Assembly (NCBI GenBank): GCA_964389925.1
Contig: CAYMGE010000002.1
Coordinates: 47,729 to 111,728, forward strand
DNA: 64,000 bases
Direction: 5' to 3'
Source: an uncultured Ardenticatenaceae bacterium
Lineage (GTDB): Bacteria > Chloroflexota > Anaerolineae > Promineifilales > Promineifilaceae
Shown here: piece after piece, positions 1 to 64,000 of the stretch
How positions within the stretch are numbered: the first letter of the stretch is position 1
Layout of the letters: each line of letters begins with the position of its first letter
Notes under the pieces: model-generated
What the model saw: only the letters and a program-made list of their open reading frames with translations
Told to the model about the DNA's origin: nothing
Database searches by the model: none
Made by a program: the position numbers and the translations under genes

Positions 1-129
1 CGCTTGATTAGTACACTTACACTCAGTTGGCTTTTGTTAGGCGAACGACTACAGACCGTGTGGCAGGCGGTTGGGGCTGCCATTGTTTTAATAACCGTCT
101 CGATTTATTTGTGGCGACAACGTGGATAA
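1..129 (+). CDS. 3' end of a membrane transporter gene, probably EamA/DMT family (partial, runs off window start)
   Basis: Frame 1 is open from base 1 to TAA at 127-129. The translated tail ...LSWLLLGERLQTVWQAVGAAIVLITVSIYLWRQRG looks like the last TM helix of EamA-type permeases. Too short for the ORF track. Confidence 0.35.
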   Translation, partial: RLISTLTLSWLLLGERLQTVWQAVGAAIVLITVSIYLWRQRG

Positions 130-177
130 AATTAAGCCCCTTGCATTTACAGCCCTTGCCTTCTAGCATCCCCTTTA

Positions 178-1521
178 ATGCCACAAGCTAAACGCAACGT
201 CCACACGATTAACCGTGCTATTTTATTTGCCTATGCTCTTATTGCGCTCACGCTCGTTTATTGGAGTGTCGTGCGTGCCGATTGGCTGATGGTGCGCGAA
301 GACAACCCGCGTGTTATCGAAGCGGAGTTGCGAACGCGGCGCGGCACAATTTTCGATGTAAATGGGGATGTGTTAGTAGAATCGGTTGGGGAGGGGCGCG
401 TCGGCCGAGTTTACGTTGATGGAAGCGGCGCGGCCGTTGGCTATTACAGCCCGCGCTTTGGGACACTGGGGGTGGAGCGCGGATTGAATAGTCATTTGAG
501 CGGTGCGGATGAACCTTCGGCCGAAACATTCGCACGCAATCTGCGTCATGAACCACGCATCGGCCGCGACGTTCGCCTCACTATCAATGACAACTGGCAA
601 CAGCAGGCGGCCGAGTTGCTAAAAGGGCAGAAAGGCGGCATCGTTTTGCTTTCGCTTTCAGATATGTCGCTACGAGCGTTGGCGAGTGCGCCGACGTATG
701 ATCCCAATTTGCTCGATGAGCAGTTTGCTGAGTTGAGTGAGGACGCTGATGCGCCGTTGTTGAATCGGCCGATTCAAGGCCAATATCAGCCCGGTCTCGC
801 CCTAGAGCCGTTTATACTCGCCGATCTGGTCAATCGACGCGCTGTCGAACTCGACCGTGCCATTGCTGACCCAAACGAACCAATCCAGCTTGGTAGCACC
901 ACGTTACAATGTCAATCAGAGGTTGACGAAACTGCTGCGTGGTCGATCACACTAGCTGAAACCTGCCCTGCGCCGCTCATCAGCCTCAAAAATCAATTTA
1001 CGCTCACAACCCTTCAAGCACTATATACAAACTTTGGATTTTATCGTCAGCCCGAACTCGCCTTTGCTGTCGAAGGTGAAACACTGCCAATTCTGCTGCC
1101 CGACAACATCGAACGCGCCCTGCTCGGTCAAGACACTCTCACCATCACCCCTTTGCAGCTTGCCCTCGCGTGGGCCGCGTTGGCACGCTCAGGCGAACTG
1201 CTTCAGCCGCACATCGTAGCCGCTTTGGAAAATCAAGCGGGGGCGATGGTGATTCGTTCGCATGAGCAGGAGGCGAGCCAGACGGTTGAAGGCTGGGCGG
1301 CCGAGCGCATCCTAGAGATTTTGCCTAGGTCAACTATCGCTATCGAACACCGCGCACTGGCGATTGCCGACGAACAGGGCAACACGACCGCATGGTATTT
1401 GGGACTTTTCCCGACCACACAGCCGCGTTATGCGTTAGTTGTCGCTTTAGAGGAAAGCGACCTGCCAACAGTGGAAGCGATTGGTCGCCAATTTATTCGC
1501 TCTGTTTCGGGATCACGCTGA
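178..1521 (+). CDS. Penicillin-binding-protein (PBP2/FtsI-type) transpeptidase-like protein with degenerate active-site motifs
   Basis: 447-aa ORF with an N-terminal TM anchor (AILFAYALIALTLVYWSVV). PBP-type blocks present: RRGTIFDVNGDVL, ASAPTYDPNLL, NRPIQGQYQPG. The expected SxxK box reads LALE and the KTG box reads GNT (see findings). Confidence 0.7.
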   Translation: MPQAKRNVHTINRAILFAYALIALTLVYWSVVRADWLMVREDNPRVIEAELRTRRGTIFDVNGDVLVESVGEGRVGRVYVDGSGAAVGYYSPRFGTLGVERGLNSHLSGADEPSAETFARNLRHEPRIGRDVRLTINDNWQQQAAELLKGQKGGIVLLSLSDMSLRALASAPTYDPNLLDEQFAELSEDADAPLLNRPIQGQYQPGLALEPFILADLVNRRAVELDRAIADPNEPIQLGSTTLQCQSEVDETAAWSITLAETCPAPLISLKNQFTLTTLQALYTNFGFYRQPELAFAVEGETLPILLPDNIERALLGQDTLTITPLQLALAWAALARSGELLQPHIVAALENQAGAMVIRSHEQEASQTVEGWAAERILEILPRSTIAIEHRALAIADEQGNTTAWYLGLFPTTQPRYALVVALEESDLPTVEAIGRQFIRSVSGSR

Positions 1522-1533
1522 GAAGATTTTTTC

Positions 1534-2016
1534 CTACAATTTTTCGTGCAGCGTGCGCGTGATCTGCTCGATGTGGGTCACGTCGTGTAACCCCAACTGC
1601 ATGAGTGCATCTGTCATCGAAAAGCTCTCGCGCTCAGGGTGATTGCCGTGACGTTCCCACTGTTCATCTGTCAATGACTTAAACAAATCAATAAATGCAC
1701 GACGATGCTGCACGAAGTCTGCCAGTACCTCGTTCAAGTCCTGCTCGCTGTAGCGATTATCGATCACCATTTGGTCATGATCGGCCGGCACAAGATCAGG
1801 CAGCTCTTCACTCAACATGCGTTCAACGCGATGTTGAAAGATGTAGTCAAAGTCGCGCAGATGACACAACGCCTCCAACGCCGTCCACCCATCGCCGCTA
1901 TCGCGGTAGGTGGTCGCCGTCTCCTGCGTCACGTCGCCTAAAATGTTTTTCAAGATGTCAGGGGTTGTTTTTGCAAGCCAACCGTTGCGCTTGCGAAGTG
2001 TGTTCATGTCGATCAT
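1534..2016 (-). CDS. DinB-family (DinB/YfiT-like) putative metal-dependent protein
   Basis: 160-aa ORF of DinB size with the DinB His pattern (ALCHLRDFDYIFQHR ... LGLHDVTHIEQI). Confidence 0.75.
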   Translation of the reverse strand: MIDMNTLRKRNGWLAKTTPDILKNILGDVTQETATTYRDSGDGWTALEALCHLRDFDYIFQHRVERMLSEELPDLVPADHDQMVIDNRYSEQDLNEVLADFVQHRRAFIDLFKSLTDEQWERHGNHPERESFSMTDALMQLGLHDVTHIEQITRTLHEKL

Positions 2017-2103
2017 AGATTTGTTGAACGCGACTTGAATAACTGTCCCGTTTGAAGACTGGATTCCCGTCTTGACAGATCAGACAGCAATTGAAATCTC
2101 GAT

Positions 2104-2781
2104 CTAAGTAATTGGTAAAACGTACCAGAAAATACACAGAAAGTGACAAAGACTGCCACCTAGCACAAACAGATGCCAGATTGCATGATTATAAGGCAGC
2201 CGATCCCACAGATAGGGAATCACACCTAATGTGTAAGAGATGCCGCCTGCCAATAGCCAAGCAAAGCCCGCTGTTCCCATTGTGCGAATGACGTTTTCTA
2301 AGACAAAAACGACTAGCCAGCCCATTAGAACATAGGCAGCGGTCGTAATTTTATTATAGCGACCTGTGTAGAAGAGTTTGAGAAAGCTGCCGAGGAGCGC
2401 AAGTGACCAGATAATGATAAACAACGTCCAGCCGCCGCTCCCGCGCATTTTGACGAGCAGAATGGGCGTGTAAGAGCCTGCAATCAGCAGAAAGATGCAG
2501 ACATGATCGCAGACGTGTAGGAAGTGACGAACTTTTTGGCGGATAGTCGGCCGATGAAACGCATGGTACAGCGTCGAAGCTAAGTACAACAGGATCAGCG
2601 ACCCACCATAAATGCTCATGCTGACGATGCGATACACATCCATGCCCAGCATCGCTATAATGACCAAGACAATTGTGCCAACAACGGCCGCCGCCGCGCC
2701 GATGCCGTGTGTGATGGCGTTGGCTAGTTCCTCACGTGCTGTGTGCAAAGCGACAAATCCATTCTCAACTTTTTCGCTCAT
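2104..2781 (-). CDS. Hemolysin III / PAQR family membrane protein
   Basis: 225 aa, 7 predicted TM helices. Family motifs: EELANAITHGIG near the N-terminus, LYLASTLYH, HVCDHVCIFLLIAGSYTP, YNHAIWHLFVLGGSLCHF. Confidence 0.9.
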   Translation of the reverse strand: MSEKVENGFVALHTAREELANAITHGIGAAAAVVGTIVLVIIAMLGMDVYRIVSMSIYGGSLILLYLASTLYHAFHRPTIRQKVRHFLHVCDHVCIFLLIAGSYTPILLVKMRGSGGWTLFIIIWSLALLGSFLKLFYTGRYNKITTAAYVLMGWLVVFVLENVIRTMGTAGFAWLLAGGISYTLGVIPYLWDRLPYNHAIWHLFVLGGSLCHFLCIFWYVLPIT

Positions 2782-2928
2782 AGATTCCTAGAATAGTTGG
2801 AGTCTTCGCTTTACGCTAGCGAAATTATGCGGTTCCAAGCTGTAACACATGCACCTACTAAAAGAAAAGCGCGTATTCCATTAAACATCCACAACAGAAG
2901 AATGGATTCCCACCTATTGAAATACACG

Positions 2929-2962
2929 CAAAAGAAAAAAGCCCCCGTTTGAGGAGCTTTTG
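2929..2962 (-). terminator. Rho-independent terminator candidate downstream of the lipoprotein gene
   Basis: On the minus strand, CAAAAGCUCCUCAAACGGGGGCUUUUUUCUUUU: a GC-containing stem (one mismatch) followed by a long U-run. Confidence 0.5.
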
Positions 2963-3099
2963 AAGAGGAGAAGGAGAAAATGATTCTTAATACCCAAAGG
3001 ATAAAGCATTTTTTCCATTTCCCTCATCCAAATTTTTACATTTTGCGCGTCAATGAAATAACACTTGTCGTGAATGAAACGAACATTAAAGCAAGATAA

Positions 3100-4665
3100 T
3101 CACTCAGATGGTGCAATGATTGCGTCGCACGAGGCACCGTTTAGGTTGAGCGTCTCGGCTGATATCCATCCTGTCTCATTCAAAAACAGCGAGCTGTTCA
3201 TCAAATCAACTCGCACCCACCCGTCTTGACGTTCGATGAGTGCCGCAAAGCTCGTCTCGGCCGAAAGCGTGCCGACCACGGCCGAGTCAGGATTAGGCTC
3301 TGCACGCACCACGACCTCTGCCTGCGGCATTGTGTAACAGCTCGTTGCTTGAACTGCCACGGCAAGCGGTAAGTTCTCACATGTCTCGCTCAACGTATAG
3401 CTGCCGTTGGGCGCAAACCAGCGATAGCGAAAAATACCGGTGTTGGCTGCTTGTGCCATGCCGGGTTCAAAGCCAAACCAGCCTGTGACCGTCTGTGCAT
3501 TTAGGATCACCATCGTCTCGGCCGGCAGCGTTGCAAACACCCCTGACTGCACACGAGGCCGCTGGTAGGTGACACTATCCTCGGTCGTTTTCAAGTGGCA
3601 TGGATTTTCACTAAATGCAGTTGTCGCAGGTTGGGCGCGGTCGATATTAGAAATAAGCCAGCCGTTTTCTACACGTGCCAGATCAAAAAAGATATTTTGC
3701 ACAGTTGACTGATTGAGCGTCACTTTGACACGTACCTCTGTCGCACCGCGCTGCTGAATGCCATAGAAGTAGCTCGCAACCTGTTCTGTAATGCCTGTTA
3801 GCTCTCCAATCCTCTCTGCCTGAATCTCTCTTTTGAGTTTGTTCGTCACAAAGTCGAGGCTGCTCAACCCCGTTGGGTCTTGAAGGTAGGTCTGCATAAA
3901 CGCATTCACCGTGTTGCCGGCGGTGGCTATCTCGGCCGAACTCACCGTTATCTCTTCCGTCTGCACCAGCACCTTCTCTTCCAAGACATAAACAAGTCTT
4001 GCCTCCTCACTAGGGCAACAGGGAGAATCTTCCCGCCCGCGCTGGGTCAAATCGAGCGTCATCCCCTCATCGTCAATCGACATAGCATGAATGATGACGC
4101 GGTCGCCGATCAACACCGTGTCCACGATTGTCGGCATATTTTCGACCATCTCGACAATAAAAAGCTCATAGAAGATGCCTGTTCCACCCGTGTTTGTTGC
4201 CAAGATGACAGCGGCCTCTCTATCGCCGTCTCCATCTAGGTCACCAAAAGCATGAACATCGCTGAGTCGAGAATAGATGCGAATGGGGGAATCGGCCGAT
4301 ACAACCTGCTGAAACTCACCGTCCGTTAATTGAACAGCACCACTTCCGGCAAATGTGGTTGGATAGGGGCTATTTCGCAACAGCTCAAACGTTAGCCTTG
4401 CCATCGGTGTTGGCGTATTGGTTGGCTCAAGTGTCGCGGTCGGCGGTGGGGTCTCTGTTGGCTGGGGCGTATCCGTTGGCTCAAGCGTGTTGGTTGGGCT
4501 AGGTGAAGGCGCAACCGTCGGAAATGTAATCTCTGTGGGTTTTGGCGTTGGTATTAGCACAGTTAGCGGCTCGGTTACTGTTGAGAGAGGGGCGCGTTCT
4601 CGTGGAAGTTGCCCACAAGCTGTCAGCACCAATATAAATAGCAGCCATAGTCGGATTGGTCTCAT
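3100..4665 (-). CDS. Secreted lipoprotein of unknown function (Pro/Thr linker, SH3b-like C-terminal repeats)
   Basis: 521-aa ORF with lipobox LVLTAC after a basic N-terminus. Linker PTPKPTEITFPTVAPSPSPTNTLEPTDTPQPTETPPPT. No catalytic motif recognised. Confidence 0.65.
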   Translation of the reverse strand: MRPIRLWLLFILVLTACGQLPRERAPLSTVTEPLTVLIPTPKPTEITFPTVAPSPSPTNTLEPTDTPQPTETPPPTATLEPTNTPTPMARLTFELLRNSPYPTTFAGSGAVQLTDGEFQQVVSADSPIRIYSRLSDVHAFGDLDGDGDREAAVILATNTGGTGIFYELFIVEMVENMPTIVDTVLIGDRVIIHAMSIDDEGMTLDLTQRGREDSPCCPSEEARLVYVLEEKVLVQTEEITVSSAEIATAGNTVNAFMQTYLQDPTGLSSLDFVTNKLKREIQAERIGELTGITEQVASYFYGIQQRGATEVRVKVTLNQSTVQNIFFDLARVENGWLISNIDRAQPATTAFSENPCHLKTTEDSVTYQRPRVQSGVFATLPAETMVILNAQTVTGWFGFEPGMAQAANTGIFRYRWFAPNGSYTLSETCENLPLAVAVQATSCYTMPQAEVVVRAEPNPDSAVVGTLSAETSFAALIERQDGWVRVDLMNSSLFLNETGWISAETLNLNGASCDAIIAPSE

Positions 4666-5013
4666 GTATACTCCGTTCGTTGATCACGATTACGAGGATA
4701 ATACATGGGAATATCACCTGCATGACCTCCCACTCACAGATGTATAACTTTCATACAACCCGCTCGATAGGAGTCCATGCAAATGCCTCCTCGTCACGCT
4801 GCACATGACCGAGACTGGGAAACAGCATGTGGTAGAAGAGGGTCAACAGGCTCTCATTGACAAATCGGCCGAACAAGCGAGTTTTTCATATCACAATTGT
4901 ATCTCACCTATCCCCACGCATGAATATCGCTTATACCCAGCGTTACCACTGGAAAACTGTGCAAGAGAAGGTCTCTATGTGCGCTCGATTGGGGTTCGTC
5001 ATAAAATCAGGCC

Positions 5014-5835
5014 ATGAGTGTCTCAAAAACAGTGAAAACACGTGGAAAAATTCTTGACGAGATCATGCGCTATCATCGGGAGCAGTTGCCAAAAATCAAG
5101 CGCGATGTCCCGCTACGCGATGTACAGGCGTTTGCGACCATCATGCCGAAACCGTTTGACTTCTATGCGGCACTTGCCAAAGAGGGCGTGTCGTTGATTG
5201 CAGAATGCAAGAAAGCGTCGCCGAGCAAGGGCGTGATCGTGCGTGATTATGATCCTATTCGATTGTCAAGACGGTATGTTCGGGGAGGGGCGGCCGCTAT
5301 TTCAGTGCTGACTGATGCGCGGCATTTTCAGGGGAGTTTGAGCGATCTACGCGATGTGCGCGAGGCAACGTTCGAGGCTGGCATCCCCCTGCTTCGCAAG
5401 GATTTCACCTTTGACCCCTATCACGTCTATGAGGCACGAGCGGCAGGAGCCGATGCAATTCTGTTGATTGCAGCCGTGTTGGGCAAGGGGCAGATGCAGG
5501 AGTTACTTGCGTTGACGGACAGTTTGGGGATGAATGCGCTGGTCGAGGTGCATTCAGAGGCCGAATTGCAACAGGTTCTGGACATTAAGCCGCGCATCAT
5601 CGGCGTGAATAATCGCAATTTACAGACGTTTGAGGTTGATTTTGAAAATACACGCCGTCTGCGAAATATGATCCCAGAGGAGATTTTGGCTGTGGGAGAG
5701 AGTGGGCTGCAATCGGCCGATGATGTCCGCACGATGCGAATTATCGGTGTCAACGCGATTCTGGTCGGTGAAACGCTTGTTAAGAGCAAAAGCCCGCTAG
5801 CGACTGTGCGAGAGTTTGTGGCAGCAGGGCAATAG
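5014..5835 (+). CDS. trpC: Indole-3-glycerol-phosphate synthase
   Basis: 273 aa with IAECKKASPSKGVI, AISVLTD, LRKDF, IGVNNRNLQTFEV, ESGL: canonical IGPS blocks. Confidence 0.93.
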   Translation: MSVSKTVKTRGKILDEIMRYHREQLPKIKRDVPLRDVQAFATIMPKPFDFYAALAKEGVSLIAECKKASPSKGVIVRDYDPIRLSRRYVRGGAAAISVLTDARHFQGSLSDLRDVREATFEAGIPLLRKDFTFDPYHVYEARAAGADAILLIAAVLGKGQMQELLALTDSLGMNALVEVHSEAELQQVLDIKPRIIGVNNRNLQTFEVDFENTRRLRNMIPEEILAVGESGLQSADDVRTMRIIGVNAILVGETLVKSKSPLATVREFVAAGQ

Positions 5836-5850
5836 TGACTATGTTAAACG

Positions 5851-5889
5851 TAAGGCGTATTGCGTGTTCTGTATATGCAATACGCCTTA
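5851..5889. terminator. Bidirectional hairpin terminator between convergent trpC and S8 peptidase genes
   Basis: Perfect 13-bp inverted repeat TAAGGCGTATTGC (5851-5863) / GCAATACGCCTTA (5877-5889) with a 13-nt loop, sitting between two convergent stop codons (5835 and 5908). Confidence 0.6.
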
Positions 5890-5907
5890 CGACCAAATCG
5901 ATCTCCG

Positions 5908-8766
5908 CTATTGCTGTAGCCAGAAGGAGACCCACGGAGATGCGTCCAGCTTGCGCCACCCATCTCCGCCCGTGAGTGCGAGATAAAACTTGAGTTCATG
6001 GCGGAGTCCGGCAGCCGGGTCCATGTGTAGCTCTTCATAGGGCATAAACAACTCAAAGTTTGTGTAGGATTCGTTGGCTGAATTAGGGGTAAATGTCCGT
6101 CCAACGGCGACATCGCCCTGTTGTGTTCGATAGCGGTTGTTGAAGTCACGCAGCGGCCGATTTGCGCTATTATCAAAGTAGAAAAACGCCGTCAAGCCTG
6201 CGGGCTTACCTGCCCCATTGCGAACGTCTAAATTGGCGCGAATCACCATGCCATCGACCCCATCGCGTGTCATATTATGTTGAACGCTGATATTTGAGAT
6301 CGTGCCGCCACCAAGGCGGCCGGCATCGCTGCTATATCTGAAAGAGAGCGGATTGCTGTTTGCCAATGCGTTGCCGTTCGAGTCAAAGATAGCCACTCGA
6401 AAGCTGAGTTGATGTGCGCCAGCCCCTAACTCCAACTCACTGTAGGGTAGAAATAGTGGGTAATCGCTAAAACGTGCGTCATCATAAATTGGCGTAAAGT
6501 CATTTGTTGAAGCGATATTGCCACTTGAATTGACAAATTGTTCATTTCTATCTGGCAACGGGTTGCCCCCGCTGTCGTAGAACGTGGCGACCGCAAAGCC
6601 GCGCTGCTGGTTCATATTGCTGACCCGAAAATCGGTGTAGATCAGCATCCCTTTTTGCTGACTAACATAAACGTTGTGCTCCATCTCAACCGTGTTAATA
6701 GTGGCGGATGGTGTGCCGGCACGTGGGGCGGGATCGGCCGAGCTTGGTGCATTCCCCAGCGTCAAAAACCCACTTCCATACCCATAATCATAGCCGGCGG
6801 GGCCAGCATCTATCGCGTTGTCGAGCAGATAGTTGCGGACATCATCGGCCGATGCCTGTGCATTAGCCGAGAAAAGGATAGCAGCGGCTCCTGCCACGTG
6901 CGGCGCGGAGGCGGAGGTTCCATGAAATGGCTCCCCAATATAGCTACTTCCGCTGACCCCTGCTGGGGCAGAAATATCCGGTTTGTCACGCCCGTCAAGC
7001 GTCGGTCCTTGTGAACTATATTCCGCAAGCGAGCTGTCTTGCCAATTGACGGCTCCCACCGTCAACGCGCTTGGGGCATCACCGGGAGAGAGCAGACTAT
7101 ATTGTGGGTGGGCGTAGGGAAGGTCAACATAGCTGGTAAACAAGTTTAATTTGCTAGGGCGCGTCACATCATATCCCTGAATGACGAGATAGTAGGGTCT
7201 ATTTGCCAACTCCGTCACATATCCTTCAAAAGGGACATCCGTTGCGCTACCTCCCTGCGGATCCCATGCCTTGTGTTCCCAATCTTCTATATCCAAATCT
7301 AGCTCATCGGCACTCACAATAAAAAAGTCAAAATCTTGTGTCGCACCGCCCCAAACGTCATCCCAAGAAAGGAAGACCTGAACCGCGCCAAAATGGTCAA
7401 AAGAGAGCAGTTCACCGCCGTGTGGAAATTCATGAAAGCCGTTGCCATTTTCGTCTGTGAACTCCATGTAGAGATGTTCTTCGGCCGAATTTCCCGCTGC
7501 ATTAACCCACAAAATGCCGTTGTCCGTTGCCCGCTTGACAGCCTCCACATCTGGCCCTGTGCCGTCCATAGGCGCAAAGAAAGTACCGGCCGAATACGAG
7601 ATAATGGCGACATTTTGCGCGATCATCCAATCAACCGCGTTTTCAAATTCAATATGCGTTTCAGCCTGTGCAAAAAAAAGCTCTATGCCGGGAGCCATCT
7701 CGTAAATGATTTCCGCAGACGCTGTTCCATGCACGCCGCGCATCGCGTTGAGCGCGTCTGGTGCTTGCATCGTCGTGACCGATGATGGCAAATCTGTGCC
7801 AAGCAACGCTTGATAATTGCCAAATCCGCCGGGATCGATGACCCCTACCCTGACCCCTTGTCCTGTAAATCCGGCTGCGTGCCACTGATCGGCCGCCGTA
7901 TTTGCAACCCCTTCACCAACGACCTGAGCATTCACGGCCTGCTCCACGATAATATCAGGTGTCCGCACCCCAACGACGTGCGGTGTGTAGGCGAGCTGCA
8001 CAAGACGCACAACCGCATCCTCTGAAGAGGCCGCCTGTTGCAACTCAGACAGTGGAATGCCTATCTCGATCTCATTGCCGTGGCTGCCTAGGTTGGTGAT
8101 GTTGTTCTCCTCTAGGATGGGCGTAATGAGCGACATATCCTCTGTATCGAGGATCAAAACCAAACGCAGTTCGTCATCTTCATTAATGAGCCTGCGCTTG
8201 CGAGCAAGATCGACGGCTGCGTCAAACCCTTCTAACTCATAGGCCAAGGCAAAATCGAGATAGGCAGAATTGAGTTTGATCGCCGTCAATAGCCCTGTCT
8301 CACCCATGATTTCGCGCAAAGCGCGAAACCCTTCCTTCTCGTACATCTCGATCAGCAGACGATAAACTTCACGCAATGTTTGCTCGTCAGACAGATCTAA
8401 ATTTGCCATCAAGGTGGCTATTTCTGGATATTTTTCGATCAACTCGGCTAACTTTGGTGATTTGCTGATGTCGATGCTGCCCGTATCGACAGAGCCGACA
8501 TCGCCCACAATAATGACGGTTGGTACGGGGGTGGGATCGGCCGATTCCCCCTGTTCCCCCGTCTCATCCTCTGGCTCCGTCGTTGCCAACACGGTCGGTA
8601 AAGGAGCCTGCGACTCAAGCGTCACCTCTGTCACCACCTCGCCAACGGGTTGCTCGCTCTCTGGCTCCTCATCGCTGGGTCGCAAATATAGCAAGCCTGC
8701 TAGCCCGATTGCAATCACTAATAACGTCCCAAATAGCGCAAGCATAATAGTCGTCTGTTTTGTCAT
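5908..8766 (-). CDS. Membrane-anchored subtilisin-like (S8) serine peptidase
   Basis: 952 aa with an N-terminal TM helix (IMLALFGTLLVIAIGLAGLLYL). Asp/His/Ser triad blocks VGVIDPGG, HGTASAEII, GTSASAPHVAGAAA. Two related beta-rich C-terminal repeats of about 100 aa. Confidence 0.9.
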   Translation of the reverse strand: MTKQTTIMLALFGTLLVIAIGLAGLLYLRPSDEEPESEQPVGEVVTEVTLESQAPLPTVLATTEPEDETGEQGESADPTPVPTVIIVGDVGSVDTGSIDISKSPKLAELIEKYPEIATLMANLDLSDEQTLREVYRLLIEMYEKEGFRALREIMGETGLLTAIKLNSAYLDFALAYELEGFDAAVDLARKRRLINEDDELRLVLILDTEDMSLITPILEENNITNLGSHGNEIEIGIPLSELQQAASSEDAVVRLVQLAYTPHVVGVRTPDIIVEQAVNAQVVGEGVANTAADQWHAAGFTGQGVRVGVIDPGGFGNYQALLGTDLPSSVTTMQAPDALNAMRGVHGTASAEIIYEMAPGIELFFAQAETHIEFENAVDWMIAQNVAIISYSAGTFFAPMDGTGPDVEAVKRATDNGILWVNAAGNSAEEHLYMEFTDENGNGFHEFPHGGELLSFDHFGAVQVFLSWDDVWGGATQDFDFFIVSADELDLDIEDWEHKAWDPQGGSATDVPFEGYVTELANRPYYLVIQGYDVTRPSKLNLFTSYVDLPYAHPQYSLLSPGDAPSALTVGAVNWQDSSLAEYSSQGPTLDGRDKPDISAPAGVSGSSYIGEPFHGTSASAPHVAGAAAILFSANAQASADDVRNYLLDNAIDAGPAGYDYGYGSGFLTLGNAPSSADPAPRAGTPSATINTVEMEHNVYVSQQKGMLIYTDFRVSNMNQQRGFAVATFYDSGGNPLPDRNEQFVNSSGNIASTNDFTPIYDDARFSDYPLFLPYSELELGAGAHQLSFRVAIFDSNGNALANSNPLSFRYSSDAGRLGGGTISNISVQHNMTRDGVDGMVIRANLDVRNGAGKPAGLTAFFYFDNSANRPLRDFNNRYRTQQGDVAVGRTFTPNSANESYTNFELFMPYEELHMDPAAGLRHELKFYLALTGGDGWRKLDASPWVSFWLQQ

Positions 8767-8800
8767 GAGAAAATCTCCTTGTTTAAGATAAACCCTTTAG

Positions 8801-10306
8801 CTATGCGCTAAAAGCAGCAAGAAAGATACAAGCCCCTACGCCAAGTAAAACCAATCCTGCAATTGCCCAATTGTGCTGGGCTTTGTTGAATTCCTCAACG
8901 CTGTTCCACTGTCGATTACTCCAAGACCACTCACGCCCCTTGAACAAAACAGCGATAGAGAGAACGAGATTGAGCAACATGCCAACCACAGGAATAAATG
9001 AAAGAATCGTTGTGGCAATGATGAGATACCACATTCCATTGCCAAAGCCCCAAAAACCCGTCAGCAAAAAACCACCCCAGCATAAGCCATGTCCTTCAGG
9101 TGGAAGCTGTTTTGACATATAGCCAGACTGTGAAACGGGGGGATTGGGGCTTTCCCATCTGAGCGGCTGGTCGGCCGGTGTTTGCGACTGAAAGGGAGCC
9201 GGCTTGTTATTAGTTACAGCCGGGAAAGGTGGAAATGGATCATGTCTGGGCGGTGGATTTTGCGGTGGCGGGAAGTGAGGGGATGAAAATCCACTGCTTT
9301 GTGGCGGCATTTTGGGCTGACGCAAGGCTGTCCGCATCTCGGCAATTGTGTTCCATCGGTCGGCCGGATTGCGTGCAACGGCCTTGAGAATCGCGTCCTC
9401 CGTGCTATCAGCGATCATCGGATTAAATTTGGTAATAGCTGGAAAGTTGAACGGATCTTCATGCGGTTGGCGCAGCGTCAACAGGTAGTGGAGCGTCGCG
9501 CCGAGCGCGTAGATGTCGCTGCGGGCATCTGTTTGACCAGAGCCATACTGTTCGGGGGGCGCGAAACCAGCCGTACCAAAGCTAGTCGTGTCTGTGCTTT
9601 TGCCCTGCTTGAAAAAGCGCACAATGCCAAAGTCGATCAGCTTGATGCGCTGATCGGCCGTCAGCATGATGTTATCGGGCTTGAGGTCGCGGAAGATAAT
9701 CGGCCGTGGCTGCGTGTGCAGATAGTGCAGCACGTCGCAGAGCTGATCCGCCCACTCAAGCACCTTTTTCTCATCGATTGGTTCGTTTTGCTGTTCAGCA
9801 ATGTCCGCCAACGTTTTGCCCTCGATAAAATCCATCACGAGATAATGCTTGCCACCCTCGTCAAAGTAATCGACCACGTTGGGCAAGTTGGGGTGAACGA
9901 GATTTGAGAGCAGCATTGCCTCTTGTTCAAAAGCGGCAATCGCATCGTTGATTTGTTGCTCGTCTGTCAGAAGCCCATCACTCATCTCTTTGAGCGCCCA
10001 TTGTTTGCCGCGCAGTCGGGTGTCATCGACGAGATAGACGGCTCCCATGCCGCCCTGCCCAAGCACGCGGATGATCATGTAGCGGTCTGCAAGCGTATGG
10101 TTGGTGGGCAAACGGCCTGTTGTACTTTGCCGCTGGAGCGGCCCCGTTTTCAAATCGGCCGCACATTGATAGCAGAAGTTGGCTTGCAGGTTGTTGGCTG
10201 CGCCGCACTGATGGCAGCGGCGCTCAGTGAGCAGTGAGCAGGAACAGTTTGTGCAAAAACGCGAATTCGGCCGATTTTCCGTGCCGCATTGTGGACAGTA
10301 TTTCAT
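8801..10306 (-). CDS. Ser/Thr protein kinase with N-terminal double zinc-ribbon and C-terminal membrane domain
   Basis: 501 aa. CPQCG..CTNC and CHQCG..CYQC ribbons. Hanks motifs GQGGMGAVY, ALKE, FRDLKPDNIM, DFG, GTAGFAPPE. Pro-rich linker and C-terminal TM helices. Its start shares one base with the upstream kinase stop (TAATG). Confidence 0.9.
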   Translation of the reverse strand: MKYCPQCGTENRPNSRFCTNCSCSLLTERRCHQCGAANNLQANFCYQCAADLKTGPLQRQSTTGRLPTNHTLADRYMIIRVLGQGGMGAVYLVDDTRLRGKQWALKEMSDGLLTDEQQINDAIAAFEQEAMLLSNLVHPNLPNVVDYFDEGGKHYLVMDFIEGKTLADIAEQQNEPIDEKKVLEWADQLCDVLHYLHTQPRPIIFRDLKPDNIMLTADQRIKLIDFGIVRFFKQGKSTDTTSFGTAGFAPPEQYGSGQTDARSDIYALGATLHYLLTLRQPHEDPFNFPAITKFNPMIADSTEDAILKAVARNPADRWNTIAEMRTALRQPKMPPQSSGFSSPHFPPPQNPPPRHDPFPPFPAVTNNKPAPFQSQTPADQPLRWESPNPPVSQSGYMSKQLPPEGHGLCWGGFLLTGFWGFGNGMWYLIIATTILSFIPVVGMLLNLVLSIAVLFKGREWSWSNRQWNSVEEFNKAQHNWAIAGLVLLGVGACIFLAAFSA

Positions 10307-12579
10307 TAGCGATCTGCCTCCCGAACAGCTGTGCCTAAGATAATGCGATAGTCACCACTTGTTCCGGAAGCACCTTCAATTTCGATTGTATATTCTCCGA
10401 CAAAGTCTACAACAAAGAAGATCGTTTCATTGTAATTTTCGGAAGCGTAATCGGCCGAGACAACCAAATTTCCCTCTGGATCATAGAGCGAGATGATGCC
10501 GTCGAGTCCGTTGTAACATTCTAGCGTGAGAACGTCTATTGACTCCTCAGCTGTCGTATAGGTATGAGAGGTCGTTTCGCCCGCCGTCACAAAGCCGGTC
10601 ACGCTGTCATCAACAGGCAGCACGAGTAGAAAATAGGGGGTTGGGTCGGTGTCTGCATCTCGGCCGAATTCAGAAATTGCGAGTAGATAATCGGCCGAAC
10701 TCTCTGGTGTAAAGACAACAGAATCGGCATCATTCCCAAAGCTGATCGTTTCTGCCAACGCATTTTCACCAGCCCCATACACCGCAATGTCTAGGTCTGC
10801 ATCTATCTGTGGAACGACCAAAATGAGCAGTTCTTCCCCTGCATTAGCCACAAGCGAGTACGTTTCTATCCCGATCTCATCTCTAATTACCCCATCCACT
10901 TGATCGCCAACAGATATGGTCTCCCCTACAGGGGATTCTGTGGGTGGGGGCGGTTCAGGCGTTGCTAGCGGTATGCCCAACACGATGCTGTCCCGAATCG
11001 CTAGGAAGGTTGGCTGCCAGCGTTCCCATGCGTCCCCTTTCTCTGACACAAGATTGACCATAATCATGGCATTGCCCGACGTGCGAACCGCCGTCAAGTC
11101 GATGATGATGTCTTCGGCATCAGCTAAGTAGGTTGTGGTCGCTGCGCTTTGTCCATTGATAGAAAATAGCTCTGTCTCATTGATAACTTCAAGCGAGTCG
11201 TACTCTTCCCGAAATGATTCAAGCATGAATTCGAGCAGCGCGTCTGGAGCCAACCCCGCCACGCTTGCATCGGCAAACAGTGTTCCGGCTGCACCATCCG
11301 TGAAATCATCCGAATCAAAGCTGGCCTGTGAGTCTGCGTACTCAAAGCCATCGGCCGTCTCTTCCCGCACCCAACTATCGGGCAGCTGAATTGAAATTCC
11401 CCGCGTGCTATGCTCGATTTCGCTAAACCCAGCATAAGGATCGGGGGTGGCAGTTGGTGAAGGTGTCAGCGTGGGCGTTGGAGAGAGCGTTGGGGTCGGG
11501 GTATTCGTTGGTGTGTTGGTGGGCGTGCTTGTCGGCGGCAGCGCTGTTGGCGTGGGTGTTGGGGCAAATGCGGGCAAAATGACCTGCGACCCAAGCCAGC
11601 CAATTAAAATGAGGAGCGCAAGGACACCGCCCCCAATAAAGAGTGGCAGACGTGATTTGTTCGTTCCCGCTGAAGGAGAGGATAACGATGATGTGTCGGG
11701 TGGTGTGTAGGTCGGCTGCCTAACGGTGGCGGCTTGGCTGACGGGAGGCGGTGGGGTAGGTTGGGGGGTGGAAACTGGCGGCGCGGTTGAGAAGAGGGCG
11801 CGGGCGAAGGCATCGGCCGATGGATAGCGATCAGTCGTCGTCAACGCCATCGCCGTGTAGACTGCGCGGTTGACCGCTGGCCCGCTCGTCTGGCTGCGTT
11901 CCGAGACGGCCGGCAAACGCACATTGCTAAACTGACGCGAAATGCTATCGGTCGGCTCTTCCCCAGTCAGCAAACAGTAAACGGTTGCCCCCAATGAGTA
12001 AACATCCGAATAAGGGCCTGTTCGCCCACCGTACTGTTCAGGTGGACTAAAGCCGGGTGAGACCGCTTTTGCCGCAACCTGTGTCTTGGCTTGCGCCGAG
12101 TTTAGTTTTGAGATGCCAAAATCGACCAGCATCGCCTGATTATTTTCAGTGATGATGATATTGGCTGGCTTGATGTCGCGGTGGATAATCGACTGGTTGT
12201 GTAGATAGGAGACCGCATCACAAACCTGCTCAATCCACGGCTTGATCTCTGCCAGCGTGAAAGGGCGTTCCTGCGCCCGCATCCGATCTTGCAGGTTTGT
12301 GCCATCCACAAAGTCCATCACGAGATATTGACCTTGCTCTGGAATGATAAAGTGATCTGTGACGCGAGGCAGGTTGGGATGGCGCAAGTTTGCCAGCGTG
12401 GAGGCTTCATGTTGAAACTGCTGGCGGGCTTCGGCCGAACTCTCCGTACTTTCCTTGAGCGCAACACGCGCCCGTAGCGATATATCCCACGCTCGATAGA
12501 CGTTGCCATAGCCACCGCCGCCGACAAACTCAACGATGCGGTAGCGATTGTAAATCACCTGACCTTTTTGAAGCTGCAT
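10306..12579 (-). CDS. Ser/Thr protein kinase, single-pass, with large extracytoplasmic domain
   Basis: 757 aa. GGGGYGNVY, ALKE, HRDIKPANII, DFG, SPGFSPPE. TM helix LPLFIGGGVLALLILIGWLG. Pro/Thr linker, then an outside domain of about 380 aa with unknown fold. Confidence 0.9.
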   Translation of the reverse strand: MQLQKGQVIYNRYRIVEFVGGGGYGNVYRAWDISLRARVALKESTESSAEARQQFQHEASTLANLRHPNLPRVTDHFIIPEQGQYLVMDFVDGTNLQDRMRAQERPFTLAEIKPWIEQVCDAVSYLHNQSIIHRDIKPANIIITENNQAMLVDFGISKLNSAQAKTQVAAKAVSPGFSPPEQYGGRTGPYSDVYSLGATVYCLLTGEEPTDSISRQFSNVRLPAVSERSQTSGPAVNRAVYTAMALTTTDRYPSADAFARALFSTAPPVSTPQPTPPPPVSQAATVRQPTYTPPDTSSLSSPSAGTNKSRLPLFIGGGVLALLILIGWLGSQVILPAFAPTPTPTALPPTSTPTNTPTNTPTPTLSPTPTLTPSPTATPDPYAGFSEIEHSTRGISIQLPDSWVREETADGFEYADSQASFDSDDFTDGAAGTLFADASVAGLAPDALLEFMLESFREEYDSLEVINETELFSINGQSAATTTYLADAEDIIIDLTAVRTSGNAMIMVNLVSEKGDAWERWQPTFLAIRDSIVLGIPLATPEPPPPTESPVGETISVGDQVDGVIRDEIGIETYSLVANAGEELLILVVPQIDADLDIAVYGAGENALAETISFGNDADSVVFTPESSADYLLAISEFGRDADTDPTPYFLLVLPVDDSVTGFVTAGETTSHTYTTAEESIDVLTLECYNGLDGIISLYDPEGNLVVSADYASENYNETIFFVVDFVGEYTIEIEGASGTSGDYRIILGTAVREADR

Positions 12580-12595
12580 GTCCGTTTCCTTTTAA

Positions 12596-14194
12596 CTAAT
12601 CACGCCATTTGAGACCAGTTTGCTTGAGAAAGAGATACCCTTGTATTAAATCACCGACAAACCAACCGAGACCACCAAGCAAAAACGCGCTAATCCACGC
12701 GACCCCGTTGATTGCAAAACTCATATAGCTGCTGATGACGGCAAAAATGATGTGTCCAATAATGGCTGTGAAGCCAAGCCAAGCTGCCTCACGCTGCCAT
12801 GCGCCGGGATCATCCCGTCTGAGTGACCCCATGATTTTGGGCAACAACATGATCATGCCTTCAATCACCAATGCACTCGCAACCGCCCCAATGAGCAGAT
12901 TGGCAGAGTTCGTTGCGTAGTCTAGCTGTGACCAAGTAATAATGCCCCCAATAAATCCGACGCTAAAGTGTGCGATGGCGGCCGCCCAACGTCTGCGGGT
13001 AGCTGCATACGCCAACGGTGCGATTATTGCAATCGTCGGAACATTGCTCCACAGCCATGTGTTGATCAGATAGGGTGTGACGAGCCACAGTACCACAAGC
13101 AACGTGAGCAGCAAGCTGCCTCCGGCAGTGAGCAGTTGTCGAGTGGTGTAAGCGGACGCTTTAATTAGCATCTGCGTCGTTAGGCGGGAGGTCTTGATAC
13201 CACCTGTTGACGGTCGATTGGGCGGTTTGATGGGAGGCTGGACTGGGGTGTGGATGGGAGAGACCGTGGAGGGCAACAAGGCAAGCTGCATTGTGCGTGC
13301 GTCTCGAAAGCGTTTGGCTGGATTGTAAGCGGTGGCGGTGGCGATCAGGTTGTCGGTATCGGCCGATATTCCCCGCCTTTTTGAACGCACACGCGGCAAC
13401 GCTTGCATCGGCGGATAGTCGCTCACATCTTCGCCCGTCAACAACGCGAAGAGCGTCACGCCAAGTGAATAGATGTCACTGCGCGTCGATGTTTGTCCGC
13501 TAAATGCCTCCGGCGCAGCATAGCCCAACGTTCCTAAGGCGACCGTATCCTTCTGTTGACCGGGCTTAAAAAATCGCACGATGCCAAAGTCGATCAGCTT
13601 CACGTCACCGGAGCGCGTGAGCATGATATTGTCGGGCTTGAGATCGCGGAAGATGATCGGCTGTGGCTGCTTGTGCAAATAGGACAACACATCACATAGT
13701 TGACGAGACCAAGCCAAGACCGTCTTTTCGGGGAACTGACCTTTTTCATCGAGCATCTCTTGCAATGTCTGACCCTCAATAAATTCCATTACCAAATAAT
13801 GGCGGTCATCAATGACAAATTTATCGCTGACATTGGGGAGATGCACATGGTTGAGCCGCGTCAGCAACTCCGCCTCCCGCTCAAATGAGGCAATCGCCCG
13901 CGCCTTTTCGTCTTGGTCAAAGATAGCAGAGTTGGACATCTCCTTGATGGCAACCGTTTTATCCGTTTTTGTGTCCACCGCCTTGTAAACCGCTCCCATG
14001 CCCCCTTGTCCCACTTTGCCGAGTAAAATGTAGCGATTGTTGAGAAAGGTGTTTGCAGGCAAACGACCTGTTGCCATGTTCGGAAAAGTTTGTGGGGTCG
14101 CGCTGACGGTTGAGAGAGAGACACCACATTTACGACAGAAGCGTGAGCCATCACGATTTGTTTCACCACATTGAGAGCAGAGTTGTTGGTTCAT
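12596..14194 (-). CDS. Ser/Thr protein kinase with N-terminal zinc-ribbon and polytopic C-terminal membrane domain
   Basis: 532 aa. CSQCG...CRKCG ribbon. GQGGMGAVY, AIKE, FRDLKPDNIM, DFG, GTLGYAAPE. The C-terminal ~190 aa contain several TM helices. Confidence 0.9.
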   Translation of the reverse strand: MNQQLCSQCGETNRDGSRFCRKCGVSLSTVSATPQTFPNMATGRLPANTFLNNRYILLGKVGQGGMGAVYKAVDTKTDKTVAIKEMSNSAIFDQDEKARAIASFEREAELLTRLNHVHLPNVSDKFVIDDRHYLVMEFIEGQTLQEMLDEKGQFPEKTVLAWSRQLCDVLSYLHKQPQPIIFRDLKPDNIMLTRSGDVKLIDFGIVRFFKPGQQKDTVALGTLGYAAPEAFSGQTSTRSDIYSLGVTLFALLTGEDVSDYPPMQALPRVRSKRRGISADTDNLIATATAYNPAKRFRDARTMQLALLPSTVSPIHTPVQPPIKPPNRPSTGGIKTSRLTTQMLIKASAYTTRQLLTAGGSLLLTLLVVLWLVTPYLINTWLWSNVPTIAIIAPLAYAATRRRWAAAIAHFSVGFIGGIITWSQLDYATNSANLLIGAVASALVIEGMIMLLPKIMGSLRRDDPGAWQREAAWLGFTAIIGHIIFAVISSYMSFAINGVAWISAFLLGGLGWFVGDLIQGYLFLKQTGLKWRD

Positions 14195-14641
14195 AAGTCA
14201 CTTGATGAACGAAACCCACAAGAGCGCCGTTCGTGTATTCGTGACAGATATACCGTTTATAGCTCTTTATTTGCTGTTTTGATGAAAATTGGTGTGAAGA
14301 TGTCGTTGATAAGGGTTGTGCGTATTGCGTGTCTGGCTTACGCAGGGCGTTGCTTATAAGTACTTAATCAAAAGTAATCGGGTGTTCGGTATTCGGTGTG
14401 CGTTCTACCACAGGTCAATACCGAACGCTGATTACCGTTTACCATTGCCCCAAAACTTTTTCCTGACTACTTATGTCTTGCCATTTTGCTTCTTGTCCCA
14501 ACAGCTCCATTAATGTATCGTACAGACTTAGCTTGTTTTCCATCCGTCTTTTCCTTTTGATTGTCAGATTTCTTCTGGAAGAAGATCGTTTTTTTGCCTT
14601 TTGGAAAATATCCCTCTCACCCTTTTTATCAGTCAATCAGT

Positions 14642-17600
14642 ATGCTTCTCTTTAATGCAAATGCCCTTGTCTTGTTTAGCCAGCTACTTGTAGCTCTGAT
14701 TTTGCTTGGGCAAATCCTCCGAACGCCAGACAAAGATGAACACACTTACCTCGTGATTTGGGGTGATGGCATCATCGTTGGGTATGTCGTTCTATTTTGT
14801 CTCGCCACTTTGCTTGCTCCGTGGTCTCGTTTCCAAAATGACATCAACATCGCGCTTCAGGTATTCGTGATCGTTGGGTTTGTTGGGTTTGCCAATATGA
14901 CCTATACAGTCCCCACACGCAGGGCGGAGTGGGAACGAGAACGCTGGATTGTCACTTGCATAGCGATAGTGATGCTTTTGTGGGTTGTCACCAATCTGCC
15001 GCTTGCGGGTGTGTTATGGGGGGTCTCTCTGGGAACGGCTTGGACAGTTGCGGTCGTATCGGCCGAACGAAGCATTCAGCGAGCCATGCAGTCGGTTGGA
15101 CTCCTGTTGCTGCTAATCATGGGCTGGCGCACTTTATTTCATTCGTTTGCTGGCATTGAGTTATCTCGTTTTGTTGACAATTGGGGTGAAGCAGCGGGCG
15201 GCGCATCTGTTGCGAGCTTGGCCTTATGGGGTTTATTTGTGTTGATACGGCGTACGCGGCTTGAAGAGTCAGAGCAAATGCAGCGTATGTTGCGAGCCTT
15301 TGGGCGCGTGGGATTGGTGTCTGGTGTGGGTGGTGTAGTTGTTTTATTAGGTCAGTTACTGGCTCCCTTTGTGCCTATCCCGCTTACAAATGTGTTGGTT
15401 GGTCTGGTCATTGGGGCAATTGTGTTGGCAATGGGGATTGCATACTTCAATTACGCACCGCAGCCCATTTCGTTTTTGAACAAAATTAATCTGACGGTTG
15501 TTGTCGTTGTGTTGTCCACGGTTGGCACGTTGGGAATTTGGTTGACACCATTTTTGGAGCGCACGTATCAACCCTCGGAGCTTATATCTAGTCAGCAAAC
15601 CATTCAGTGGACACGCAACGGGCGTGGCTTTGTCTATGAAACATTGCCATCCCAACTTGACCCACAATGGGGTAGACGTTTGGATATTGGGCGAGGGGAG
15701 TGCGTCATTTGGGAAGCCTCTTTCGATCTGTTTGCCGGGCTACCCGCATCGGGGCAGATGCCAAAGGTTTGCAAAGATGGGTATGTTATTGCAGCGGCAG
15801 ACAGGCGCATGACAGATCGTGGCGCATTGGTACGGGAGGCCACGGTGGGTTATGTGCCATTGGCAACGGACTTTGAAGCAGTCTATGTACGGAGCACAAT
15901 CGATCAATTTGTTGTCACATGGGAACAAACTGAACCGCATCCAATTATAACCCAACTGGTGGTATATGCTGATGGCGTTGTGAATATGTCGTATGGCGAG
16001 GTGGCACTTGAGCGCACCTATATTGATGATCAGTTTGGGAACAATGGACTCGTTGGGATTGTGCAGCAATCAAGCGAATCGGCGCAGTTGGTGTCCAGTT
16101 TTGTGGCGGAGCCAAATTCGGCCGAATCTGCCCACTCTGTTTATGCTTTCTTCGCCGCAGAAGCGCGTTTACATGCCCATCAACTGCTCTTACCAGTCGT
16201 CTTTTTACTCGTTCTTCTGGCAATCTTATTGTTAATCACGCTGCCGCTATTGTTGAGACCGGGGCTGTTCCAACCGCTACAGGCTTTGGTGACAGGGGTG
16301 GAACAAGTCAATCAGGGGGCGTTGGATACCCGTGTGCGGGTTCAGTTCAACGATGAAATTGGATTTTTAACACAATCATTTAACCAGATGGTATCGTCCG
16401 TGCAGGAAACCCAAATGACGTTGGAGACGCGAGTGCAAGAGCGGACAGCAGATTTGGAGGTGGCGAAAAATTCGGCCGAAGCCGCCAATCAAGCCAAAAG
16501 CCGTTTTCTCGCCAACATGAGCCATGAACTACGAACGCCCCTCAACGCGATTCTCGGCTATGCACAAATCTTTCGTCGGCAACCGCCCACCGAACGCACG
16601 TTGACCATCATTCAAGATAGTGGTCAACATCTTCTAGGCTTGATCAATGATCTGCTCGACTTGGCAAAAATCGAAGCTGGTAAGGTAACGCTCCAGCCAG
16701 ATTCTGCCAATTTGCCTCATTTGCTGCACATGCTCGACAACATGGTGCGCCCACAGGCCGAACAGAAGCATCTGGAACTACACACACACTTTCCAACTGT
16801 TTCGTCAGACTCATACATTTTTGATGAGAAGCGGCTGCGTCAAATTTGTCTCAATCTGCTTGGTAATGCGATCAAATTCACTGAGCAGGGACAGGTTTTC
16901 TTTTCAGTCACGATTTTGGCGCATTCGGCCGAAGCGCCTACATTCAAATTCTCCATTCGGGACTCAGGCCCCGGCCTCTCACCCAGCGAACTGCTAAAAA
17001 TTCAGGAGCCATTTTATCGCACCCGCTATGCCGAACAGCAAAAGCAAGGCACAGGGCTAGGGTTAGCTCTCGTCAAACAGCTTCTGGAACTGATGGGAAG
17101 CGAACTCCACATTGAAAGTCGTGAAGGAGAAGGCACCCATTGCTCGTTTGTGCTACAGCTCCCCATTGTCATGACCAACCCAACGCTCGAACCCCAGCAA
17201 AGGACAATTCGAGGCGTGCAGGGCGCACCCCCACATCTTTTGATTGTGGATGACAAATGGGAGAACCGCACATTCTTGACTGATCTGCTTGCCCCGTTAG
17301 GGTTTAAAACAACTGAAGCTAGAGACGGGCGGGTTGCGCTCGAACTGCTCCAAACGCACGCTGCGCCCGATTTAGTTCTGACCGATTTGGTCATGCCCAA
17401 TTTAGATGGCTTTGCCCTTGTCAGGAAAATTCGCCATCATCAACAACTTGCACATATCCCAATCATCGCGCTTTCAGCCTCTGTGCTGGAACAGGATGAC
17501 TCCGTTGCCGTCGATGGGTTCCTGCTCAAGCCGATCCAGACGGAGCAACTCCTCGAAAAAATCGGGACGCTACTCAACCTCACGTGGGAATACGATACAG

Positions 17601-17827
17601 TTGCAGATCAATCTTCTGCTGAACTGATTTTCCCACCGCAGGAAGAGATTGCCCAACTGCAGGCACTTTTGAGGCGAGGTGATGTCAAAGGGGCAAAACA
17701 ACTGATCGAGGGCTTTTCAGCCGATTTTCCAGCCTTCACATCCCACACCTTGTCACTGTTGTCGGCTTTCCGCTTACGAGAGCTACGCATGTGGCTTGCA
17801 GATCAACAGCTACCATACGGCAAGTAG
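14642..17827 (+). CDS. Hybrid sensor histidine kinase (multi-TM sensor, HAMP, HisKA, HATPase, receiver)
   Basis: The ORF-track start at 14561 is TTG; the first ATG is at 14642 (MLLFNANAL). H-box [18 protein letters not shown] boxes LLGNAIKFT and GTGLGLALV, receiver [11 protein letters not shown]...[10 protein letters not shown]. Confidence 0.9.
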
Positions 17828-17847
17828 ATTACATACTGCCAAATTAG

Positions 17848-17899
17848 GAATGGCGAATGGTGAATGAGAAGCGCATCTTCAACCTACCATTCGCCGTTC
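17848..17899. terminator. Hairpin between convergent histidine kinase and katG genes (heptamer-repeat family)
   Basis: GGAATGGCGAATGG (17848-17860) pairs with CCATTCGCCGTTC (17887-17899): 13 bp including one G-U, ~26-nt loop, T-rich tail (ACCATTTTCAACTTTTA). Built from GAATGGY heptads. Confidence 0.4.
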
Positions 17900-17913
17900 A
17901 CCATTTTCAACTT

Positions 17914-20166
<2,253 letters not shown>

Positions 20167-20547
20167 GCGCCCATCCACTGTCGCCGCAAGCGGTCTTATA
20201 TGGTGTCCACAGGCGTTACGCCGCTGTAGCCCAGCGGCGGCGACTTTTCTGGGGTCGCCTTCCTTTTTCAGACTTCTTCTATGTTTTCATCTATCATCTT
20301 GGTTTTCAACGCAGATTGCCACATATTATCCATCTTGGCTGATTATAAAACGTCCCCTGTCTCTGTCAAGTTGCACCCACCACAAGCCACATCGAGCGAC
20401 AAGTGGTTTTATGGCGCGATGTCGGAAGTGACGGGCAAACCGCCATTGGGTGTCTTCGGCAAAGGCACAACGGGTGTTAGGGGTGACGTTTCGGCCGATG
20501 CGCGACTCCATCCACGATGAAATTACTTGGTTCCGTATAAGCTTTCC

Positions 20548-21690
20548 TTAGAAGGCTGCCCGATACATTTCTTCTAATTGACTTTCTGTCGGCTGAATTG
20601 GATTTGTCCACCAGTTCAAATCTTTGAAGGCAAAGGCGGCTAACGTTTCGATCTGATCTTCCTGTACGCCACATGCGCTCAGTCGAGTTGGCAAGCCAAT
20701 ATCGGCCGCCAATGCCTCAACCAAATCCCCCGCCTTGGTTCCATCGCGCTCCCCAGCCAGCGCAAACGCCACTTCTGCATACCGCTCGGCCGCCCAATCA
20801 TGACTAAAGCGCATCTGTGGTGGCAACATCAAAGAACAGGCTAGCCCGTGATGAATGTCACAAAACGTCGAGAGCTGATGGGCTAAAGAGTGGGCTGCTC
20901 CTAGCCAGTTTGAGCTAAGTGCAACCCCACCCAGCATAGATGCCTCCAGCATCGCAGCACGCGCTCCTAGGTTATCAGCCTCTGCAACCGCCGTGCGAAG
21001 ATGTTGTCCGATCAGCGCGATCCCCTGCAAAATCAACGGATCAAGCGTTTTTTGCGCGTTGGTTGACACATAGGCTTCAATTAGGTGGGACAACGCATCC
21101 ATGCCCGTCGCAGCCGTCAGATGAGATGGCAGCGAAACGGTTAGCTGTGGGTCGAGCAGCGCAACGTTGGGAATTAGGTTTGTGCCGATGCCTGCCTTCT
21201 GTTGTGTCTCTTTGTCTGTGACGACACCCCATGGTGTCACCTCGCTACCGGTTCCGCTCGTCGTCGGAACAGCTATCATCGGCGGCATCGCGGCAAGGGA
21301 AGGATTCGGCCGCCTATTTTCCCCCAACGTAGATAGATATTCTGCCACGCTAACACCATCTGGCGAGCCTGCCAAAATCCGCACCCCCTTTGCCATATCA
21401 AGCGCACTGCCGCCGCCGACCCCAACGATACAATCTGCGCCGCACGCTCGATATGCCGCATAGGCTGCATCGACATGTTTGGCATCGGGATTGCCGATCA
21501 CGTCGTCGAAATAGGTTATCTGAATCGCGGTGCGGGCGAGGGCGGAGGTGATGTCGGCCGAAATATCCCTCACGCCCGGGTCAATCAGCACAAACAGATG
21601 CGTTTTGTCCAGCACCCCTACTTGGTCTGCCAAATGAGCCAATGCGCCTACGCCAAAAATTGTTGTTCCCGGCCATAAAATCGTTTGCAT
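20548..21690 (-). CDS. Iron-containing (group III) alcohol dehydrogenase
   Basis: 380 aa. GVGGGSALDMAKG nucleotide-binding block, metal-ligand His blocks (MDALSHLIEAY, AHSLAHQL). Confidence 0.88.
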   Translation of the reverse strand: MQTILWPGTTIFGVGALAHLADQVGVLDKTHLFVLIDPGVRDISADITSALARTAIQITYFDDVIGNPDAKHVDAAYAAYRACGADCIVGVGGGSALDMAKGVRILAGSPDGVSVAEYLSTLGENRRPNPSLAAMPPMIAVPTTSGTGSEVTPWGVVTDKETQQKAGIGTNLIPNVALLDPQLTVSLPSHLTAATGMDALSHLIEAYVSTNAQKTLDPLILQGIALIGQHLRTAVAEADNLGARAAMLEASMLGGVALSSNWLGAAHSLAHQLSTFCDIHHGLACSLMLPPQMRFSHDWAAERYAEVAFALAGERDGTKAGDLVEALAADIGLPTRLSACGVQEDQIETLAAFAFKDLNWWTNPIQPTESQLEEMYRAAF

Positions 21691-21713
21691 AATATAGTCC
21701 TAAGTTTCATGAT

Positions 21714-22955
21714 TCACAGTTGATCTTTCAAGATAGCTCCATCTTTCATCACAAAAGCGATATTGTTGGTATTCTCTAGCCCCTTTAGGTTTGTCAAAGG
21801 ATCAACGCGGGAAATGATGACATCTGCCAGCTTGCCAGCTTCAAGCGTGCCAACCCGATCTTGCCAGCCGAGACAATCGGCCGCCGTCTTCGTCGTCGCC
21901 ACAATTGTCTCCATCGGCGACATCCCAATGCCCGCCATCAAGCCCAATTCGCGCAGATTTGTGCCGTGTGGCATCACGCCCGCATCTGTCCCCATCGCAA
22001 TGTTGACCCCCATTTTGTGGGCTAGGGCGATGCTCTCGCGGTGGGCTTCGATGACTTCGGCCGATTTGCGAATCCCATAGTCTGGCATCCCGCTCGCCTT
22101 GCCTTGCTCTAAAACAGAAACAGGAGCCAATAGCGTCGGCACAATATAGGTTCCGCGCTCGATCATCAATTCGCAAAGCGGCTCATCGAGATAGATCGCA
22201 TGTTCAATCGAGTGAACGCCTGCCTCAACCGCGTTGCGAATCCCTTCTAACCCCTGTGCGTGGCTCATCACCTTGACCCCTTTACGATAGGCCGCCTCGC
22301 GCACAATCACGTCTAACTCTTCGGGCGAAAATTGAGTGAACTCAGGGTGATCGGTTGGCGACAATACGCCACCCGTCGAACAAATTTTAACCACGTCAGC
22401 CCCAGCTCGTAACACTTCGCGCACTTTGCGTCGCACGCCCTCAACCCCGTCACAGATGTTATCTGGTCTGCCCGGTGTGGATGGGAAAAAGCTCAAATTG
22501 ACGCCGCTGGGCATCATGCCGTCCCCATGACCGCCCGTAATTGAAAGCGCGGTAATGCTGATTTGCATTCGGGGGCCGATGACAAGCCCTTGCTCAACCG
22601 CCTGCTTCATCCCCAAATCAGCTCCCCCCGCATCGCGCACCGTTGTGATGCCCGCGTCAATCGTCGCAGCCATGTACTTGGCGGCCTTGTAGTAGGAGAG
22701 CGAGTAGGGCATTTGCATCATGGCAACGAGGTTGATGTCCTGCATGAGCAGGTGAACGTGCGTGTCGATCAGGCCGGGCAACAGCGTGCCGCCTTTTGCG
22801 TCGATCTGTTTGATCGTGGCGTTGGGGAGTTTGATACCCTGCTCTGTGCCAACGGCCTCAATTTTGTTATCTCGGATAAGAATAGCGGCGTTTTGAAGTG
22901 GCTTGCCACCGTTGCCATCGATCAGGGTTGTGTTGCGGATTAGTGTGTGCGTCAT
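21714..22955 (-). CDS. Amidohydrolase-superfamily metal-dependent hydrolase
   Basis: 413 aa. GLIDTHVHL metal-binding motif, later HAQG and GTDAG blocks typical of the amidohydrolase TIM barrel. Substrate unknown. Confidence 0.85.
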   Translation of the reverse strand: MTHTLIRNTTLIDGNGGKPLQNAAILIRDNKIEAVGTEQGIKLPNATIKQIDAKGGTLLPGLIDTHVHLLMQDINLVAMMQMPYSLSYYKAAKYMAATIDAGITTVRDAGGADLGMKQAVEQGLVIGPRMQISITALSITGGHGDGMMPSGVNLSFFPSTPGRPDNICDGVEGVRRKVREVLRAGADVVKICSTGGVLSPTDHPEFTQFSPEELDVIVREAAYRKGVKVMSHAQGLEGIRNAVEAGVHSIEHAIYLDEPLCELMIERGTYIVPTLLAPVSVLEQGKASGMPDYGIRKSAEVIEAHRESIALAHKMGVNIAMGTDAGVMPHGTNLRELGLMAGIGMSPMETIVATTKTAADCLGWQDRVGTLEAGKLADVIISRVDPLTNLKGLENTNNIAFVMKDGAILKDQL

Positions 22956-23023
22956 TTATTTTTTTTCGGCCGAATTGCCCCAAACAAATTTCTCATCTCA
23001 AATTAAAGTAATTGAAGCATCAG

Positions 23024-25672
23024 TCAAGATATTGATTGTAACCGATCTCTGTGGCTTTTGACGAGTGCATTCAAGCTAACCGCACACAACAGCACAGCCA
23101 TGAGTAGGATAGGATAAAGTGCGTTTTTTTCGTGTAGTACTGTGTTTTGGAGCGAGATAGCAACAGGGACTTCGGCCGACTCATACCCAAACCCCACCAT
23201 CGAATAGGGCGCAAGCACCACCGTGCTCGAGGCGTTAAGACTCAGGGGAACGGTCTCAAGTTGTACGTTTTGTGCTAGTTCGTTGTTGGATGTAATGTAC
23301 TCACCCGACAGAATTTTCATGTCTACTGTGCCGCGTGTCGTCGGCTGTGGCAGCTTCAAATCAACTGTGACTGTCTCTGTCAAGCTCAGGTTAAACAGCA
23401 TCACAGAAACATCTGAGTCATTCTTGAAAGCGAACCCCTGCACAAGTGGCAGTTCAACTGGAACCGTTAACTCATTGATTGGTGGCACGGTAATTGATGG
23501 GATATTTTCTCCCTGTACATGAATCATATCGCCAGCAATGAGTGGGTTGACAAGCTCTAAGCCTAACCACGTCGGCCGCTTGCGTCCCGTCGCCTCCAAA
23601 TCACGCAGCATTCCCCATAGGCGCACAAACTCAGTGTCAGTTTGCCTATTAGTCGATTGCAACTCATATAGTTGATCGTCGAACTGTTCGCGCTGATACC
23701 ATGGGGGGGCGGCCGAGCGGCTTACATTAAAAACAGGATACGAATACTGCAACATTGTAAACGCCGTCTGATCTCGAATCCCTAAATCACGCAAATAGGT
23801 CAACATGTGCAGCGGCAGCGCGATCCCGCCACCCAGACCTGTCACATAATCATTGCGAATATCGAGCGGAACCGTTCCGCTTGTCGTGTGAAAATTGATC
23901 TCGTAAATAGCAGGGGTTGTGCCGCGATCTGCTAGCAACTGTGTGGTGCTAAAAACATTGCGCTCCCCACCGACGGCCGATTGATAAAGCGGTTCGGCAA
24001 ATAGTGGGTAGTAGATATCGGCCGTTGTCGAGTATGTGGACAGTTTGCCAAAGTAGGGGGCAAGTGCCATGCTGTCGTGCGTCGTGCTGTTGTTTTCGAT
24101 ATGCACATTCTGTGGAAGATAGCGCGTCTGCCCACCAATAATCAGATTAAACTGCGACGCATCAAAATACTCAGAGGCGCGTATGGCTGAGAAGCGGTCG
24201 TGCGAGATTTGTCCCAGCCGCTGCCCGCCACGCACCGTTGCGCCCCAAAATGGATCACCGCCATAGCCACTGCCCCACATCTCATTGCCAAATTCGAGAT
24301 GAATTTTTGAAAAAACATCTGTCCATGGTTCAGTTTGTCCATGTTCCTGACGCAGTAGAGCATATTCATGACCGCTGCTGATAGGGGCAGCGAGATAGGC
24401 GGCGAGGTTTTCCATCTCTTCATTTAAGGTTGTCGGCGCGATCACATACCATGGCTCCGCACCGACTTCGCGGCACAGTTCCATGAATTCGCCAAGCGAA
24501 AAGTGAAAGGCGCGTGCCTTTGTTTTGCTGGGCGACCAACCGGTTGTTTTGCGTGCATATGTTGGCGCAAGCTGATTGTCGAGCGTGCTGCCCAATTGAT
24601 TGTTGCCCCAGTTGCGTAAAATACCCGGCTCTAGCTCTTTTAGATATCGGACATATTTGTCGGAAAAAACGGTCAGGTTTGTCTCATCGCTGCGAGAGAA
24701 TGAAATATCGTCCAGCCAAACGGCCTCTGCGTTGTTTGTTAAGTTCATCGTCAGTGCAAACACCGTAGAAGTTGTTGTGATTGGCTCAACAATTGTGAAT
24801 TGTCGTTCAATCAGTTGCCATTCTTGTGTTAAGGTAATCGTCTCCTGAAAGTATGGTGGAATGCCACCCTCACGTAGCACGCTTACTTCAAGCGGCTCAT
24901 TCATTTTGTGGGCTTTCACCCAAAACGAAAGTCGCCAGTTGCCATCGAAATTGACCAATCGGCCGGCACTCACATCCCCGTCACGTCCATAGCTGTCCAT
25001 GTAATAGCTGTAACTGAGCCACTTTCTGGCGGTCGAATCAGGCGCCAACATCTTGAGCGACTGCTCACCAACCGAACCCGGGCGTGTCTGACTGCGATCC
25101 GGCACTGCGTTTGCATTGCCGCAACACCCCTCCACCGTCTCAGTCATCACGCGCCGAACAACAAACACATCCCCCTCGGCCGGCTGCACATCATTTTTGT
25201 CAAAGTGAAAGGTTTGATATTGGCTTTGCTGGATCAATTGATGCGGCTCGTGTGTGAACGCTGCAACTGTGCCGCTGCGCCCTTTCGATGCCCCATAGAT
25301 AGAGTGATAGGTCGCGCCATTCCAAAAACCAACCGATTGACCATCGGTGATAACAGCCGCTTGATCCCACTGAAAGTACCAATTTTCAGCCTGTATCGTT
25401 GTCTCGGTCGCCCCATCCTCAACGATAACAATCATGCCGTATTCACCCGCTTCAAAGCCGGGGTTGAGGATGACATTTTTGAGAATTTGCGACGAGCCGA
25501 AAGGGTTGTGTGCGCCGATGTTGATGCCAAACGGCTTGACATCGGTGACGATTGCTTGCGGGTTGACGGTGAGGGTGGGTGTGGTGGTCTCGGCCGAAAC
25601 CGGCACCAGCCAAATAAGACCCCCTAATAGTAAAAATGGCAGCAATAAATAAATCAAACGATTCTCTTTCAT
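23024..25672 (-). CDS. Secreted, C-terminally anchored glycoside-hydrolase-like protein (clan GH-A / GH51-like, with CBM-like insert)
   Basis: 882 aa with signal/anchor LLLPFLLLGGLIWLV. LNPGFE start, GILRNWGNN and HLEFGNEMWG (NE acid/base-type motif), C-terminal TM helix (ILLMAVLLCAVSLNAL). Family assignment is by eye only. Confidence 0.5.
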   Translation of the reverse strand: MKENRLIYLLLPFLLLGGLIWLVPVSAETTTPTLTVNPQAIVTDVKPFGINIGAHNPFGSSQILKNVILNPGFEAGEYGMIVIVEDGATETTIQAENWYFQWDQAAVITDGQSVGFWNGATYHSIYGASKGRSGTVAAFTHEPHQLIQQSQYQTFHFDKNDVQPAEGDVFVVRRVMTETVEGCCGNANAVPDRSQTRPGSVGEQSLKMLAPDSTARKWLSYSYYMDSYGRDGDVSAGRLVNFDGNWRLSFWVKAHKMNEPLEVSVLREGGIPPYFQETITLTQEWQLIERQFTIVEPITTTSTVFALTMNLTNNAEAVWLDDISFSRSDETNLTVFSDKYVRYLKELEPGILRNWGNNQLGSTLDNQLAPTYARKTTGWSPSKTKARAFHFSLGEFMELCREVGAEPWYVIAPTTLNEEMENLAAYLAAPISSGHEYALLRQEHGQTEPWTDVFSKIHLEFGNEMWGSGYGGDPFWGATVRGGQRLGQISHDRFSAIRASEYFDASQFNLIIGGQTRYLPQNVHIENNSTTHDSMALAPYFGKLSTYSTTADIYYPLFAEPLYQSAVGGERNVFSTTQLLADRGTTPAIYEINFHTTSGTVPLDIRNDYVTGLGGGIALPLHMLTYLRDLGIRDQTAFTMLQYSYPVFNVSRSAAPPWYQREQFDDQLYELQSTNRQTDTEFVRLWGMLRDLEATGRKRPTWLGLELVNPLIAGDMIHVQGENIPSITVPPINELTVPVELPLVQGFAFKNDSDVSVMLFNLSLTETVTVDLKLPQPTTRGTVDMKILSGEYITSNNELAQNVQLETVPLSLNASSTVVLAPYSMVGFGYESAEVPVAISLQNTVLHEKNALYPILLMAVLLCAVSLNALVKSHRDRLQSIS

Positions 25673-25885
25673 AATGACCCATCAATATGTGTCGTGCCTT
25701 TATGACGACAGCGACTACTGTAAATAATTTGCACTTTGTAACCAATAATATCCGTGTGAAATGGGATGCGAAACGACGATTTATATCTTAGCATAGTGGT
25801 AAAAATCGCAATATGTTGGGATAATGCACCAACACTTTCTTATACGCACTATATAGAGACCCAACTTGTTGAATGGAGAAATATT

Positions 25886-27826
25886 ATGCCTAAAGCAGTA
25901 GCAACCCTCGCAGACATCGAAGAGATGGAGCGGATTCCACTAGAAGACCGCAATTTGCCTCCTAGCACGTATGCCGCGATTAAGCGTTCAGCGCAAAATC
26001 ATCCCAGTCAAACGGCGATTGGTTTTTTCCTTCAGGCGACCGAATACGAAAATGCAGTCATGTACAATTACACTGAGTTTCTTGGCATGATAAACCAAAC
26101 GGCAAACATGCTGCATGATTTGGGTGTCGGCCGAAATGATGTCGTCAGCTACATCTTGCCCAACACGCCACAAACCTACCTGACTCTGTTTGGCTCAGAA
26201 GCAGTTGGCATCTCTAACCCGATTAACCCCTTGCTTGAACCACACGTGATGGCGGAAATCATGAACGCCGCCAAGACAAAGGTGCTAGTCACCATTGCCT
26301 CTTTTCCCAAAACAAATATCTGGGAACAGGTTACTAGCATTGCCAACGACGTTCCTACGCTCGAAACGATCATCACCATCGATCTCGCTGCCTTCCTAAG
26401 CGGCATCAAAAGGGTGATCGTGAGCGGTTTACGCATCGTCAAAGGCAGCATGAGTACAAAAGGTATTCGTGCCAAGGTGATCGACTTTGATAGCACCATC
26501 AAGAAATATCCCAAAAATAAGATTAACTTCTCGGAACCAAAACCCAACGACATTGCCGCCTATTTTCACACAGGCGGTACGACCGGCACACCAAAACTAG
26601 CGATGCACACCCACCGTAACCAAGTCTTTGACGGCTGGGCAGCCGGTCTCGCCATTGGCGGCGAAGCGGGCAAAATGACCTATCTCGGTCTGCCGCTTTT
26701 TCACAACTTTGGCGCAATTGCCATCGGTGTCCAGAGTTTTGTTTATGGTTGCGGCATTATCATGGGAACACCATCTGGTTTTCGTGGTGAAGGAACCTTC
26801 CCAAACTTCTGGAAAATCGTTGACCACTACAAAATCAACCTGTTTGGCGGTGTACCAACTGTTTACAAAGAGTTGCTCAATCACCCTGTCAATGCAGACA
26901 TTAGTTCGCTCGAAATGGCAAACTGTGGTGCCGCGCCACTACCAGTTGAACTCGCTAACCAGTTTGAGAAACATGCCGGCATCAACATTTTGGAGGGGTA
27001 TGGCCTCACGGAAGGAACCTCTGTCTGTTCAGTCAACCCACGTGATGGTGAACCAAAATATGGCTCAATTGGGTATCGTTTACCCTACCAAGAGATGGCA
27101 ATTGCCGAAATTGAAGATGGAAATTTTAAGCGTTTCTGCGACGATGATGAAGTTGGCGTTGTGATTCTGCGCGGGCCAAACGTATTCGCCGGCTATAACG
27201 ATGATTTCTACAATCAGACTGCATACGTTGACACAGGCGATGGCAAAGATAAATGGCTGAACACAGGTGATACAGGGCGGCGCGACAAAGATGGCTACTT
27301 TTGGCTGACAGGCCGCAAGAAAGAGCTAATCATTCGCGGGGGTCACAACATCGATCCGCAAATCATTGAAGAGGTGTTGATGCAGCATCCAGCGGTTGCA
27401 CTATCGGCCGCCGTCGGCCGACCAGACTCCCGCGTTGGCGAAATGCCCGTCGCCTTTGTCGAGCTGAAACCCGACTCCACCACCACAAGCAAAGAACTTG
27501 AGGAATTTGCCGCGAGCAACATTGGCGAACGTGCCGCTGTACCAAAAACAGTAACAATTTTGCCTGAAATTCCACTAACCGCTGTTGGAAAAATCTTCAA
27601 ACCCGCACTGACACGTCAATTAGTCAAGGATGTTTACGAAGGTGAAATCAATAAGCTGTCTGGCGTACAAAGCGTGACTGTGACAGCGGAAGGTGATAAA
27701 CGTCTTGGCACGCTTGCCCGCATCAACGTGACAACTGCGGCTGGGCAGGACCAAAAAGCTCTCGAAGAGGCTATTCGCTCTGCATTAGGCGGCTATACGG
27801 TTCACTACGAATTGAATATCAGCTAA
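25886..27826 (+). CDS. AMP-forming acyl-CoA synthetase / AMP-dependent ligase
   Basis: Start moved to the ATG at 25886 (GGAGAA SD 6 nt upstream). YFHTGGTTGTPK, GYGLTEG, TGDTGRRDKDGYFWLTGRKKELIIRGGHNI. Confidence 0.88.
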   Translation: MPKAVATLADIEEMERIPLEDRNLPPSTYAAIKRSAQNHPSQTAIGFFLQATEYENAVMYNYTEFLGMINQTANMLHDLGVGRNDVVSYILPNTPQTYLTLFGSEAVGISNPINPLLEPHVMAEIMNAAKTKVLVTIASFPKTNIWEQVTSIANDVPTLETIITIDLAAFLSGIKRVIVSGLRIVKGSMSTKGIRAKVIDFDSTIKKYPKNKINFSEPKPNDIAAYFHTGGTTGTPKLAMHTHRNQVFDGWAAGLAIGGEAGKMTYLGLPLFHNFGAIAIGVQSFVYGCGIIMGTPSGFRGEGTFPNFWKIVDHYKINLFGGVPTVYKELLNHPVNADISSLEMANCGAAPLPVELANQFEKHAGINILEGYGLTEGTSVCSVNPRDGEPKYGSIGYRLPYQEMAIAEIEDGNFKRFCDDDEVGVVILRGPNVFAGYNDDFYNQTAYVDTGDGKDKWLNTGDTGRRDKDGYFWLTGRKKELIIRGGHNIDPQIIEEVLMQHPAVALSAAVGRPDSRVGEMPVAFVELKPDSTTTSKELEEFAASNIGERAAVPKTVTILPEIPLTAVGKIFKPALTRQLVKDVYEGEINKLSGVQSVTVTAEGDKRLGTLARINVTTAAGQDQKALEEAIRSALGGYTVHYELNIS

Positions 27827-27838
27827 CGCACTAATAAA

Positions 27839-27884
27839 GTCAACGACTACCGCCTTGAACTGGTAGTCGTTGACATCTTTTTTC
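27839..27884 (+). terminator. Rho-independent terminator of the acyl-CoA synthetase gene (overlaps 3' end of the convergent gene)
   Basis: Perfect 13-bp stem GTCAACGACTACC / GGTAGTCGTTGAC (27839-27851 / 27862-27874), 10-nt loop, then ATCTTTTTTC. Confidence 0.65.
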
Positions 27885-29100
27885 TGGCTTTACGCCAAAC
27901 GCTGACGGTGTGAATTTGAAATGTTTGGGGAAGGGTGTCAATCGGCCGAATTTTCACCATCTCATACCCTGCGCCCACCAAGTTACGCGCGTCTCGCGCC
28001 ATTGTGGAAATGTTTGGATTGCTATAAACAATGCGGGGCGCACCGTGATTGACAATCTCAAACCCCGCCTCGTTGCTTAACCCATTTTCGTCACAATCGA
28101 GAACGAGAACGTCGGCTGTTCGGCCGATGTTTGGCAAAGCCGTCTCGACCCAATCGTTGTAGAGCGCAACGTTGTCGGTGTGATCCAGATTGACCGCAGC
28201 ATCTTCAATCGCATCTGCGTTCACCTCCACACCGATCACCTCGCGGGCAAATACCGACAGCGCGTTTGTCAAAACACCAACACCGCTATAACAGTCGATG
28301 ACCAATTCATCGCCGTACAACATCGTCAAATCCGAAACAGCTGTTGCAACCATTTCTGCGCTGTCTGGGCTGACGTGAAAGTGGCTGCCCGGTGACACGC
28401 GATAGGGGCATCCCGCTATGCGCTGTACTTGATAGGGGTCGCCAATTAAGGTTGCCGCGATCCCGTCAGGCATGACAAGCGCGACCGAAACGGGAAAATC
28501 GATCTCAATGGTGGGTGGTTCCGCGTCGCGCATCTCGAAAGCGAGCAGCACGTTGTCCTCAGAATCGACGCGCACGTGTAGCTTGATCAGGTTATCAAGC
28601 TCAAGGTCAATGTCGCTCAGAACATTTTGCAGCGTCGGATGCAGCACGGGGCATGTGGGTGAGGGCAGGACCTTGCGCTGGCTGCGTGACCAATAGCCGA
28701 GTCTATTATCGGCCGTCTTGCTCAACGTCGTCATCATGCGATAGCCCCATCGCTGCGGGTGTGGAACGATGGGATCGGCCGTGATATTTTTCAGCCGCCC
28801 GACACGCTGCAACTGGTCGAGCATAATTTGCTCTTTGAAACGCAGTTGTGCCTTATAGTTGATGTGCTGAAAATCAGCGATTGGAATATCGGCCGGCTGA
28901 CAGCGTGGCTCTATCCGCTCTTTTGCCGCTTTGAGGATTTCGACGATTTCGGCTTCGGCCGATTGTCCTTTTTGTTTGACAATCCGCGCTCGCACCGTCT
29001 CGTTGGGCAACCCACCCGCCACAAAAATCGTCTGATTATTTGCTTTGGCAATCGCCTTTGCACCGTGCGCCATCTTGGTCAATTTGAGCGTTGTTGTCAT
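27847..29100 (-). CDS. TRAM-domain RumA/TrmA-like SAM methyltransferase homologue with degenerate catalytic motifs
   Basis: 417 aa. N-terminal TRAM-like OB fold (GAKAIAKANNQTIFVAGGLPNETVRARIV), SAM motif I VIDCYSGVGVLT. The DPPR, SCNP and HVE catalytic blocks are replaced (see findings). Confidence 0.7.
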   Translation of the reverse strand: MTTTLKLTKMAHGAKAIAKANNQTIFVAGGLPNETVRARIVKQKGQSAEAEIVEILKAAKERIEPRCQPADIPIADFQHINYKAQLRFKEQIMLDQLQRVGRLKNITADPIVPHPQRWGYRMMTTLSKTADNRLGYWSRSQRKVLPSPTCPVLHPTLQNVLSDIDLELDNLIKLHVRVDSEDNVLLAFEMRDAEPPTIEIDFPVSVALVMPDGIAATLIGDPYQVQRIAGCPYRVSPGSHFHVSPDSAEMVATAVSDLTMLYGDELVIDCYSGVGVLTNALSVFAREVIGVEVNADAIEDAAVNLDHTDNVALYNDWVETALPNIGRTADVLVLDCDENGLSNEAGFEIVNHGAPRIVYSNPNISTMARDARNLVGAGYEMVKIRPIDTLPQTFQIHTVSVWRKARKKMSTTTSSRR

Positions 29101-29122
29101 AGAAACATACCTAGCAGTCTGC

Positions 29123-31066
29123 CTACATCAAACGACCAGCCAACCCCAGCCCATACCCCGCCAGCCAAGCCGGCAGCGTGCCGCGCACGGTGCGCGTGAT
29201 GGCGCGTTCGGGATGACGGTAGGCACTCAACGCCATCACATTTGCCATTGTACCCGTCAAGCCCATCACCTGCGCCGGTGTAAACTCGCCATCGGCAAAC
29301 GACAACGCTAGCGGCCCCAACCATGCCCATTTGCGTGCAGGCTTCAGCCCTAATTTCATCGACAAATCTCCCACAATCCGGTTGGCGACTGAAACGTGAT
29401 GCGTATGCCCTTCGGCATGTGGTGCATCAATTTTGTCCAGCAGGTCGCCATTGCGCTGCGCGGCAAGCCACGCGCCTGTCAATGCCGCAATCATGATCGC
29501 TTTTGTCTTTGCGTTTTCAAATTGCAGAGCCGCGACAGTGAGCGGCACAAACCAATCTAAATTCCAACCGCGAAATTCTTCGACACGCTGACGATAGGCT
29601 GCTTCAGACGTAGCGGCCGCCAACGTGATAGCTCCCGCCTCCATATAGGCTTGGCCGATCAACCAATCCAACCAGCCAGTTCTCTGTGCGCTTGTGAGCG
29701 TCGCGGCGGGGGCAAGCGTAGAGGTAGCGAGGGCGATTAGCTTGGGCGAAAATGAGGTCTGCATGGGGGAAACATCCCCGCTGTCATGATGGTGATGCCC
29801 ACCGCCACCGTGCGCATGAATTGTGCTGACACCGTTCAGCGAATGTGTGTGTGACTGTTCATGCTCGCTATCGTCGCCGTGTGAATGTGGGGCAGGGGTG
29901 AGCATTCCCTTCTGCTCGACAAAAGGCAATGCGGCCGCACCAAGCGCAGCAAGTCCGACGCAGGGAACAGCCAACGACTCAGGCATATCGAGCATGTCAT
30001 TGATGGCGGCCGCACCAATCCCTGCTGCCGCAAGCCCCACAAGCGCAAGTTCTTGCGGTTCAACCTCGCTCCGCTTCACTGCTGCCTCATCGACTGACAA
30101 CTCTTGGCTCAATTGGTAGCCAGCATCTTCGAGCGCGTGCTTGAGATAGTGAACGTAGTCAAGCCCTTCAAGTGGCTCTGTTGCGTGCAGGACGCGGAAA
30201 AAGTTGAGGTAGCAGAGCCGTACCCCGCGTTCGTTGGCGAGATGTACCCACGTGTGGGCGGCCGAATGGTAGTCCATCTCCATCATTTCAGCTTGGGTAA
30301 AACGATGGGCGAGAACAACATGTGGCAAACGCCCTTTGGCGATGAACCAGTCGCCGCGCTGATGGCGTGACTCGGCAAAATAGGCCATCGTGAGGCCATA
30401 GCTGTTCATTGCCTTGAGCGTGTCGTTGATCTGCATCTCGTGACCGAGAACCCAATCCCCCTCAAACGCGACCAGCTTGCCGACGTGGCCGGCCGAGTGC
30501 AGCCCGTGGTCTATCAACTCAGGATCAGGCCAATCGTAGCTGGCAGGGCGCGGCACGACAGCGAGGCCAAGCGACTGTAAGTGTTTGCCGAACGCCTCAT
30601 CAAAGCCGAGTCCAAGATCACCATGTGCGAGCAAGCTGCCAGCAAAGACGAGTGTGTTGTCGTCGAGCTGCTGCCCTTTGAGCTGGGGCAGTCGCCAGTT
30701 GAGCGCACTTTCGATGATCGGGATAAATTGGGCTGTTCCGTGCAGATAGATCCATTGCCCCAGTGGAGGGGCTTCTGCAAGCCTATCGGCCGGCACCATC
30801 GGCCGCAACACCCCACGCTGAATCAACCCATTAAGTGTCATTTCAGGCAGTGAAATGTGCGTTGCGCCTTTAGCGACAAGCTGTTTAGCGAGATCGTCAA
30901 ACGTGATGCCAGCCCGCAGCGCGGCGACGGTCACATCGTCAAAATCGACACAAATGCCAACTTTTTTGTTGCGCTTTTCTTGCGCGTGACGTTTTTGCAA
31001 CACTTTTGTGCTGGCGACTGTGCCAACAGTGGTTGCAGCGAGGGAAAGAATACGGGAAAGCTTCAA
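29123..31066 (-). CDS. Large polytopic membrane protein with N-terminal soluble domain and His-rich loop (function unknown)
   Basis: 647 aa. N-terminal anchor, soluble domain of about 330 aa, then about 8 or more hydrophobic helices. Loop HSHGDDSEHEQSHTHSLNGVSTIHAHGGGGHHHHDSGD. From memory it resembles DUF5693-type proteins; unverified. Confidence 0.65.
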   Translation of the reverse strand: MKLSRILSLAATTVGTVASTKVLQKRHAQEKRNKKVGICVDFDDVTVAALRAGITFDDLAKQLVAKGATHISLPEMTLNGLIQRGVLRPMVPADRLAEAPPLGQWIYLHGTAQFIPIIESALNWRLPQLKGQQLDDNTLVFAGSLLAHGDLGLGFDEAFGKHLQSLGLAVVPRPASYDWPDPELIDHGLHSAGHVGKLVAFEGDWVLGHEMQINDTLKAMNSYGLTMAYFAESRHQRGDWFIAKGRLPHVVLAHRFTQAEMMEMDYHSAAHTWVHLANERGVRLCYLNFFRVLHATEPLEGLDYVHYLKHALEDAGYQLSQELSVDEAAVKRSEVEPQELALVGLAAAGIGAAAINDMLDMPESLAVPCVGLAALGAAALPFVEQKGMLTPAPHSHGDDSEHEQSHTHSLNGVSTIHAHGGGGHHHHDSGDVSPMQTSFSPKLIALATSTLAPAATLTSAQRTGWLDWLIGQAYMEAGAITLAAATSEAAYRQRVEEFRGWNLDWFVPLTVAALQFENAKTKAIMIAALTGAWLAAQRNGDLLDKIDAPHAEGHTHHVSVANRIVGDLSMKLGLKPARKWAWLGPLALSFADGEFTPAQVMGLTGTMANVMALSAYRHPERAITRTVRGTLPAWLAGYGLGLAGRLM

Positions 31067-31119
31067 CGAAAACTCCGAAATTCAGCGAGCAGTAAGCCGA
31101 GAAAGCTGCTGTTCACTGT

Positions 31120-32319
31120 TTATTGTTTGCTGTCTATTGCGGTCTTTAACTGCTTGCCAAGCAACATTCGCCCTGTATCGGTTTTGAATACGTCGATGAG
31201 GGTGCGCCAGACGGCGAGCTTGCTGCGGAAATCGGCCGACCATTGAGCCGTTGCCGCACGATCTTCAACACCGCGCTTGATGCGGTCGGTTAATGTTTGG
31301 ACAGGTTTTTGCTGGCTGCGTTTGAGGATGTCAGAAAGACCGAGTGTGGCGATATGGTCACGCAGTTTCGCGGGTGTTGCACCTGCCAAACGCTGCATGA
31401 CATCGGCGGGGACAGGCGCACTCAATAGCTTTTGTGCAAGCGCCAGACCCGCAAGGGCATAGGGCGCAGCGCGGCGGTCGATAGCGCGTTGTGTGAACGT
31501 TTGCCAGTCGATATTACCGGCATGACTGACGCGCATGATGTCGGTGAACTGAACGAGAGACGGTGCGCCTTCGATCAGATGAAAGCAAAAGTGAACGCAG
31601 ACATGCAGAAGCAAATCTTCGCGGCTCAGAACACGGCAAGTGTGGTCGCCAAATTGAGCAATTTCAGCACGTTCACGGATGCCGGGTGTGATGTTGACTT
31701 TAAGACCATACCACGACTCTTCAATCGAGCTATGCGGTTCGATCATTCGGTCATTCTTGGCGGAAAGATAGGGGTTTGGGGTGTTATCAGCCGCCCCCTC
31801 GCGCTTAAATGTCGAAGTATGCTTTGTCACGCCTGCACCTGACTCGGCCGATTTATGCTTCCCGCCATAGCCTATCTCGCTCAACATCTGTTCTGCTTGC
31901 GCCAACTGCGCTGGCTCAAATAGCAGGTCAATGTCGTTCATCGGGCGCAGGGCGGGTTCAGGGTAAACGTGCGCGGCGAGGTGTGCGCCTTTGAGGGCAA
32001 TCGGCCGAATGCCTCGCACTTCGCACGCCGCCAACACGTCGTCTAGCTGCGTGTAAATGGCTGTCGCCCGTTTAGCTTGCGCGGCGTGTGTCACCTTGAG
32101 TTTGGCAAATGCACGTATTGGCAGGTCGAGTTGCCACTCGCTGACGCGATGGTAAAGCTGGGGAGCCAGCCCTAACACAATTGCACGAATAGCGACATCG
32201 TCCCACACGCTATCCTCTGCGAGTCGATCACCCCACTTGGTTTGCCATTGCTCGGCCGACCAATCGGGGCGTAATGCGTCTAAGATAAATTCAGTTGCTT
32301 GTAATGGGGATTTTTTCAT
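31120..32319 (-). CDS. Nucleotidyltransferase, NTP_transf_5 (PF14907-like) family
   Basis: The ORF-track start at 32328 is TTG; ATG at 32319 (MKKSPLQ) has GAGG upstream. Signature IALKGAHLAAHVYPEPALRPMNDIDLLFEP (G...DxD of the pol-beta NTase fold). Confidence 0.75.
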   Translation of the reverse strand: MKKSPLQATEFILDALRPDWSAEQWQTKWGDRLAEDSVWDDVAIRAIVLGLAPQLYHRVSEWQLDLPIRAFAKLKVTHAAQAKRATAIYTQLDDVLAACEVRGIRPIALKGAHLAAHVYPEPALRPMNDIDLLFEPAQLAQAEQMLSEIGYGGKHKSAESGAGVTKHTSTFKREGAADNTPNPYLSAKNDRMIEPHSSIEESWYGLKVNITPGIRERAEIAQFGDHTCRVLSREDLLLHVCVHFCFHLIEGAPSLVQFTDIMRVSHAGNIDWQTFTQRAIDRRAAPYALAGLALAQKLLSAPVPADVMQRLAGATPAKLRDHIATLGLSDILKRSQQKPVQTLTDRIKRGVEDRAATAQWSADFRSKLAVWRTLIDVFKTDTGRMLLGKQLKTAIDSKQ

Positions 32320-32323
32320 TTGC

Positions 32324-32342
32324 CTCAATTGCCAAAGAGAGA
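32324..32342. repeat. Left arm of a perfect 19-bp inverted repeat flanking the twin peptide genes
   Basis: CTCAATTGCCAAAGAGAGA is the exact reverse complement of 32718-32736. It overlaps the SD region of the nucleotidyltransferase gene. Confidence 0.9.
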
Positions 32343-32421
32343 CGCGCTACCAAACGAGTTGATGTTCAGTCTGTGCGGCAACGTTTGTTACCGGATGGCT
32401 TACGCCATCAATAAAATCGGT

Positions 32422-32487
32422 TTAGTGAGAGCTAAAGGTAACTTGAGAAAGTTCTTCGTGCTTTTGGATTTCTGGCTTTACGTACAT
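32422..32487 (-). CDS. Small peptide gene, copy 1 (21 aa: MYVKPEIQKHEELSQVTFSSH)
   Basis: ATG with AGGAG 7 nt upstream, TAA stop. The peptide is identical to copy 2, and all differences between the copies are synonymous. Confidence 0.7.
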   Translation of the reverse strand: MYVKPEIQKHEELSQVTFSSH

Positions 32488-32616
32488 GGGAATGCTCCTA
32501 TGATTAAAGTTGTGATTGTGTTTGATACGTTTGTATCGGGTTGTGGATACTGTTGTATCCATGGTCACGTGTGTGACCGTGCGCTTATGCGCTGAATTAG
32601 AGACGCGATCTTCGGC

Positions 32617-32682
32617 TTAGTGAGAGCTGAAGGTAACTTGAGACAATTCTTCGTGCTTTTGAATTTCTGGTTTTACGTACAT
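32617..32682 (-). CDS. Small peptide gene, copy 2 (21 aa: MYVKPEIQKHEELSQVTFSSH)
   Basis: ATG with AGGAGA 6 nt upstream, TAA stop. Differs from copy 1 at AAA/AAG, ATT/ATC, TTG/CTT, TTC/TTT only. Confidence 0.7.
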   Translation of the reverse strand: MYVKPEIQKHEELSQVTFSSH

Positions 32683-32717
32683 AAGGTTCTCCTAAAAGGA
32701 TAATGTCTGTTAGCGAA

Positions 32718-32736
32718 TCTCTCTTTGGCAATTGAG
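32718..32736. repeat. Right arm of the perfect 19-bp inverted repeat
   Basis: TCTCTCTTTGGCAATTGAG. Lies 36-54 nt upstream of peptide copy 2 and just downstream of the predicted promoter. Confidence 0.9.
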
Positions 32737-32749
32737 CATCGTAACAGGG

Positions 32750-32778
32750 TGTATAACGCAGTTTTTCAGATTTGTCCA
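32750..32778 (-). promoter_or_regulatory. Sigma-70-like promoter candidate for the peptide operon
   Basis: On the minus strand, TGGACA-17 nt-TATACA. This would place the 5' end of the transcript a few nt before the right IR arm. Prediction by eye only. Confidence 0.35.
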
Positions 32779-32818
32779 GCAAATGGCTCGTTTTGGGGGG
32801 GTAGAACGGGGTTGGATG

Positions 32819-32840
32819 ATTGATTTCGGCCGAAATCAAT
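32819..32840. repeat. Perfect 22-bp palindrome ATTGATTTCGGCCGAAATCAAT (extended TCGGCCGA site)
   Basis: Self-complementary over 22 bp. Lies between the rimM stop (32907) and the predicted peptide-operon promoter. No U-run follows on either strand. Confidence 0.8.
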
Positions 32841-32906
32841 GCAATTTACGCCATTCAGCGTATAACTACCTCTCATCACTTCGAGCTGCACCAATGGACA
32901 AACGGC

Positions 32907-33464
32907 TCAAAGCAACCCGTCTGGCAAATGCACAAGCAGTTGCCCATTGGCAATGTCAACCTCTAGTATCACCCCTTCAATATCGGGAATCAAAATCTCG
33001 CCTTGCTCACCCTGCACAATGAAGACATCATTTGCACCCGTTTCGAGGATTTGGCTGACTGTGCCAAGCTGTTCTCCCGTATCGGTCAGCACGTTGATGC
33101 CAATGGCTTGAAATGCGTAGAATTCATCTTCTGCGAGCGGTAGCGCATCCTCTAGCGTGACAAAAAGCCAGTGTTGACGTAGTGTCCCAGCCTCTTCGCG
33201 CCCGTTGATTTCGGCAAATTTGACGAGGGCTTCTTCTTTGTTGAAGCGCACGTTTTCAACGGTCAGGGGGCGTGGGTTAGCGTCATTCGGCCGACGCGAC
33301 ACATATACGCGCTCTAAATCAAAGAAACGCGCAGGTTCATCGCTTTCAACGGAAACCTTTAGTTCCCCCATCACGCCGTGCGGCTTACGAATAAACCCTA
33401 TAATCAAAAAACGAGGTTCCGCAGAACCTCGCTCCCTTTCTCTTGGTGAAAGATTGTTTGTCAT
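32907..33464 (-). CDS. rimM: 16S rRNA processing protein RimM
   Basis: 185 aa. IGFIRKPHGVMGELKV N-terminal barrel block plus a PRC-barrel C-terminus. Conserved position after rpsP and the KH gene. Confidence 0.9.
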   Translation of the reverse strand: MTNNLSPRERERGSAEPRFLIIGFIRKPHGVMGELKVSVESDEPARFFDLERVYVSRRPNDANPRPLTVENVRFNKEEALVKFAEINGREEAGTLRQHWLFVTLEDALPLAEDEFYAFQAIGINVLTDTGEQLGTVSQILETGANDVFIVQGEQGEILIPDIEGVILEVDIANGQLLVHLPDGLL

Positions 33465-33691
33465 AATACTTCGAGCGTGACCCGTTTGCCCTCTTTTGCG
33501 CCAAGCGACTGAACAATCGTGCGGAGGGCATTGATGACACGTCCTTTGCGGCCGATGACGCGCCCTGTATCCTCATCTGCAACACGCACCTCAACGATGA
33601 TAGATGACTCACCTGCCATCTCTGTCACTTCGACCATATCTGGTTCATCAACCAGCGATTTCACCATATATTCGACTAAATCTTTAAACAT
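33461..33691 (-). CDS. KH-domain RNA-binding protein (UPF0109 / YlqC-like)
   Basis: Start set at the ATG at 33691 (MFKDLVEYMV) with GAGGGA upstream. GXXG motif in VIGRKGRVINALRTIV. Overlaps the rimM start by 4 nt. Confidence 0.85.
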   Translation of the reverse strand: MFKDLVEYMVKSLVDEPDMVEVTEMAGESSIIVEVRVADEDTGRVIGRKGRVINALRTIVQSLGAKEGKRVTLEVL

Positions 33692-33843
33692 AATTCCCTC
33701 AAGGTGTTTACCCAAAATAGTTGTACGTTATTCTCATCTTCACAGTGCTTATGATTGTATGCCCTAATGAAGAAATCGCAACGCGCAGACTGCCAAAATG
33801 GCTATTTATATCTCAAAACAGCCATTTTGATAACTATTTGAAA

Positions 33844-34356
33844 CTATGCTTCGCTCGTTTCGTCGGTCTCATCGTTTCCAGTAACAGCGTCAACAAGATT
33901 GCTGACCACGTTAGAAACCACCTCAACTGCGTCTGACGCAGCTTCGCTAACAGCTTCACTCACGGCCGCGGCCGCATCACTCACAGTCTCTTGCACAGAC
34001 TCAATGACGCTGCTTGCAGTCTCCTCAGCCTCTTCAACGATGGGCGGCCATGGCGTGCCTTCAAACTCAGCGACCAACTTGCCCATTTCTTCACCGGCAC
34101 GGAAGCGTGCAAGGCGATCTAGTGTGCCTTGTTTTTCCAAGAGACGACGAACCGCATCTGATGGCTGTGCGCCAACGCTCAACCAGTGCAAGGCACGTCC
34201 TTCTTCAACTTTATAAACAATGGGATCAACCATTGGATTATAATAGCCAATCTGCTCAACAAAACGACCATCGCGCTTAGAGCTACTTTCTGCTACCACA
34301 ACGCGATAACTTGGTTGCCGTTTCTTCCCACGGCGTGCTAAACGAATACGTAACAT
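33844..34356 (-). CDS. rpsP: 30S ribosomal protein S16 with a C-terminal extension of about 85 aa
   Basis: Start set at the ATG at 34356 (MLRIRLARRGKKRQPSYRVVVAES) with GGAGAA upstream. The core S16 is followed by an Ala/Val/Ser/Glu-rich tail. Confidence 0.9.
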   Translation of the reverse strand: MLRIRLARRGKKRQPSYRVVVAESSSKRDGRFVEQIGYYNPMVDPIVYKVEEGRALHWLSVGAQPSDAVRRLLEKQGTLDRLARFRAGEEMGKLVAEFEGTPWPPIVEEAEETASSVIESVQETVSDAAAAVSEAVSEAASDAVEVVSNVVSNLVDAVTGNDETDETSEA

Positions 34357-34645
34357 TTTTAATTCTCCACAATCATTCGATTCTACTGCCATCTCAGCAG
34401 AACCATGTTTTTGTCGCTTGATTGCGACGCAAACCAGTGTTCGGTGAAGTCGAACGACACCCTGTTGAGCAAACGTCCGTCTGCTCATGACACTGACAAA
34501 GCGATCACAGATGGTCAATCACCCATCGCTATGGACGAATTCAAGCTCGTCCACAGCGACAGACTATCAACCGCATCGTAAAGTATATTGCGTGTTCAGT
34601 TTACGCAATACTGCTGCATACGGCATCAAAATGTGCGCTGTATGC

Positions 34646-34702
34646 GTGAAAAATCGTAAATGGTGAAAGTGAGGCACACGCCCTTCATTACCATTCACCG
34701 TT
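34646..34702 (-). terminator. Hairpin/attenuator just downstream of ffh (heptamer-repeat family)
   Basis: On the minus strand, AACGGUGAA ... UUCACCAUU (one mismatch) followed by UACGAUUUUUC. The right side is made of heptads CATTACC ATTCACC GTTGACA ATTTACC ATTGTGC (34686-34720). Confidence 0.4.
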
Positions 34703-34720
34703 GACAATTTACCATTGTGC

Positions 34721-36055
34721 TTAGATACCTAAGCTCCGCATTAAATTTTTAAGACCCTTCCCCTTCCCACGAGTGAGCTTTTTCATTGTCCCCTGCATTT
34801 CGCGGAATTGACGTAGCAGCGCATTGACATCCTGCACTGTTGTTCCTGAGCCTTTTGCGATTCGACGCTTGCGATTTGCCTTCATGAGCTTGGGGTTCCG
34901 TCGTTCAGCGGGGGTCATCGACTGAATGATGGCTTCAATGCGCTTCATGTCGCCCTCGGCCTCATTCATATCGACCTCTTTCATCATCTGGTTCATACCG
35001 GGCAACATCGACATGATTGAACCAATTGAGCCAAGCTTTTTGATCTGCTGCATTTGGCTCAAGAAATCTTCAAGGTCGAACTTCCCGTCCATCAGGCGTT
35101 GCCCTGCCCGTTCGGACACCTCTTGGTCAAGCTGAAGCTGCGCTTTCTCAACGAGGGTTAGCACATCACCCATGCCGAGAATACGATCAGCGAGGCGGTC
35201 AGGATGGAACTCTTGCAATGCGTCGAGCTTTTCGCCGACACCGAGATATTTGATCGGCACGCCAGTCACTTCGCGCACTGAAATCGCCGCACCACCACGT
35301 GCATCGCCGTCTACCTTTGTCATGATTAGGCCGGTGATGTCAACGGCGTTATCGAAGTCCCGTGCCACGCCGACAGCCGTTTGCCCTGTCATCGCATCAA
35401 CGACCAGAATTGTCTCGATGGGATCGACCCGCGCTTTGATGTCGCGGATTTCATCCATTTTCATCTCATCTATGTTGAGTCGGCCGGCTGTGTCCAGAAT
35501 GACCACAGTGTGACCATTTTGCTTGGCAAATTCGACCCCATTGGCGCAAATATCGCGGGGGTCTGCGTCCGTCCCCTCGTCGTAGACAGGAATGTTAAGC
35601 TGTTTGCCAACCGTGATGAGCTGATTAACGGCAGCGGGTCGATAGACATCGGCCGCCACCAACAGCGGCCGACTACCCTTGCGCCGCAACTGCAAAGCTA
35701 GCTTGCCAGAGGTCGTCGTCTTACCTGACCCCTGTAACCCAACCATCATGATAACGGTTGGGTGCTGCACACCAAGCTGCAAACGACCGGGTTCACCCAG
35801 AAGCTCCACCAGCTCGTCATGCACAATTTTGACGACCTGCTGTGAGGGCGAAATGTTTCGCATCACCTCATCGCCAATCGAACGTTCTTTAACACGCTTG
35901 ACGAAGCTCTTAACAACTTTGAAATCGACATCGGCCGCGATCAGCGCCAAGCGAACTTGACGCATTGCCATGTTAATATCTTCTTCCGTCAATCGGCCCT
36001 GCCGAGACAGGTCATCAAACACATTTTGTAAGCGGTCGCCTAAAGCCTCAAACAT
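34721..36055 (-). CDS. ffh: Signal recognition particle protein Ffh
   Basis: Start set at the ATG at 36055 (MFEALGDRLQ). GLQGSGKTTTSGKLA, DTAGRL, TKVDGDARGG, Met-rich M domain (MLPGMNQMMKEVDM). Confidence 0.95.
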   Translation of the reverse strand: MFEALGDRLQNVFDDLSRQGRLTEEDINMAMRQVRLALIAADVDFKVVKSFVKRVKERSIGDEVMRNISPSQQVVKIVHDELVELLGEPGRLQLGVQHPTVIMMVGLQGSGKTTTSGKLALQLRRKGSRPLLVAADVYRPAAVNQLITVGKQLNIPVYDEGTDADPRDICANGVEFAKQNGHTVVILDTAGRLNIDEMKMDEIRDIKARVDPIETILVVDAMTGQTAVGVARDFDNAVDITGLIMTKVDGDARGGAAISVREVTGVPIKYLGVGEKLDALQEFHPDRLADRILGMGDVLTLVEKAQLQLDQEVSERAGQRLMDGKFDLEDFLSQMQQIKKLGSIGSIMSMLPGMNQMMKEVDMNEAEGDMKRIEAIIQSMTPAERRNPKLMKANRKRRIAKGSGTTVQDVNALLRQFREMQGTMKKLTRGKGKGLKNLMRSLGI

Positions 36056-36267
36056 AGTTATTTTTGTGCAATCTGCACGCAATCACAACTCGCAAGCTCT
36101 CATGTTTTGAGCGTTGAGAATTCCCAAAACATAGATTCTATTTTGCGATTTGATGGTTGCGTTAAATTGCAGGTGGGGGACTCCACAAGGGGTCAAATGA
36201 TAGCTAAGGACAGATTTTGTGTCAACTGTCGACCGCTACGCTGCGAGAGTTCTGATGTTAATGGATG

Positions 36268-38316
36268 TCAATCCTCCATTAGTGCGTCCCATTCGGCCGA
36301 TAGCTCCCCAACCTCTTGCTCGACCCGCGCCAACGCTTGCTCTAAGTCGCTCACTAGCTCGTCTATACCCAGCAGTTTCGCGTCTGCAAGCTGCATCTGC
36401 AACGTCTCTAGGCGTGCTTCGGCCGCGTCAAGCAGCGGCTCCAGTTCACCGAGCCGCTTGCGCCACTGTTTAGACGATAGTTCCTCGTCAAAATCATGCT
36501 GAAAGGTAAGGATGCTATCGATTGATTTTTCGAGTGCCTCATCGGTCTTTTGCGGTTCCTTCCCCTTTTCTATTTCCTGTTCAAGCTCGCGTTTCTCAAG
36601 ATAAGTCGCATAACCATCTTCATAGACATATAGTTTGCCATCACGAATTGACCATATTTGCGTCGCTAATTTGCTGACGAGATAGCGATCATGACTAACA
36701 AAGATCAGCGTGCCGTCGTACTGTTCCAACACAGATTGCAGCACTTCTTGTGAGGGAATATCGAGATGGTTGGTCGGCTCATCAAGCAGCAAGAAATTTG
36801 CGCCCTGTGTCGCCAGAATTGCCAATGCCAATCGGCCGCGCTCGCCTCCGCTCAAGTCACGAACCTTTTTGAAAACGGTGTGACCACGAAACAGATAGCT
36901 TGCCAAGATATTGCGTGCCTGCTGCGTGCCAATTGGGGCAGCGTTGATGAGTTCGTCGATCACGCGATTGGCAGGATTCAGTTGGTCATGTGCTTGGGCA
37001 AAATAACCAAGCGCCAAGTTTTCGCCAACTTTTACGTCCCCTAACGTCCAAAGCTGTCCGCTATCAGCAAAGCGTTGTTGGCAGCTTTTCAAAATCGCTT
37101 TGATGAACGTCGATTTTCCGCTGCCGTTTTCGCCCAGAATGGCAATGCGGTCGCCGCGCTCAATGCGGAGCCGCTCGGAGGTGACAAGCGGTTTATCCTC
37201 GTAGCCAGCTCGTAGGTTTTTTGATTGGAGGACGAGTTTATCGCTTGTTTCGGCCGATTCCAGCCGAACTTTCATCACGGGTGGCTTGCTACTCACCATC
37301 CGCAATCCACGCAGCCGCCTTCGCGCTTCATTGGTCGAAAATGTGCGCGTGCGCCCTCCAACCTCAATCCAGCTTTTCCCCTCCAATTCGGTCGGGGGGA
37401 AGTTTTCCAACAGGACGATTTCCCGCGTCAGCCGCTTGAGCTTCCCCTTCGCCTGATCGCTCTGTCCATCGGCAATGTGCTGGCGAATAAAGTCAAACTC
37501 TTTTTCGAGCCTTCCCTTTTTGGCCTTGAATAAGGACGCTTCGCGCTCCCAATCTTGCATTCGACGTGCCACATAGTTGGTGTAGTCGCCCTGATATGTT
37601 TTTAGTGCAGAGGGGGTGAGTTCCCAAATAGCCGTCGCAATTTTGTTCAAGAAGTAACGATCATGGCTGACGATGAGTAGTGTGCCAGCCCATTTTCGCA
37701 GCGTATTTTCGAGCCATTCAACGGCCGACCAGTCAAGATGGTTGGTTGGTTCATCCAAAATCAACAGATCGGGTTTTTCCAGCAACAGACGAGCCAACAA
37801 GACGCGCGTTTTTTGTCCGCCACTCAAGTGAGAGAGAGGGGTTTGCCATGTCGCTTCGGGGAAGCCAAGACCGATGAGCGTTAGCTTGATTTCGGCCGAA
37901 AAATCCCAACCACCGCCCATCTCAAACGCATTTTGCACCCTTCCATATCTTTCAAGTAGCTCCTCTGAAAAATCGCCTGCTTCCATGCACGTTTCCATCT
38001 GGCGCATCTGTTCTTGTAATGCAGTCAAATCCCCAAACACGGTCAACATTTCTTCGTAAATCGTGTTTTCCTGACCCCGAAACGCCAAGACTGCTTCCTG
38101 TTGCAATACCCCTAACGACAGCTCGCGCTGCGTCACAACCTCGCCCGTGCGCGGTTCCTGCAATCCCGCCAAAATATGTAGCAGCGTTGTTTTGCCACAC
38201 CCATTTGCACCCACCAACCCAACGCGCTCCTTCACGTTGAGCCGCACGTCAATTTCGCTAAATAAATCTTCAGCCCCAAACGACTGCGCTAAATTTCTGG
38301 CACTTAATATCGTCAT
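36268..38316 (-). CDS. ABC-F family ATPase (two NBDs, no TMD, C-terminal coiled coil)
   Basis: 682 aa. Walker A GANGCGKTTLL and GENGSGKSTFI, signatures LSGGQKTRVLLA and LSGGERGRLALA, charged linker between the NBDs. Confidence 0.9.
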   Translation of the reverse strand: MTILSARNLAQSFGAEDLFSEIDVRLNVKERVGLVGANGCGKTTLLHILAGLQEPRTGEVVTQRELSLGVLQQEAVLAFRGQENTIYEEMLTVFGDLTALQEQMRQMETCMEAGDFSEELLERYGRVQNAFEMGGGWDFSAEIKLTLIGLGFPEATWQTPLSHLSGGQKTRVLLARLLLEKPDLLILDEPTNHLDWSAVEWLENTLRKWAGTLLIVSHDRYFLNKIATAIWELTPSALKTYQGDYTNYVARRMQDWEREASLFKAKKGRLEKEFDFIRQHIADGQSDQAKGKLKRLTREIVLLENFPPTELEGKSWIEVGGRTRTFSTNEARRRLRGLRMVSSKPPVMKVRLESAETSDKLVLQSKNLRAGYEDKPLVTSERLRIERGDRIAILGENGSGKSTFIKAILKSCQQRFADSGQLWTLGDVKVGENLALGYFAQAHDQLNPANRVIDELINAAPIGTQQARNILASYLFRGHTVFKKVRDLSGGERGRLALAILATQGANFLLLDEPTNHLDIPSQEVLQSVLEQYDGTLIFVSHDRYLVSKLATQIWSIRDGKLYVYEDGYATYLEKRELEQEIEKGKEPQKTDEALEKSIDSILTFQHDFDEELSSKQWRKRLGELEPLLDAAEARLETLQMQLADAKLLGIDELVSDLEQALARVEQEVGELSAEWDALMED

Positions 38317-38319
38317 CTT

Positions 38320-39498
38320 TCACCAAACACGGCAAAGTAGCCCTTTCAAATAAAACGACTCTGGAAATGTCAGCAAAACGGGATGGTCGGGTGCTTGCGT
38401 CAACTGCTGGATGATTTGGGCGTTACGCCCGCTGTCGATGACTGCCCCGAAGACGATCTTTTGATAGAGATCGGCCGAGACTAACCCCGAACAGCTAAAC
38501 GTTGCCAAAATACCATTTTTACGCAAAAGTTGGAACGCCAATAAGTTGATGTCCTTATACCCACGTGCTGCACGTCTCAAATCACGCTGGCTGTTCACAA
38601 ACTTCGGTGGATCAAGCACAATCACGTCAAATTTTTGCCCTTCATCTCGATAGTAGCGCAGGAGGTCGAAGGCATCGGCCGCAATAAACTCCCCCTCTAA
38701 TCCATTGCGCTCAAAATTGCGCTCCGCCAGCTCCAATACTTCAACTGAGCTATCTACATTCACAACGGACGTTGCCGCCGCGGCTGCTGCATGAACGCCA
38801 AAACCGCCCGTGTAGCTAAAAACATTGAGCACGTCTTTCCCTTCACACAGTTTTGCAACGATTGCATGATTCTCGCGCTGATCGACGTAGAATCCCGTTT
38901 TATGCCCATCCGACAGGTTCACGCCAAAGCGCAAACCATGTTCCACAACTTCAAGCTCATCAGGCGGCGCATCTCCGCGCAATACGCCCGTCACCTTTCG
39001 CAGCCCTTCCTTACGCCGCACGCTCGCATCTGACCGCTCAACAATCCCGCTTGCCCCCGTCACTGCAATCAGCGCGTCAGCGATCTGCTGTTTCCGCACG
39101 TCGATCCCCAGCGTCAGGCATTGCATGACCAGCCACTCACCATACTGATCGACGACCAAACCGGGTAACTTATCTGCTTCCCCGAAAATGAGTCGTATTG
39201 CCGTTGCGTCGATATTTAGTTGCTTGCGGCGTTCGGCCGCTGCTTCAATCCGCGACAGCCAAAATGCCTCATTAATTGGCTCATCTTGCCACGTCAACAA
39301 ACGCACGCGAATTTGGGAGTTTTTGTTAAAGTAACCAACAGCGAGCGGTTGATTGTCATTTGATAAAACGCGCACAAGATCGCCATTTTTGACCTCCCCA
39401 TCAACCCGCGCAATCGCGCCCGAAAATATCCAAGGATGCCCCTGTCGCACAGGTTTGTCTTTTTTCTTTTTTAGAACGACTTTTCCACTTATCTTCAA
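38320..39498 (-). CDS. rlmI: PUA-domain class I SAM-dependent rRNA (cytosine-C5) methyltransferase, RlmI-like
   Basis: 392 aa. QGHPWIFSGAI at the N-terminus, FSYTGGFG motif I, VIVLDPPKF, TFSCSG catalytic Cys block. Confidence 0.8.
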   Translation of the reverse strand: MKISGKVVLKKKKDKPVRQGHPWIFSGAIARVDGEVKNGDLVRVLSNDNQPLAVGYFNKNSQIRVRLLTWQDEPINEAFWLSRIEAAAERRKQLNIDATAIRLIFGEADKLPGLVVDQYGEWLVMQCLTLGIDVRKQQIADALIAVTGASGIVERSDASVRRKEGLRKVTGVLRGDAPPDELEVVEHGLRFGVNLSDGHKTGFYVDQRENHAIVAKLCEGKDVLNVFSYTGGFGVHAAAAAATSVVNVDSSVEVLELAERNFERNGLEGEFIAADAFDLLRYYRDEGQKFDVIVLDPPKFVNSQRDLRRAARGYKDINLLAFQLLRKNGILATFSCSGLVSADLYQKIVFGAVIDSGRNAQIIQQLTQAPDHPVLLTFPESFYLKGLLCRVW

Positions 39499-39501
39499 AA
39501 T

Positions 39502-40290
39502 TTACTCCACTACCACCCCAACCAACTCTCCAACTGTCTCTCGCCAATCAAACCCGACATCCGCACCCCGCAACCACACCAAAAACTCGATGTTCCCATC
39601 CGAGCCTTCAATTGAACTGTGCGTTAATCCTGCTGGAAACAGGTCGTTTTTGATGCACCAGTCCAGAATATCTTCCAGAACTGCCCGGTGCACCGCTGGC
39701 TCGCGCACAATGCCACCGCTCCCCACCTGTTTTCTCCCCGCCTCAAACTGTGGCTTTATCAGCGCAACGATGTCAAACGAGTCGGTCAGCCACTTTTGCA
39801 CGGCTGGCAAAATCAGCTTTAGTGAGATGAATGACGTGTCGATTGCGACAAACTCAACGGGTTCGCCCAATGTCTCTAAGTAGCGTGCGTTTGTGCGCTC
39901 AATCACAATAACACGATTATCTGAGCGCAATTTCCAATCAAGTTGCCCATAGCCAACGTCAATCGCATGAACCCGCGCCGCGCCATTTTGCAACATGACA
40001 TCGGTGAATCCACCGGTACATGCCCCGACATCCGCACAGATTGCGCCTGACAGATCGATGCCAAATTTTTCTAGCGCACCTGCCAGTTTGTAGCCGCCGC
40101 GACTGACGTAAGGCATTTGGTTGATTAGTTGTAGGCGGGCATCGGCCGAAATCCGCATCCCCGCCTTCGTCACCACTTCTTCGTTAACCCGCACCTCGCC
40201 TGCCATCACGTAAGCCTGCGCCTTTGCTCGCGTTGCCACCAGCCCACGCTCAACAAGTAATTTGTCTAGTCTCTCTTTCCGCTTTGCCAT
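39502..40290 (-). CDS. tlyA: TlyA-family rRNA 2'-O-methyltransferase (S4 + FtsJ-like domains)
   Basis: 262 aa. RLDKLLVERGLVATRAKAQAYVMAG S4 block, DVGACTGGFTDVML SAM motif. Confidence 0.88.
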   Translation of the reverse strand: MAKRKERLDKLLVERGLVATRAKAQAYVMAGEVRVNEEVVTKAGMRISADARLQLINQMPYVSRGGYKLAGALEKFGIDLSGAICADVGACTGGFTDVMLQNGAARVHAIDVGYGQLDWKLRSDNRVIVIERTNARYLETLGEPVEFVAIDTSFISLKLILPAVQKWLTDSFDIVALIKPQFEAGRKQVGSGGIVREPAVHRAVLEDILDWCIKNDLFPAGLTHSSIEGSDGNIEFLVWLRGADVGFDWRETVGELVGVVVE

Positions 40291-40363
40291 CTGTGAAGTG
40301 TACTACGAATTTGGATTTTGTCTGTGCAAGCCGTATGATGGGAATTTGTGTGAATGGCTCCCA

Positions 40364-41047
40364 TTAAGTTTCAGGTGTTGAAAATAAGCTAACCAGCCTT
40401 GCGACCACAAACGTCAAATACAAAACACCAAGCAACGCCTGTAGCTGCGTCACCGCCCGCGCCCACGGACTAAGCGGTATGACATCCCCAAATCCCACTG
40501 TTGTTAACACGCTAGTGCTGTAATAAATCAGTGTTTGCCATGGAAATGTTTCACCAACTTGCGTAACGTTATCTGAAAAAGCGTGGTGTCCACCCGTTTG
40601 CATAAATGTAATCGTTTCAATCGAATCGTATATAGGCATGAAAATGGAGCCAATCAGCAGATAAACGGCAGAGGCAGCCAATAAGACACCTGTTGTGATG
40701 CTTTCTGCTTTGAGAATATAAACGGATAGCATTGCCACAAGCCCAAATTGAAAAATCGTTACAATGAGGTAGCCTACTAGCAGCGGCCAGCTTGCACTGG
40801 GGAGGAAGAACGAAATTACAGCGGTCACACCCCACAAGGCACCCAAACCCATCAATGCGTGTCGAATCTTTCGATAATCGCGTGCAGAGAGAATGCCTAG
40901 CACCATTTGCGCTACAGCGAGTAGCTGGTAGAGCAGGATCATGTTTGGCAGGCTCCGCCCATCGACTGCCCCAATATAGGTTATCGGCCACAAAGTTTGT
41001 ACGAGGAGAATGAAAAGAAACAGATAGGGTAGGGCGCGTTCGTCCAT
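40364..41047 (-). CDS. Potassium-channel-like ion transport protein
   Basis: 227 aa, about 6 TM helices, pore/selectivity filter TTVGFGDV. No RCK domain. Confidence 0.8.
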   Translation of the reverse strand: MDERALPYLFLFILLVQTLWPITYIGAVDGRSLPNMILLYQLLAVAQMVLGILSARDYRKIRHALMGLGALWGVTAVISFFLPSASWPLLVGYLIVTIFQFGLVAMLSVYILKAESITTGVLLAASAVYLLIGSIFMPIYDSIETITFMQTGGHHAFSDNVTQVGETFPWQTLIYYSTSVLTTVGFGDVIPLSPWARAVTQLQALLGVLYLTFVVARLVSLFSTPET

Positions 41048-41087
41048 TACTAGATACTCAACTTCTAAAGTCAGGGGTATTGTTAAA

Positions 41088-42281
41088 CTAGTTTATATCA
41101 CCGACTATTGTATTGGGAATAAACTCACAAAACGAAAATCGCATCAAATAGGGGTGCAAAAATGAGCGGTCAATCGTCGGACAATCAAGCCCTTCCTCCG
41201 TTAAAATAGCCGCCGTCTTGCAAGCATCGAATACAGGTTTGGGCTTGAACATGTAGATCGGCGCACGTAGTAAGTGGCGCAAAACTGACCAGAGCTTTTT
41301 ATCCCGCTCTGCCCGCCCTCGCTGTTTAATCGCCACGACCCATTCACTGTAGGGAACCTCTTTGAGAGGATAACCATTCTCACAGATGGCGTGCCAAAAG
41401 GTGCGCCACTCGGTCTGCTGCGGATTGCAGATGTGAAAAATTTGCCCAGACAGATGAGATTGTTGTGAAAGGGAGATAATGGCGCGGCTGGCGAAATCGA
41501 CGGGGATCAGGTTGAGGGCGGTTTCGGCCGATGGAAAAGCCCCCAACTGTACACAAGCTTGCACAATCGTCCCCAGCAAATCCCCAAACTGTGTCATGAT
41601 TCCCGTTTGGCTATGCCCCCAAATACGTCCTGCGCGATGAATCGTCACAGGCAGCCCGCGCCTGTGAGCCATGCGAACCAACTCCTCCGCGACCCATTTG
41701 CTCTGCTTATAGCCGCCGCGCATCGAGCCATCATCCGCGATTGGCTCCTCCTCTGTTACCGTTTTGCCGACATACCGATCACTAAGGTAAACCCCCAATG
41801 TCGAGACAAAGTGAACGGGTTTTGTTTTGTGCTGACTGGCGAGGCGCAACACTTCTTGCGTTCCCAAAACGTTGCTTGGTTTTAATCGCGAGTAGGGGTA
41901 CATCGCGTTGACTTGTGCGCCGTTGTGATAGATCACATCGACGCGCTCTGCCAATTCGCCGTAACGGTCGCCCAAGCCTAAGCAAGGCTGGGCTAAGTCA
42001 CCGATGACGGGGAGGATGCGTTCGGCCGATTCCTCACGCCATATCTCATAAAATTGCAGCTTGCGCTTGAGCCGCTCCATCCCGCTTGCCTCATCGTCAC
42101 CGCGAATCAGACAGTAGATGGCGGCATCCGTTGTGCGTAGCAACTCGTCGAGCAGATAGGCTCCGAGAAAGCCCGTTGCGCCCGTCAAAAAAATGTAGGC
42201 AGCTTTTGCTGGTTCTGCTGGTTTTGTAAACTGAATAGAGGGATCGAGCACCGCCTCTGTGTGCAGGTCAATTGAACTCAT
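41088..42281 (-). CDS. Stand-alone thioester-reductase-type SDR (NRPS/PKS terminal reductase homologue)
   Basis: 397 aa. FLTGATGFLGAYLLDELL Rossmann motif, YKQSKWVAE (YxxxK). No attached carrier domain. Confidence 0.85.
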   Translation of the reverse strand: MSSIDLHTEAVLDPSIQFTKPAEPAKAAYIFLTGATGFLGAYLLDELLRTTDAAIYCLIRGDDEASGMERLKRKLQFYEIWREESAERILPVIGDLAQPCLGLGDRYGELAERVDVIYHNGAQVNAMYPYSRLKPSNVLGTQEVLRLASQHKTKPVHFVSTLGVYLSDRYVGKTVTEEEPIADDGSMRGGYKQSKWVAEELVRMAHRRGLPVTIHRAGRIWGHSQTGIMTQFGDLLGTIVQACVQLGAFPSAETALNLIPVDFASRAIISLSQQSHLSGQIFHICNPQQTEWRTFWHAICENGYPLKEVPYSEWVVAIKQRGRAERDKKLWSVLRHLLRAPIYMFKPKPVFDACKTAAILTEEGLDCPTIDRSFLHPYLMRFSFCEFIPNTIVGDIN

Positions 42282-42283
42282 TG

Positions 42284-43891
42284 TTATAATGGCATGTTGC
42301 CGTGCTTTTTGGGGAGGCTGTTGTCCCGCTTGTTGCGAAGCATTTTGAGAGCGCGATGCAGATAATCTCGCGTTTCAGCAGGCTCGATGATGTCATCGAC
42401 ATAACCATATTCGGCCGCCACAAATGGATTGGCGAACGTCTGGCGATAGTCGGCGGTGAGGGCTGTTTTTGTGGCGACCGGATCGGCCGATTGTGCCAAC
42501 TCACGCCGAAAAATGATGTTGACTGCACCATCTGGCCCCATCACGGCGAGTTCGGCCGAAGGCCATGCCAGCACCAAATCCGCGCCGATCTGTTTGCAGT
42601 TCATCGTCAAATACGCCCCACCATACGCTTTGCGCGTCACCACCGTGATTTTTGGCACGGTTGCCTCACAAAACGCAAAGAGCAACTTGGCTCCTTCCCG
42701 AATAATGCCGCCCTGCTCTTGGTCAAGACCCGGCATAAAGCCCGGCACATCCTCTAGCACAATCAATGGAATGTTGAACGCATCGCAAAAGCGCACAAAT
42801 CGCGCCCCTTTGCGACTCGCCGCAATGTCAAGCGCACCTGCTAGCACCAGTGGTTGATTGCCGACGATGCCAACAGTTTGCCCATTCATACGTGCAAATC
42901 CAACAACAATATTCTCCGCATAGTTGGGCTGAATCTCGTAAAATGACCCCTCATCCGCAAGCAGGGTGATTACTTCTTTGATGTCATACGGCTTGCTTGG
43001 GTTGGCTGGCACAACATTGTTCAGCTTATTGATGGTCGCTTTCGGCACCGTCGCATCCAGCGCGGTCGGCTCCTGCATATTATTGTCGGGCAGATAGCTC
43101 AACAGTTGCCGCGCCTCAAAAATCGCCGCGACATCGTTGGGACACGCCCGATGCGCCACACCGCTCATCTCTGTGTGCGTGCTGGCCCCACCTAACTCCT
43201 CAAACGTCGCCGTCTCGCCTGTCACTGCCTTGACCACGTCTGGCCCTGTGACAAACATCTGGCTTGTTTGCTCAACCATGAAAATAAAGTCGGTCAGGGC
43301 AGGGGAATACACTGCCCCACCTGCACACGGCCCCATGATGAGGCTAATCTGCGGAATCACGCCCGACCCCTTCACGTTGCGAAGAAAAATATCGGCGTAG
43401 CCCCCCAGCCCAACAACCCCCTCCTGAATACGTGCGCCACCGCTGTCGTTGATGCCGATAATCGGTGCGCCGTTTTGCAGAGCCATGTCGAAGACCTTGC
43501 AAATTTTGTCGGCGTGAACGCGGCTGACGCTGCCGCCAAAAACGGTGAAATCTTGACTGTAGACGTAGACTAATCGGCCGTCAACCTCCCCCCAGCCCGT
43601 GACCACGCTATCTCCCATGGCGCGCTTTTTGTCCATGCCAAAGTTGCGTTCCCGATGGCGCACAAACGGGTCAATCTCTTGAAACGTCCCCACGTCGAGC
43701 AAAAGCTCAATGCGCTCACGTGCCGTCAACTGCCCATTCGCACGACGACGAGCGGCGATCTTCTCGTTGCCGTGCGCCTGCGATTCAGCCCGCATTTGCT
43801 TGAGTTTGGTCACACGATTGATGGAGATGCCATGACCATTCACACCATTGTGATGATAGCCATTCTGTGCGGTCTTTGGATTCATTAACAT
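42284..43891 (-). CDS. Acyl-CoA carboxylase carboxyltransferase (beta) subunit, copy 1
   Basis: Start set at the ATG at 43891 (MLMNPK), avoiding overlap with the upstream PKS. Propionyl/methylmalonyl-CoA carboxyltransferase blocks [45 protein letters not shown]. Confidence 0.9.
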
Positions 43892-43928
43892 AAGGTTGCT
43901 CTGTCGATTTGCTTGGTTAGACGATACG

Positions 43929-46900
43929 TCAACGGTTTCTAACTTTGGATAGTCGTTTATCAATCCGCCGCTCTGAATCTATAATAAACGCCTCCAATAC
44001 CTGCTCAAACTCGCCAATCATCTTCTGAAATGTCACTTTATCAAACAGCGCAGGCTTATATTCCCACCAGCCCTGCAATGTTCTCTCTTGTTCCCAAATC
44101 ATTAGCCCAACGTCGGGCATTAGTGCCACATCGCCGTTCTGTTCCGATGTGGCTGTCAAGCCGTGCAACTCAAATTTGCTCGGCGCACTCGGCAAAAAGC
44201 TGACAAAGGCGCGATGTGGGAGTTCGTGCGGCTTGCGTTCTGGCTGGATCGCTCGAACAGCTTGGGTAAACGGGATGAGCTGATGCGAAATTGCCTCCGC
44301 CATCACGTTGCGAACGTGCGGCAGTAGCTCTTGAAACGGCTGATCCGCATTCATGCGAAGAATTAGCAAGCGGCTAAATTGACCGATTAGTGGCTCAGTT
44401 TCCCAGTGAGTGCGGTTGGCAAATGGGGTTGCAATTGTGATCTCGTCCTGTCCACTCAACTCATGTAGCCATTTTGCCATTGCCGCTTGAATGATGACGA
44501 ACAGCGTAGCACCCGTGCGTCGGGAGAGTAAATGCAGTTGGGTGGTGAGATCGGCCGAAAACTCAAACCACACCCTTTCTCCCACAAGTGTCGGCGTTGC
44601 AGGCCGTGGTCTATCCAACGGCAACGCCAACTGCGGCGGCTCAGTTGCCAACCAATCGCGCCAGTATTCCTGTGTTGTCTCCAACACATCGGGGGTCAAT
44701 GATTGCCGCTGATGATACGCATAGTCGGCGTACTGCAACGGCAGTTCGGGCAGAATGACGGGGTCATTTGTTGCGAAGCCAGCATAGAGCGTTGCGAGTT
44801 CATCGAAAAAGATGGTGAGCGACCACGCATCGGCCGCAATGTGATGTGGCGAGAAGAGCAGATGATGTACATTCTCCTCCAGCTTCACAACCGTCACGCG
44901 CAGCAGCGGCCCATTGTCAAAATCAAACCGTTTCTCCTGCACTTCCTCTCGCACCAACTTTGCCAATCTATCTGCTTGCTCACCTGTCGGCAACTGTGAC
45001 CAATTGAGCTGCTGTATCATTACTGATTCAGGAAGCGTGACCACCTGAACAGGTGCCCCACCAACAGCGGGGAACGTTGTCCGCAAACTCTCATGCCGCT
45101 CGACAAGGGCATCAAAGCTGGCTTGCAATGCTGTCATATCCAACGCGCCGACTAGACGGAAATTGAAAAATGTATTGCTGTTGCCGATGTAGTTGGGATT
45201 CGCATGGTGACGCATCCACATACGCTCTTGTTGTAGCGAAAGGGGAATGGTTTGGTTGCGTGATACAGGGGCAAGGTCGTTTTCGGGGGTGATGATGGGG
45301 ATTTCGGCCGAAATTCCATTCAGCCCCAACGCATCATGCGCCAAATAATTGCTCATCTCAGCGACCGTCGAATGCTCAAACGCCAGCGTTGGTGGCAGTG
45401 AGATTTGCAGGCTGCGCTTAAGTTGTTTGGTCAACTCAATTGACATCAGCGAATCCATCCCTATTTGGAAGAAATCCGCATTCACATCGATTAGTGCCAC
45501 ATCGCCAATTCCTAGCACGCCGGCGACCGTCTCGCGCACATGCTGATTGAGCTGCGCGGCCTGTTCATCCGTGTTTAATAAGGATAGTTGCTCCCAAACA
45601 GGTAACGTTGTTTGCGCCTCATACTGCTCCGCTGTTTGTAACTTCGCATAAAAAGCGGGCGCATCCTGTGTATGGGTGAAGTAGCGCGACCAGTTCATCG
45701 GCGTGACACCGACCTGCACAGCATCTTGACTCAGAAGATGAGAGAATGCCGTCAGCCCAAGCTCTGGCGCGATAAAGCCATACCCGATCTCTGCCAATCG
45801 CTGCTTGACTGGCTCGCTCAACGCTGCCGCCGCACCAATTTCGGCCCAGCCACCCCAGTTGATACTCAACGCTGTCAATCCTTGCGCCCGCCGATAGCGC
45901 ACAAACGAGTCGAGAAACGCATTCGCCGCTGCATGATTGGCCTGACCGACATTGCCCATCACGCCCACCATTGACGAGAACAGCACGAAAAAGTCGAGTT
46001 CATTATCCTTTGTCAACTCATGCAGGTTCAATGTTCCCTGCACTTTGGGAGCTAGCACCGTTTCAAAATTGCCCCAGTTTTGGTTGATGAGTGCGCCATC
46101 ACGCAGTACCCCCGCGCTGTGGACGACCCCTTTGAGCGGGAAGCGATCTTCGATTTGCGAAAGAGCCTTTGTCAGATCAGCCACCTTTGTCACATCCGCT
46201 TGTGCAGTGGTGACAGTTACGCCTTGCTTGGCGAGATTTTCCAACGCATTACGTGCTTCGGCCGATGGCTGACTGCGCCCGATGAGCAACAAATGGCGTG
46301 CGCCGCGCTCGGCTAACTCTTGTGCAACGCTCAACCCCAATCCGCGCAAGCCGCCCGTAATGAGATAGGTGGCGCGTGGGTCACACTCGATTGCGGTTGT
46401 TTCTGGTTTGGTTTGTTGCAATCGTGCCACATAGCGACCATCGGGGCGTAGAGCGATCTGCTCTTCATTTTCAGTAATGGTTGTGATCTCTTCGCAGAGG
46501 GTTGTCATGCTAGTTTCGGCCGAAATATCAACCCGCACACATCCCAACTCTGGATGCTCCAACCCAATCACTTTCCCCATCCCCCACAACGGCGCGTGTG
46601 CAAACCCGCCCACGCTGTCCTGCGCGGCAACCCCCTGAGCCTCTCGCGTCACCAACCATAACCCCGAAATATCAATTTGCGTTTGCGTCAACGTCTGTGT
46701 TAACGTCAACACCGACTGCCCCGTTAAATCAAAAGGCTTGTCATCCAAACTCCACAAATGGACAATTCCCGTTGTGTCGCGCGTAGCGTTGAGAAGTTGG
46801 GCATAGCTTGCCTGATCTTGCCCAACGCAAAATGCCCGTTCGCTAACTTCCTGAAATGTTTCTCCCGCGTAAATAAGTGTGGCTTGATCGCCGCGTTGCC

Positions 46901-49900
46901 GCATCTCGTTCGCCAGTGTCGCTGCGTGGCCTTTTTTGTCGGCAAAGATGAGCCATGATTGTCCTGTCGGCCGAAGTTGGGCAGGCAACGCTTGCGATTC
47001 CCACGAAATCTCATACAGCCAGTCGCGCCATGCGTCTGTGCTTTGGAGGGATTCGGCCGATGCCGCCCGCACCTCAAACCCCTCTATCCCAACCAGCACC
47101 GCCCCCACCTCATCCAAAAGCTGAATGTCCCATTTGTTCTCGTCAATCTGCCGCGTATAGCACCACCACGCAGCGACCTCGTGCGCGGACTGATAGAGAT
47201 GCAGGGCGCTGATCGCAAACGGCAGCTTCGTCTCATTCGCGCTCATCGCGCCAACCGCCTGAAAACACGCATCCAGCAGCGCGGGATGCAGCAAATAGCC
47301 ACTTGTGCGCTTCACTGCGTCGGGGAGGGCGAGCTGTGCGAGGGTTTCATTTTTGGTTCGCCACAATCCCGCCACCCATTGAAATTGTTCCCCAAATGTG
47401 ATCGTCTCATGCCTGTAAAGAGTATTCAGTTCGGCCGTTGCATCTCGACTAATCCGCTCTCGCAACGCTGCAATATCGATCTTCTGACGTGTTTCGGGGC
47501 TAGGATTTCCCGAAACGGCTCCAAGCATATGCGTCGTCGCCTCCCCTGTGGGATCAACAAAGCTAATCACCTTAAATTCCCCATCAGGCGACAAAACCAT
47601 CTGAACCGTGCGCTCTGTTTCTTCGGGCAGCACAAGTGCTTGCGGTAAAACGATGTCGCGCAATGTCTGTGCCGTTTGCTTATTCACCAGATTCGCCGCG
47701 CTCAACGCCAGCGACAAATAGCTCGCGCCCGGCGCAACCACCTCACCAAAAACGCGATGATCTGCCAAAAACGGCACGTCTTCAACGCTAAATGTCATCT
47801 CGAAGATCGTCTCTTTAATCGCGGGTGACTGCACCATCTTGCCAATCAGCGGGCGCAACGCCTCAACATTACGTTTCTTTTTCGGTGTGTCGATCCAGTA
47901 GCGTTGTCGCTGAAACGGGTATGTAGGCAACGTAATTTTTTTGTAGACAAAATCTCCGTCAACTGTCTGCCAATTGACTTCAACCTTACGTTCATACAGC
48001 TTGCCCAAGCTGCCTAATATATATTGAGAAGCGTTCTCTCCTTTCTTCAAACTAGGCAAATAGTCGATCTCAATGTCATCATTAATCGTCTGCCGCGCAA
48101 TTCCTAACAGCGTCGATTGCGGCCCCGCCTCTAGCAAAATGTTCACCTCCAGCTTTTCCAACGTCTGAACCGCATCGCCAAAACGCACTGTGTTCCGTAG
48201 CTGTGACCGCCAGTACGCGGGAGAGGTCAATTCCTCTTTGACGACGCGCCCCGTCATGCTGGACACGACGGGACAGGTTGGGGATGAAAGGGGGATGCGG
48301 CGCACGGCCGACTCAAAGCGAGCCAAAACAGGGTCGAGCATCGGGGAGTGCGCCGCGACGGGAATATCGAGTTTGCGCGTCTTAAATCCTGCCGCGCTAA
48401 GTTTCTCTGTAATCGCTGCGATGCCCGTATGACTGCCGGACAAAACAACCCCTTTTGGGCCGTTGATGACACCAACCGTCACATCGTCAAAATTGGCGAC
48501 ATAAGGGGCGACCTCTGTCTCGGTTGCCAGAATAGAGACCATGCTGCCTTCTGCGCGTTCCATCAACTGCCCGCGCAACGTCACCAGCCGCAACCCGTCC
48601 TCCAGCGCAATCACACCCGCCGTGTACGCCGCCGCATAATCCCCCAAGCTATGTCCCAACACAACATCTGGCTGCACACCCCACGATTTCCACAAATCTG
48701 CCAGCGCACACTCAATCGCGTAATTACTGGCCTGACCAACAGGATGCGATTCAAGCAGCTCATCGTTTTCGGTGTAGATGTAGTCGAGAAGGGACGAGCC
48801 GAACGCCTCCCGAAATGCAACGTCACAGCGATCAAGTCTGTCGCGGAAAAGCGGTTCCGTATCATACAGTTCGCGCCCCATGTTGACGTATTGGGAGCCT
48901 TGACCAGTGAAGAGGAAGGCGGTTTTTGGGGGTGCGTGGTGCGTGGTGCGTGGTGCGTGGAGTTGGGATTTTAGGGTTTCGGCCGAATCCGCCACGAACG
49001 ATGCCCGATAGTCAAAATGGGTGCGCCCGACATGCGAGGTGTAGGCTAAATCTGCCAAGTTCACGTCTGGATTTTCGGCAAGGAAAGTGCGGTATTTTTT
49101 CACATAATCACGTAAGGCGGGTTCGCTTTTTGCGGAGATGGTCAGCAGATGATGGGAGCGGATTGGTGTGTGGTCAGGCTGATTGGCAACGGGTGGAGCC
49201 TCGCCCACGATGACGTGCGCGTTAGTGCCGCTAACGCCAAACGAACTGACACCACCGATACGCTCATCGGCCGACCACTCAATCACGCTCTCTGGCACTT
49301 GCACATTCGCCGTCTCAAAGTCGATCAACGGATTGGGCGTGTTGAGGTGTAGATTGGGTGGAATTTTGCCATGTTGCACCGCCAGCGCGAGCTTCATCAC
49401 ACCCGCAACGCCCGCTGCGAATTCGAGATGACCGATATTCGTCTTGATTGAGCCGACGTAAAGTGGCTCTTCGCGCTTCTTGAACACGCCGCTGAGTGCG
49501 CCAATTTCAATTGGGTCGCCGAGCGGTGTGCCTGTGCCGTGTGCCTCAATGTAAGAAATCTGCGCTGGCTTGAGCCGCGCATCGGTCAGCGCACGCCGAA
49601 TGACACGCTCTTGCGATGGGCCATTTGGCACAGTCAATCCACCGCTGGGGCCATCCTGATTGATCGCCGTTCCGCGAATGGTCGCAATGATGTTGTCACC
49701 TGCTGCCTGTGCATCAGAGAGCCGTTTCAACAAAATCATGCCGCATCCTTCGCCGCGCACGTAGCCATTGGCAGCCGCGTCGAACGTTTTACAGCGAGTA
49801 TCGGCCGAAAGCGCGTTCCCGTTAGTCATCATCGTCGTGATGTCATCATCCAAAATCAGGTTGACACCCCCCGCTAACGCCGCGTCACACTCCCTGTTGC

Positions 49901-50579
49901 GAAGACTCTGACACGCTAAATGCAGCGAGGCTAGCGACGATGAACACGCTGTCTCAATCGAAACACATGGTCCCGTCAGCCCAAACAAGTAGGCGATGCG
50001 CCCTGCTGCTGTGCTGGCTGAGTTGCCTGTGATCGTGTAAAACTCGCGGGTTTGCGAAACTAACTGCTTGAGATATTCGCTGACCCCAATGCCGAGAAAG
50101 ACCCCCGTCTCACTATTATAGAGATCGCTGGGTACAACATTCGCCGCTTCCATCGCCTCCCATGCCGTTTCCAGCAATAGTCGATGTGTCGGATCCATCA
50201 CCACAACCTCACGCGGTGATAGCCCAAAAAAAAGTGGGTCAAATGTGTCTACCTGCTCTAAAAATCCCCCATGTAACCGCACCGACTGGTCGGCACGGTC
50301 GCTAAAGGTCGGCATGTCCGTCTTACGCATTGCGGGTAGTTCGATGATCGCATCCACGCCAGCGAGCAGCATCTCCCAGAATTGGGCAGATGTCTCAACA
50401 CCGCTTGGAAAGCGACATCCCATCCCGACGATTGCAATCGGTTCATGATAGGCGGATAGTTGTTTTTTATACTTCCGGATAACTTTGGCTGATTTTTGCA
50501 GCGCGGCGGTTAGCTGTTGCTCTTTATTAGATGAAGGCATGGCGTTTGTCCCAACAATGTTCAACAAGGTCTGACTCAT
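43929..50579 (-). CDS. Type I PKS with C-terminal NRPS condensation domain (KS-AT-DH-KR-ACP-C)
   Basis: The ORF-track start at 50618 is TTG; in-frame ATGs at 50579 and 50540. KS (ACSSSL, EAHGTGT, NIGH), AT (GHSLG), DH ([11 protein letters not shown]), KR (TGGLRGLG), ACP (GMDSL), C (HHIAADAWS). Confidence 0.95.
48931..48960. repeat. Tandem heptanucleotide repeat (GGTGCGT) x4.3 inside the PKS coding sequence
   Basis: GGTGCGTGGTGCGTGGTGCGTGGTGCGTGG. Read on the minus strand it encodes [11 protein letters not shown] in the KS-AT linker. Confidence 0.9.
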
Positions 50580-50895
50580 TGAACAGCGAGAACGCCTTTT
50601 TTGTGCAGATTTTGACAAGATTAGCGCAACGGTATTGGTTTCGCAATGTTGCCTTAGATGGAAGAGTTGTACAATAACACGCTGAAGGAATGTTTGATCG
50701 TGCCGACGATAGATGATTATGCGATCAAATTTACCTTACGATAATGGCGATTAGCGCAACACACGTTTGAATTAACACGTTTTGAGCAAGTTGGTTTCGC
50801 ACTCTAAAGAAATTAATGAGATTTCTCACAACTGAAAATCGGCCGAATATACTACGGGTTACAAGTATGGGACTAAACACGAGAAGAGTGATTTT

Positions 50896-53800
50896 ATGCG
50901 ACAATTTCTGATTATCGGCCGAACAATGACATATTCCCCCGCCGTCGCAATTTCTGCAAGTCGGGCGGGTGGACTTGGGCTACTTGATTTGACAGAGGCA
51001 GATTTAGCAACGGCGCGAAAGGCGTTAGCAGAAGTCTCTCGCTATGCGAGGGATGAGATCTCTCGGCCTGAAGGTGATAACATTGGGGTTATTTTTTCGG
51101 CCGAAGTCACCCCCACCCTCCTCGCTGAATTACCTCATTGGATCACAACCGTCGTTTTTTCGGCACAAAACTATCGCAAAACGTGGCTCAAAAAAGCGCA
51201 ACGTATGGGTCTCAGCGCGTGGGTTGAGATATTTGATGGCTTAGAGGCGGAAAAAGCTGAAAAGTGGGGCGCAGATGGCCTCCTGTTACGCAATGCGTCG
51301 CGTCTAACTGCGCTTCGTGAACAGGTCAGCTTACCGATTTACGTACAGGGGGCAATCGGCCGCGAAACGGCGCGACAACTGTGGAATGACCATGCAGCCG
51401 GTATTGTCTTGCGCGAAGAACTGGCCTTAACTCGTGAGGCACAGTTACCCTTACATGTGCAGGCTGTAATTCGGGCGCGTCAATTTGACAAGCTCCCACG
51501 TCAGTTTGGGGCAGGTGTTAAGTTTGCGCCAGACTACGCAGAGGATTGTCGGACAGTCGGTGGCGTTCTGCGCGAATTGCGGCTCACAACCCCGCCTCCG
51601 CTCGTAATTCCAAAGCCGGCCGAGATTGCAATCATTGGCATTGAATGTGTCCTGCCCGGCGCAAAAAATAAACAGCAATTTTGGGAGAACATTCTCAATA
51701 GTGTTTATGCGATTCAGGAGGTGCCGGCCGATCGTTGGGACAGCGACTTATATTTTGACCCAGATCGTAAAGCAAAAGATAAATTGTATTCAAAGTGGGG
51801 CGGCTTTATTGATGACGTGCCATTTGACCCGCTTGAGTTTGGGATGCCACCCAACTCGCTAAAGGCGATTGACCCGATGCAACTGCTTGCGTTGAAGGTG
51901 GCAAAAGGGGCGTTACAGGATGCGGGGTACGCGGGGCGTGAAGTCAATCAGCGTAACACGGGCGTGATTTTGGGGTGTAGCGGTGGCTTGGGGGATGTTG
52001 GGCAATACTATTTGTTGCGAACGATGTTGCCGTCGGTGATTGGGCAGGGAGCGGCCGACTTTCAGCAAAATACCAACCTGCCAGAGTGGACAGAAGATTC
52101 ATTCGCTGGTTTATTGCCCAATGTGACAGCGGGGCGGATCGCCAATCGGCTCGATTTTGGCGCGGTCAACTATGTCGTCGATGCAGCATGTGGCTCGTCA
52201 TTGGCAGCCGTGCATCTGGCGACAAAAGAGCTAAACAGCCACAATGCCGATCTGATGGTCGTCGGCGGAGTTGATACGGTGCAGTCGCCATTTGGCTTTA
52301 TGTGCTTTAGCGCGACAGGTGCGCTCACGCCGACGGGACACCCGCGCCCATTTGACGCAGAGTCGGACGGAATCGCCATCAGCGAAGGCGTGGTGATGCT
52401 GGTGTTAAAGCGGCTGGCAGATGCAGAACATGATGGAGATCGAATCTATGCCGTTTTGCAAGGAGTCAGTGGCAGCAGCGATGGGCGTGCGCTAGGGATG
52501 ACGGCTCCACGTTTGGAGGGGCAGCAATTGGCCTTGCAGCGCGTCTACGAGCAGTCAGGCGTTGACCCAACGACAGTCGATCTGTTTGAGGCACATGGTA
52601 CGGGAACAGCGGTCGGGGATCGCACCGAAGCGAAGTCGCTCAATCAATTCTTGGAGTCACGCGGCGCAGAGACAAATCGACAAGCCATTGGCTCAGTTAA
52701 GTCGATGATTGGGCATACGAAGGCGGCCGCTGGCGTGGCAGGACTGGCGAAAATCGCGCTGGCACTGCATCATAAGACGTTGCCACCCACATTAGGCGTG
52801 GCAACACCCAATCCGAAGGCGGGGTTTGGGTCGGGGCCGCTGTATGTCAACAGTCAAACTCGGCCGTGGATCAAAACAAACGACATGCGACGGGCAGCAG
52901 TCAGCGCGTTTGGGTTTGGGGGAACAAACTTCCATGCGCTACTGGAGGCGTATCCAGATGATTTTGTGCGGGTTGGGGCGCGGAAGAATTGGTCGGCCGA
53001 ACTATTCTGGTTTGCGGCCGAGACCTCTGAACAGCTAACCGATCAACTAAGTTTAGTCCAACGACAACTAACCGACCAAGTGAATTTAGCAGACTTAGCT
53101 CATTCAGTTTGGGCAAATCGTTCGGGAGGCGTACAAGTTGCCTTTGTTGCAACAGATACCAGCGATCTTCAAAAACAGATTGAAAACGCTTTAAGATATT
53201 CCATTTTTTCAAAAAATGGAATATCTGGACAGGTGGCATTCTTGTTTTCAGGGCAAGGGTCGCAATATGTCAATATGGGGCGCGAGTTAGCGATTCATTT
53301 TGATGAGGTGCGGGAAGCATTTGAAGAAGCAGATAGCATTTTAGAAAGAGGATTGAGTGGATTCATTTTTCCACCCCCTGCATTTGACAAAGCGACTGAG
53401 AAAGCACAGCAAGCAGCGTTGACGGCAACAAATGTGGCGCAACCAGCGTTGGGGGCAGTCGAGTTGGGCATGTTGCGCTTGTTAAAGGCGTTGGGGGTTA
53501 CGCCTGATGTAACCGCTGGACACAGCTATGGGGAGTACGCCGCCCTGCACGCAGCGGGCGTGTTTGATGCGCGGACGTTGTTGACGCTATCGGCCGAAAG
53601 AGGCCGCTGCATGGTCGAAGCTGGCGGGGATGAGATGGGGACAATGGCGGCGGTTTCGGCCGATGCAGATACCGTGCAAGCTCACATCAAACCACTCAAG
53701 GATGTTTGGATTGCCAACATCAATTCTCCACAACAGACAATTATTGCGGGGACAGACGTTGGCGTTGCAGATGCAGTCAAAACGCTACAAGCGGCGGGGT

Positions 53801-55995
53801 TGACCGTCAAGAAGATGAACGTCGCGGCGGCATTCCATTCGCCAATTGTGGCAAAGGCGCGGGATGCGTTTGCAGAGATATTAAAAGAGGTTGATTTTCA
53901 GAAACCTCATATTGGCGTGTACGGGAATGGGGCGGCAGAGCTTCACAAATCACGAAAACTAGCCAAGTCGATGGCTGACCACATGGCGCAACCCGTGCGC
54001 TTCGTCGAGCAAATCGAAACAATGTATGCGGACGGCGTGCGGACATTCGTCGAAGTAGGCCCGCGCAAAATTTTAACCAACTTGACCCGCTCTATTTTGG
54101 ACGGCCGAGATTTCTGCGCCGTTGCGCTGGATGGTGACAAATCAGACGGGCTACGCGGACTGCTATTGGCACTGACGACATTGATCGAGTGCGGCGTTGA
54201 TGTTGACATTGAACGACTGTTTGCTGGGCGCGACTTGAAGCTGTTGGATTTGGAGGATATTGCACCAAAGCAAGAGGTCTCGCGGACAACTTGGTTTGTG
54301 AATGGGGGTGGTGTGCGGCGACAGGATGAGGCGCACACGATGATTACCCCATTAACGCCTAAGAAAAGCACGCCCGACCCAGCAACTAAAGCCCGTCAGA
54401 GCGAGACAGCACGACCAAGTGCGAAGCAAAAACTGCAACCGCAGCAACGCGCTGTCCCAACACCACAACACCCCCGTCCAATTAACCCATCCATCATGCA
54501 CCAATACAGCCAGTTGATGCAGACATTTTTGCACAACCAGCGCGATATTATGGTCGCGGCACTAGGCGGTGAGTCTCAAACAACGAGACCAGTTGTGCCA
54601 ATCAAAACATCCGCCCCCGATTCGCCGAAACGACAGGTGATGCAGTTGGTTGATGCACCGCTTGCAAACGGGGCGCAACAGTTGGTCGTGGATTACCCCG
54701 TATTGGTGGCGGGGAATTTAGCGGCGACCGTGGCGGCCGTCATTCAAGGCGTGGGTGGTCGCGTTGGAACACAAGGAGAGCTGCACGGCGCGATCTACGC
54801 GAGTCAAGAATTTGACGCAGAAGCGGCCTTTGCCATCGCAAAGCGCGTGCAGTTTGCGCGGTCTGTCCCCCCATTTTTCCTACTCGTGACGGTTGGGGAC
54901 GTGCGTGGCGGACATGCAGCGCGTGGGTTTGCGCTGACGCTGGCGCAGGAGTGGACGGACATTACGGTGCGGCATCTTCATTTTGAGCGCGTTGGGCAAA
55001 TGAGCCAATTGTTGGGGGCAGAGATTTGGGCGCATGAGTCGGCCGTTTGGCACACAAATGGCGTGCGAAAAACGTGGCAGATTGTCGAAAATAAAATCAA
55101 AAACGCACCGCAATTTGCGCTGGAGAGCCAAGATGTGATCGTCGTGACAGGCGGGGCGCGGGGAATCACAGCGGCGGTTATGGAGCGACTGGGGAAGTAT
55201 CGACCGAACATTGTGATTATCGGCCGATCCCCCCTCCCCACACAACCCGAATCCTCAACAACTGCTAAACTGACCGATCCAATGATGATCAAAAAGCAGC
55301 TCATCGCAGCGCGAAAAGCGACGGGCAAACCGATCATTCTCGCAGAAGTTGAACAAGAATTTAAGACCTTGCTGAAACAACGGGAGTTGCGCGAGTCGTT
55401 GGCAACGCTAGCAGGGACAGGTGCGACCGTGCGCTATCATGCGGCCGATGTGCGCGACAAACAGTCAGTCGCTGCGGTCGTTGAGGCGACGCAGCGTGAG
55501 TTTGGCAAGGTGACGGGCGTGATTCATGCGGCGGGCGTGATTGAAGATAAACGGGTGGCGGCGAAATCGACCGAGTCGTTCACTCGCGTCTACCAAACAA
55601 AAGTTGAAGGGGCAAACGTGCTTCTTTCGCTTTTGCCTCACGCTGATCTCAAATTTGCCGCTTTCTTTTCATCCGCCGCCAGCGCGTTTGGCAACATCGG
55701 TCAAGTTGATTACGCGGCTGGCAATGGGTATTTGAACGGGCTTGCGGTTGAACTGAGTCAAAAAATACGCGCCGTAGCGGTCTGTTGGGGCGCATGGCGC
55801 GGTGGGATGGTGTCGGCCGAACTCGAACGCCAATTTGAACAGCGCGGCATCCCCTTAATCGAAATCGCCGATGGCTGCCAAGCCTTTGAACACGAACTTT
55901 TCTGCGGTAATGAGCCAATCGTCGTCTATGCAGATGGCGATTGGGCAACACAAACAATCAATACGGGCGACCATGCCCTAGCAACTAGCAACTAG
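50896..55995 (+). CDS. PUFA/heterocyst-glycolipid-synthase-like PKS subunit (NMO/ER-like N-domain, KS, AT, KR; no ACP)
   Basis: 1699 aa. SASRAGGLGLLD (nitronate-monooxygenase-like, about 230 aa), KS (DAACGSSL, EAHGTGT, GHTKAAAG), AT (GHSYGEY, AAFHS), KR (VTGGARGIT ... GQVDYAAGN). Confidence 0.92.
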   Translation: MRQFLIIGRTMTYSPAVAISASRAGGLGLLDLTEADLATARKALAEVSRYARDEISRPEGDNIGVIFSAEVTPTLLAELPHWITTVVFSAQNYRKTWLKKAQRMGLSAWVEIFDGLEAEKAEKWGADGLLLRNASRLTALREQVSLPIYVQGAIGRETARQLWNDHAAGIVLREELALTREAQLPLHVQAVIRARQFDKLPRQFGAGVKFAPDYAEDCRTVGGVLRELRLTTPPPLVIPKPAEIAIIGIECVLPGAKNKQQFWENILNSVYAIQEVPADRWDSDLYFDPDRKAKDKLYSKWGGFIDDVPFDPLEFGMPPNSLKAIDPMQLLALKVAKGALQDAGYAGREVNQRNTGVILGCSGGLGDVGQYYLLRTMLPSVIGQGAADFQQNTNLPEWTEDSFAGLLPNVTAGRIANRLDFGAVNYVVDAACGSSLAAVHLATKELNSHNADLMVVGGVDTVQSPFGFMCFSATGALTPTGHPRPFDAESDGIAISEGVVMLVLKRLADAEHDGDRIYAVLQGVSGSSDGRALGMTAPRLEGQQLALQRVYEQSGVDPTTVDLFEAHGTGTAVGDRTEAKSLNQFLESRGAETNRQAIGSVKSMIGHTKAAAGVAGLAKIALALHHKTLPPTLGVATPNPKAGFGSGPLYVNSQTRPWIKTNDMRRAAVSAFGFGGTNFHALLEAYPDDFVRVGARKNWSAELFWFAAETSEQLTDQLSLVQRQLTDQVNLADLAHSVWANRSGGVQVAFVATDTSDLQKQIENALRYSIFSKNGISGQVAFLFSGQGSQYVNMGRELAIHFDEVREAFEEADSILERGLSGFIFPPPAFDKATEKAQQAALTATNVAQPALGAVELGMLRLLKALGVTPDVTAGHSYGEYAALHAAGVFDARTLLTLSAERGRCMVEAGGDEMGTMAAVSADADTVQAHIKPLKDVWIANINSPQQTIIAGTDVGVADAVKTLQAAGLTVKKMNVAAAFHSPIVAKARDAFAEILKEVDFQKPHIGVYGNGAAELHKSRKLAKSMADHMAQPVRFVEQIETMYADGVRTFVEVGPRKILTNLTRSILDGRDFCAVALDGDKSDGLRGLLLALTTLIECGVDVDIERLFAGRDLKLLDLEDIAPKQEVSRTTWFVNGGGVRRQDEAHTMITPLTPKKSTPDPATKARQSETARPSAKQKLQPQQRAVPTPQHPRPINPSIMHQYSQLMQTFLHNQRDIMVAALGGESQTTRPVVPIKTSAPDSPKRQVMQLVDAPLANGAQQLVVDYPVLVAGNLAATVAAVIQGVGGRVGTQGELHGAIYASQEFDAEAAFAIAKRVQFARSVPPFFLLVTVGDVRGGHAARGFALTLAQEWTDITVRHLHFERVGQMSQLLGAEIWAHESAVWHTNGVRKTWQIVENKIKNAPQFALESQDVIVVTGGARGITAAVMERLGKYRPNIVIIGRSPLPTQPESSTTAKLTDPMMIKKQLIAARKATGKPIILAEVEQEFKTLLKQRELRESLATLAGTGATVRYHAADVRDKQSVAAVVEATQREFGKVTGVIHAAGVIEDKRVAAKSTESFTRVYQTKVEGANVLLSLLPHADLKFAAFFSSAASAFGNIGQVDYAAGNGYLNGLAVELSQKIRAVAVCWGAWRGGMVSAELERQFEQRGIPLIEIADGCQAFEHELFCGNEPIVVYADGDWATQTINTGDHALATSN

Positions 55996-56000
55996 CAACT

Positions 56001-59000
56001 ATGCAAAACGAACCTATCGCTATCATCGGCATGGCAGGGCTATTTCCAAATGCCCCCGATGTCCATACTTATTGGCACAACATTTTGAACAACGTGCCGG
56101 GCATTAGTGATCCCGCCAATGCCAATTGGGATACAAACATTCGCGGTGGCTATTTGGGCGATCTGGCACGCTTTAATCCAAAAAAGTTTGGCATAAAAGC
56201 ACGCGCCCTTGACGGCACAGAACCGGCTCAATGGCTAGCCCTCTCCATGGCAAAAGCGGCTCTCGATGATGCTGATTTTGACAGCTTCAAAACAGAGGCC
56301 ATTCGCGCCCGAACTGCCGTCATTTTGGGCAATGGTGCGTACATCAATCGCGGCAACACAACCCATTATCAAGCGGGAACCCTTGTGGATGAGACGGTTG
56401 AATTGATCGGCCGACTCAATCTAGGGCTAGAAGCCGAACAACTCAACGGCCTGCGTGATGAATTACAGAGCCATTTACCACCGCTCAACGCCCGTGTGGC
56501 ACGAGGATTGATCCCAAACATCATTGCGGGGCGTGTCGCCAATCGGCTCGACTTGATGGGCGGTGCGTACACTGTTGATGCGGCATGTGCATCGGCAATT
56601 TTCGCAATTGAGCAAGCGGTACGTGGCTTGCAGCGGGGGGAAATTGACTGCGCTATCGTCGGCGGTGCATATATCGCCAGCCCAAGCCCCATGACGAAAC
56701 TATTTGGGAAGCTGGGCATTGTCTCAGCAAATGGTCAAATTGAGCCATTTGGGGCGGGTGAAGGTGGCACGCTGCTTGGTGAAGGGATTGCGATGCTGGT
56801 GTTGCGTCGCCTCTCTGATACAGCCCCAAAGTCAGTTTATGCCGTGATTCGTGGGATTGGCACAGGTAGCGACGGTGGAGACATCAACGTACTTGCCCCT
56901 AAATTTCAGGGTGCAGTGCGGGTCATGCAAAAGGCTCTCGCTGATGCGGAGGTCGAAAAAGCGTCCATCGACCTGATTGAGTCACATGGGCTTGGCACAA
57001 AAGTGGGCGACCATACCGAATTTGCGGCGTTGGCAACCGTCTATGGTGGCAAAAAGTCGCGCATCATTGGGACAGTCAAGCCGATGACAGGACACACGAT
57101 GCCAGCGTCGGGGGCAAACGCGATTATCAAAGCAGCGTTGGCGATTCAAACGGGAACGTTGCCACCGACGATCAACGCGAGCAATCCCGATCCTAAGCTG
57201 GACTGGGAGAAGGCAAATATGCGTTTTTTGCAGAAATCGGCCGAATGGTCATCCCAAACACGTCGCGCCGCTGTCAACTCTTATGGCTTTGGCGGTGTGG
57301 CTGCACACGTCATTCTCGAAAACGCGCCGGCCGAAAAACAGCGCGAGACGTTGCCACAACCCATTCCACTCGACGAAAACGCGATTGTGTTGGAGACAAA
57401 TCGGCGCACGTTAGTTGTGTCAGATGAGTTCGTAGAGAAGTTGCAAGCGGCAAGTGAGTTCGTGGGTAGCGATGATGGGGGCAAAGTGGAAAGTGTCAGA
57501 ACGAATAAGAATAAAGAATCTAGGGAGGACAAGGTTGCAAGTTACAACTTGCAACTTGCAACTTCTCCAAAAGAGGGTGATATGAATTCTGTAATGAGTG
57601 ATTACTTTAATTTGATGGAGACATTTTTGCATGTGCAGCGCGACGTGATGCTGGCGGCGATGGGTGGGGAGATGCCCCCAATGATGGCACAACCACAACA
57701 GACTGTCTACGAGATACCACAGCAGCCAGCCCAACCACCTGCCCCACAACCTATTTATGAGCCATACACACCTCCGACCACTAATACAAATGGGCAGACA
57801 GCCGTCAAAGAGACCGTTGTGGAGGTTGCACCAACGGTGACATCACAATCGTCGGATAGTGGCGCGGATGCGATGCGTGACGCGCTGGTTGAGATTGTGG
57901 CGGTGCAGACGGGGTATCCGGCCGACATGATTGGGACTGATTTGGATTTAGAGGCAGAGTTGGGGATCGATTCGATTAAGCGGGTCGAGATTTTGACAGC
58001 GTTTCAGGAGCAGTTTGGGGATGCGGTACGCTCCGACCAGATGGATGATTTGTCAGAGTTGAAGACATTGGATGAGATTGTGGGGTTTGTCGGGGGGGAT
58101 AGCGCAAATTTTAAGCGAGGGGGAGCGGATGCCCCCGTCCTTGACTTTCCGTACATCCGCAACGTCGTGGCTCGTTCAGCAAATCACCTTGAAGTGACCA
58201 ATGTGACCGACGTACAGACTGAGATTTTGCTGCGAGACCACGCTTTTGGGCGGGGAGTATCGGCCGATCCAACAATAGTCGGCCTCCCCGTCCTTCCTAT
58301 GACTGGTGCCATCGAGATGATGGCTGAGGCAGCGCAACTGCTAGAGCCATCGCGTCAGTTGGTGGGCTTACGCGATGTGCGCTCGTTGCGCTGGATAACG
58401 GCTCCGAGCGGCGTTTTGCAAACGCGCACGGTTGCCGAGCGAACGGAGGAAGGGGTGAAAGTTCGCCTGTTTGTGGTGGGAGATCGGTTGCACGCGGCGG
58501 AGATGACTGTGCTTTTTGCGGCCGACTATCCGCTTCTCACATCTCAATCGACGGTTTGTGAGCAGACTGAAATCCGCTCCATCTGGGAGAACATTTATGC
58601 AGAGAGTGGGCTATTTCACGGGGAGGGGTTACAGAACATTCAGGAGATTAGTACCTATTCAGACGAGCATATTTGCGCCACCTTGCAAGTGAAGCCAAAC
58701 GAATGCTGGCTGCTTGACCCAATTTTGTTGGATGGGTTGGCACAACTATCGGGGTGTTGGGGGACGTTAACACAAGATGCGTTGGTGCTGCCCATGGCGA
58801 TTGAGGCGGTTGATTTTGCCGCTCCACTCAATTTGAGCGCAGGCAGCATCGTGCGCTGTGAGTCGCAGATGTCGATGGAAGATGGGCTTGCGGTCACAAA
58901 TTTACACCTATTCACTGGTGACAGGTTGCTGCTCACCACCACAGCGTGGCGCGGACAACTATTCGCACTACCGCAGCAGCTCACAGACTTTCTCCTCAAG

Positions 59001-59393
59001 CGATCTACAAACTGGTTGGGTAAATGGAAAAATGAGCAAATAAAAATAAACCGCAACGATTTTCCGTTACCTGTGTTCTCTAAAGCAGGTGGGGTTTGGA
59101 CGGACGCGCTGGCATTTGCCATCTTGCACCCAAAAGAGCGCGAAACATTTCAAACCATCACATTACCACCAGCACATAGATTAAAAATAATTTTACAGAT
59201 GATTGCCGCAAAAGAGTGGCTGCGGCGCAATGGGGTCGATGGTCTTTCGGCCGATATTCCCCTGTCTAAAACAGAGACCGGATTTTATTTCCGAGATTTT
59301 TACGTGGATGTTGTGGTTTCGGCCGAGAACATCATCGCGCAGAAAGCGGAAACGACATTTGAAAGAGAGAGAATGGATCATGATGAAAATTAG
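56001..59393 (+). CDS. PKS subunit KS-ACP-DH with C-terminal AcpS/PPTase-like segment
   Basis: 1130 aa. KS with Cys/His/His (DAACASA, ESHGLGT, GHTMPASG), ACP (LGIDSIKRVEIL), DH (LLRDHAFGRG...LPVLPMTG), C-terminal GVWTDA...IAAKEWLRRNG. Confidence 0.92.
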   Translation: MQNEPIAIIGMAGLFPNAPDVHTYWHNILNNVPGISDPANANWDTNIRGGYLGDLARFNPKKFGIKARALDGTEPAQWLALSMAKAALDDADFDSFKTEAIRARTAVILGNGAYINRGNTTHYQAGTLVDETVELIGRLNLGLEAEQLNGLRDELQSHLPPLNARVARGLIPNIIAGRVANRLDLMGGAYTVDAACASAIFAIEQAVRGLQRGEIDCAIVGGAYIASPSPMTKLFGKLGIVSANGQIEPFGAGEGGTLLGEGIAMLVLRRLSDTAPKSVYAVIRGIGTGSDGGDINVLAPKFQGAVRVMQKALADAEVEKASIDLIESHGLGTKVGDHTEFAALATVYGGKKSRIIGTVKPMTGHTMPASGANAIIKAALAIQTGTLPPTINASNPDPKLDWEKANMRFLQKSAEWSSQTRRAAVNSYGFGGVAAHVILENAPAEKQRETLPQPIPLDENAIVLETNRRTLVVSDEFVEKLQAASEFVGSDDGGKVESVRTNKNKESREDKVASYNLQLATSPKEGDMNSVMSDYFNLMETFLHVQRDVMLAAMGGEMPPMMAQPQQTVYEIPQQPAQPPAPQPIYEPYTPPTTNTNGQTAVKETVVEVAPTVTSQSSDSGADAMRDALVEIVAVQTGYPADMIGTDLDLEAELGIDSIKRVEILTAFQEQFGDAVRSDQMDDLSELKTLDEIVGFVGGDSANFKRGGADAPVLDFPYIRNVVARSANHLEVTNVTDVQTEILLRDHAFGRGVSADPTIVGLPVLPMTGAIEMMAEAAQLLEPSRQLVGLRDVRSLRWITAPSGVLQTRTVAERTEEGVKVRLFVVGDRLHAAEMTVLFAADYPLLTSQSTVCEQTEIRSIWENIYAESGLFHGEGLQNIQEISTYSDEHICATLQVKPNECWLLDPILLDGLAQLSGCWGTLTQDALVLPMAIEAVDFAAPLNLSAGSIVRCESQMSMEDGLAVTNLHLFTGDRLLLTTTAWRGQLFALPQQLTDFLLKRSTNWLGKWKNEQIKINRNDFPLPVFSKAGGVWTDALAFAILHPKERETFQTITLPPAHRLKIILQMIAAKEWLRRNGVDGLSADIPLSKTETGFYFRDFYVDVVVSAENIIAQKAETTFERERMDHDEN

Positions 59394-60984
59394 AGATGCA
59401 GCAAACGGTGTTCAAGACAAAACGAAAATCAATGGATTTGGCGGTGGTACGCACTGCCCAACGCCAGCGAGTAAGCTAGCCGACCTACGCAACCAAGCGC
59501 AGCAAGCGGGTAGTGCGCGTGTCGCAGAACGTCGTCAGGCGCAGGGCAAACTCAACGCCCGTGAGCGCATCGATATGCTGCTCGATCCCGGTTCATTTCA
59601 AGAACTTGACACCTTTATGCGCCACCGTGAGCGCAACTTTGGGATGGACAAAAAACGTCCCGTTGGCGACAGCGTGATTACAGGTTGGGGAACGATTGCG
59701 GGGCGACTCGTCTACGTTTACAGCCAAGATTTCACGACGTTTGGCGGCAGCGTCAGCCGTGTTCATGCGGATAAAATTTGCAAAGTGATGGATCTCGCGC
59801 TGGAGAACGGCGCACCGATTATCGGCATCAACGATAGTGGTGGCGCACGGATTCAGGAAGGCGTTGTTGGGCTAGGTGGCTATGGGGATATTTTCCTCCG
59901 CAACGTCAAAGCATCGGGCGTGATCCCGCAAATCAGTCTCATCATGGGGCCGTGTGCAGGTGGTGCTGTTTACTCACCAGCCCTGACCGATTTTATCGTG
60001 ATGGTTGAAGAGACGAGCCACATGTTCGTGACGGGGCCGGACGTAGTTGAAGCGGTGACGGGTGAAAAATGTACATTTGAGGAGCTAGGCGGGGCGCAGA
60101 CACATGCCAAAGAGAGCGGTGTCGCCCATGTGACGGCGAGCAATGAGTTTGAAGCGATTATGAAGGTGCGTGATCTGTTGGCGTATTTGCCCAACAACAA
60201 CACCGAACATGCAGCGACCGCTTATGAGATTGATCGGCCGAATACCACCACCCTCGACAACATCATCCCAGACAACCCCAACAAACCGTATGACATCAAA
60301 GACGTAATCACGGGCTTGGTCGATGTCGATTCTTTCTACGAAATTCACGCTGACTACGCCGAAAATATCGTCGTTGGCTTGGCGCGACTGAATGGCGAAA
60401 CGGTTGGCATTGTAGCAAATCAACCGCTGGTTTTAGCAGGCGTTTTGGACATTAACTCTAGCCGCAAAGGGGCGCGATTTGTGCGCTTCTGCGATGCGTT
60501 CAACATTCCGCTCGTCGTGCTAGAGGATGTGCCGGGCTTTATGCCGGGTATGGATCAGGAGCATAACGGCATTATCCGTGAAGGAGCCAAGCTGCTCTAT
60601 GCGTTCTGTGAGGCGACTGTGCCGAAAATCACCGTTGTGACGCGCAAAGCATACGGTGGCGCGTACCTGACGATGAACTCAAAGCATATTGGGGCCGACT
60701 TGTGCTTTGGATGGTGTTCGGCCGAGATCGCCGTCATGGGTCCCGATGGCGCGGTCAAAATTCTGTTCCGTCGTGAAATTGCGGAAGACCCATCTCAAAA
60801 ACCACTTTTGATTGAGGAGTACAAGCGTATGTTTGCCCATCCTTATGTGGCGGCCGAACATGGCTATTTAGATGACGTGATCGAGCCAAGCGAGACACGG
60901 GAAAAGGTTATGCTTGGGTTGCAAATGCTCCAAAACAAGCGCAAGCAAACACCGCCAAAGAAACACGGGAATATGCCGCTTTAG
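59380..60984 (+). CDS. Acyl-CoA carboxylase carboxyltransferase (beta) subunit, copy 2
   Basis: Start set at the ATGATG at 59380 (MMKIRDAANG), overlapping the upstream stop by 14 nt. Same blocks as copy 1, identical C-terminus PKKHGNMPL. Confidence 0.9.
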   Translation: MMKIRDAANGVQDKTKINGFGGGTHCPTPASKLADLRNQAQQAGSARVAERRQAQGKLNARERIDMLLDPGSFQELDTFMRHRERNFGMDKKRPVGDSVITGWGTIAGRLVYVYSQDFTTFGGSVSRVHADKICKVMDLALENGAPIIGINDSGGARIQEGVVGLGGYGDIFLRNVKASGVIPQISLIMGPCAGGAVYSPALTDFIVMVEETSHMFVTGPDVVEAVTGEKCTFEELGGAQTHAKESGVAHVTASNEFEAIMKVRDLLAYLPNNNTEHAATAYEIDRPNTTTLDNIIPDNPNKPYDIKDVITGLVDVDSFYEIHADYAENIVVGLARLNGETVGIVANQPLVLAGVLDINSSRKGARFVRFCDAFNIPLVVLEDVPGFMPGMDQEHNGIIREGAKLLYAFCEATVPKITVVTRKAYGGAYLTMNSKHIGADLCFGWCSAEIAVMGPDGAVKILFRREIAEDPSQKPLLIEEYKRMFAHPYVAAEHGYLDDVIEPSETREKVMLGLQMLQNKRKQTPPKKHGNMPL

Positions 60985-61023
60985 GCTCACCATAAATTTT
61001 AGACCGACCGACTGCAAAAGAAG

Positions 61024-61056
61024 ACGGCCTGCATCTGAGGATGTAGGCCGTTTTGT
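61024..61056 (+). terminator. Rho-independent terminator after the carboxyltransferase gene
   Basis: ACGGCCTGCAT / ATGTAGGCCGT stem (11 bp, one G-U), 6-nt loop, then TTTTGT. Confidence 0.65.
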
Positions 61057-61085
61057 ATCTTCGCGGCAACTGTGCGTACCTACCG

Positions 61086-61134
61086 TCTGCTACCTTAAAC
61101 GTGTGCAAAAGTGTGCAACACGCTATAAGTACCT
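61086..61134. repeat. 49-bp intergenic repeat, copy B
   Basis: TCTGCTACCTTAAACGTGTGCAAAAGTGTGCAACACGCTATAAGTACCT. 48/49 identical to 20118-20166. Confidence 0.85.
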
Positions 61135-61308
61135 CTGTCAACCCCTTTTTACAATCAGCTTGATCGCTCAGATGGTTGTGACGGATGTATTTCGGGGTAG
61201 AATTCGGTGGAAGTAAGAATAAGTTTTTGAAACAGTAGTAAGCGGCTTGCGGTGTCCGCTCGACCAGAGGTCAGCACCGAGTCCCGTTCACTGACTAGAT
61301 ATATAGCG

Positions 61309-61656
61309 ATGCTTACCCCAACGGAACTACGAGAACAGTGCTTGCGCCAAAAAGGGGCGTATGAAGATTTTCCATTTGGCTCTGATGTTGCGGTTTATAA
61401 GGTGATGGGCAAGATGTTTGCGCTCATCTCGGACAACGGCATCTCGCTCAAGTGTGAGCCGCTACTCGCTCAACTGCTGCGCGAAAAATACGCGGCTGTT
61501 ACCGCGGGCTATCATCTCAACAAACGCCACTGGAACTCAATTGAAATTGACGGCTCGGTTCCCAATGATGAGCTAATTGAGTTAATCGAGCATTCTTACG
61601 CACTCGTTGTCAAAAAGCTACGCAAAGCAGATCGAGAAAAATTACATTGCAAATAA
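61309..61656 (+). CDS. MmcQ/YjbR-family protein
   Basis: Start set at the ATG at 61309 (MLTPTELREQ). FPFGSDVAVYKVMGKMFALI and HLNKRHWNSI blocks typical of YjbR. Confidence 0.75.
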   Translation: MLTPTELREQCLRQKGAYEDFPFGSDVAVYKVMGKMFALISDNGISLKCEPLLAQLLREKYAAVTAGYHLNKRHWNSIEIDGSVPNDELIELIEHSYALVVKKLRKADREKLHCK

Positions 61657-61685
61657 CCTTTGGCCTCAAATAGAAAAATTTCATC

Positions 61686-62426
61686 ATGAACGGACAAACC
61701 ACACTAATCACAGGCGGCGGCGGCGGCATTGGCAGCGCGATTGCACGACGGCTGGCAGAGGCCGGATCACAAGTCGTCATCACCTACAATAGTAATGCAG
61801 AAAAGGCACAGCGTGCGCTCGACAGCTTGGCGGGTGATGGGCATTGGGCAGTACAAGCGTCGGTGAAAGACAGCCAGCGTATGCAAGCGTTGGCGGCCGA
61901 GATTGCAGAAAGGTACGGCCGACTCGATTTGGTCGTCAACAATGCGGGGGTGACAATACCTGTTCCACATGACGATCTCGACGGACTGGAAGACGATTGG
62001 ATCGACCACATTTTTCAAACCAACTGGCGCGGTTCATTTGCGACGACGCGAGCCTGCAAATCGCTTTTGATGGCGGGAGACGGCGGCACAATTGTCAACA
62101 TCTCCTCAATTGCGGGGCAGACGGGCGTTGGCAGCAATGTCGCTTACTGTGCATCAAAGGCTGCAATGGACTCGATGACGCGCTCGTTGGCGCGTGCGCT
62201 GGCTCCCAAAGTGCGCGTGGTAAGCGTCTCACCGGGCTGGGTGCTGGGAGAGTATGCCAAACGATTTCCGCAGGCGTACATCGACGAGCAAGCAAACGCC
62301 ACACCGCTCAAACGGTTGGCAACCCCTGAAGATGTCGCCGAAACGGTTTGGGCTGTTCACAATGCGCTGCCGATGGCGACAGGCGTGATCGTGCCGGTTG
62401 ATGGCGGTCGGCCGCTTGGCATCTAA
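61686..62426 (+). CDS. Short-chain dehydrogenase/reductase (FabG-like)
   Basis: 246 aa. TGGGGGIGSAIA, NNAG, YCASKAA catalytic YxxxK. Confidence 0.9.
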   Translation: MNGQTTLITGGGGGIGSAIARRLAEAGSQVVITYNSNAEKAQRALDSLAGDGHWAVQASVKDSQRMQALAAEIAERYGRLDLVVNNAGVTIPVPHDDLDGLEDDWIDHIFQTNWRGSFATTRACKSLLMAGDGGTIVNISSIAGQTGVGSNVAYCASKAAMDSMTRSLARALAPKVRVVSVSPGWVLGEYAKRFPQAYIDEQANATPLKRLATPEDVAETVWAVHNALPMATGVIVPVDGGRPLGI

Positions 62427-62445
62427 AACGATAAACCACACAACT

Positions 62446-62898
62446 ATGTTTACGTCAACTGTGCAACCCGACTGGATCGACCACAATGGTCACATGAATG
62501 TCGCCTACTACGTGCTGGCATTTGACTTGGCAACGGATGAGATGTATGAATGTTGGGGGCTGGGGCTTGATTATCCTGAGCGTGGCTATTCCGTCTATAC
62601 ATTGGGCATGAACGTCGATTATCGGGCAGAGATGTTGGCGGGAGAGCCGTTTCGTGTCGAGTCTGCTCTGATTGATTTTGATCACAAGCGCGTCCACTAT
62701 TTTCACACGATGTATCGCGGTGAGACGCAGGAAGTTGTGGCAACAAACGAATGTTTGGCGATGAACGTCAATTTAGCAACGCGGCGCTCGGCCGATTTTC
62801 CCCCAGACATCCAAGCAAAACTTGCCTCCATCAAATCAGATAACGTGCCAAGGAGCTTCGGCCGAAAATTACAAATCAGGAGAAAAGATGTCGCTTAA
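62446..62898 (+). CDS. Hotdog-fold (4HBT/YbgC-like) acyl-CoA thioesterase
   Basis: Start set at the ATG at 62446 (MFTSTVQPDWIDHNGHMNVAYY). Size of about 150 aa and the N-terminal D-x-N-x-H-(V/M)-N block are typical of 4HBT thioesterases. Confidence 0.75.
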   Translation: MFTSTVQPDWIDHNGHMNVAYYVLAFDLATDEMYECWGLGLDYPERGYSVYTLGMNVDYRAEMLAGEPFRVESALIDFDHKRVHYFHTMYRGETQEVVATNECLAMNVNLATRRSADFPPDIQAKLASIKSDNVPRSFGRKLQIRRKDVA

Positions 62899-63787
62899 TG
62901 TCGAGATACGCGAACCAAGTTTTAGAGACGTTGTGGAAATTGAACACGATCTCGAACAGCTCGCTACGGGCTTTGATTTCACCGAAGGCCCCATCTGGCA
63001 TCCAGCTTATCAAAGCGTGCTGTTCAGTGACATTATGGGCAACTCGCTGTTTAGCTGGTCGGCCGATGCTGGCATCGTCAAACGCAATCGTCACAGCTAC
63101 ATGGCGAATGGCAATGCCTACGATTTGCAGGGTCGCCTCATTACTTGCGAACATGCCACTAGCCGTTTGACGCGCACCGACCTCACAACAGGAACGTATG
63201 AGGTTCTCGCCTCTCACTTCGAGGGTAAACAGTTAAACAGCCCAAACGATGTCGTTGTGAAGTCAGATAGCACGATCTATTTCACTGATCCAACTAGCGG
63301 CCGAAGTGCCGGATTTGGCGTGCCACGTGAGCCTGAGCTGTCCTTTCGCGGCGTTTATCGGCTCAACCCGGAAAATGGTGCGCTAATGTTGCTGGTCGAT
63401 GATTTTTCAAAGCCAAATGGACTGTGTTTCTCACGTGATGAAAACCAGCTATTTGTCAATGATACGGACAGACTGCACATTCGCGTATTTGATGTTTTGG
63501 AAGACGGCACATTAGCAAATGGTCGCGTTTGGGCTGAGACGATTGGGACAGGCAAAGGTGTTCCCGACGGCATGAAGATCGACACGCAGGACAATATCTA
63601 CTGCTGTGGGCCGGGCGGCATTTACGTGTTCGATGCAAACGCCGTTTGTCTAGGCGTAATTCTCATGCCTGAGCAGACAGCCAACTTTGTGTTTGGGAAC
63701 GCTGATTTTCGCAGTCTATACGTTACGGCCTCAACCTCACTCTATCGTCTGCGCGTCCGTATTGCGGGACATCCGACATTTTTGTAA
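62888..63787 (+). CDS. SMP-30 / gluconolactonase / LRE-like beta-propeller protein
   Basis: Start set at the ATG at 62888 (AGGAGAAAAG upstream). EGPIWHP, NSPNDVVV, PNGLCFS, PDGMKID blocks. Confidence 0.85.
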   Translation: MSLNVEIREPSFRDVVEIEHDLEQLATGFDFTEGPIWHPAYQSVLFSDIMGNSLFSWSADAGIVKRNRHSYMANGNAYDLQGRLITCEHATSRLTRTDLTTGTYEVLASHFEGKQLNSPNDVVVKSDSTIYFTDPTSGRSAGFGVPREPELSFRGVYRLNPENGALMLLVDDFSKPNGLCFSRDENQLFVNDTDRLHIRVFDVLEDGTLANGRVWAETIGTGKGVPDGMKIDTQDNIYCCGPGGIYVFDANAVCLGVILMPEQTANFVFGNADFRSLYVTASTSLYRLRVRIAGHPTFL

Positions 63788-64000
63788 TTCGGACTATGCA
63801 GAAATTGTGAAGACTGCATTTAGCAATCGTTTAACTCAGCTTGTGGTGTATCTCATTGACAAAAGCTAAAACAAGGGGAGAATATATGCTGTGTTCAAAA
63901 GAGCATATTTTTTGTAATCGTCTTGCATACCTATGCAAGCATAAAATGAGACATATTTATGAAACATCCGCACATATCAAACGAAGAGATGTTGAGTCGC

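Follow-up and report, generated by a model that had tools for sequence, protein, structure and literature searches.

TCGGCCGA, a HIP-type palindrome with a CGGCCG core in DNA of Anaerolineae

Described HIPs include cyanobacterial HIP1 (GCGATCGC) and the alternate HIPs TCGATCGA, GGGATCCC, CAGGCCTG and GGCGCC (PMC4390886, PMC5861425). One-off variants of HIP1 are concentrated at its first and last base (Elhai 2015, PMC4390886). We used the class in the sense of Elhai 2015 and Xu 2018, for a word that is the top octamer, occurs at least 0.3 times per kb and exceeds its low-order Markov expectation by more than about 15-fold.

Here we analyze a window of 64 kb, the whole stretch of DNA available, and an 8-base palindrome within it, TCGGCCGA. 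Cytosine methylation systems provide further points of comparison. In E. coli, very-short-patch repair by Dcm/Vsr reportedly leaves a footprint of CCWGG excess with a deficit of CTWGG/CCWAG, while the Methanothermobacter plasmid pFV1 reportedly pairs M.MthTI (GGCC) with the T:G mismatch glycosylase Mig.MthI. We know of no report of hyper-iterated GGCC words in Methanothermobacter.

Abundance and form of the word

Exact search located 78 copies of TCGGCCGA dispersed over positions 1–64,000 (features given here without a strand have none assigned), which amounts to one per ~800 bases or 1.22 per kb. The copies start at 401, 517, 765, 2547, 3257, 3932, 4292, 4865, 5713, 6734, 6845, 7481, 8537, 10267, 10451, 10660, 10691, 11813, 12431, 13359, 15059, 16118, 16472, 16925, 18320, 20491, 21554, 22057, 22966, 23172, 25590, 26127, 27414, 27942, 28120, 28955, 31232, 31844, 32001, 32252, 32826, 33287, 36293, 37250, 37892, 38471, 40142, 41524, 42022, 42483, 42552, 44551, 45304, 46258, 46516, 46967, 47053, 48979, 49267, 49801, 50839, 50915, 51097, 52993, 53590, 53656, 55220, 55813, 56407, 57237, 58260, 59247, 59319, 60234, 60718, 62788, 62858 and 63059. 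The first-pass annotation had estimated about 75, close to this number. Of the 19 starts that it gave for the first 14 kb, 16 are correct and three deviate by 10 (7491, 10670 and 13369 for 7481, 10660 and 13359); 2547 was missed, so that the true number is 20.

This abundance is far above random expectation, as had been claimed. Dinucleotide-preserving shuffles of the window gave 1.51 ± 1.16 copies with a maximum of 6. The word is the most frequent octamer of the window and its core, CGGCCG, the most frequent hexamer (161 copies, 83 of them with flanks other than those of TCGGCCGA). Observed/expected (O/E) ratios under Markov models of orders 1–6 are 60, 52, 27, 3.6, 1.2 and 0.99; the values at orders 1–3, with the density and rank, place the word within the abundance range of HIPs. 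Higher-order models had been proposed as a refuting test, and the ratio indeed falls to near 1 at orders 5–6, from 27 and 3.6 at orders 3 and 4. This is no refutation, because at orders 5–6 the 6- and 7-mers used to compute the expectation derive almost wholly from the motif, and the test is invalid there. The order-6 value merely expresses the independence of the two flanks (119 × 106 / 161 = 78.3 against 78 observed).

One-off variants are indeed numerous. Changes at positions 1 or 8 account for 69 copies (GCGGCCGA 36, ACGGCCGA 17, CCGGCCGA 16) and changes at the inner positions 2–7 for just 10 altogether, a pattern that matches that of HIP1. The A/T bias of the flanks was also borne out (79% at −1, 82% at +1). 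Outside the 8-mer the information content is at most 0.38 bit, with no conservation beyond W at ±1, and W at +1 is a synonymous-site preference, since GAA/GAT account for 86% after TCG-GCC against 52% elsewhere. Two longer forms had been pointed out and both are present, the intergenic 22-bp perfect palindrome ATTGATTTCGGCCGAAATCAAT (32819–32840) and ATTTCGGCCGAAAT at 45304. Elsewhere palindromic extension is no commoner than chance, and there is none at 52 of the 78 sites.

The high copy number and the copy inside the 22-bp palindrome could suggest that the word is the core of a REP-type repeat or a miniature mobile element, or else that it stems artificially from assembly or linkers. We regard this reading as refuted and as practically excluded, on the evidence of the featureless flanks past ±1, the 92% of copies that lie in ORFs, in frame, and the lack of indels relative to orthologues. 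A search of Rfam gave nothing, and independent assemblies show the same phenomenon.

Imprint on coding sequences

Coding and non-coding DNA carry TCGGCCGA at equal density (1.22 and 1.23 per kb; 72 and 6 copies). The non-coding copies start at 4865 (4865–4872), 20491, 22966, 32826, 50839 and 62788, and only that within 32819–32840 has a long palindromic extension. As first described, the word occurs on both strands, in all frames and between genes, but very unevenly. The three coding frames hold 56, 8 and 8 copies, so that 78% of the coding sites read TCG-GCC-GAn. The nearest pair, 31 bp apart, lies within a Ser/Thr kinase gene (10660–10698), and an ABC-F ATPase gene (36268–38316, minus strand) carries three in-frame copies (36293, 37250 and 37892), each encoding Ser-Ala-Glu.

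The tripeptide Ser-Ala-Asp/Glu is correspondingly in five-fold excess in the window (64 observed, 13.2 expected), raising the question of whether a favored peptide, or preferred TCG and GCC codons, produces the word as a by-product. The dominance of one frame and the peptide excess are what such a reading predicts. However, 56 of the 64 tripeptides (88%) are spelled TCG-GCC-GAn, one of 24 possible codon pairs, for which codon usage predicts 6%, and neither TCG nor GCC is a preferred codon (23% and 26% usage). With its first two residues exchanged, as A-S-[D/E], the peptide is rarer than expected (5 against 13). The 16 coding copies in the other two frames also stand against it, and ~43% of the compatible [FLIV]-G-R and R-P-x peptides there are spelled with the word. 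The S-A-[D/E] excess recurs in two relatives, the metagenome-assembled genome (MAG) 5_bin.52 (48 against 11.8) and L026 (24 against 5.3), whereas sister genomes with the word ACGGCCGT favor T-A-V instead (80 against 11.2), spelled ACG-GCC-GTn. Together with the equal density in non-coding DNA, the frame, spelling and T-A-V evidence refutes the peptide or codon reading, which we consider very improbable.

Shuffling synonymous codons yields 4.8 ± 2.1 copies in coding sequence and shuffling codon order yields 1.3, against the 72 present. Since the density is equal in coding and non-coding DNA, the excess over the synonymous shuffle is 15-fold and the W flank is preferred at synonymous sites, the origin of the word lies at the DNA level. 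The first-pass annotation was right that a single peptide or codon bias does not suffice; the word does not simply tolerate S-A-[D/E] peptides but has created their excess. Thus, TCGGCCGA is a DNA-level feature strong enough to alter protein sequences, forcing synonymous codons and even amino-acid replacements. That it is a real, DNA-level element of HIP type we hold to be almost certain.

Conservation and dialects in relatives

The nearest relatives of the window are MAGs of Anaerolineae, Ca. Promineifilaceae and Ardenticatenaceae. Comparison with a MAG of ~80% nucleotide identity reveals that 11 of 13 window sites (85%) are at the homologous position, against 13.7% of all octamers (P = 2e-8) and 20% of GC-matched in-frame octamers (P = 1e-6) in the same MAG, a conservation of the kind found for HIPs. 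In the block 21714–29100 (minus strand), syntenic with L001 of 5_bin.52 at ~81% nucleotide identity, six of the eight in-gene copies are at the homologous position. The three sites of the ABC-F gene are all kept in 5_bin.52, two are kept in the L026 orthologue (61% amino-acid identity), and none is kept in the orthologue L027, which belongs to the ACGGCCGT dialect.

In orthologue alignments, a comparison suggested earlier as a check for biased substitution, sites face ungapped non-site sequence, for example ACGGCCGA, ATGGCCGA or TCGGTCGC, which indicates an origin by substitution and not by insertion; the exception is one L001 site that faces a gap in the window sequence. At the DNA level, base substitution both generates the word and maintains it, whatever the context, and sites, once formed, persist across species. 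Presence in several coding frames and in non-coding DNA, with origin by substitution, is the dispersal expected of a HIP.

Among the relatives, the CGGCCG core appears as TCGGCCGA, as ACGGCCGT or without fixed flanks (4–6 hexamers per kb), and the phenomenon recurs in assemblies obtained independently from NCBI, ENA and Logan. The evolutionary unit is therefore the 6-bp core with lineage-specific flanks (T..A, A..T or none), not TCGGCCGA alone. Low-GC, HIP-poor islands occur inside HIP-dense DNA, from which we conclude that the mark accrues with residence time. A hybrid PKS/NRPS gene cluster (43929–59393) carries 22 copies in 15.5 kb and is marked as densely as housekeeping genes, therefore it has been long resident. 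Full-text literature searches found no description of TCGGCCGA, of ACGGCCGT or of any HIP in Chloroflexota, in agreement with the first-pass annotation, and we found no earlier description of a CGGCCG-core HIP family with lineage-differing flanks.

Origin of the word and comparison with known systems

By analogy with HIP1 and Dcm/Vsr, we propose that a resident cytosine DNA methyltransferase would target the CGGCCG core, and that a partner T:G-mismatch enzyme of Mig or Vsr type would restore C:G in cognate and near-cognate contexts. Such repair would shield existing sites from deamination decay and might slowly turn near-sites into sites, as a ratchet. The outer bases would represent the extended specificity of the enzyme pair, differences in which could give rise to the lineage dialects. 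A secondary role of the evenly spaced, methylated sites in recombination, uptake or strand marking is possible, as now proposed for HIP1. Methylation with biased repair is the leading but unproven mechanism, which we hold tentatively and would sooner doubt than affirm.

Depletion of the expected deamination product is consistent with methylation. The core has an O/E of 5.0 in the window, and TGGCCG/CGGCCA, from deamination of the outer cytosine, is its most depleted neighbor (9 against 52 expected, O/E 0.17); the other transition neighbors stand at 1.2. The sister MAG 5_bin.52 has no such deficit (25 TGGCCG/CGGCCA in 45 kb), and TTGGCCGA is the commonest inner one-off there, which counts against the mechanism.

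Candidate enzymes occur in relatives. Four genomes of the ACGGCCGT dialect encode an m5C methyltransferase whose best solved relative is M.HaeIII (GGCC), and in three of them a glycosylase gene lies directly upstream. The best solved relative of this glycosylase is Mig.MthI (PDB 1KEA, E = 1e-42), PADLOC classes it with REBASE nicking/repair partners, and in the proteins P0198, P0200 and P0220 the two domains are fused. Remoter methyltransferase homologues (~52% identity) lie in DNA almost free of GGCC (O/E 0.06–0.14), which suggests that sites recognized by the family contain GGCC. The window contains no gene for a methyltransferase, Vsr or Mig, nor does any readable DNA of the TCGGCCGA dialect, which counts against the mechanism. 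The candidate methyltransferase sits in a low-GC, HIP-poor Mza defense island with the look of horizontally mobile DNA and not of a long-standing driver, and this too counts against methylation and repair. Correction of T:G to C:G alone also leaves the T..A and A..T outer bases unexplained.

The spacing of the word also bears on its origin. Counts per 4 kb along the window are 6, 6, 6, 3, 4, 5, 4, 4, 4, 4, 5, 6, 6, 5, 5 and 5, a distribution more even than chance (variance/mean 0.19), and independent TCGGCCGA loci outside the window are likewise under-dispersed (0.48 at 2 kb, P = 0.001). Under a purely mutational ratchet the spacing should be Poisson or clustered, and the evenness therefore counts against it.

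Such evenness is expected if selection acts on site density per unit length, that is, if some chromosomal function uses the copies for binding or as marks. It might be strand discrimination in mismatch repair, as in Elhai's model. Other candidates are the loading of a protein of nucleoid or condensin type and a 'self' mark, set by methylation and read by a defense system (e.g. Mza). Strong positional conservation agrees with this, as does the preference of relatives for complete 8-mers over half-flanked sites (odds ratios 19 and 7.7), as would follow from a dimeric reader that requires the two halves together; for HIP1, selection and a structural role have been argued (Xu 2018, PMC5861425). 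In the window, however, the two flanks of the core are independent (odds ratio 0.95) and half of the cores lack the full pair, a picture closer to mutation pressure on each strand than to selection of complete sites. Genes free of the word are not in deficit (7 against 7.45 expected) and we found no candidate reader protein. We think selected marking sites improbable.

The same even spacing would also suit an uptake or recombination signal of USS/DUS type, spread by molecular drive. A competence or recombination protein would prefer word-bearing DNA, fragments with the word would be preferentially taken up and recombined, and flank dialects would bias exchange to kin. Further support comes from the density (~1.2–1.5 per kb), which does not differ between coding and non-coding DNA, the proteome imprint, the lineage dialects on a conserved core and the HIP-poor state of recently acquired islands. 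All five properties are reportedly known for the Haemophilus USS and the Neisseria DUS. In Synechococcus PCC 7002, moreover, natural transformation rises more than 100-fold with methylated HIP1 (bioRxiv 10.1101/2024.09.10.611283), and uptake-related genes correlate with HIP1 abundance (bioRxiv 10.64898/2026.06.24.733823). Against this, the uptake sequences known so far are longer (9–12 bp or more) and lack palindromic symmetry, no competence genes lie within the window, inverted pairs in terminators are not enriched (one of six intergenic copies is in a longer palindrome) and the specific depletion of TGGCCG/CGGCCA is left unexplained. We consider an uptake signal possible, if on the unlikely side.

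Our best explanation as a whole is a genome-wide HIP, with a CGGCCG core and lineage-specific outer bases, produced by methylation-linked biased repair in a host of the Anaerolineae (Chloroflexota); we judge the case for it nearly balanced, tipping slightly towards doubt.

Comparison with known systems indicates where the element belongs. REP, BIME and MITE elements are also abundant palindromic repeats, but they lie outside genes, measure 20–40 bp or more, have conserved stems and are mobilised by RAYT transposases. TCGGCCGA specifies only 8–10 bp, is 92% intragenic and lacks the extended conserved sequence or stem (20 bp or more) of such repeats. It is similar to USS/DUS in its frequency of ~1 per kb, presence on both strands, intragenic location, even spacing, proteome imprint, dialects and scarcity in islands. 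USS/DUS are longer, asymmetric 9–12-mers, often paired in terminators and with known receptor and competence machinery, whereas TCGGCCGA is fully palindromic over its 8 bp and has no longer consensus. With Dcm/Vsr it would share the proposed logic, an m5C methylase and T:G-specific repair that bias substitution towards the methylated word; the effect is far larger for TCGGCCGA (~50-fold) than for CCWGG (below 2-fold), the DNA read contains no Vsr, and the candidate partner in relatives is a HhH-GPD glycosylase. M.MthTI/Mig.MthI resembles the putative pair of the ACGGCCGT relatives, in which the 1KEA-like glycosylase precedes the M.HaeIII-like methyltransferase, but the candidate pair was found in relatives, not in the window, and is embedded in the Mza island.

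The closest likeness is to HIP1. Both are GC-rich, perfect 8-bp palindromes that exceed expectation by tens of times, at a density of ~0.4–2.7 per kb; both arise by substitution and are found in every coding frame as well as in non-coding DNA. Sites of both are conserved between genomes beyond background, with lineage-specific replacement by variants. The first-pass annotation called the word HIP1-like but different, and the outer-base one-offs and the conservation of sites between species uphold this. HIP1 proper can be rejected, as TCGGCCGA contains no CGATCG or GATC and the relatives are Anaerolineae of the phylum Chloroflexota, not cyanobacteria. Its core is CGGCCG, of EagI type and containing GGCC, so that there is no GATC or Dam-type component as in CGATCG. 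Unlike HIP1, one core is combined with T..A, A..T or no flanks, the bare hexamer reaching 4–6 per kb in some relatives. The alternate HIP TCGATCGA and TCGGCCGA have the frame T-CG..CG-A in common.

A palindrome iterated at the DNA level

We counted the 8-bp palindrome TCGGCCGA, the core CGGCCG flanked by T and A, by exact string search in the 64-kb window (52.1% G+C). It occurs 78 times, compared to 1.5 ± 1.2 copies (maximum 6) in dinucleotide-preserving shuffles of the window, which bears out the many copies claimed in the first-pass annotation. It is the top octamer, and its core, with 161 copies, is the top hexamer. Sixteen of the 19 positions listed in that annotation are exact, three are shifted by ten bases and the site at 2547 was overlooked. 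Under maximal-order Markov models the observed/expected ratio (O/E) is 60, 52, 27 and 3.6 at orders 1 to 4, yet 1.2 and 0.99 at orders 5 and 6, and the annotation had held that a ratio near 1 under a higher-order model would speak against its reading. This value does appear, but it is no refutation, since the expectation at these orders is built from 6- and 7-mers that are almost wholly made by the motif. The order-6 ratio merely re-expresses the independence of the left T and right A on the 161 cores (119 × 106 / 161 = 78.3 expected, 78 observed). Half-flanked cores are many (83 of 161), GCGGCCGA being present in 36 copies. Outside CGGCCG the tetramer GGCC is scarce (94 copies, O/E 0.32); AGGCCT and GGGCCC are absent from the window and TGGCCA is present in a single copy.

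A logo built from the sites holds information at ±1 only, where A or T is found in 79–82% of the 78, and none farther out. This rules out that TCGGCCGA is the core of some MITE, REP element or RNA gene. An origin from a mobile element or an artefact is excluded. Palindromic extension past the octamer occurs no more often than expected by chance and is lacking at 52 of 78 sites, the single exception being a 22-bp palindrome at 32819–32840. Together with Rfam and tRNA scans of the window, which gave no matches, this led us to reject a role as a hairpin or extended palindrome.

We then placed the copies on a simple model of the genes, 34 ORFs that together span 92% of the window. Seventy-two are coding and six non-coding (1.22 and 1.23 per kb, respectively), and a gene-level test found no deficit of site-free genes. 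The annotation's statement that copies lie in all frames and on both strands holds, although the distribution is very uneven: 56 of the 72 read TCG-GCC-GAn (Ser-Ala-Asp/Glu), eight xTC-GGC-CGA and eight xxT-CGG-CCG-Axx. Shuffling synonymous codons within each gene, which preserves protein sequence and codon usage, leaves 4.8 ± 2.1 copies (maximum 11) and shuffling codon order leaves 1.3, against the 72 observed in coding DNA. The tripeptide S-A-[D/E] is itself in excess in the window ORFs (64, with 13.2 expected from amino-acid composition), whereas the control tripeptides are unremarkable or depleted (A-S-[D/E], 5; T-A-[D/E], 14 with 15 expected). TCG-GCC spells 56 of the 64, where codon usage predicts 6%, and the A or T at +1, a purely synonymous choice, is reflected in 86% GAA/GAT after TCG-GCC versus 52% elsewhere. 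Peptides compatible with either minor frame are not in excess, yet the word spells about 43% of them. The shuffles, the spelling bias and the synonymous preference at +1 indicate that the word is imposed on the DNA, and an origin in a peptide or codon bias, which the annotation had judged insufficient, is excluded by these results and by the equal coding and non-coding densities. The word has added roughly 50 S-A-[D/E] tripeptides over about 19,700 codons, and it is established that the palindrome is strong enough to reshape proteins.

Relatives, dialects and the persistence of sites

The host of the window is an uncultured member of the Anaerolineae. Its nearest relative among the genomes available is the MAG "Anaerolineae bacterium 5_bin.52" (GCA_030425205.1), whose syntenic genes share 86–89% protein and 77–82% DNA identity with the window. 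A 2.3-kb Logan contig (SRR15635857), which carries the window's KatG, matches 17800–20147 at 100% identity. Comparison of further loci reveals that iterated CGGCCG is common to the clade, with outer bases that vary by lineage. The TCGGCCGA dialect is found in 5_bin.52 (83 of 108 cores in 62 kb), the ENA contig L026 (27 of 29 cores) and, also iterated, a Ca. Promineifilaceae MAG (L022, 11 of 18 cores in 14 kb). The dialect ACGGCCGT, with A and T flanks on the same core, is present at 160 copies in 106 kb in L027 (the 3.49-Mb contig ERZ25072999 ctg321978), L028 (Ardenticatenaceae), L029, L030 and L031 (Ca. Promineifilaceae). Bare CGGCCG, at 3.8–6 per kb and with no preferred flank, characterizes L008–L012, from Chloroflexota MAG-54/171/182 and Anaerolineae R2_Bin_126_1; in the latter, 191 of 234 GGCC tetramers lie inside CGGCCG. 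Assemblies GCA_020634245.1 and GCA_054681015.1 represent the form with A and T flanks, and the MAGs JAHDGV01, JAHDEN01 and CALECP01 the bare core. The palindrome is therefore established as a 6-bp core with lineage-specific flanks. The window flanks are statistically independent (odds ratio 0.95), but 5_bin.52 and the ACGGCCGT genomes favour the full octamer (odds ratios 19 and 7.7), so that flank independence, seen in the window alone, was dropped as a general rule.

The proteome imprint differs per dialect. S-A-[D/E] is in excess in 5_bin.52 (48, 11.8 expected) and L026 (24, 5.3 expected), while the ACGGCCGT genomes hold 80 T-A-V where 11.2 are expected, 74 of them spelled ACG-GCC-GTn.

We aligned the codons of eight orthologous genes from the window and 5_bin.52 (12.6 kb, 61–82% nucleotide identity). 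The homologous position is kept in 5_bin.52 for 11 of 13 window sites, and reciprocally for 11 of 16, compared to 13.7% of the other octamers overall and 20% of in-frame octamers matched for GC (P = 2e-8 and 1e-6), and this conservation extends to a gene diverged to 61% nucleotide identity. The L026 orthologue of the ABC-F gene (61% amino-acid identity) still carries two of the three window sites, whereas the ACGGCCGT-dialect orthologue has none of the three and carries its own sites at other positions. Sites that are not shared align gap-free to near-sites, for example ACGGCCGA (Thr for Ser), ATGGCCGA and TCGGTCGC, which points to gain and decay by substitution; one site of the 5_bin.52 locus (L001) is an exception and faces a gap in the window sequence. 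A dispersed, substitution-born, DNA-level iterated palindrome is established as real, and as kept over long evolutionary distances.

The other genes of the window include a hybrid PKS/NRPS cluster (41088–60984). This encodes a 2229-residue KS-AT-DH-KR-ACP-C protein (43929–50618, minus strand), a 1699-residue KS-AT-KR protein (50896–55995, plus strand), a 1130-residue KS-ACP protein (56001–59393, plus strand), a thioester reductase (41088–42281) and two acyl-CoA carboxyltransferases (42284–43963 and about 59395–60984). The cluster holds 22 sites in 15.5 kb and is thus no recent acquisition. Three consecutive Ser/Thr protein kinase genes lie at 8801–14194 on the minus strand, two of them with N-terminal zinc-ribbon domains; a subtilase and a hybrid histidine kinase are their neighbours. 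An 882-residue protein without a Pfam domain (23024–25672, minus strand) shares 54% identity with its 5_bin.52 orthologue, versus 87–89% for the flanking genes, and appears from sequence comparison to belong to a fast-evolving family. Relatives carry its homologues as tandem paralogues, with three in L022 and two each in L008, L009, L010 and L012, and Hydrogenedentota and Bacteroidota MAGs have homologues too. Among Hydrogenedentota, Bacteroidota and other loci with homologues of the same gene, no iteration of CGGCCG words was found.

We also scanned viral contigs for close pairs of the word, but the 120 matches were mostly chance occurrences in high-GC phages, and this lead was dropped. The one dense locus, on an IMG/VR contig (L163:1-1240), has 11 copies of TCGGCCGA at multiples of 33 bp. 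These belong to a tandem coding repeat with a 33-bp unit, in a segment of 67% GC, rather than to a dispersed word, and repeats of this type are a trap for motif-density screens.

Spacing, repair and candidate mechanisms

The 4-kb bins of the window contain 6, 6, 6, 3, 4, 5, 4, 4, 4, 4, 5, 6, 6, 5, 5 and 5 copies of TCGGCCGA. The variance/mean ratio is 0.72, 0.45, 0.19 and 0.23 at 1, 2, 4 and 8 kb (P = 0.04, 0.0035, 0.0003 and 0.02), while hexamers of like abundance have ratios of 0.7 or more (mean 1.2). The other TCGGCCGA loci are under-dispersed too (pooled 0.58, 0.48 and 0.42; P = 0.0005, 0.0014 and 0.017), in a grouping that is post hoc, since significance is confined to it. ACGGCCGT loci with word-poor islands are over-dispersed, and once they are added the test pooled over all loci and dialects is not significant. 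Even spacing of TCGGCCGA is probably real and suggests a selective component behind the word. Selection acting directly on binding or marking sites at even intervals is a candidate mechanism that we consider quite improbable.

In one ACGGCCGT-dialect genome the over-dispersed spacing coincides with a DUF4007 / BrxC-PglY-like / PAPS-reductase gene set adjoining the ABC-F gene (L030:8789-18393), which looks like a phosphorothioation- or BREX-type DNA-modification defence island. Scarcity of the palindrome in recently acquired islands is established.

Next, we compared the nine one-substitution neighbours of the core in the window. The most depleted is TGGCCG/CGGCCA, with 9 copies where the synonymous-shuffle null gives 52; it is the C→T deamination product of the core's outer cytosine, and the remaining transition neighbours have an O/E of 1.2. 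Such a deficit is the footprint expected of very-short-patch (VSP)-type repair. It was not reproduced in 5_bin.52, so we dropped it as a general property and do not rest the mechanism on it.

A candidate for such machinery is encoded in a ACGGCCGT-dialect locus (L031:150-2296), where a 490-residue m5C methyltransferase lies 3 bp downstream of a 223-residue HhH-GPD glycosylase. The best solved relative of the glycosylase is Mig.MthI, a T:G-mismatch thymine glycosylase (1KEA, E = 1e-42), followed by MutY (8e-22), and that of the methyltransferase is M.HaeIII, a reader of GGCC. Mig.MthI is paired with M.MthTI, a GGCC methylase, as its repair partner. Methyltransferase homologues at ≥70% identity occur in three further genomes, all in ACGGCCGT-dense host DNA; two have the glycosylase directly upstream (L040:9324-11455 and L043:9327-11428) and one lacks it (L042:1654-10246). 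A 68% homologue belongs to the same pair beside an HNH nuclease (L041:921-3021), and single-chain glycosylase-methyltransferase fusions exist (P0198, P0200 and P0220). The adjacent region L041:3000-13021 is phage-like (portal and tube genes, beside HNH_2, the Mig-type glycosylase and the methyltransferase) and GGCC-rich (155 in 13 kb, O/E 2.1; 8 copies of GGCCGGCC and 29 of GCCGGC), the opposite of restriction avoidance. PADLOC assigns the genes around the pair to a Mza defence system (MzaB–E: HATPase_c_3, Z1, DUF4420 and AIPR) and places the glycosylase among REBASE nicking/repair endonucleases. A metagenome scan with the methyltransferase returned eight homologues of about 52% identity in DNA without the iterated word. 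These were no help as a guide to the dialects, but five of the eight loci are almost free of GGCC (O/E 0.06–0.14), which suggests that the family reads GGCC-containing sites within restriction systems.

We tentatively favour, with somewhat less than even confidence, methylation-linked biased repair of T:G mismatches, which would act as a ratchet of the HIP (highly iterated palindrome)/VSP type. Against this, the islands bearing the pair are low in G+C (34–40%) and themselves nearly word-free. In addition, Pfam scans of all window ORFs found no methyltransferase, very-short-patch repair endonuclease (Vsr) or Mig, local HMMs found no methyltransferase or Mig in the window or the TCGGCCGA-dialect loci examined, and the pair stays a candidate. 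A drive through uptake or recombination signals, of the kind known as USS/DUS in Haemophilus and Neisseriaceae, gains plausibility from the dialect structure and from the finding that methylation of HIP1, the cyanobacterial palindrome, raises transformation more than 100-fold (bioRxiv 10.1101/2024.09.10.611283), but we regard it as unlikely. Repair, uptake and selection are not mutually exclusive.

Comparison with known iterated palindromes

In every phenomenological respect TCGGCCGA belongs to the HIP class, as the first-pass annotation had proposed. Its one-off variants are concentrated at outer positions (69, versus 10 inner), as are those of HIP1 (Elhai, PMC4390886), but the window word has another core, without GATC, and the host belongs to another phylum. 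The annotation knew of no description of the word, and the full-text literature, with subscription journals mostly outside coverage, yielded cyanobacterial HIP work alone and no description of a CGGCCG system. We found no prior description, although absence from the literature is not proof.

In the most far-reaching reading, which we hold to be decidedly doubtful, CGGCCG words would form the 'self code' of a large Anaerolineae clade, read through methylation and actively maintained. This code would license homologous recombination or DNA uptake among kin, its dialects acting as barriers to gene flow between lineages and its regulated density giving rise to even spacing. If true, this would be a palindromic, methylation-dependent counterpart of DUS dialects, HIPs would be a solution general to bacteria, with independent origins in Cyanobacteria and Chloroflexota, and dialect switches would rewrite thousands of codons genome-wide (S-A-D/E to T-A-V).

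The words have practical consequences. They skew the statistics of codons, peptides and k-mers, with effects on binning, the detection of horizontal transfer and motif discovery; they also tell native from recently acquired DNA and predict methylation sites that bear on the transformation of these filamentous bacteria from wastewater and hot springs.

For 30 years HIP1 has been a puzzle without a solution, and work on it has stayed almost entirely within the cyanobacteria. An independent example of a HIP system, from a second phylum, is a natural comparative experiment, and it brings a different core, three dialects, a protein imprint (S-A-D/E versus T-A-V) and a candidate module of methylase and T:G glycosylase. 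A gene set that co-varies with dialect across the Anaerolineae would be the machinery, and the answer should transfer to HIP1.

Follow-up and report, generated by a model that had tools for sequence, protein, structure and literature searches.

A conserved peptide, nucleotidyltransferase and DUF5693 cassette of Chloroflexota, apparently an undescribed relative of the phosphorylated lasso and linear peptide pathways

The stretch of DNA analysed here (the window, 64,000 nucleotides) carries a conserved unit of three parts: twin genes for a short peptide, a PF14907 nucleotidyltransferase (NTase) and a DUF5693 protein. The cassette looks like an undescribed relative of the pathways that make phosphorylated lasso and linear peptides, and the reading that we prefer, at about even chances, is that its three components (peptide, tailoring NTase and DUF5693 protein) are evolutionary kin of the kinase- and NTase-tailored RiPPs. 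A sequence-only reading of the same DNA had proposed a five-gene operon. Five co-directional ORFs are indeed present on the minus strand (27847-32682), with gaps of 53 nt between the genes for the NTase and the 647-aa DUF5693 protein and of 22 nt between the latter and a methyltransferase (MTase) homologue, but conservation does not extend to all five: the MTase gene adjoins the cassette in only 1 of 83 loci, that of this genome.

The neighbourhood analysis found the cassette conserved across filamentous Chloroflexota, in genomes of Anaerolineae and Caldilineae, where it resides on the chromosome and occurs throughout the phylum, not patchily. When the search was made from the NTase side, a peptide gene adjoined the NTase in nearly all of the ∼80 related loci with enough flank, and the DUF5693 gene was present at 63 of 83 NTase loci, rising to 33 of 36 where the flanks were complete. 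The search from the DUF5693 side returned an NTase in 18 and a peptide in 16 of 28 loci, and all DUF5693 copies of at least ∼40% identity with enough upstream flank were linked to the cassette. The surroundings are less constant, with PhoD and FtsK flanking the cassette in an 87%-identical relative and rimM and RlmD-like genes in the window. In several loci the peptide gene lies downstream of the NTase, between it and DUF5693, and so is not simply an upstream ORF. The core of the neighbourhood check that had been proposed is therefore borne out, in that peptide, NTase and DUF5693 are linked across Anaerolineae and Caldilineae genomes, and the suggested tie between short Ser-Ser-His peptides, a PsmN-type PF14907 NTase and a membrane protein gains strong support.

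The two peptide genes lie where they had been placed, pepA at 32617-32682 and pepB at 32422-32487, both on the minus strand. pepA encodes the 21-aa peptide MYVKPEIQKHEELSQVTFSSH, ending in Ser-Ser-His, and pepB is a second copy encoding the identical protein, MYVKPEIQKHEELSQVTFSSH. Each copy has its own AGGAG-type ribosome-binding site (taggagaacctt-ATG for pepA, taggagcattccc-ATG for pepB). The copies differ at five nucleotides, all synonymous. Peptides of this family are conserved at ∼76 other loci, adjoining the NTase; twin copies occur in 20 of the 76, with 79 synonymous and 6 non-synonymous codon differences. The synonymous-only differences and the ∼76-locus conservation place the peptides far beyond chance, and, as judged from sequence comparison, the 21-aa ORFs are shown to be under strong purifying selection at the protein level. 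The 76 loci hold 54 distinct peptide sequences, in which the Y, H, T, tail Ser and terminal H are kept. The motif can be written Y-x-K-P-x-[ILVM]-x-K-H-x-x-L-x-[QS]-[VI]-T-F-S-[SA]-H, with a near-invariant F-S-[S/A]-H at the C-terminus, though the search pattern itself prescribed the K-P, the central L and the tail F-S-x-H. Looser search patterns returned no other peptide types. Alignment with known leaders leaves this four-residue tail; after the conserved leader Thr there are only 3-4 residues, none of them acidic.

The NTase gene (31120-32319, minus strand) encodes 399 aa and was identified from its Pfam match, catalytic motif and AF2 model. We place its start at the ATG at 32319, since homologues and an identical database protein (P0001, 399 aa) begin MKKSPL; the TTG at 32328 given by the ORF lister is probably too early. 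The match to PF14907 (NTP_transf_5) scores 157.8 bits (cutoff 31.2, E 4.8e-46) and spans profile positions 4-248 of 249. The catalytic motif LKG...NDIDLLF is invariant in 21 homologues and the G[GS]...DxD signature is intact; the enzyme looks active from its sequence. The AF2 model (pLDDT 86) finds its best PDB matches among NTase-fold proteins, the nearest being ANT(2'')-Ia and TM1012, which are also the nearest folds reported for PsmN (PMC6993621). By motif, D129 and D131 would correspond to D134 and D136 of PsmN, shown to be essential in that enzyme (PMC6993621). We infer kinship to PsmN and LppN from the shared Pfam family or annotation, the fold neighbours and the gene context. PsmN had been described as decorating the phosphorylated C-terminal Ser of pseudomycoidin, which is essentially right: it is required for addition of a hexose onto that residue (PMC6993621). 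PsmN was, however, inactive in vitro, and deletion of LppN changed nothing in a heterologous host (PMC13381572). PADLOC defence-system models gave 0 families for either the NTase or the DUF5693 protein.

The DUF5693 gene (29123-31066, minus strand) encodes 647 aa. Its match to DUF5693 (PF18949; 122 bits, cutoff 29, E 3.7e-35) is limited to profile positions 1-358 of 609, over the N-terminal TIM-like domain. The protein begins with a helix, followed by a TIM-like barrel (∼35-330). Next come a hairpin of hydrophobic helices (337-385) and a His-rich loop that is disordered (394-434), and the C-terminal domain is helical, with AEGHTHH and PARKW as invariant motifs. In its description as a His-rich polytopic membrane protein, the polytopic part is uncertain: at a Kyte-Doolittle threshold of 1.6 only two segments, both within 337-385, pass, the other C-terminal helices being weakly hydrophobic. 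The Chloroflexota subfamily differs from the Pfam family in having its own C-terminal domain, with the His-rich loop and the AEGHTHH motif. No significant structural or sequence relative of the protein was found, so any role given to it is a guess, and no mention of DUF5693 or PF18949 turned up in the literature searched. Distant DUF5693 homologues without a peptide also stand beside flippase, GT2 and PMT-like genes.

Adjacent to the cassette, but outside its conserved part, is the RlmD/RlmCD-like TRAM methyltransferase homologue (27847-29100, minus strand, 417 aa). It has a Pfam TRAM match and scores 179.2 bits against the rumA/RlmD model TIGR00479, below the cutoff of 183.55. It had been called catalytically degenerate, and by alignment to Streptococcus pneumoniae RlmCD (5XJ2) this holds, because the nucleophile Cys (ISCN) is replaced by Pro (SNPN), the general base Glu (HVETV) by His (QIHTV) and DPPR by DCDE; SAM motif I is kept. 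Its supposed membership of the peptide pathway is not supported. The gene sits among ffh-rpsP-KH-rimM, RlmI-like and TlyA-like genes, FtsK stands in its place in the 87%-identical relative, and it belongs to the local ribosome and RNA-modification neighbourhood.

The expected promoter and terminator survive in part. The candidate sigma-70-like promoter (32750-32778, minus strand) is present as TGGACA-17-TATACA, but at 9/12 it is weak and is missing from the output of the consensus promoter scan; in relatives, the sequence upstream of the 5' arm of the helix described below scores only slightly higher than control for likeness to a promoter (7.97 versus 6.87). At the distal end, a 14-bp GC-rich hairpin (27839-27874) overlaps the MTase stop codon. 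The scan, however, lists it on the plus strand, where its T-tail serves a gene for an acyl-CoA synthetase that runs convergently. Read on the minus strand, the hairpin has TTTATTAG after it, and it may therefore terminate transcription in both directions and be shared with that gene.

Both peptide genes are enclosed by a long inverted repeat, the bracketing helix I1, with 32-nt arms that are 88% complementary. The 5' arm (32705-32736, minus strand) starts ∼14 nt after the candidate promoter, and the 3' arm (32324-32355, minus strand) stops 4 nt short of the NTase start codon, thereby spanning the ribosome-binding region of that gene. Both the MFE and the centroid fold contain the helix (z = -9.0), and shuffled sequences are far less structured than the 461-nt region. 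Across loci the helix, 28 bp long, is conserved and covarying, with compensatory changes in 25 of 28 pairs, a covariation score of 0.622 (shuffles 0.232, slid controls no higher than 0.20), and mismatches that are G.U (66) far more than A.C (16); its 3' arm ends 2-12 nt before the NTase start. Rfam 15 gave no match at E ≤ 1 in the window interval 32200-33000. The closest likeness is to the RNase III stems flanking 16S and 23S rRNA, also long (∼25-30 bp) covarying helices around a functional unit, whereas the helix here encloses one or two tiny protein-coding genes and has no Rfam family. In principle, the inverted repeat might exert its effect as DNA.

Which enzymes accompany the cassette differs between the window and its relatives. 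tblastn found no homologue of a kinase, RRE, B2, cyclase, FGE, radical-SAM enzyme or PqqD in the 64-kb window, and no leader peptidase or exporter was recognised there. The claim that lasso cyclase, RRE, radical-SAM enzyme and ABC exporter are lacking is thus right for the window, but not for related loci. An HprK-like kinase (TIGR04352, E 2.4e-9) is present in 23 of the 36 related loci with full flanks, FGE-like genes in 19, B12-radical-SAM genes in 10, GT2 genes in 19 and PqqD in 4, while 29 of the 36 carry GT2, GT-C-like, Polysacc_synt flippase or ABC-2 genes. PhyH and SAM-MTase accessory genes also occur in relatives, and some related loci carry lasso B1/B2/C homologues. The kinase, FGE-like, B12-radical-SAM, glycosyltransferase (GT2, GT-C), flippase and lasso genes of these loci have no counterpart in the window. 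Where PqqD, B2 or Asn-synthase homologues are present, no other candidate precursor was seen. Among the recurrent neighbour clusters that were annotated, there is no SipW-like signal peptidase I or MsbA-like exporter.

The nearest described system is the Bacillota family of linear polyphosphorylated peptides (LPP; Popov et al., Nat Commun 2026, PMC13381572). Compared by eye, the peptide matches the LPP leader consensus YxxPxVLxHQxIxFETxxS (PMC13381572) at Y, P, [V/I], H, [I/L], T and S. Both are linear, non-lasso ribosomal peptides with a YxxP leader and a Ser shortly after the Thr; LPP clusters pair an 'uncharacterised NTP transferase' with an HprK-like kinase, as most relatives of the cassette do, and in both cases the clusters lie among polysaccharide genes. 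In LPP, LppK polyphosphorylates Ser3 of the core (PMC13381572). Of the features that define an LPP cluster, however, the window has the leader and lacks the HprK-like kinase and the discrete RRE; LPP further requires a signal peptidase of the SipW type and a pump like MsbA. LPP precursors run to 35-200 aa with variable C-termini, whereas here four near-invariant residues follow the Thr; DUF5693, a recurrent partner here, is not reported for LPP, and LPP is described as Bacillota-only. The YxxP motif is shared too with paeninodin-type lasso peptides. Like the paeninodin and pseudomycoidin systems (PadeK/PsmK kinase, PsmN NTase), the cassette has an NTase of PsmN-annotated type with ANT(2'')-Ia as nearest solved fold, its target would be a Ser at or near the C-terminus, and some related loci add PqqD, B2 and Asn-synthase homologues and a kinase. 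The window itself has no B1, B2 or Asn-synthetase-like cyclase and no 7-9 residue ring core with Asp/Glu; a core of 3-4 residues is too short for a lasso, and the peptide ends in His, not Ser. The earlier statement that no described system matches must consequently be narrowed, as LPP shares the kinase and NTase logic; the combination of peptide, NTase and DUF5693 with the invariant four-residue tail does appear to be undescribed.

Conservation of the whole peptide beyond the leader is atypical of RiPPs, a point against the preferred reading, and near-invariant precursors are a mark of the cofactor RiPPs PqqA and MftA, unlike antibiotics. It is conceivable, though we think it rather unlikely, that the peptide is a scaffold whose invariant F-S-S-H becomes a released small molecule, as in PQQ or mycofactocin, with the NTase as an activation step and DUF5693 as a hydrolase or releasing enzyme. 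PqqA and MftA are similarly short (∼21-30 aa), conserved over their whole length, often multi-copy, with a conserved C-terminal business end and a vertical, lineage-wide distribution, and here the tail and whole peptide hardly vary between families whose NTases share only 43-58% identity. The chromosomal, phylum-wide occurrence and the FGE-like, B12-radical-SAM, PhyH and SAM-MTase genes of relatives would fit as well. Against this, the oxidative and radical enzymes are absent in the window, the recurrent partners are glycan-assembly genes and not redox enzymes that use a cofactor, and the core has no conserved peptidase, radical-SAM enzyme or RRE; its enzymes are unrelated, and the likeness is one of logic only. 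Whole-length conservation would equally suit a binding partner. The peptide is in essence 'all leader', loci with PqqD, B2 or cyclase homologues offer no alternative precursor, and it might be a trans-acting adaptor or small subunit that binds the NTase/DUF5693 pair, or RRE proteins elsewhere, to activate or target them. We regard this as quite improbable, because the most conserved block is the C-terminal F-S-x-H-stop, the kinase/NTase site in paeninodin, pseudomycoidin and LPP, and it is typical for a substrate gene to be duplicated for dosage.

Two further readings would shift attention from the peptide product. The highly structured region, with its 3' arm so close to the NTase start, invites the view that the peptide genes are regulatory upstream ORFs which, with the RNA structure, control NTase-DUF5693, the peptide itself having no function. 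This is very doubtful given purifying selection on amino acids over the whole length while the DNA drifts synonymously, a strong ribosome-binding site for each copy, the position downstream of the NTase in several loci, and the resemblance to the LPP and lasso leader motif. The five-gene operon, which would give the degenerate TRAM/MTase homologue a dedicated role in binding but not in catalysis, can point to the common strand, the 22-nt gap after DUF5693, the shared distal hairpin and the true loss of catalytic residues. With the MTase beside the cassette in a single locus, FtsK in its place in the closest relative and its RNA/ribosome context, the neighbourhood analysis largely refutes this reading, which we consider highly improbable.

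On our preferred reading, kinship with kinase/NTase-tailored RiPPs, the peptide would be the substrate, and the NTase would attach a nucleotidyl or sugar-phosphate-type group to a Ser of the C-terminal tail, with or without prior phosphorylation by the HprK-like kinase that is adjacent in most relatives, though not in the window. Because the window has no kinase, a phosphate-dependent PsmN-like reaction may lack its substrate here, unless a kinase is encoded elsewhere in the genome. The modification of the Ser tail is putative, as read from the genes. The RNA helix probably controls how much peptide is made relative to enzyme, whether by RNase III-type processing that excises the peptide mRNA, by stabilising that mRNA, by occluding the NTase ribosome-binding site, or by a combination of these. 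DUF5693, as a putative membrane-anchored TIM-barrel with metal-binding His motifs, would process, transfer or export the modified tail at the membrane, and where the clusters are fuller its probable partner is the glycan machinery (GT2, GT-C, flippase, ABC-2). The most likely course is that the NTase tailors the Ser tail of the peptide, which is passed on at the membrane.

The five same-direction ORFs on the minus strand (27847-32778) from which the sequence-only reading had built a peptide-modification operon were found as claimed, as were the gaps of 53 and 22 nt between the three large genes; the observation is real and well past chance. Two of the ORFs, pepA (32617-32682, minus strand) and pepB (32422-32487, minus strand), have 21 codons each, carry their own AGGAG-type ribosome-binding sites and encode the same peptide, MYVKPEIQKHEELSQVTFSSH; all five of the nucleotide differences between them are synonymous. 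The 399-aa nucleotidyltransferase (NTase; 31120-32319, minus strand; PF14907/NTP_transf_5, Pfam E 4.8e-46) starts with the ATG at 32319, a start shared by homologues and by the identical database protein P0001. Next to it lie a 647-aa DUF5693 protein (29123-31066, minus strand; PF18949, Pfam E 3.7e-35, the match spanning only the N-terminal 358 of the 609 profile positions) and a 417-aa methyltransferase homologue (27847-29100, minus strand), which has a TRAM domain by Pfam and at 179.2 bits scores just below the NCBIfam RlmD equivalog cutoff of 183.55. No curated model exists in NCBIfam for the peptide, the NTase or DUF5693, nor in PADLOC for the latter two.

Homologues of the NTase are abundant and highly conserved, with 53-89% identity among the best 120, and those that carry a name are from Anaerolineae, Promineifilaceae and Ardenticatenaceae. 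NTase neighbourhoods were taken from five individual cases and from a scan of one genome per GTDB species (80 loci), and linkage was counted by clustering all ORFs around the NTase loci, 36 of which have ∼10 kb on both sides (full-flank loci). DUF5693 is present in 63 of 83 loci; among the 36 with full flanks, the count is 33. The reverse test, a metagenome scan seeded with DUF5693, gave 28 loci with at least 2 kb upstream, and the NTase was found in 18 and the peptide in 16 of these. The DUF5693 copies at ∼40% identity or above that had enough upstream flank were all linked, and more distant homologues (33-37% identity) were unlinked. Thus, the gene-neighbourhood check that had been proposed gave a divided outcome: the linkage of peptide, NTase and DUF5693 recurs, and that of the methyltransferase does not. 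The cassette lies between PhoD and FtsK in a genome with an 87%-identical NTase, and between rimM and the methyltransferase in the window and in a read-assembly contig of the same organism, so it is a unit of three parts that has shifted position with respect to the flanking genes. Full cassettes also occur at two loci (L056 and L078) in MAGs labelled Vicinamibacterales (Acidobacteriota), accompanied by a kinase, a GT2 and a cyclase-like gene and with an NTase ∼46% identical; either horizontal transfer or mis-binning would account for cassettes outside Chloroflexota. In one Promineifilaceae genome (L001/L018, 9430-10081), a small protein and PIN-domain pair, probably a toxin-antitoxin, sits between the NTase and DUF5693.

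The RlmD-like methyltransferase neighbours the cassette in the window only, 1 of 83 loci, and the sequence-only reading was therefore right in spirit and wrong on the extent of the operon. Its view of the enzyme as catalytically degenerate holds: in an alignment to S. pneumoniae RlmCD, DPPR is changed to DCDE, the nucleophile Cys to Pro and the general base Glu to His, with SAM motif I retained. The methyltransferase is outside the cassette and suits the local ribosome and RNA-modification context, which includes ABC-F, RlmI-like, TlyA-like, ffh, rpsP, KH and rimM genes; to judge from its residues, it may be a pseudo-enzyme of the rimM/rpsP/ffh neighbourhood. The ribosomal protein S16 ORF (33844-34518, minus strand) has 224 aa, with the S16 domain at residues 62-120 followed by a long, acidic, Ala/Val/Ser-rich C-terminal extension, and the TTG start listed for it probably lies too far upstream.

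A peptide of the same family directly adjoins the NTase in essentially every locus with flank, following the pattern MY.KP.[ILV].KH..L.Q[VI]TFSSH in one clade and MK(K)Y.KP.[LIM]KKH..LK[SQ]VTFS[SA]H in a Caldilineae-type clade. Among the 54 distinct peptides from 76 loci, the Y, the tail Ser and the terminal H are kept and the inner H and the T are each present in 53 of 54; the final search pattern fixed K-P, the central L and the F-S-x-H tail, so the constancy of those positions is imposed. Looser searches beside the NTase loci returned no other peptide type. Two copies are present in 20 loci, and the codon differences between twins comprise 79 synonymous and 6 non-synonymous changes, a pattern that, on codon evidence, shows the 21-aa ORFs to be translated and selected peptides.

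Both peptide genes are enclosed by a 32-nt inverted repeat (32705-32736 and 32324-32355, minus strand; 88% complementary). The bracketing helix appears in both the MFE fold and the centroid fold of the 461-nt region, and this region folds at -129.4 kcal/mol compared with -85.1 +/- 4.9 kcal/mol for shuffles (z = -9.0). Equivalent repeats (14 or more matching positions) enclose the peptide gene or genes in 65 of 76 loci, and their 5' arm has a purine-rich core, ...AAAGGGAGGCGCGCUAC. RNAduplex over-extended the pairing on long flanks and was uninformative; the helix was instead assessed by an analysis of inverted repeats without gaps and by formally counting pairs. Of 58 distinct 5' arms, 51 pair best with their cognate 3' region (complementarity 0.91 versus 0.59), and a gap-free alignment of 42 arm pairs shows changes on both sides at 25 of the 28 pairs of the ∼28 bp helix. 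The covariation score is 0.622, as against 0.232 +/- 0.012 when shuffled and at most 0.20 with slid partners; each sequence's own repeat set the register, a choice that inflates the percentage paired but not the compensatory counts. Mismatches on the sense strand are G.U in 66 cases and A.C in 16, a bias more in keeping with an RNA helix on the mRNA than with a repeat acting at the DNA level. A DNA inversion element (inverton) would also account for the repeat itself, but is less likely, given this bias and the lack of any recombinase conserved nearby. Rfam gave no match for the peptide region or the helix. Where the NTase start could be located, the 3' arm ends 2-12 nt before it. We infer that the helix serves in the RNase III-type processing or the stabilisation of a small and abundant peptide mRNA, blocks the NTase ribosome-binding site, or does both; either role would yield a high peptide to enzyme ratio. 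Of the promoter predicted upstream, the sequence TGGACA-17-TATACA is present and ends 14 nt before the 5' arm, and is a weak candidate. Perfect short hairpins also follow each peptide gene, GGTCAC-ACAC-GTGACC and GGATAC-AACA-GTATCC after pepA (32545-32578, minus strand, from 38 nt past the stop) and GATGGC-GTAA-GCCATC after pepB (32394-32409, minus strand, from 12 nt past the stop); these may be mRNA-stabilising or attenuating elements.

The AF2 model of the window NTase (pLDDT 86) is nearest in fold to 5uvd, TM1012 and ANT(2'')-Ia (E ∼7e-3), and its LKG...NDIDLLF motif is invariant among homologues. ANT(2'')-Ia is likewise the nearest solved fold of PsmN, the pseudomycoidin-pathway enzyme, whose D134A/D136A mutant is inactive (PMC6993621). 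What the sequence-only reading said of PsmN is essentially right: without this 'uncharacterised NTP transferase', the phosphorylated C-terminal Ser of pseudomycoidin does not receive its one or two hexoses (PMC6993621; review PMC9266682). PsmN showed no activity in vitro, and LppN, the NTP transferase of the Linear Polyphosphorylated Peptides (LPP) of Bacillota, was silent in a heterologous host (PMC13381572). The LPP, published in May 2026, are the closest described system; their core genes are a precursor, the HprK-like kinase LppK, LppN, a discrete RRE, a SipW-like peptidase and an MsbA-like pump, and the clusters are frequently within capsule loci (PMC13381572). The LPP leader consensus, YxxPxVLxHQxIxFETxxS, is cut after Thr, and core Ser3 is polyphosphorylated (PMC13381572). 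The Chloroflexota peptide aligns with this consensus at Y, P, V/I, H, I/L and T, and then Ser. An LPP-type cut after Thr would leave a 'core' of F-S-[S/A]-H only, and the lasso convention (Thr at -2) would make it S-S-H. The cassette would thus operate along the lines of the kinase/NTase-tailored RiPPs, and differs from them in that its core is without RRE, peptidase, cyclase or exporter, and the window is without the kinase; DUF5693 is the added partner. The earlier statement that no such system was described is thus somewhat overtaken by the LPP paper, whereas the DUF5693 partner is absent from the searchable literature, which yielded nothing relevant on DUF5693/PF18949, 'ScmC' or Chloroflexota RiPPs of this type. 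The cassette would be a Chloroflexota-wide, minimal, invariant-core relative of kinase/NTase-tailored RiPPs in which the partner family and the RNA element are new.

The AF2 model of DUF5693 (pLDDT 85.8, pTM 0.83) begins with an N-terminal helix and then a stretch rich in Lys and Arg, and continues with a TIM-like beta/alpha barrel (residues ∼35-330) with many invariant Asp, His, Glu and Arg, a strongly hydrophobic helical hairpin (residues 337-385, the sole segments exceeding KD 1.6), a disordered His-rich loop (residues 394-434, 11 His) and a helical C-terminal domain in which the motifs AEGHTHH and PARKW are invariant. From the Lys/Arg cluster after the first helix, the positive-inside rule suggests that the modelled barrel faces the cytoplasm. 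A Foldseek search of the PDB returned generic TIM barrels only (pyruvate kinase, TrpA, GH20; E at least 0.009), and sequence searches yielded nothing, the one against the PDB giving only His-tag artefacts. A CE4/NodB-like deacetylase was considered from motif resemblance (CVDFDD, GDW, LxH), was supported by no tool and was rejected. The distant homologues at 33-37% identity (metagenome contigs L113, L116, L120, L121 and L137) are without NTase or peptide; a Polysacc_synt-type flippase is consistently downstream of them, and PyrG, GT2, PMT-like and secreted proteins, the last perhaps unannotated glycoside hydrolases, are upstream. As these peptide-less homologues still lie beside glycan genes, the family as a whole appears to be linked to surface-glycan assembly.

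Fuller clusters add further genes, and 29 of the 36 full-flank loci have one or more genes for a glycosyltransferase, flippase or ABC-type transporter. A 345-aa P-loop protein, an HprK-like kinase whose sole matches are weak ones to the NCBIfam HprK-related kinases A and B (E 2.4e-9 and 1.2e-6), with no Pfam match at 0.01 and none in the PDB, is present in 23 of the 36. Further paralogues of the NTase, with as many as four copies in a locus, occur in 20, FGE-sulfatase-like proteins and GT2 glycosyltransferases in 19 each, and an ABC ATPase cluster, which takes in unrelated ABC ATPases too, in 17. A B12-radical-SAM enzyme, a large polytopic protein without family match (c8), an ABC-2 transporter permease and each of two Polysacc_synt flippases (clusters c10 and c12) are found in ten loci apiece; a large polytopic LA_3751-type putative glycosyltransferase (c9, GT-C-like) is in nine, an Asn-synthase (cyclase-like) homologue in seven, and PMT_2-type, PqqD and B2 proteins in four each. 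The window gave no tblastn match over its 64 kb to the relatives' kinase, FGE-like, B12-radical-SAM, PqqD, B2 or Asn-synthase proteins, and a homologue search with the kinase gave no protein on a contig as long as its own (133,039 bp), although a kinase may lie elsewhere in the genome; the window is therefore the minimal form, like its 87% relative. In L036 (9600-21000) the cassette is contiguous with FGE-like, B12-radical-SAM, HprK-like kinase, PqqD, B2 and Asn-synthase (lasso-cyclase-like) genes, and such contiguity is also seen in L002, L004, L013, L041, L045, L092-L097 and L105. Genes are tightly packed in loci with PqqD, B2 and Asn-synthase homologues, no convincing separate lasso precursor was found in loci with B1, B2 or cyclase homologues, and the lasso-type machinery of such relatives may act on the peptide with its 3-4 residue core. 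Two to four PF14907 paralogues surround one peptide locus, often interleaved with GT2 genes, in L015, L019, L026-L043, L055 and others, which suggests successive or alternative tailoring steps.

The overall explanation that we favour, with about an even chance of being right, is that the peptide serves as a substrate whose tail Ser is modified by the NTase, and that DUF5693 acts on the product at the membrane. The NTase would put a phosphate-linked group (a nucleotide, sugar or sugar-phosphate) on a Ser of the F-S-S-H tail, with or without prior phosphorylation by the HprK-like kinase, and DUF5693 would next work on the modified product, in fuller clusters beside glycan enzymes. So invariant a tail speaks against an antibiotic in an arms race and favours a housekeeping role, for example as a cofactor-like molecule or envelope component; a cofactor-type RiPP as such we consider unlikely. 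That the peptide is a leader-only adaptor acting in trans is distinctly unlikely. A purely regulatory role for the small ORFs as uORFs is more doubtful still, as the 79 to 6 excess of synonymous changes points to translated, selected products. An operon of all five genes, as the shared strand of the ORFs had suggested, is scarcely credible with the methyltransferase beside the cassette in a single locus.

A more specific form of the favoured substrate explanation, which we offer as speculation with a small chance of being correct, is that the 21-mer is a ribosomal handle whose tail undergoes phosphorylation and a nucleotidyl activation like that of CDP-alcohols and is then joined by a phosphodiester to a surface glycan, or primes it, with DUF5693 as the membrane transferase. 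If true, filamentous Chloroflexota would possess a peptide-glycan conjugate of a new class, and the same reading would explain PsmN/LppN-type enzymes and RiPPs in polysaccharide loci as well as the apparent 'glycosylation' of phospho-Ser. The cassette, with a peptide, an NTase and one partner, is the most stripped-down natural PF14907 RiPP context found so far, and hence a simple system for determining the 'NTP transferase' reaction in RiPP pathways. In addition, it gives the orphan family DUF5693 a first functional context, with a ribosomal peptide and glycan-assembly genes, and the covarying helix is a new case, open to testing, in which the ratio of precursor to enzyme would be controlled at the RNA level. 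Kinase/NTase-tailored peptides are thereby extended from Bacillota to Chloroflexota, including abundant filament formers of wastewater (Promineifilaceae, Leptofilum).

Follow-up and report, generated by a model that had tools for sequence, protein, structure and literature searches.

A probable long-range RNA helix encloses small peptide genes beside a nucleotidyltransferase gene in Chloroflexota

The 19-bp inverted repeat that surrounds two tiny peptide genes in the window (the whole 64,000-nucleotide stretch of DNA analysed here) was originally predicted to be a long-range RNA stem, an invertible DNA segment, or the terminal repeats of a small mobile cassette. The first of these readings is strongly supported as far as the structure goes: a bracketing helix is found in 61 of 64 peptide-bearing cassettes, carries compensatory changes and a G·U bias on the sense strand, and moves with the peptide gene. 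We conclude from comparative sequence analysis that this helix is very probably a selected RNA structure, and we suggest, with a probability of roughly 55% by our own reckoning, that it acts as a 5′-3′ RNA clamp, probably an RNase III site, which would stabilize the peptide mRNA and uncouple the adjoining nucleotidyltransferase (NTase) gene from it.

In the window, the perfect core of the 3′ arm (Table 1) has its exact reverse complement in the core of the 5′ arm, and complementarity runs inward from there to 32 nt at 88%. The repeat is a single pair: the 19-mer has no further match in the 64-kb window with up to 3 mismatches allowed (0.02 expected), and the two arms rank first among all inverted repeats of the window in a scan for arms at most 1 kb apart. 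The perfect cores are separated by 375 bp and the extended arms by 349 bp; the interior consists of a pair of identical minus-strand ORFs of 21 codons together with six or seven short tetraloop hairpins. The earlier description of a perfect 19-bp repeat enclosing 375 bp with two peptide genes and their hairpins is confirmed. All genes in the neighborhood lie on the minus strand, which is the sense strand of the element. Read in this direction, the last nucleotide of the 3′ arm is 32324, 4 nt ahead of the NTase ATG (32319-32317), and the arm covers the GAG of the GAGG SD of that gene, in agreement with the overlap between the left arm and the SD region that had been pointed out before. When the 461-nt cassette RNA is folded, the arms pair with each other (z = -9.0 relative to shuffles).

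Table 1. Coordinates of the helix arms, genes and putative signals in the window
Feature	Position	Strand	Remarks
5′ arm of helix	32705..32736	minus (reads 32736 to 32705)	perfect core 32718-32736; purine-rich; covaries in orthologues
3′ arm of helix	32324..32355	minus (reads 32355 to 32324)	perfect core 32324-32342 (CTCAATTGCCAAAGAGAGA on the plus strand)
Putative sigma-70-type promoter	32750..32778	minus	-35 TGGACA 32778-32773; 17-nt spacer; -10 TATACA 32755-32750
Peptide gene 1	32617..32682	minus	MYVKPEIQKHEELSQVTFSSH + stop; SD AGGAGA 32693-32688
Four short tetraloop hairpins between the peptide genes	32524..32592	minus	32592-32581, 32578-32563, 32560-32545, 32537-32524
Peptide gene 2	32422..32487	minus	identical peptide; SD AGGAG 32499-32495
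Two tetraloop hairpins between peptide gene 2 and 3′ arm	32377..32409	minus	32409-32394 (GUAA loop), 32392-32377
Nucleotidyltransferase, 399 aa	31120..32319	minus	Pfam PF14907 NTP_transf_5; ANT(2″)-Ia-like fold
DUF5693 membrane protein, 647 aa	29123..31066	minus	third conserved cluster gene in Ardenticatenales/Promineifilaceae-type loci

A profile search restricted to one genome per species recovered 68 NTase loci at 41-87% protein identity, of which 64 have a peptide gene in one or two copies; the other four come without upstream sequence. At each locus we compared the 160 nt before the first peptide gene with the 400 nt after the last and took the best ungapped complementary pair. By this procedure 59 of 62 loci score 11.5-29 (match +1, mismatch -1.5) versus shuffle maxima of 7-14, and in two loci with variant peptides (L005 and L065) the helix is perfect over 19 and 22 bp. 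The original prediction depended on arms that are conserved and complementary in orthologous loci, and both properties are kept: a bracketing helix of 14-36 bp is present in 61 of the 64 peptide-bearing loci, the three failures being two loci with just 52 and 95 nt of upstream sequence and a third (L002) with a degenerate 5′ arm. Of 59 cassettes folded, 58 contain the helix in their minimum-free-energy structure. The sequences of the arms vary between clades yet remain complementary at each locus, as exemplified by the pairs CCTTGGGGAGGTGTATTGTCA/TGACAATACACCTCCCCAAGG, GCTAAAAAAAGGCGCGCTA/TAGCGCGCCTTTTTTTAGC, and GTCCTGCCGCGGAGAGGCGCGCTAGAGG/CCTCTGGCGCGCCTCTCCGCCGCAGGAC.

Covariation tells the same story. 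RNAalifold, applied to a MAFFT alignment of the 42 distinct arm pairs, returns one helix of 26 pairs, 24 of which show double compensatory changes; standard pairs occupy 90.8% of the cells, a percentage inflated by our having chosen the arms for complementarity before aligning them, versus 38.6-50.6% after a shift of the 3′ side by 1-3 columns; and the covariation score is 0.564 versus 0.236 in shuffles, none of 500 shuffles attaining the observed value. Because the arms had been chosen in this way, we added two controls on which that choice has no bearing. First, cognate arms have a mean score of 19.5, compared with 9.6 for non-cognate pairs drawn from different clades. Second, when 13 single-copy cassettes are aligned over their full length with MAFFT, blind to pairing, the sole structure predicted by RNAalifold is the long-range helix, here with 15 pairs, 10 of them showing a compensatory change. 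No Rfam 15 model matches positions 31000-34000 at E <= 1; a chance match to a group I intron lies elsewhere.

Several observations bear on what the helix belongs to: i) the number of bracketed peptide genes is one or two depending on the lineage, and duplications have therefore arisen inside the bracket; ii) in two loci (L017 and L028) the cassette is found downstream of the NTase gene and ahead of the DUF5693 gene, still equipped with a promoter-like -10, 5′ arm, ORF with SD, and 3′ arm of its own, which argues that the helix is part of the peptide transcription unit rather than of the NTase start site; iii) roughly half of the loci have a -10 box (at least 5/6 positions) at a distance of 12-64 nt before the 5′ arm; and iv) in 7 loci a GC-rich, terminator-like hairpin followed by a T run lies at most 16 nt after the 3′ arm, suggesting a self-contained small mRNA with both ends paired. 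The next ATG is inside the 3′ arm or at most 21 nt from it in about 31 loci including the window, mostly without an SD; a gap of 30-130 nt separates the arm from the next start codon in some 20 loci. Thus the claim that the repeat covers the ribosome-binding site of the next gene stands for the window and does not hold as a general rule, such occlusion being confined to about half of the loci.

The promoter that had been predicted directly before the right arm is plausible: both hexamer blocks, TGGACA and TATACA, are kept in the closest relative (L001), where the spacer varies, and the site escaped a consensus scan because the -10 hexamer does not end in T. The transcript would then start 4-9 nt ahead of the 5′ arm. 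Promoter-like sites on the antisense strand are not above chance (2 found versus 1.1 expected). The hairpins of the interior are lineage-specific, L001 and L071 having different ones that are mostly GNRA-capped; their sequence and number change fast among the window, L001, and L071, although stable tetraloops are retained, and RNAalifold predicts no conserved interior structure in the full-length alignment of the 13 single-copy cassettes. Such hairpin arrays would fit an mRNA selected for stability.

We favor the following scheme: i) the arms would be the 5′ leader and 3′ trailer of one small minus-strand mRNA bearing the peptide gene or genes; ii) they would pair in the RNA as a duplex of about 20-32 bp, or some two to three helical turns, closing the peptide cassette into a loop; iii) RNase III would cut this duplex of two or more helical turns, and cleavage of the stem would sever the peptide mRNA from the NTase message that follows; iv) the released peptide mRNA would keep paired, exonuclease-resistant ends, with added protection from the tetraloop hairpins of the interior; and v) in an uncut read-through transcript the 3′ arm would mask the ribosome-binding region of the cistron after it, the net outcome being much peptide (the substrate) and little enzyme. 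The proposed role of RNase III follows from the length of the helix and from general knowledge: near-perfect duplexes of two or more turns are natural substrates of the enzyme, and the duplex flanking the unit in the window reaches about two turns or more, with 19 perfect or 32 extended bp. A literature search on RNase III processing of RiPP precursor mRNAs turned up nothing relevant.

The same conservation and covariation of the helix would be expected of a clamp or lock that protects the ends of the peptide mRNA and represses the next gene until opened, with no cut by RNase III. Such a lock would suit the 7 self-contained units, in which promoter, helix, and terminator leave no downstream cistron to be split off, as well as the SD-less starts inside or beside the 3′ arm in about 31 loci. 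On the other hand, RNase III as a rule cleaves uninterrupted duplexes of at least 20 bp when they occur in a bacterial mRNA, no mechanism for opening the lock is visible, and in a thermodynamic accessibility model of the window, where the NTase SD is paired in the full transcript, removal of the 5′ arm does not clearly free it, an outcome that bears likewise on the masking proposed in our own scheme. We regard a lock without cleavage as possible but rather doubtful.

The core of the helix is conserved in sequence as well as in pairing. The consensus is RGAGGCGCGCUAC / GUAGCGCGCCUCY, with G29-C85 invariant, A28-U86 present in 41 of the 42 distinct sequences, and the GGCGCGCUAC block kept across classes; of 52 distinct 5′ arms, 49 are purine-rich and 37 include GGAG or GAGG. 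This is more conservation than a generic RNase III or stability helix needs, and a sequence-specific partner is therefore possible. One candidate would be a specific RNA-binding protein, perhaps itself a product of the cluster, that binds the helix and feeds back on peptide or enzyme synthesis; both the conserved core and the purine-rich 5′ arm would be explained, but neither the NTase nor the DUF5693 protein has an RNA-binding domain in Pfam, and the core in the window departs from the consensus (GAUUCGCUAAC). We consider such a protein site unlikely. It would be compatible with the RNase III and stability model, the two not being mutually exclusive.

A broader version of this idea, to which we would give a small chance, is that the helix is a dedicated, sequence-specific dsRNA element recognized either by the ribosome or by some component of the peptide-NTase-DUF5693 system. 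The traits of such an element would be the invariant AG/CU step, the GGCGCGCUAC core, and the opposition of an SD-like purine strand to an anti-SD-like strand. If this were true, a dsRNA element would tie production of the peptide to that of the enzyme acting on it, and would represent a new class of cis-regulatory RNA specific to an undescribed peptide-modification pathway widespread in Chloroflexota.

That selection acts on RNA rather than on DNA is suggested by the mismatches. Among the non-Watson-Crick cells of the helix, 61 are G·U on the sense strand and 20 are A·C, the counterpart of G·U on the antisense strand (counts that are not phylogenetically independent); the sense strand is more stable by a mean of 2.5 kcal/mol; and the same two G·U pairs, with the G always in the 5′ arm, recur across a dozen Leptofilum-type species. 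This pattern points to selection on the sense-strand RNA and not to repeats homogenized by recombination. It also weighs against paired transcription-factor sites that would loop the DNA around the cassette: the conserved GCGCGC-containing core in both arms might be read as a pair of operators, but the outer two thirds of the arms are free to vary while keeping their mutual complementarity, and both arms lie within transcribed sequence, making DNA operators very improbable.

The near-perfect inverted repeats around a short segment had also suggested an inverton, in which a recombinase would flip the 375-bp segment and so phase-vary expression of the peptide. Only one orientation is seen: all 82 ORFs that fit the strict peptide pattern (80 in 59 genome loci and two in the window) are on the NTase strand, as are the variant peptides of L005 and L065, and an independent Logan assembly, built from a different run, agrees at every position over 700 nt and has the same orientation. 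No recombinase or transposase was found within about 14 kb by a Pfam scan of the ORFs at approximately 17.9-44 kb other than KH, rpsP, ffh, and a 682-aa ORF at 36268-38316; one ORF, of 882 aa, has no Pfam hit. Moreover, the segment holds complete units of SD and ORF, the putative promoter lies outside it, and arm-specific G·U mismatches that recombination between the arms would scramble are kept across species. We therefore reject the inverton, as far as assemblies allow, as most unlikely. Scarcely credible, and rejected with the same proviso, is a non-autonomous MITE-like cassette with terminal inverted repeats: despite its inverted termini and the altered placement of the cassette with respect to the NTase gene at L017 and L028, the search for other copies of the 19-mer that had been proposed found none in the window and just two metagenome contigs with unrelated, single-arm chance matches, there is no target-site duplication (the flanks are ...TACGATG / arm and arm / GCAAATG...), the two arms change in concert from clade to clade, and synteny with the NTase gene persists in more than 60 genomes at 41-87% protein identity.

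The peptide ORF is, by its sequence signature, a translated one: 80 of the 82 ORFs are preceded by an SD, and nucleotide entropy by codon position is 8.0 / 4.1 / 18.8. All nucleotide differences between the two genes of the window are synonymous. The peptide they encode is charged and hydrophilic, and its orthologues follow the pattern M(K)Y.KP...KH..L.Q(V/I)TFSSH-stop with 21-23 residues. As in RiPP-type systems, the short conserved ORF adjoins an enzyme gene, here of family PF14907, in 64 loci. The peptide has no match to any model in Pfam or NCBIfam, both of which were scanned; exact look-up of six peptide variants in a collection of 15 billion proteins was negative; and a literature search on the C-terminal motif returned irrelevant matches only. 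As a lead, the invariant TFSSH C-terminus and the spacing of Y2, P5, I/L7, and T17 are reminiscent of lasso-peptide leaders.

The only Pfam domain in the NTase is NTP_transf_5. The structure model of the protein (pLDDT 86) has a catalytic domain resembling the aminoglycoside nucleotidyltransferase ANT(2″)-Ia, and no solved structure is related to it by sequence. Close homologues number in the hundreds and all belong to Chloroflexota metagenome-assembled genomes, in the groups Anaerolineae, Ardenticatenaceae, Promineifilaceae, and Caldilineaceae; the DUF5693 gene accompanies the peptide-NTase pair in one large clade. Upstream of the cassette in the window lie rimM, confirmed by Pfam, and genes for a KH protein, rpsP, and ffh, which were identified from translations and gene order. 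To our knowledge, the PF14907 family has almost no known functions. PsmN, without which no hexose is added to the lasso peptide pseudomycoidin at its phosphorylated C-terminal Ser, was described as a member of an uncharacterised nucleotidyltransferase family and modelled on ANT(2″) structures (PMC6993621). The NTase described here and PsmN are alike in their predicted resemblance to ANT(2″). Judging from its genes, the peptide-NTase pair looks like an undescribed peptide-modification system.

Long-range helices around a functional unit are textbook knowledge for rRNA; in bacterial mRNAs such bracketing helices are, as far as we know, rare and poorly documented. The processing stems of rRNA operons (16S and 23S), which are cut by RNase III, likewise pair flanking sequences across hundreds of nucleotides in covarying helices of at least 20 bp; the unit enclosed here differs in being a small mRNA for a peptide of 21-23 residues, encoded once or twice, and in having a helix core conserved in sequence, and its cleavage by RNase III is a prediction. 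The mRNAs of hok-type type I toxins share the 5′-3′ pairing that closes the mRNA of a small peptide into a stable molecule; in contrast to hok, the peptide here is hydrophilic and conserved beside an enzyme gene, no antisense RNA is evident, and the sequestered element is not the peptide's own SD. A hok-like toxin mRNA was accordingly considered and set aside, the 5′-3′ pairing being present without a hydrophobic toxic peptide or a cis-antisense RNA.

RiPP operons usually settle the stoichiometry of precursor and enzyme with a simple hairpin after the precursor gene, and the intercistronic hairpins of mccA-mccB, pqqA-pqqB, and lantibiotic operons are thought to set a high precursor:enzyme ratio. 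Those hairpins and the helix described here are both RNA structures between a tiny precursor gene and an enzyme gene, but the former are local hairpins or terminators, whereas the latter is long-range, takes in the 5′ leader, and encloses the whole cassette. The fimS and hin invertons also have a short segment between inverted repeats; here there is no recombinase, second orientation, or internal promoter, and the mismatches are of the RNA type. Retron msr-msd units, with a1/a2 inverted repeats around a structured transcript upstream of a polymerase-fold enzyme gene, were another analogy, which we dropped because the PF14907 nucleotidyltransferase is not a reverse transcriptase and the interior is coding. 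None of the rRNA stems, hok mRNAs, or RiPP hairpins combines a long-range 5′-3′ helix with a precursor-like peptide cassette.

We conclude that the predicted helix is a new RNA motif, found in about 60 Chloroflexota genomes of several orders and without a counterpart in Rfam, for which it would be a candidate entry. The helix could also be used as a marker for hidden peptide genes that gene callers and databases overlook, and it provides a testable model for control of the substrate:enzyme ratio in ribosomal peptide pathways. Chloroflexota are abundant in wastewater and sediments, and the motif points to an undescribed peptide-NTase-DUF5693 system in this phylum.

The peptide genes adjoin the gene for the PF14907 nucleotidyltransferase (NTase) and, in one clade, also that for the DUF5693 membrane protein, and encode a deeply conserved but unannotated family of 21-23 residues, M(K)Y.KP...KH..L.Q(V/I)TFSSH, in which Y2, K4, P5, K9, H10, L13, Q15, T17, and F18-H21 are invariant; we take these residues to be reminiscent of a leader of the lasso type that has hardly any core. 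An exact look-up of six variants found no match in a collection of 15 billion proteins, nor could the family be found in the literature searched.

The non-coding interior of the cassette is filled by arrays of tetraloop-capped hairpins of 5-7 bp, the loops of which are mostly GNRA (GCAA, GAAA, GUAA) in two relatives (L001 and L071); hairpin count and sequence both vary among relatives with 87-89% NTase identity. Of the two complementary arms bracketing the cassette, the 5′ arm carries GGAGG and the 3′ arm an anti-Shine-Dalgarno-like CCUCC, and at about 31 loci the NTase start codon, usually lacking a recognisable Shine-Dalgarno sequence, lies within the 3′ arm or 0-21 nt past it.

Coordinates of the cassette and of neighbouring features in the window and in orthologous loci (L numbers)
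Feature	Window	Strand	Other loci
Peptide genes	32422-32487; 32617-32682	minus	upstream of NTase match, L001-L068
Hairpin arrays	32377-32409; 32524-32592		L001:3645-3960; L071:1-300
NTase start close to 3′ arm	32317-32326		e.g. L013, L016, L022, L048
Cassette between NTase and DUF5693 genes			L017:5211-5502; L028:2763-3036
TCGGCCGA, example copies	31844; 32001; 32252; 32826; 33287
Palindrome ATTGATTTCGGCCGAAATCAAT	32819-32840
Inverted repeat	57435-57455 / 57547-57567
DUF5693 protein gene	29123-31066	minus
882-aa ORF	23024-25672	minus

The octamer TCGGCCGA, a HIP1-type highly iterated palindrome, occurs 78 times in the 64 kb (1.5 copies expected), in coding and non-coding DNA alike. One copy forms the centre of a perfect 22-nt palindrome, ATTGATTTCGGCCGAAATCAAT, located after the rimM stop codon and before the promoter of the cassette. 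The ffh-rpsP-KH-rimM transcript may end at this palindrome, which has no T run behind it. The runner-up among compact inverted repeats of the window has 21-nt arms, 90% complementary and 91 nt apart. As for neighbouring proteins, the DUF5693 protein contains a histidine-rich stretch (HAHGGGGHHHHDSGD plus further HxH motifs) separating its Pfam-matched N-terminal half from a membrane-like C-terminal half, and no Pfam match at E <= 1e-5 was found for the 882-aa ORF.

In two genomes, L017 and L028, the cassette in its entirety (promoter-like -10, both arms, and ORF) is found between the NTase and DUF5693 genes, and not upstream of the NTase gene. The peptide-helix-NTase-DUF5693 cassette is also present in L048 (OZ252293.1) and, with the variant peptide ...QIAFSSH, in L065 (CBDAOD010000002.1), both labelled Vicinamibacterales (Acidobacteriota); these two cassettes reflect either horizontal transfer or a wrongly labelled genome.

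Follow-up and report, generated by a model that had tools for sequence, protein, structure and literature searches.

Conserved, unannotated short peptide genes beside PF14907 nucleotidyltransferases in Chloroflexota as candidate RiPP-like precursors

Results

We investigated a 64,000-nt stretch of DNA from an uncultured Ardenticatenaceae bacterium (hereafter, the window), in which two short peptide genes lie in tandem upstream of a nucleotidyltransferase gene. Read 5′ to 3′ on the minus strand, the features of the locus are as follows.

32705..32736, minus strand: 5′ arm of a helix (inverted repeat I1, 32 nt, 88% complementary)
32693-32688, minus strand: Shine-Dalgarno sequence AGGAGA of peptide gene copy 1, 5 nt before its ATG (6 nt counted from AGGAG)
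32682->32617, minus strand: peptide gene copy 1, ATG...TAA, 21 aa, encoding MYVKPEIQKHEELSQVTFSSH
32499-32495, minus strand: Shine-Dalgarno sequence AGGAG of peptide gene copy 2, 7 nt before its ATG
32487->32422, minus strand: peptide gene copy 2, ATG...TAA, encoding a protein identical to that of copy 1
32324..32355, minus strand: 3′ arm of the helix, ending in ...TTGAG, 4 nt before the nucleotidyltransferase ATG (32319)
31120..32319, minus strand: PF14907 (NTP_transf_5) nucleotidyltransferase, 399 aa from the ATG at 32319 (Pfam E = 4.8e-46)
29123..31066, minus strand: DUF5693 membrane protein, 647 aa (Pfam E = 3.7e-35)

Downstream of the peptide genes, the same strand carries the nucleotidyltransferase, the DUF5693 protein and an RlmD-like methyltransferase, and rimM, a KH-domain protein gene, rpsP and ffh lie upstream. 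A tblastn search of the 64-kb window found none of the kinase, FGE-like, glycosyltransferase, radical-SAM, PqqD or B2 proteins of related loci (see below); the module in the window is the minimal trio of peptide, nucleotidyltransferase and DUF5693. No promoter or terminator was found on the minus strand in a consensus scan, the consensus being one that may not fit Chloroflexota promoters.

Both 21-residue ORFs are real, unannotated peptide genes. The original prediction had described two minus-strand ORFs, each with a Shine-Dalgarno sequence, ATG and TAA, that encode the same peptide, and we re-derived this arrangement from the window sequence. Judging from the Shine-Dalgarno sequences and start codons, both ORFs are probably translated. 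They lie in a DNA repeat of 71 nt (92% identity, 195-nt spacing) and differ from each other at five bases in four codons (AAA/AAG, ATT/ATC, TTG/CTT and TTC/TTT). As had been claimed, all five differences are synonymous; five random substitutions in the ORF were all synonymous with P = 1.6e-4 in a simulation with uniform substitution, and with P ~1e-3 in one that retained the observed mix of transitions and transversions. The flanks were also said to be far more diverged than the ORFs, and the 60-nt flanks of the two copies are indeed identical at 21/60 and 16/60 positions without gaps, which is the random level.

The peptides escape routine annotation. At a 60-aa cutoff, the ORF list holds only 32320..32595 (+) and 32597..32839 (−) overlapping the peptide ORFs, each in a different frame or on the opposite strand, just as the original prediction had remarked of its ORF track. 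In an independent assembly of the same organism, an antisense 66-aa ORF is annotated at the site instead, and the peptide ORFs are missing from a collection of ~15 billion proteins, apart from one 33-aa N-terminally extended form labelled 'hypothetical protein'. The peptide had been recognised as no named family, and our searches agree: no family reached its cutoff in Pfam and NCBIfam scans, and full-text searches of the literature (on PF14907/DUF5693, TFSSH, HprK-related kinase and Chloroflexi lasso/HprK) turned up no account of the peptide family.

We then searched species-representative genomes with a profile of the nucleotidyltransferase, which yielded 50 loci. These belong to Chloroflexota in 49 cases (Anaerolineae, Promineifilaceae, Ardenticatenaceae, Leptofilum and Caldilineaceae), and the remaining one comes from a bin labelled Vicinamibacterales. 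One or two same-strand peptide ORFs were present in all 45 loci with at least 375 nt of upstream DNA, 150–500 nt upstream of the enzyme match. Including the window, we obtained 67 peptide copies in 46 loci, with two copies in 21 of them. The family has the consensus M(KK)YxKPx[ILVM]xKHxxLxx[VI]TFSSH* and a length of 21–23 aa; the start codon is ATG in 66 of the 67 copies, and a strong Shine-Dalgarno sequence precedes nearly all of them. The gene for DUF5693 adjoins that of the nucleotidyltransferase in 45 of 49 genome loci.

A search seeded with the peptide itself gave a concordant picture. Metagenome contigs were scanned with a degenerate DNA pattern for the C-terminal half only (K-H-x2-L-x2-[VI]-T-F-S-x-H-stop), and 80 of the 81 matching stretches were intact ORFs of the same peptide family. 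PF14907 lies beside nearly all 80 where the contig reaches far enough. It was not seen at seven true matches, five of which are truncated by a contig end; the other two are L100, with the layout of L109, and L119, in which the peptide gene directly precedes DUF5693 and the fetched stretch has no nucleotidyltransferase match. Gene order differs elsewhere as well: L054, L059, L087 and L095 have the order nucleotidyltransferase, peptide, DUF5693, and L109 and L075 have the peptide gene, a B12 radical-SAM gene immediately downstream, the nucleotidyltransferase and a GT2 glycosyltransferase. This variation indicates that the link between peptide and enzyme is not tied to one fixed arrangement. The check proposed with the original prediction, in-frame conservation beside PF14907-type genes, thus came out positive: peptide ORFs are present in 45/45 genome loci and in 80/81 metagenome matches, with PF14907 beside nearly all of the latter where the sequence allows. 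The peptide family is conserved across whole families of Chloroflexota and has been overlooked by gene callers.

Purifying selection acts on the peptide as a protein. Among 63 distinct nucleotide versions of the gene, entropy at codon positions 1, 2 and 3 was 0.44, 0.32 and 1.08, respectively, and pooled pN/pS was 0.24. The invariant Leu is encoded by six codons from both Leu codon families, Ser20 by AGC, TCT and TCC, and the Pro and Thr by four codons each. Within the 21 two-copy loci, the copies differ at 86 nt in synonymous codons versus 10 nt in non-synonymous codons. The codon-position statistics and these paralogue differences uphold the original contention that selection is on the peptide rather than on the DNA or RNA.

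The peptide cistrons are also bracketed by a structured RNA. Both arms of the repeat I1 lie outside the ORFs, on either side of the two cistrons, and pair into a long-range helix of 25–30 bp. The 5′ arm ends 22 nt before the ATG of copy 1 and 11 nt before its Shine-Dalgarno sequence, and the 3′ arm overlaps the likely GAGG ribosome-binding site of the nucleotidyltransferase. Complementary arms occur around the peptide cistron(s) in 110 of 121 loci, and across loci the start codon of the next gene lies at a median of 14 nt beyond the 3′ arm. The inner helix is conserved (...GGAGGCGCGCUAC / GUAGCGCGCCUCC...); the outer helix is wholly different between lineages, with complementarity kept.

In an anchored alignment of 92 distinct sequences, 87.5% of helix cells form a standard pair versus 40–49% with the partners slid by 1–3 columns; the register was taken from the best ungapped helix of each sequence, which inflates this percentage but not the pair types per column. 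Of the 29 helix pairs, 27 have changed on both sides, and the covariation score was 0.565, against 0.13–0.19 for slid and 0.235 for shuffled partners (0 of 500 shuffles as high). Mismatches on the sense strand comprise 121 G·U versus 25 A·C under symmetric scoring, an excess that indicates an RNA helix and not a DNA-level repeat. We had considered an inverted repeat acting as DNA, such as transposon ends or paired protein-binding sites; the G·U excess and the covariation of the outer helix led us to reject it. The minimum-free-energy fold of the segment 32745->32310 has the helix closing the domain (−128.3 kcal/mol, z-score −8.2). An Rfam scan of 31000–34000 gave only a chance-level group I intron match elsewhere in the region (E = 0.27).

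RNase III substrates classically have such a geometry, with a cistron flanked by a helix of two to three turns. The conserved helix probably has a role in the expression ratio of peptide to enzyme, which it may set by RNase III-type processing, by stabilising the mRNA or by occluding the downstream ribosome-binding site.

The nucleotidyltransferase of the window is 100% identical to a 399-aa database protein (P0001); an alternative, longer ORF of 402 aa starts with TTG at 32328. Its DxD motif (D132/D134 in the 402-aa, TTG-start numbering) is invariant among homologues. A sequence search of the PDB with the enzyme profile gave no matches, and the solved folds nearest to its AlphaFold2 model (pLDDT 90.6) are TM1012 and ANT(2″)-Ia. 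The model has no RRE-like beta-sheet domain, and its N- and C-terminal extensions are all-helical, which speaks against an RRE fused to the nucleotidyltransferase. In the pseudomycoidin lasso cluster, the NTP transferase PsmN is needed for addition of hexose to phospho-Ser, its DxD residues D134/D136 are essential, and the best models reported for it are likewise the TM1012 and ANT(2″)-Ia structures (PMC6993621). PsmN is likened here to the window enzyme by DxD motif and fold.

For the DUF5693 protein, the predicted model (pLDDT 88.5) starts with a transmembrane helix, continues with a TIM-barrel-like domain and closes with a polytopic helical domain that holds a disordered His-rich loop. A fold search of the PDB with this model returned generic TIM barrels only (E ≥ 0.007).

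Related loci carry further genes around this module, which we grouped by clustering the ORFs of the 50 genome loci. An HprK-related kinase-like protein (TIGR04352, E = 2e-9 over the P-loop region) is encoded in 25 of the 50; a PDB sequence search with it gave no matches. An FGE-sulfatase/EgtB-like protein occurs in 24 of the 50. A link between this neighbour and the C-terminal His of the peptide would be speculation, given a generic FGE fold match only and the absence of the gene from the window. Subsets of loci have extra PF14907 paralogues, GT2 and GT-C (PMT_2-like) glycosyltransferases, a polytopic flippase-like protein, the B12 radical-SAM protein and an ABC ATPase. The repeated occurrence of glycosyltransferase and GT-C genes nearby recalls the polysaccharide-locus setting noted for LPP, the linear polyphosphorylated peptides of Bacillota (Popov et al. 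2026, PMC13381572).

Some loci also encode parts of a lasso-type machinery. In L033, L083 and L119, a PqqD protein whose best NCBIfam matches are lasso PqqD chaperones (B1) adjoins a transglutaminase-like B2 protein, and the pair lies divergently beside the kinase gene. The B2 protein of L083 scores above the curated lasso_biosyn_B2 cutoff (44.3 bits vs 33). Partial B1/B2 copies are present in L005, L099 and L103, and most related loci are without B1/B2 within 6 kb. We found no lasso cyclase among the neighbours scanned in the window, nor in the stretches that follow B2 in L119 and L033, and the clustered ORFs of the 50 loci contain no conserved Asn-synthetase-like cyclase cluster (unclustered ORFs were scanned in part). 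Neither a SipW-like signal peptidase nor an MsbA-like exporter was found among the ORFs scanned.

The peptide itself resembles the leader of a lasso precursor. Lasso precursors have YxxPxL at positions −17 to −12 and Thr at −2 (PMC10368454), and the spacing of Y2, P5, I7 and T17 reproduces this register (−17, −14, −12 and −2) exactly. NCBIfam models of lasso leaders gave sub-threshold matches (lasso_cyano, E = 0.024; lasso_leader_L3, E = 0.041, 14 bits vs a cutoff of 19). Residues 2–17/18 (with Y2, P5, I7, H10, L13 and T17) are thus best explained, from the motif, as a lasso/LPP-type leader, leaving (F)SSH as a putative core; by analogy, the best explanation of such a leader is that it is of the kind bound by PqqD-type recognition elements. 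The original prediction had read the Y-x-x-P-x-(I/L) block as RRE-bound, and the exact register, the sub-threshold lasso leader matches and the presence of PqqD/RRE and lasso-type B2 in some loci speak for that reading. Beyond the lasso T-x junction, SSH are the only residues left. This SSH-only C-terminus is invariant in the 67 + 80 copies, with Ser19 strictly invariant and Ser20 replaced by Ala or Met in a few loci.

Discussion

We rate the Chloroflexota system as related to the phospho-lasso and LPP systems. LPP precursors have the leader YxxPxVLxHQxIxFETxxS, are cleaved after the Thr and are polyphosphorylated at Ser3 by an HprK-like kinase (PMC13381572). The peptide family matches 7 of the 11 specified positions of this leader (Y, P, V/I, H, I/L, T and S), whereas L, Q, F and E differ; offsets from the Tyr are shared for His (+8), the hydrophobic residue (+11), Thr (+15) and Ser (+18), and Ser20 aligns with the modified Ser3. 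LPP clusters also contain an NTP_transf_5 enzyme, LppN (co-occurrence table, Supplementary Data 2), deletion of which had no visible effect (PMC13381572). Like LPP clusters, the loci described here have an NTP_transf_5 enzyme, no lasso cyclase among the ORFs scanned and an association with glycosyltransferase or polysaccharide genes, and a part of the related loci shares the HprK-like kinase and a discrete PqqD element.

The differences are equally plain. LPP precursors have 35–200 aa and variable C-termini, whereas the Chloroflexota peptides have 21–23 aa and an invariant (F)SSH end. LPP maturation uses a SipW-like signal peptidase and an MsbA-like exporter, whereas the peptidase of the Chloroflexota loci, where present, is a lasso-type B2. 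DUF5693 is specific to the Chloroflexota system, and the window lacks a kinase and a recognition element. The phylum differs as well: LPP and paeninodins are restricted to Bacillota according to the authors of the LPP study (PMC13381572).

With the phosphorylated lasso peptides (paeninodin, pseudomycoidin and the Bsf type), the family shares the leader register Y(−17), P(−14), L/I(−12) and T(−2), and its relatives have accessory enzymes of the same kinds, namely an N-type nucleotidyltransferase, in many loci the HprK-like kinase and in a few B1/B2. The targets of related kinases are a Ser at the C-terminus or one at position 3 of the core. However, a lasso core runs to about 14 residues or more and needs a ring-forming residue at its N-terminus and Asp/Glu at position 7–9; the three residues here are too few for a macrolactam ring and tail, and they are invariant, not variable.

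The original prediction had further compared the peptide to PqqA-like scaffolds. The comparison stands for the PqqD-type leader motif and fails for the PqqA motif and the pqq genes, which are absent, so that an analogy is what is left of it. Like PqqA and MftA, the peptide is a short precursor candidate with a PqqD-type leader motif. An invariant C-terminal core across taxa and occasional tandem copies are common to all three. The cores of the two known precursors are marked by E-x3-Y (PqqA) and C-terminal Val-Tyr (MftA). The peptide has neither of these, no pqq or mft genes accompany it, the core module is without a radical-SAM/SPASM enzyme, and no PqqE-like gene lies nearby. What sets the Chloroflexota system apart from the phospho-lasso and LPP systems is, in our rating, the invariant core of 3–4 residues, the obligatory DUF5693 partner, the bracketing RNA helix and the phylum, together with the usual absence of a nearby recognition element and peptidase.

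Taken together, we consider it likely, with room for doubt, that the peptide is a ribosomally made RiPP-like precursor or scaffold, whose lasso/LPP-type leader presents (F)SSH to the PF14907 enzyme, with DUF5693 acting downstream. The enzyme would modify a C-terminal serine, for which the strictly invariant Ser19 and the LPP-aligned Ser20 are the candidates, by attaching a nucleotidyl or sugar-phosphate group through a phosphodiester. Where a genome carries an HprK-like kinase, as many do, phosphorylation of the serine by this kinase may come first. Processing, export or transfer of the product would fall to the membrane protein DUF5693. Loci with more genes may use the lasso-type B1/B2 pair to remove the leader, and the B12 radical-SAM, FGE-like and glycosyltransferase enzymes may add further steps. 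The sequences show the genes, the purifying selection, the gene linkage, the motif register and the covarying helix, whereas the modified residue, its chemistry and the roles of DUF5693 and the helix are what we infer.

Multiple tandem copies are typical of RiPP precursors, and the tandem peptide genes fit this habit. The invariance of the core across families favours a conserved small product (a cofactor, a signal or an envelope primer) over a diversifying antibiotic. In this respect the core resembles that of cofactor-type RiPPs, such as PQQ or mycofactocin, more than that of antibiotic RiPPs. Several observations count against the precursor reading. The window has no recognition element, kinase or leader peptidase, most related loci are without B1/B2 within 6 kb, the nucleotidyltransferase model shows no RRE-like sheet, LppN deletion had no visible effect, and the fold matches of DUF5693 are uninformative. 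Given a core of 3–4 residues and no peptidase for the leader in the vicinity, a peptide that stays uncleaved is just as good a fit.

Another reading is that the peptide stays unmodified and serves the nucleotidyltransferase/DUF5693 machinery as a subunit, chaperone or regulator, perhaps by docking on the enzyme, instead of being a substrate. Such a partner would suit a minimal conserved module of peptide, nucleotidyltransferase and DUF5693 only, the lack of a recognition element or peptidase in most loci, and the extreme conservation over the whole peptide length, as for a binding partner. Nevertheless, we think it unlikely. The register of the leader motif is exactly that of known substrate peptides, and kinase, B1/B2 and radical-SAM genes join the peptide module in other genomes. 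Tandem copies with strong ribosome-binding sites suggest stoichiometric consumption, and the Ser-Ser pair is invariant where related kinases phosphorylate, save for Ala or Met at Ser20 in the few loci mentioned.

The ORFs could instead be upstream ORFs that, by arrest or attenuation, control nucleotidyltransferase expression together with the helix, although this seems improbable to us. It would explain their position upstream of the enzyme gene, the overlap of the 3′ arm with the ribosome-binding site of the enzyme in the window and the short median distance from this arm to the next start codon, and the invariant residues directly before the stop codon are reminiscent of TnaC and other arrest peptides. 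However, the helix arms lie outside the ORFs, so that ribosomes translating them would not open the helix. The peptide gene follows the nucleotidyltransferase gene in L054, L059, L087 and L095, and it precedes DUF5693 in L119 and the radical-SAM gene in L109/L075. Two independent copies, and conservation of an N-terminal YxxP for which an arrest peptide has no need, also argue against such control. Finally, the idea of a duplicated non-coding RNA or DNA element with accidental ORFs, as their shortness and the structured RNA at the locus might suggest, has practically no likelihood left and is excluded by the codon statistics and the synonymous paralogue differences: third positions show periodicity, Leu and Ser codons come from different codon families, start, stop and (nearly always) Shine-Dalgarno sequences are kept in 67 copies, Rfam has no match, and the helix arms lie outside the ORFs.

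Returning to the modified-precursor reading, we tentatively entertain a more specific version, which has a modest chance of being right. The invariant Ser-Ser-His end may be the scaffold of a conserved small product or a primer. PF14907 would attach a nucleotide or sugar-phosphate to its serine, and from there the glycosyltransferases and DUF5693 would build or transfer an envelope glycoconjugate. The system would descend from lasso machinery, with its precursor mRNA excised or stabilised by the helix. If true, this would be a peptide-primed glycopolymer or cofactor pathway that is widespread in Chloroflexota.

The module may represent a minimal natural tailoring system of the phospho-lasso/LPP type, in which a leader and 3–4 core residues are joined by a single nucleotidyltransferase and a single membrane protein. 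With a substrate of 21 residues and an invariant target site, the reaction of the PF14907 'N' enzymes would become directly testable in vitro. The locus also adds a new covarying mRNA structure, a helix around a precursor-peptide cistron. Filamentous Chloroflexota are abundant in activated sludge and sediments, and the invariant core hints at a physiological product in these bacteria, which may be a cofactor, a signal or an envelope component.

Gene neighborhoods of the peptide module

Three of the related loci were the fullest:
L083:472-5543
L119:1398-5292
L033:3214-5738
Each contained a divergent unit encoding an HprK-like kinase and PqqD together with lasso-type B2, the transglutaminase-like leader peptidase; a lasso cyclase was absent from all three. 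L083 additionally encoded a B12 radical-SAM enzyme, a TauE-type exporter and an FGE-like protein, whereas the extra gene product was an endonuclease/exonuclease/phosphatase-family protein in L033 and a cupredoxin-like secreted protein in L119.

Many related loci carried two or three PF14907 paralogues, one of them transcribed divergently and adjoining a polytopic flippase-like protein, as in these examples, among others:
L020:4169-5503
L014:10051-11265
Such multiplicity suggests several transfers in succession.

The DUF5693 membrane protein (window 29123-31066, 647 aa) has two His-rich features:
residues about 400-435, disordered loop, HSHGDDSEHEQSHTHS...HHHH
residues about 547-557, conserved motif HAEGHTHH
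Together with precomputed Pfam matches to PF02535 (ZIP zinc transporter) in two homologues, these hint at metal binding. The gene after DUF5693 often encodes an FGE-sulfatase-fold protein (cluster c3; 24 of the 50 genome loci retrieved with the nucleotidyltransferase profile), for example:
L013:10318-11154
L083:3901-4785
Its best NCBIfam matches include GldK, SenA, EgtB, and OvoA, of which the last three modify histidine imidazoles, and the C-terminal residue of the peptide is always His. Because the match is to the generic fold only, a link between this protein and the terminal His is speculative.

One related locus, L049 (CBDAOD010000002.1), whose peptide ends in AFSSH, lies in a bin labelled Vicinamibacterales (Acidobacteriota), which could reflect horizontal transfer or a binning error.

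RNA structures and annotation

A conserved, covarying long-range RNA helix of 25-30 bp brackets the peptide cistron or cistrons in 110 of 121 loci. The 3' arm reaches up to, or into, the start of the following gene, and Rfam has no entry for the helix. Its arms in the window, representing the same feature across L001-L131, are:
32324-32355 and 32705-32736
Two short GC-rich hairpins lacking a U tract, GCGCAUAAGCGC and GGUCACACACGUGACC, lie 3' of the first peptide gene (window 32561-32592), and the second gene is likewise trailed by a GC-rich hairpin, GAUGGCGUAAGCCAUC; these hairpins may stabilize the mRNA. Elsewhere, the group I intron model of Rfam gave a weak match, most likely by chance, that scored 17.4 bits where the gathering score is 50 (E = 0.27):
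33652-33842, minus strand, between rpsP and the KH-protein gene

In L132, an independent assembly of the same organism, the automatic gene call over the peptide region is a 66-aa antisense ORF:
L132:7404-7604, antisense call
window 32320-32595, plus strand
This call exemplifies how annotation can mask real peptide genes.
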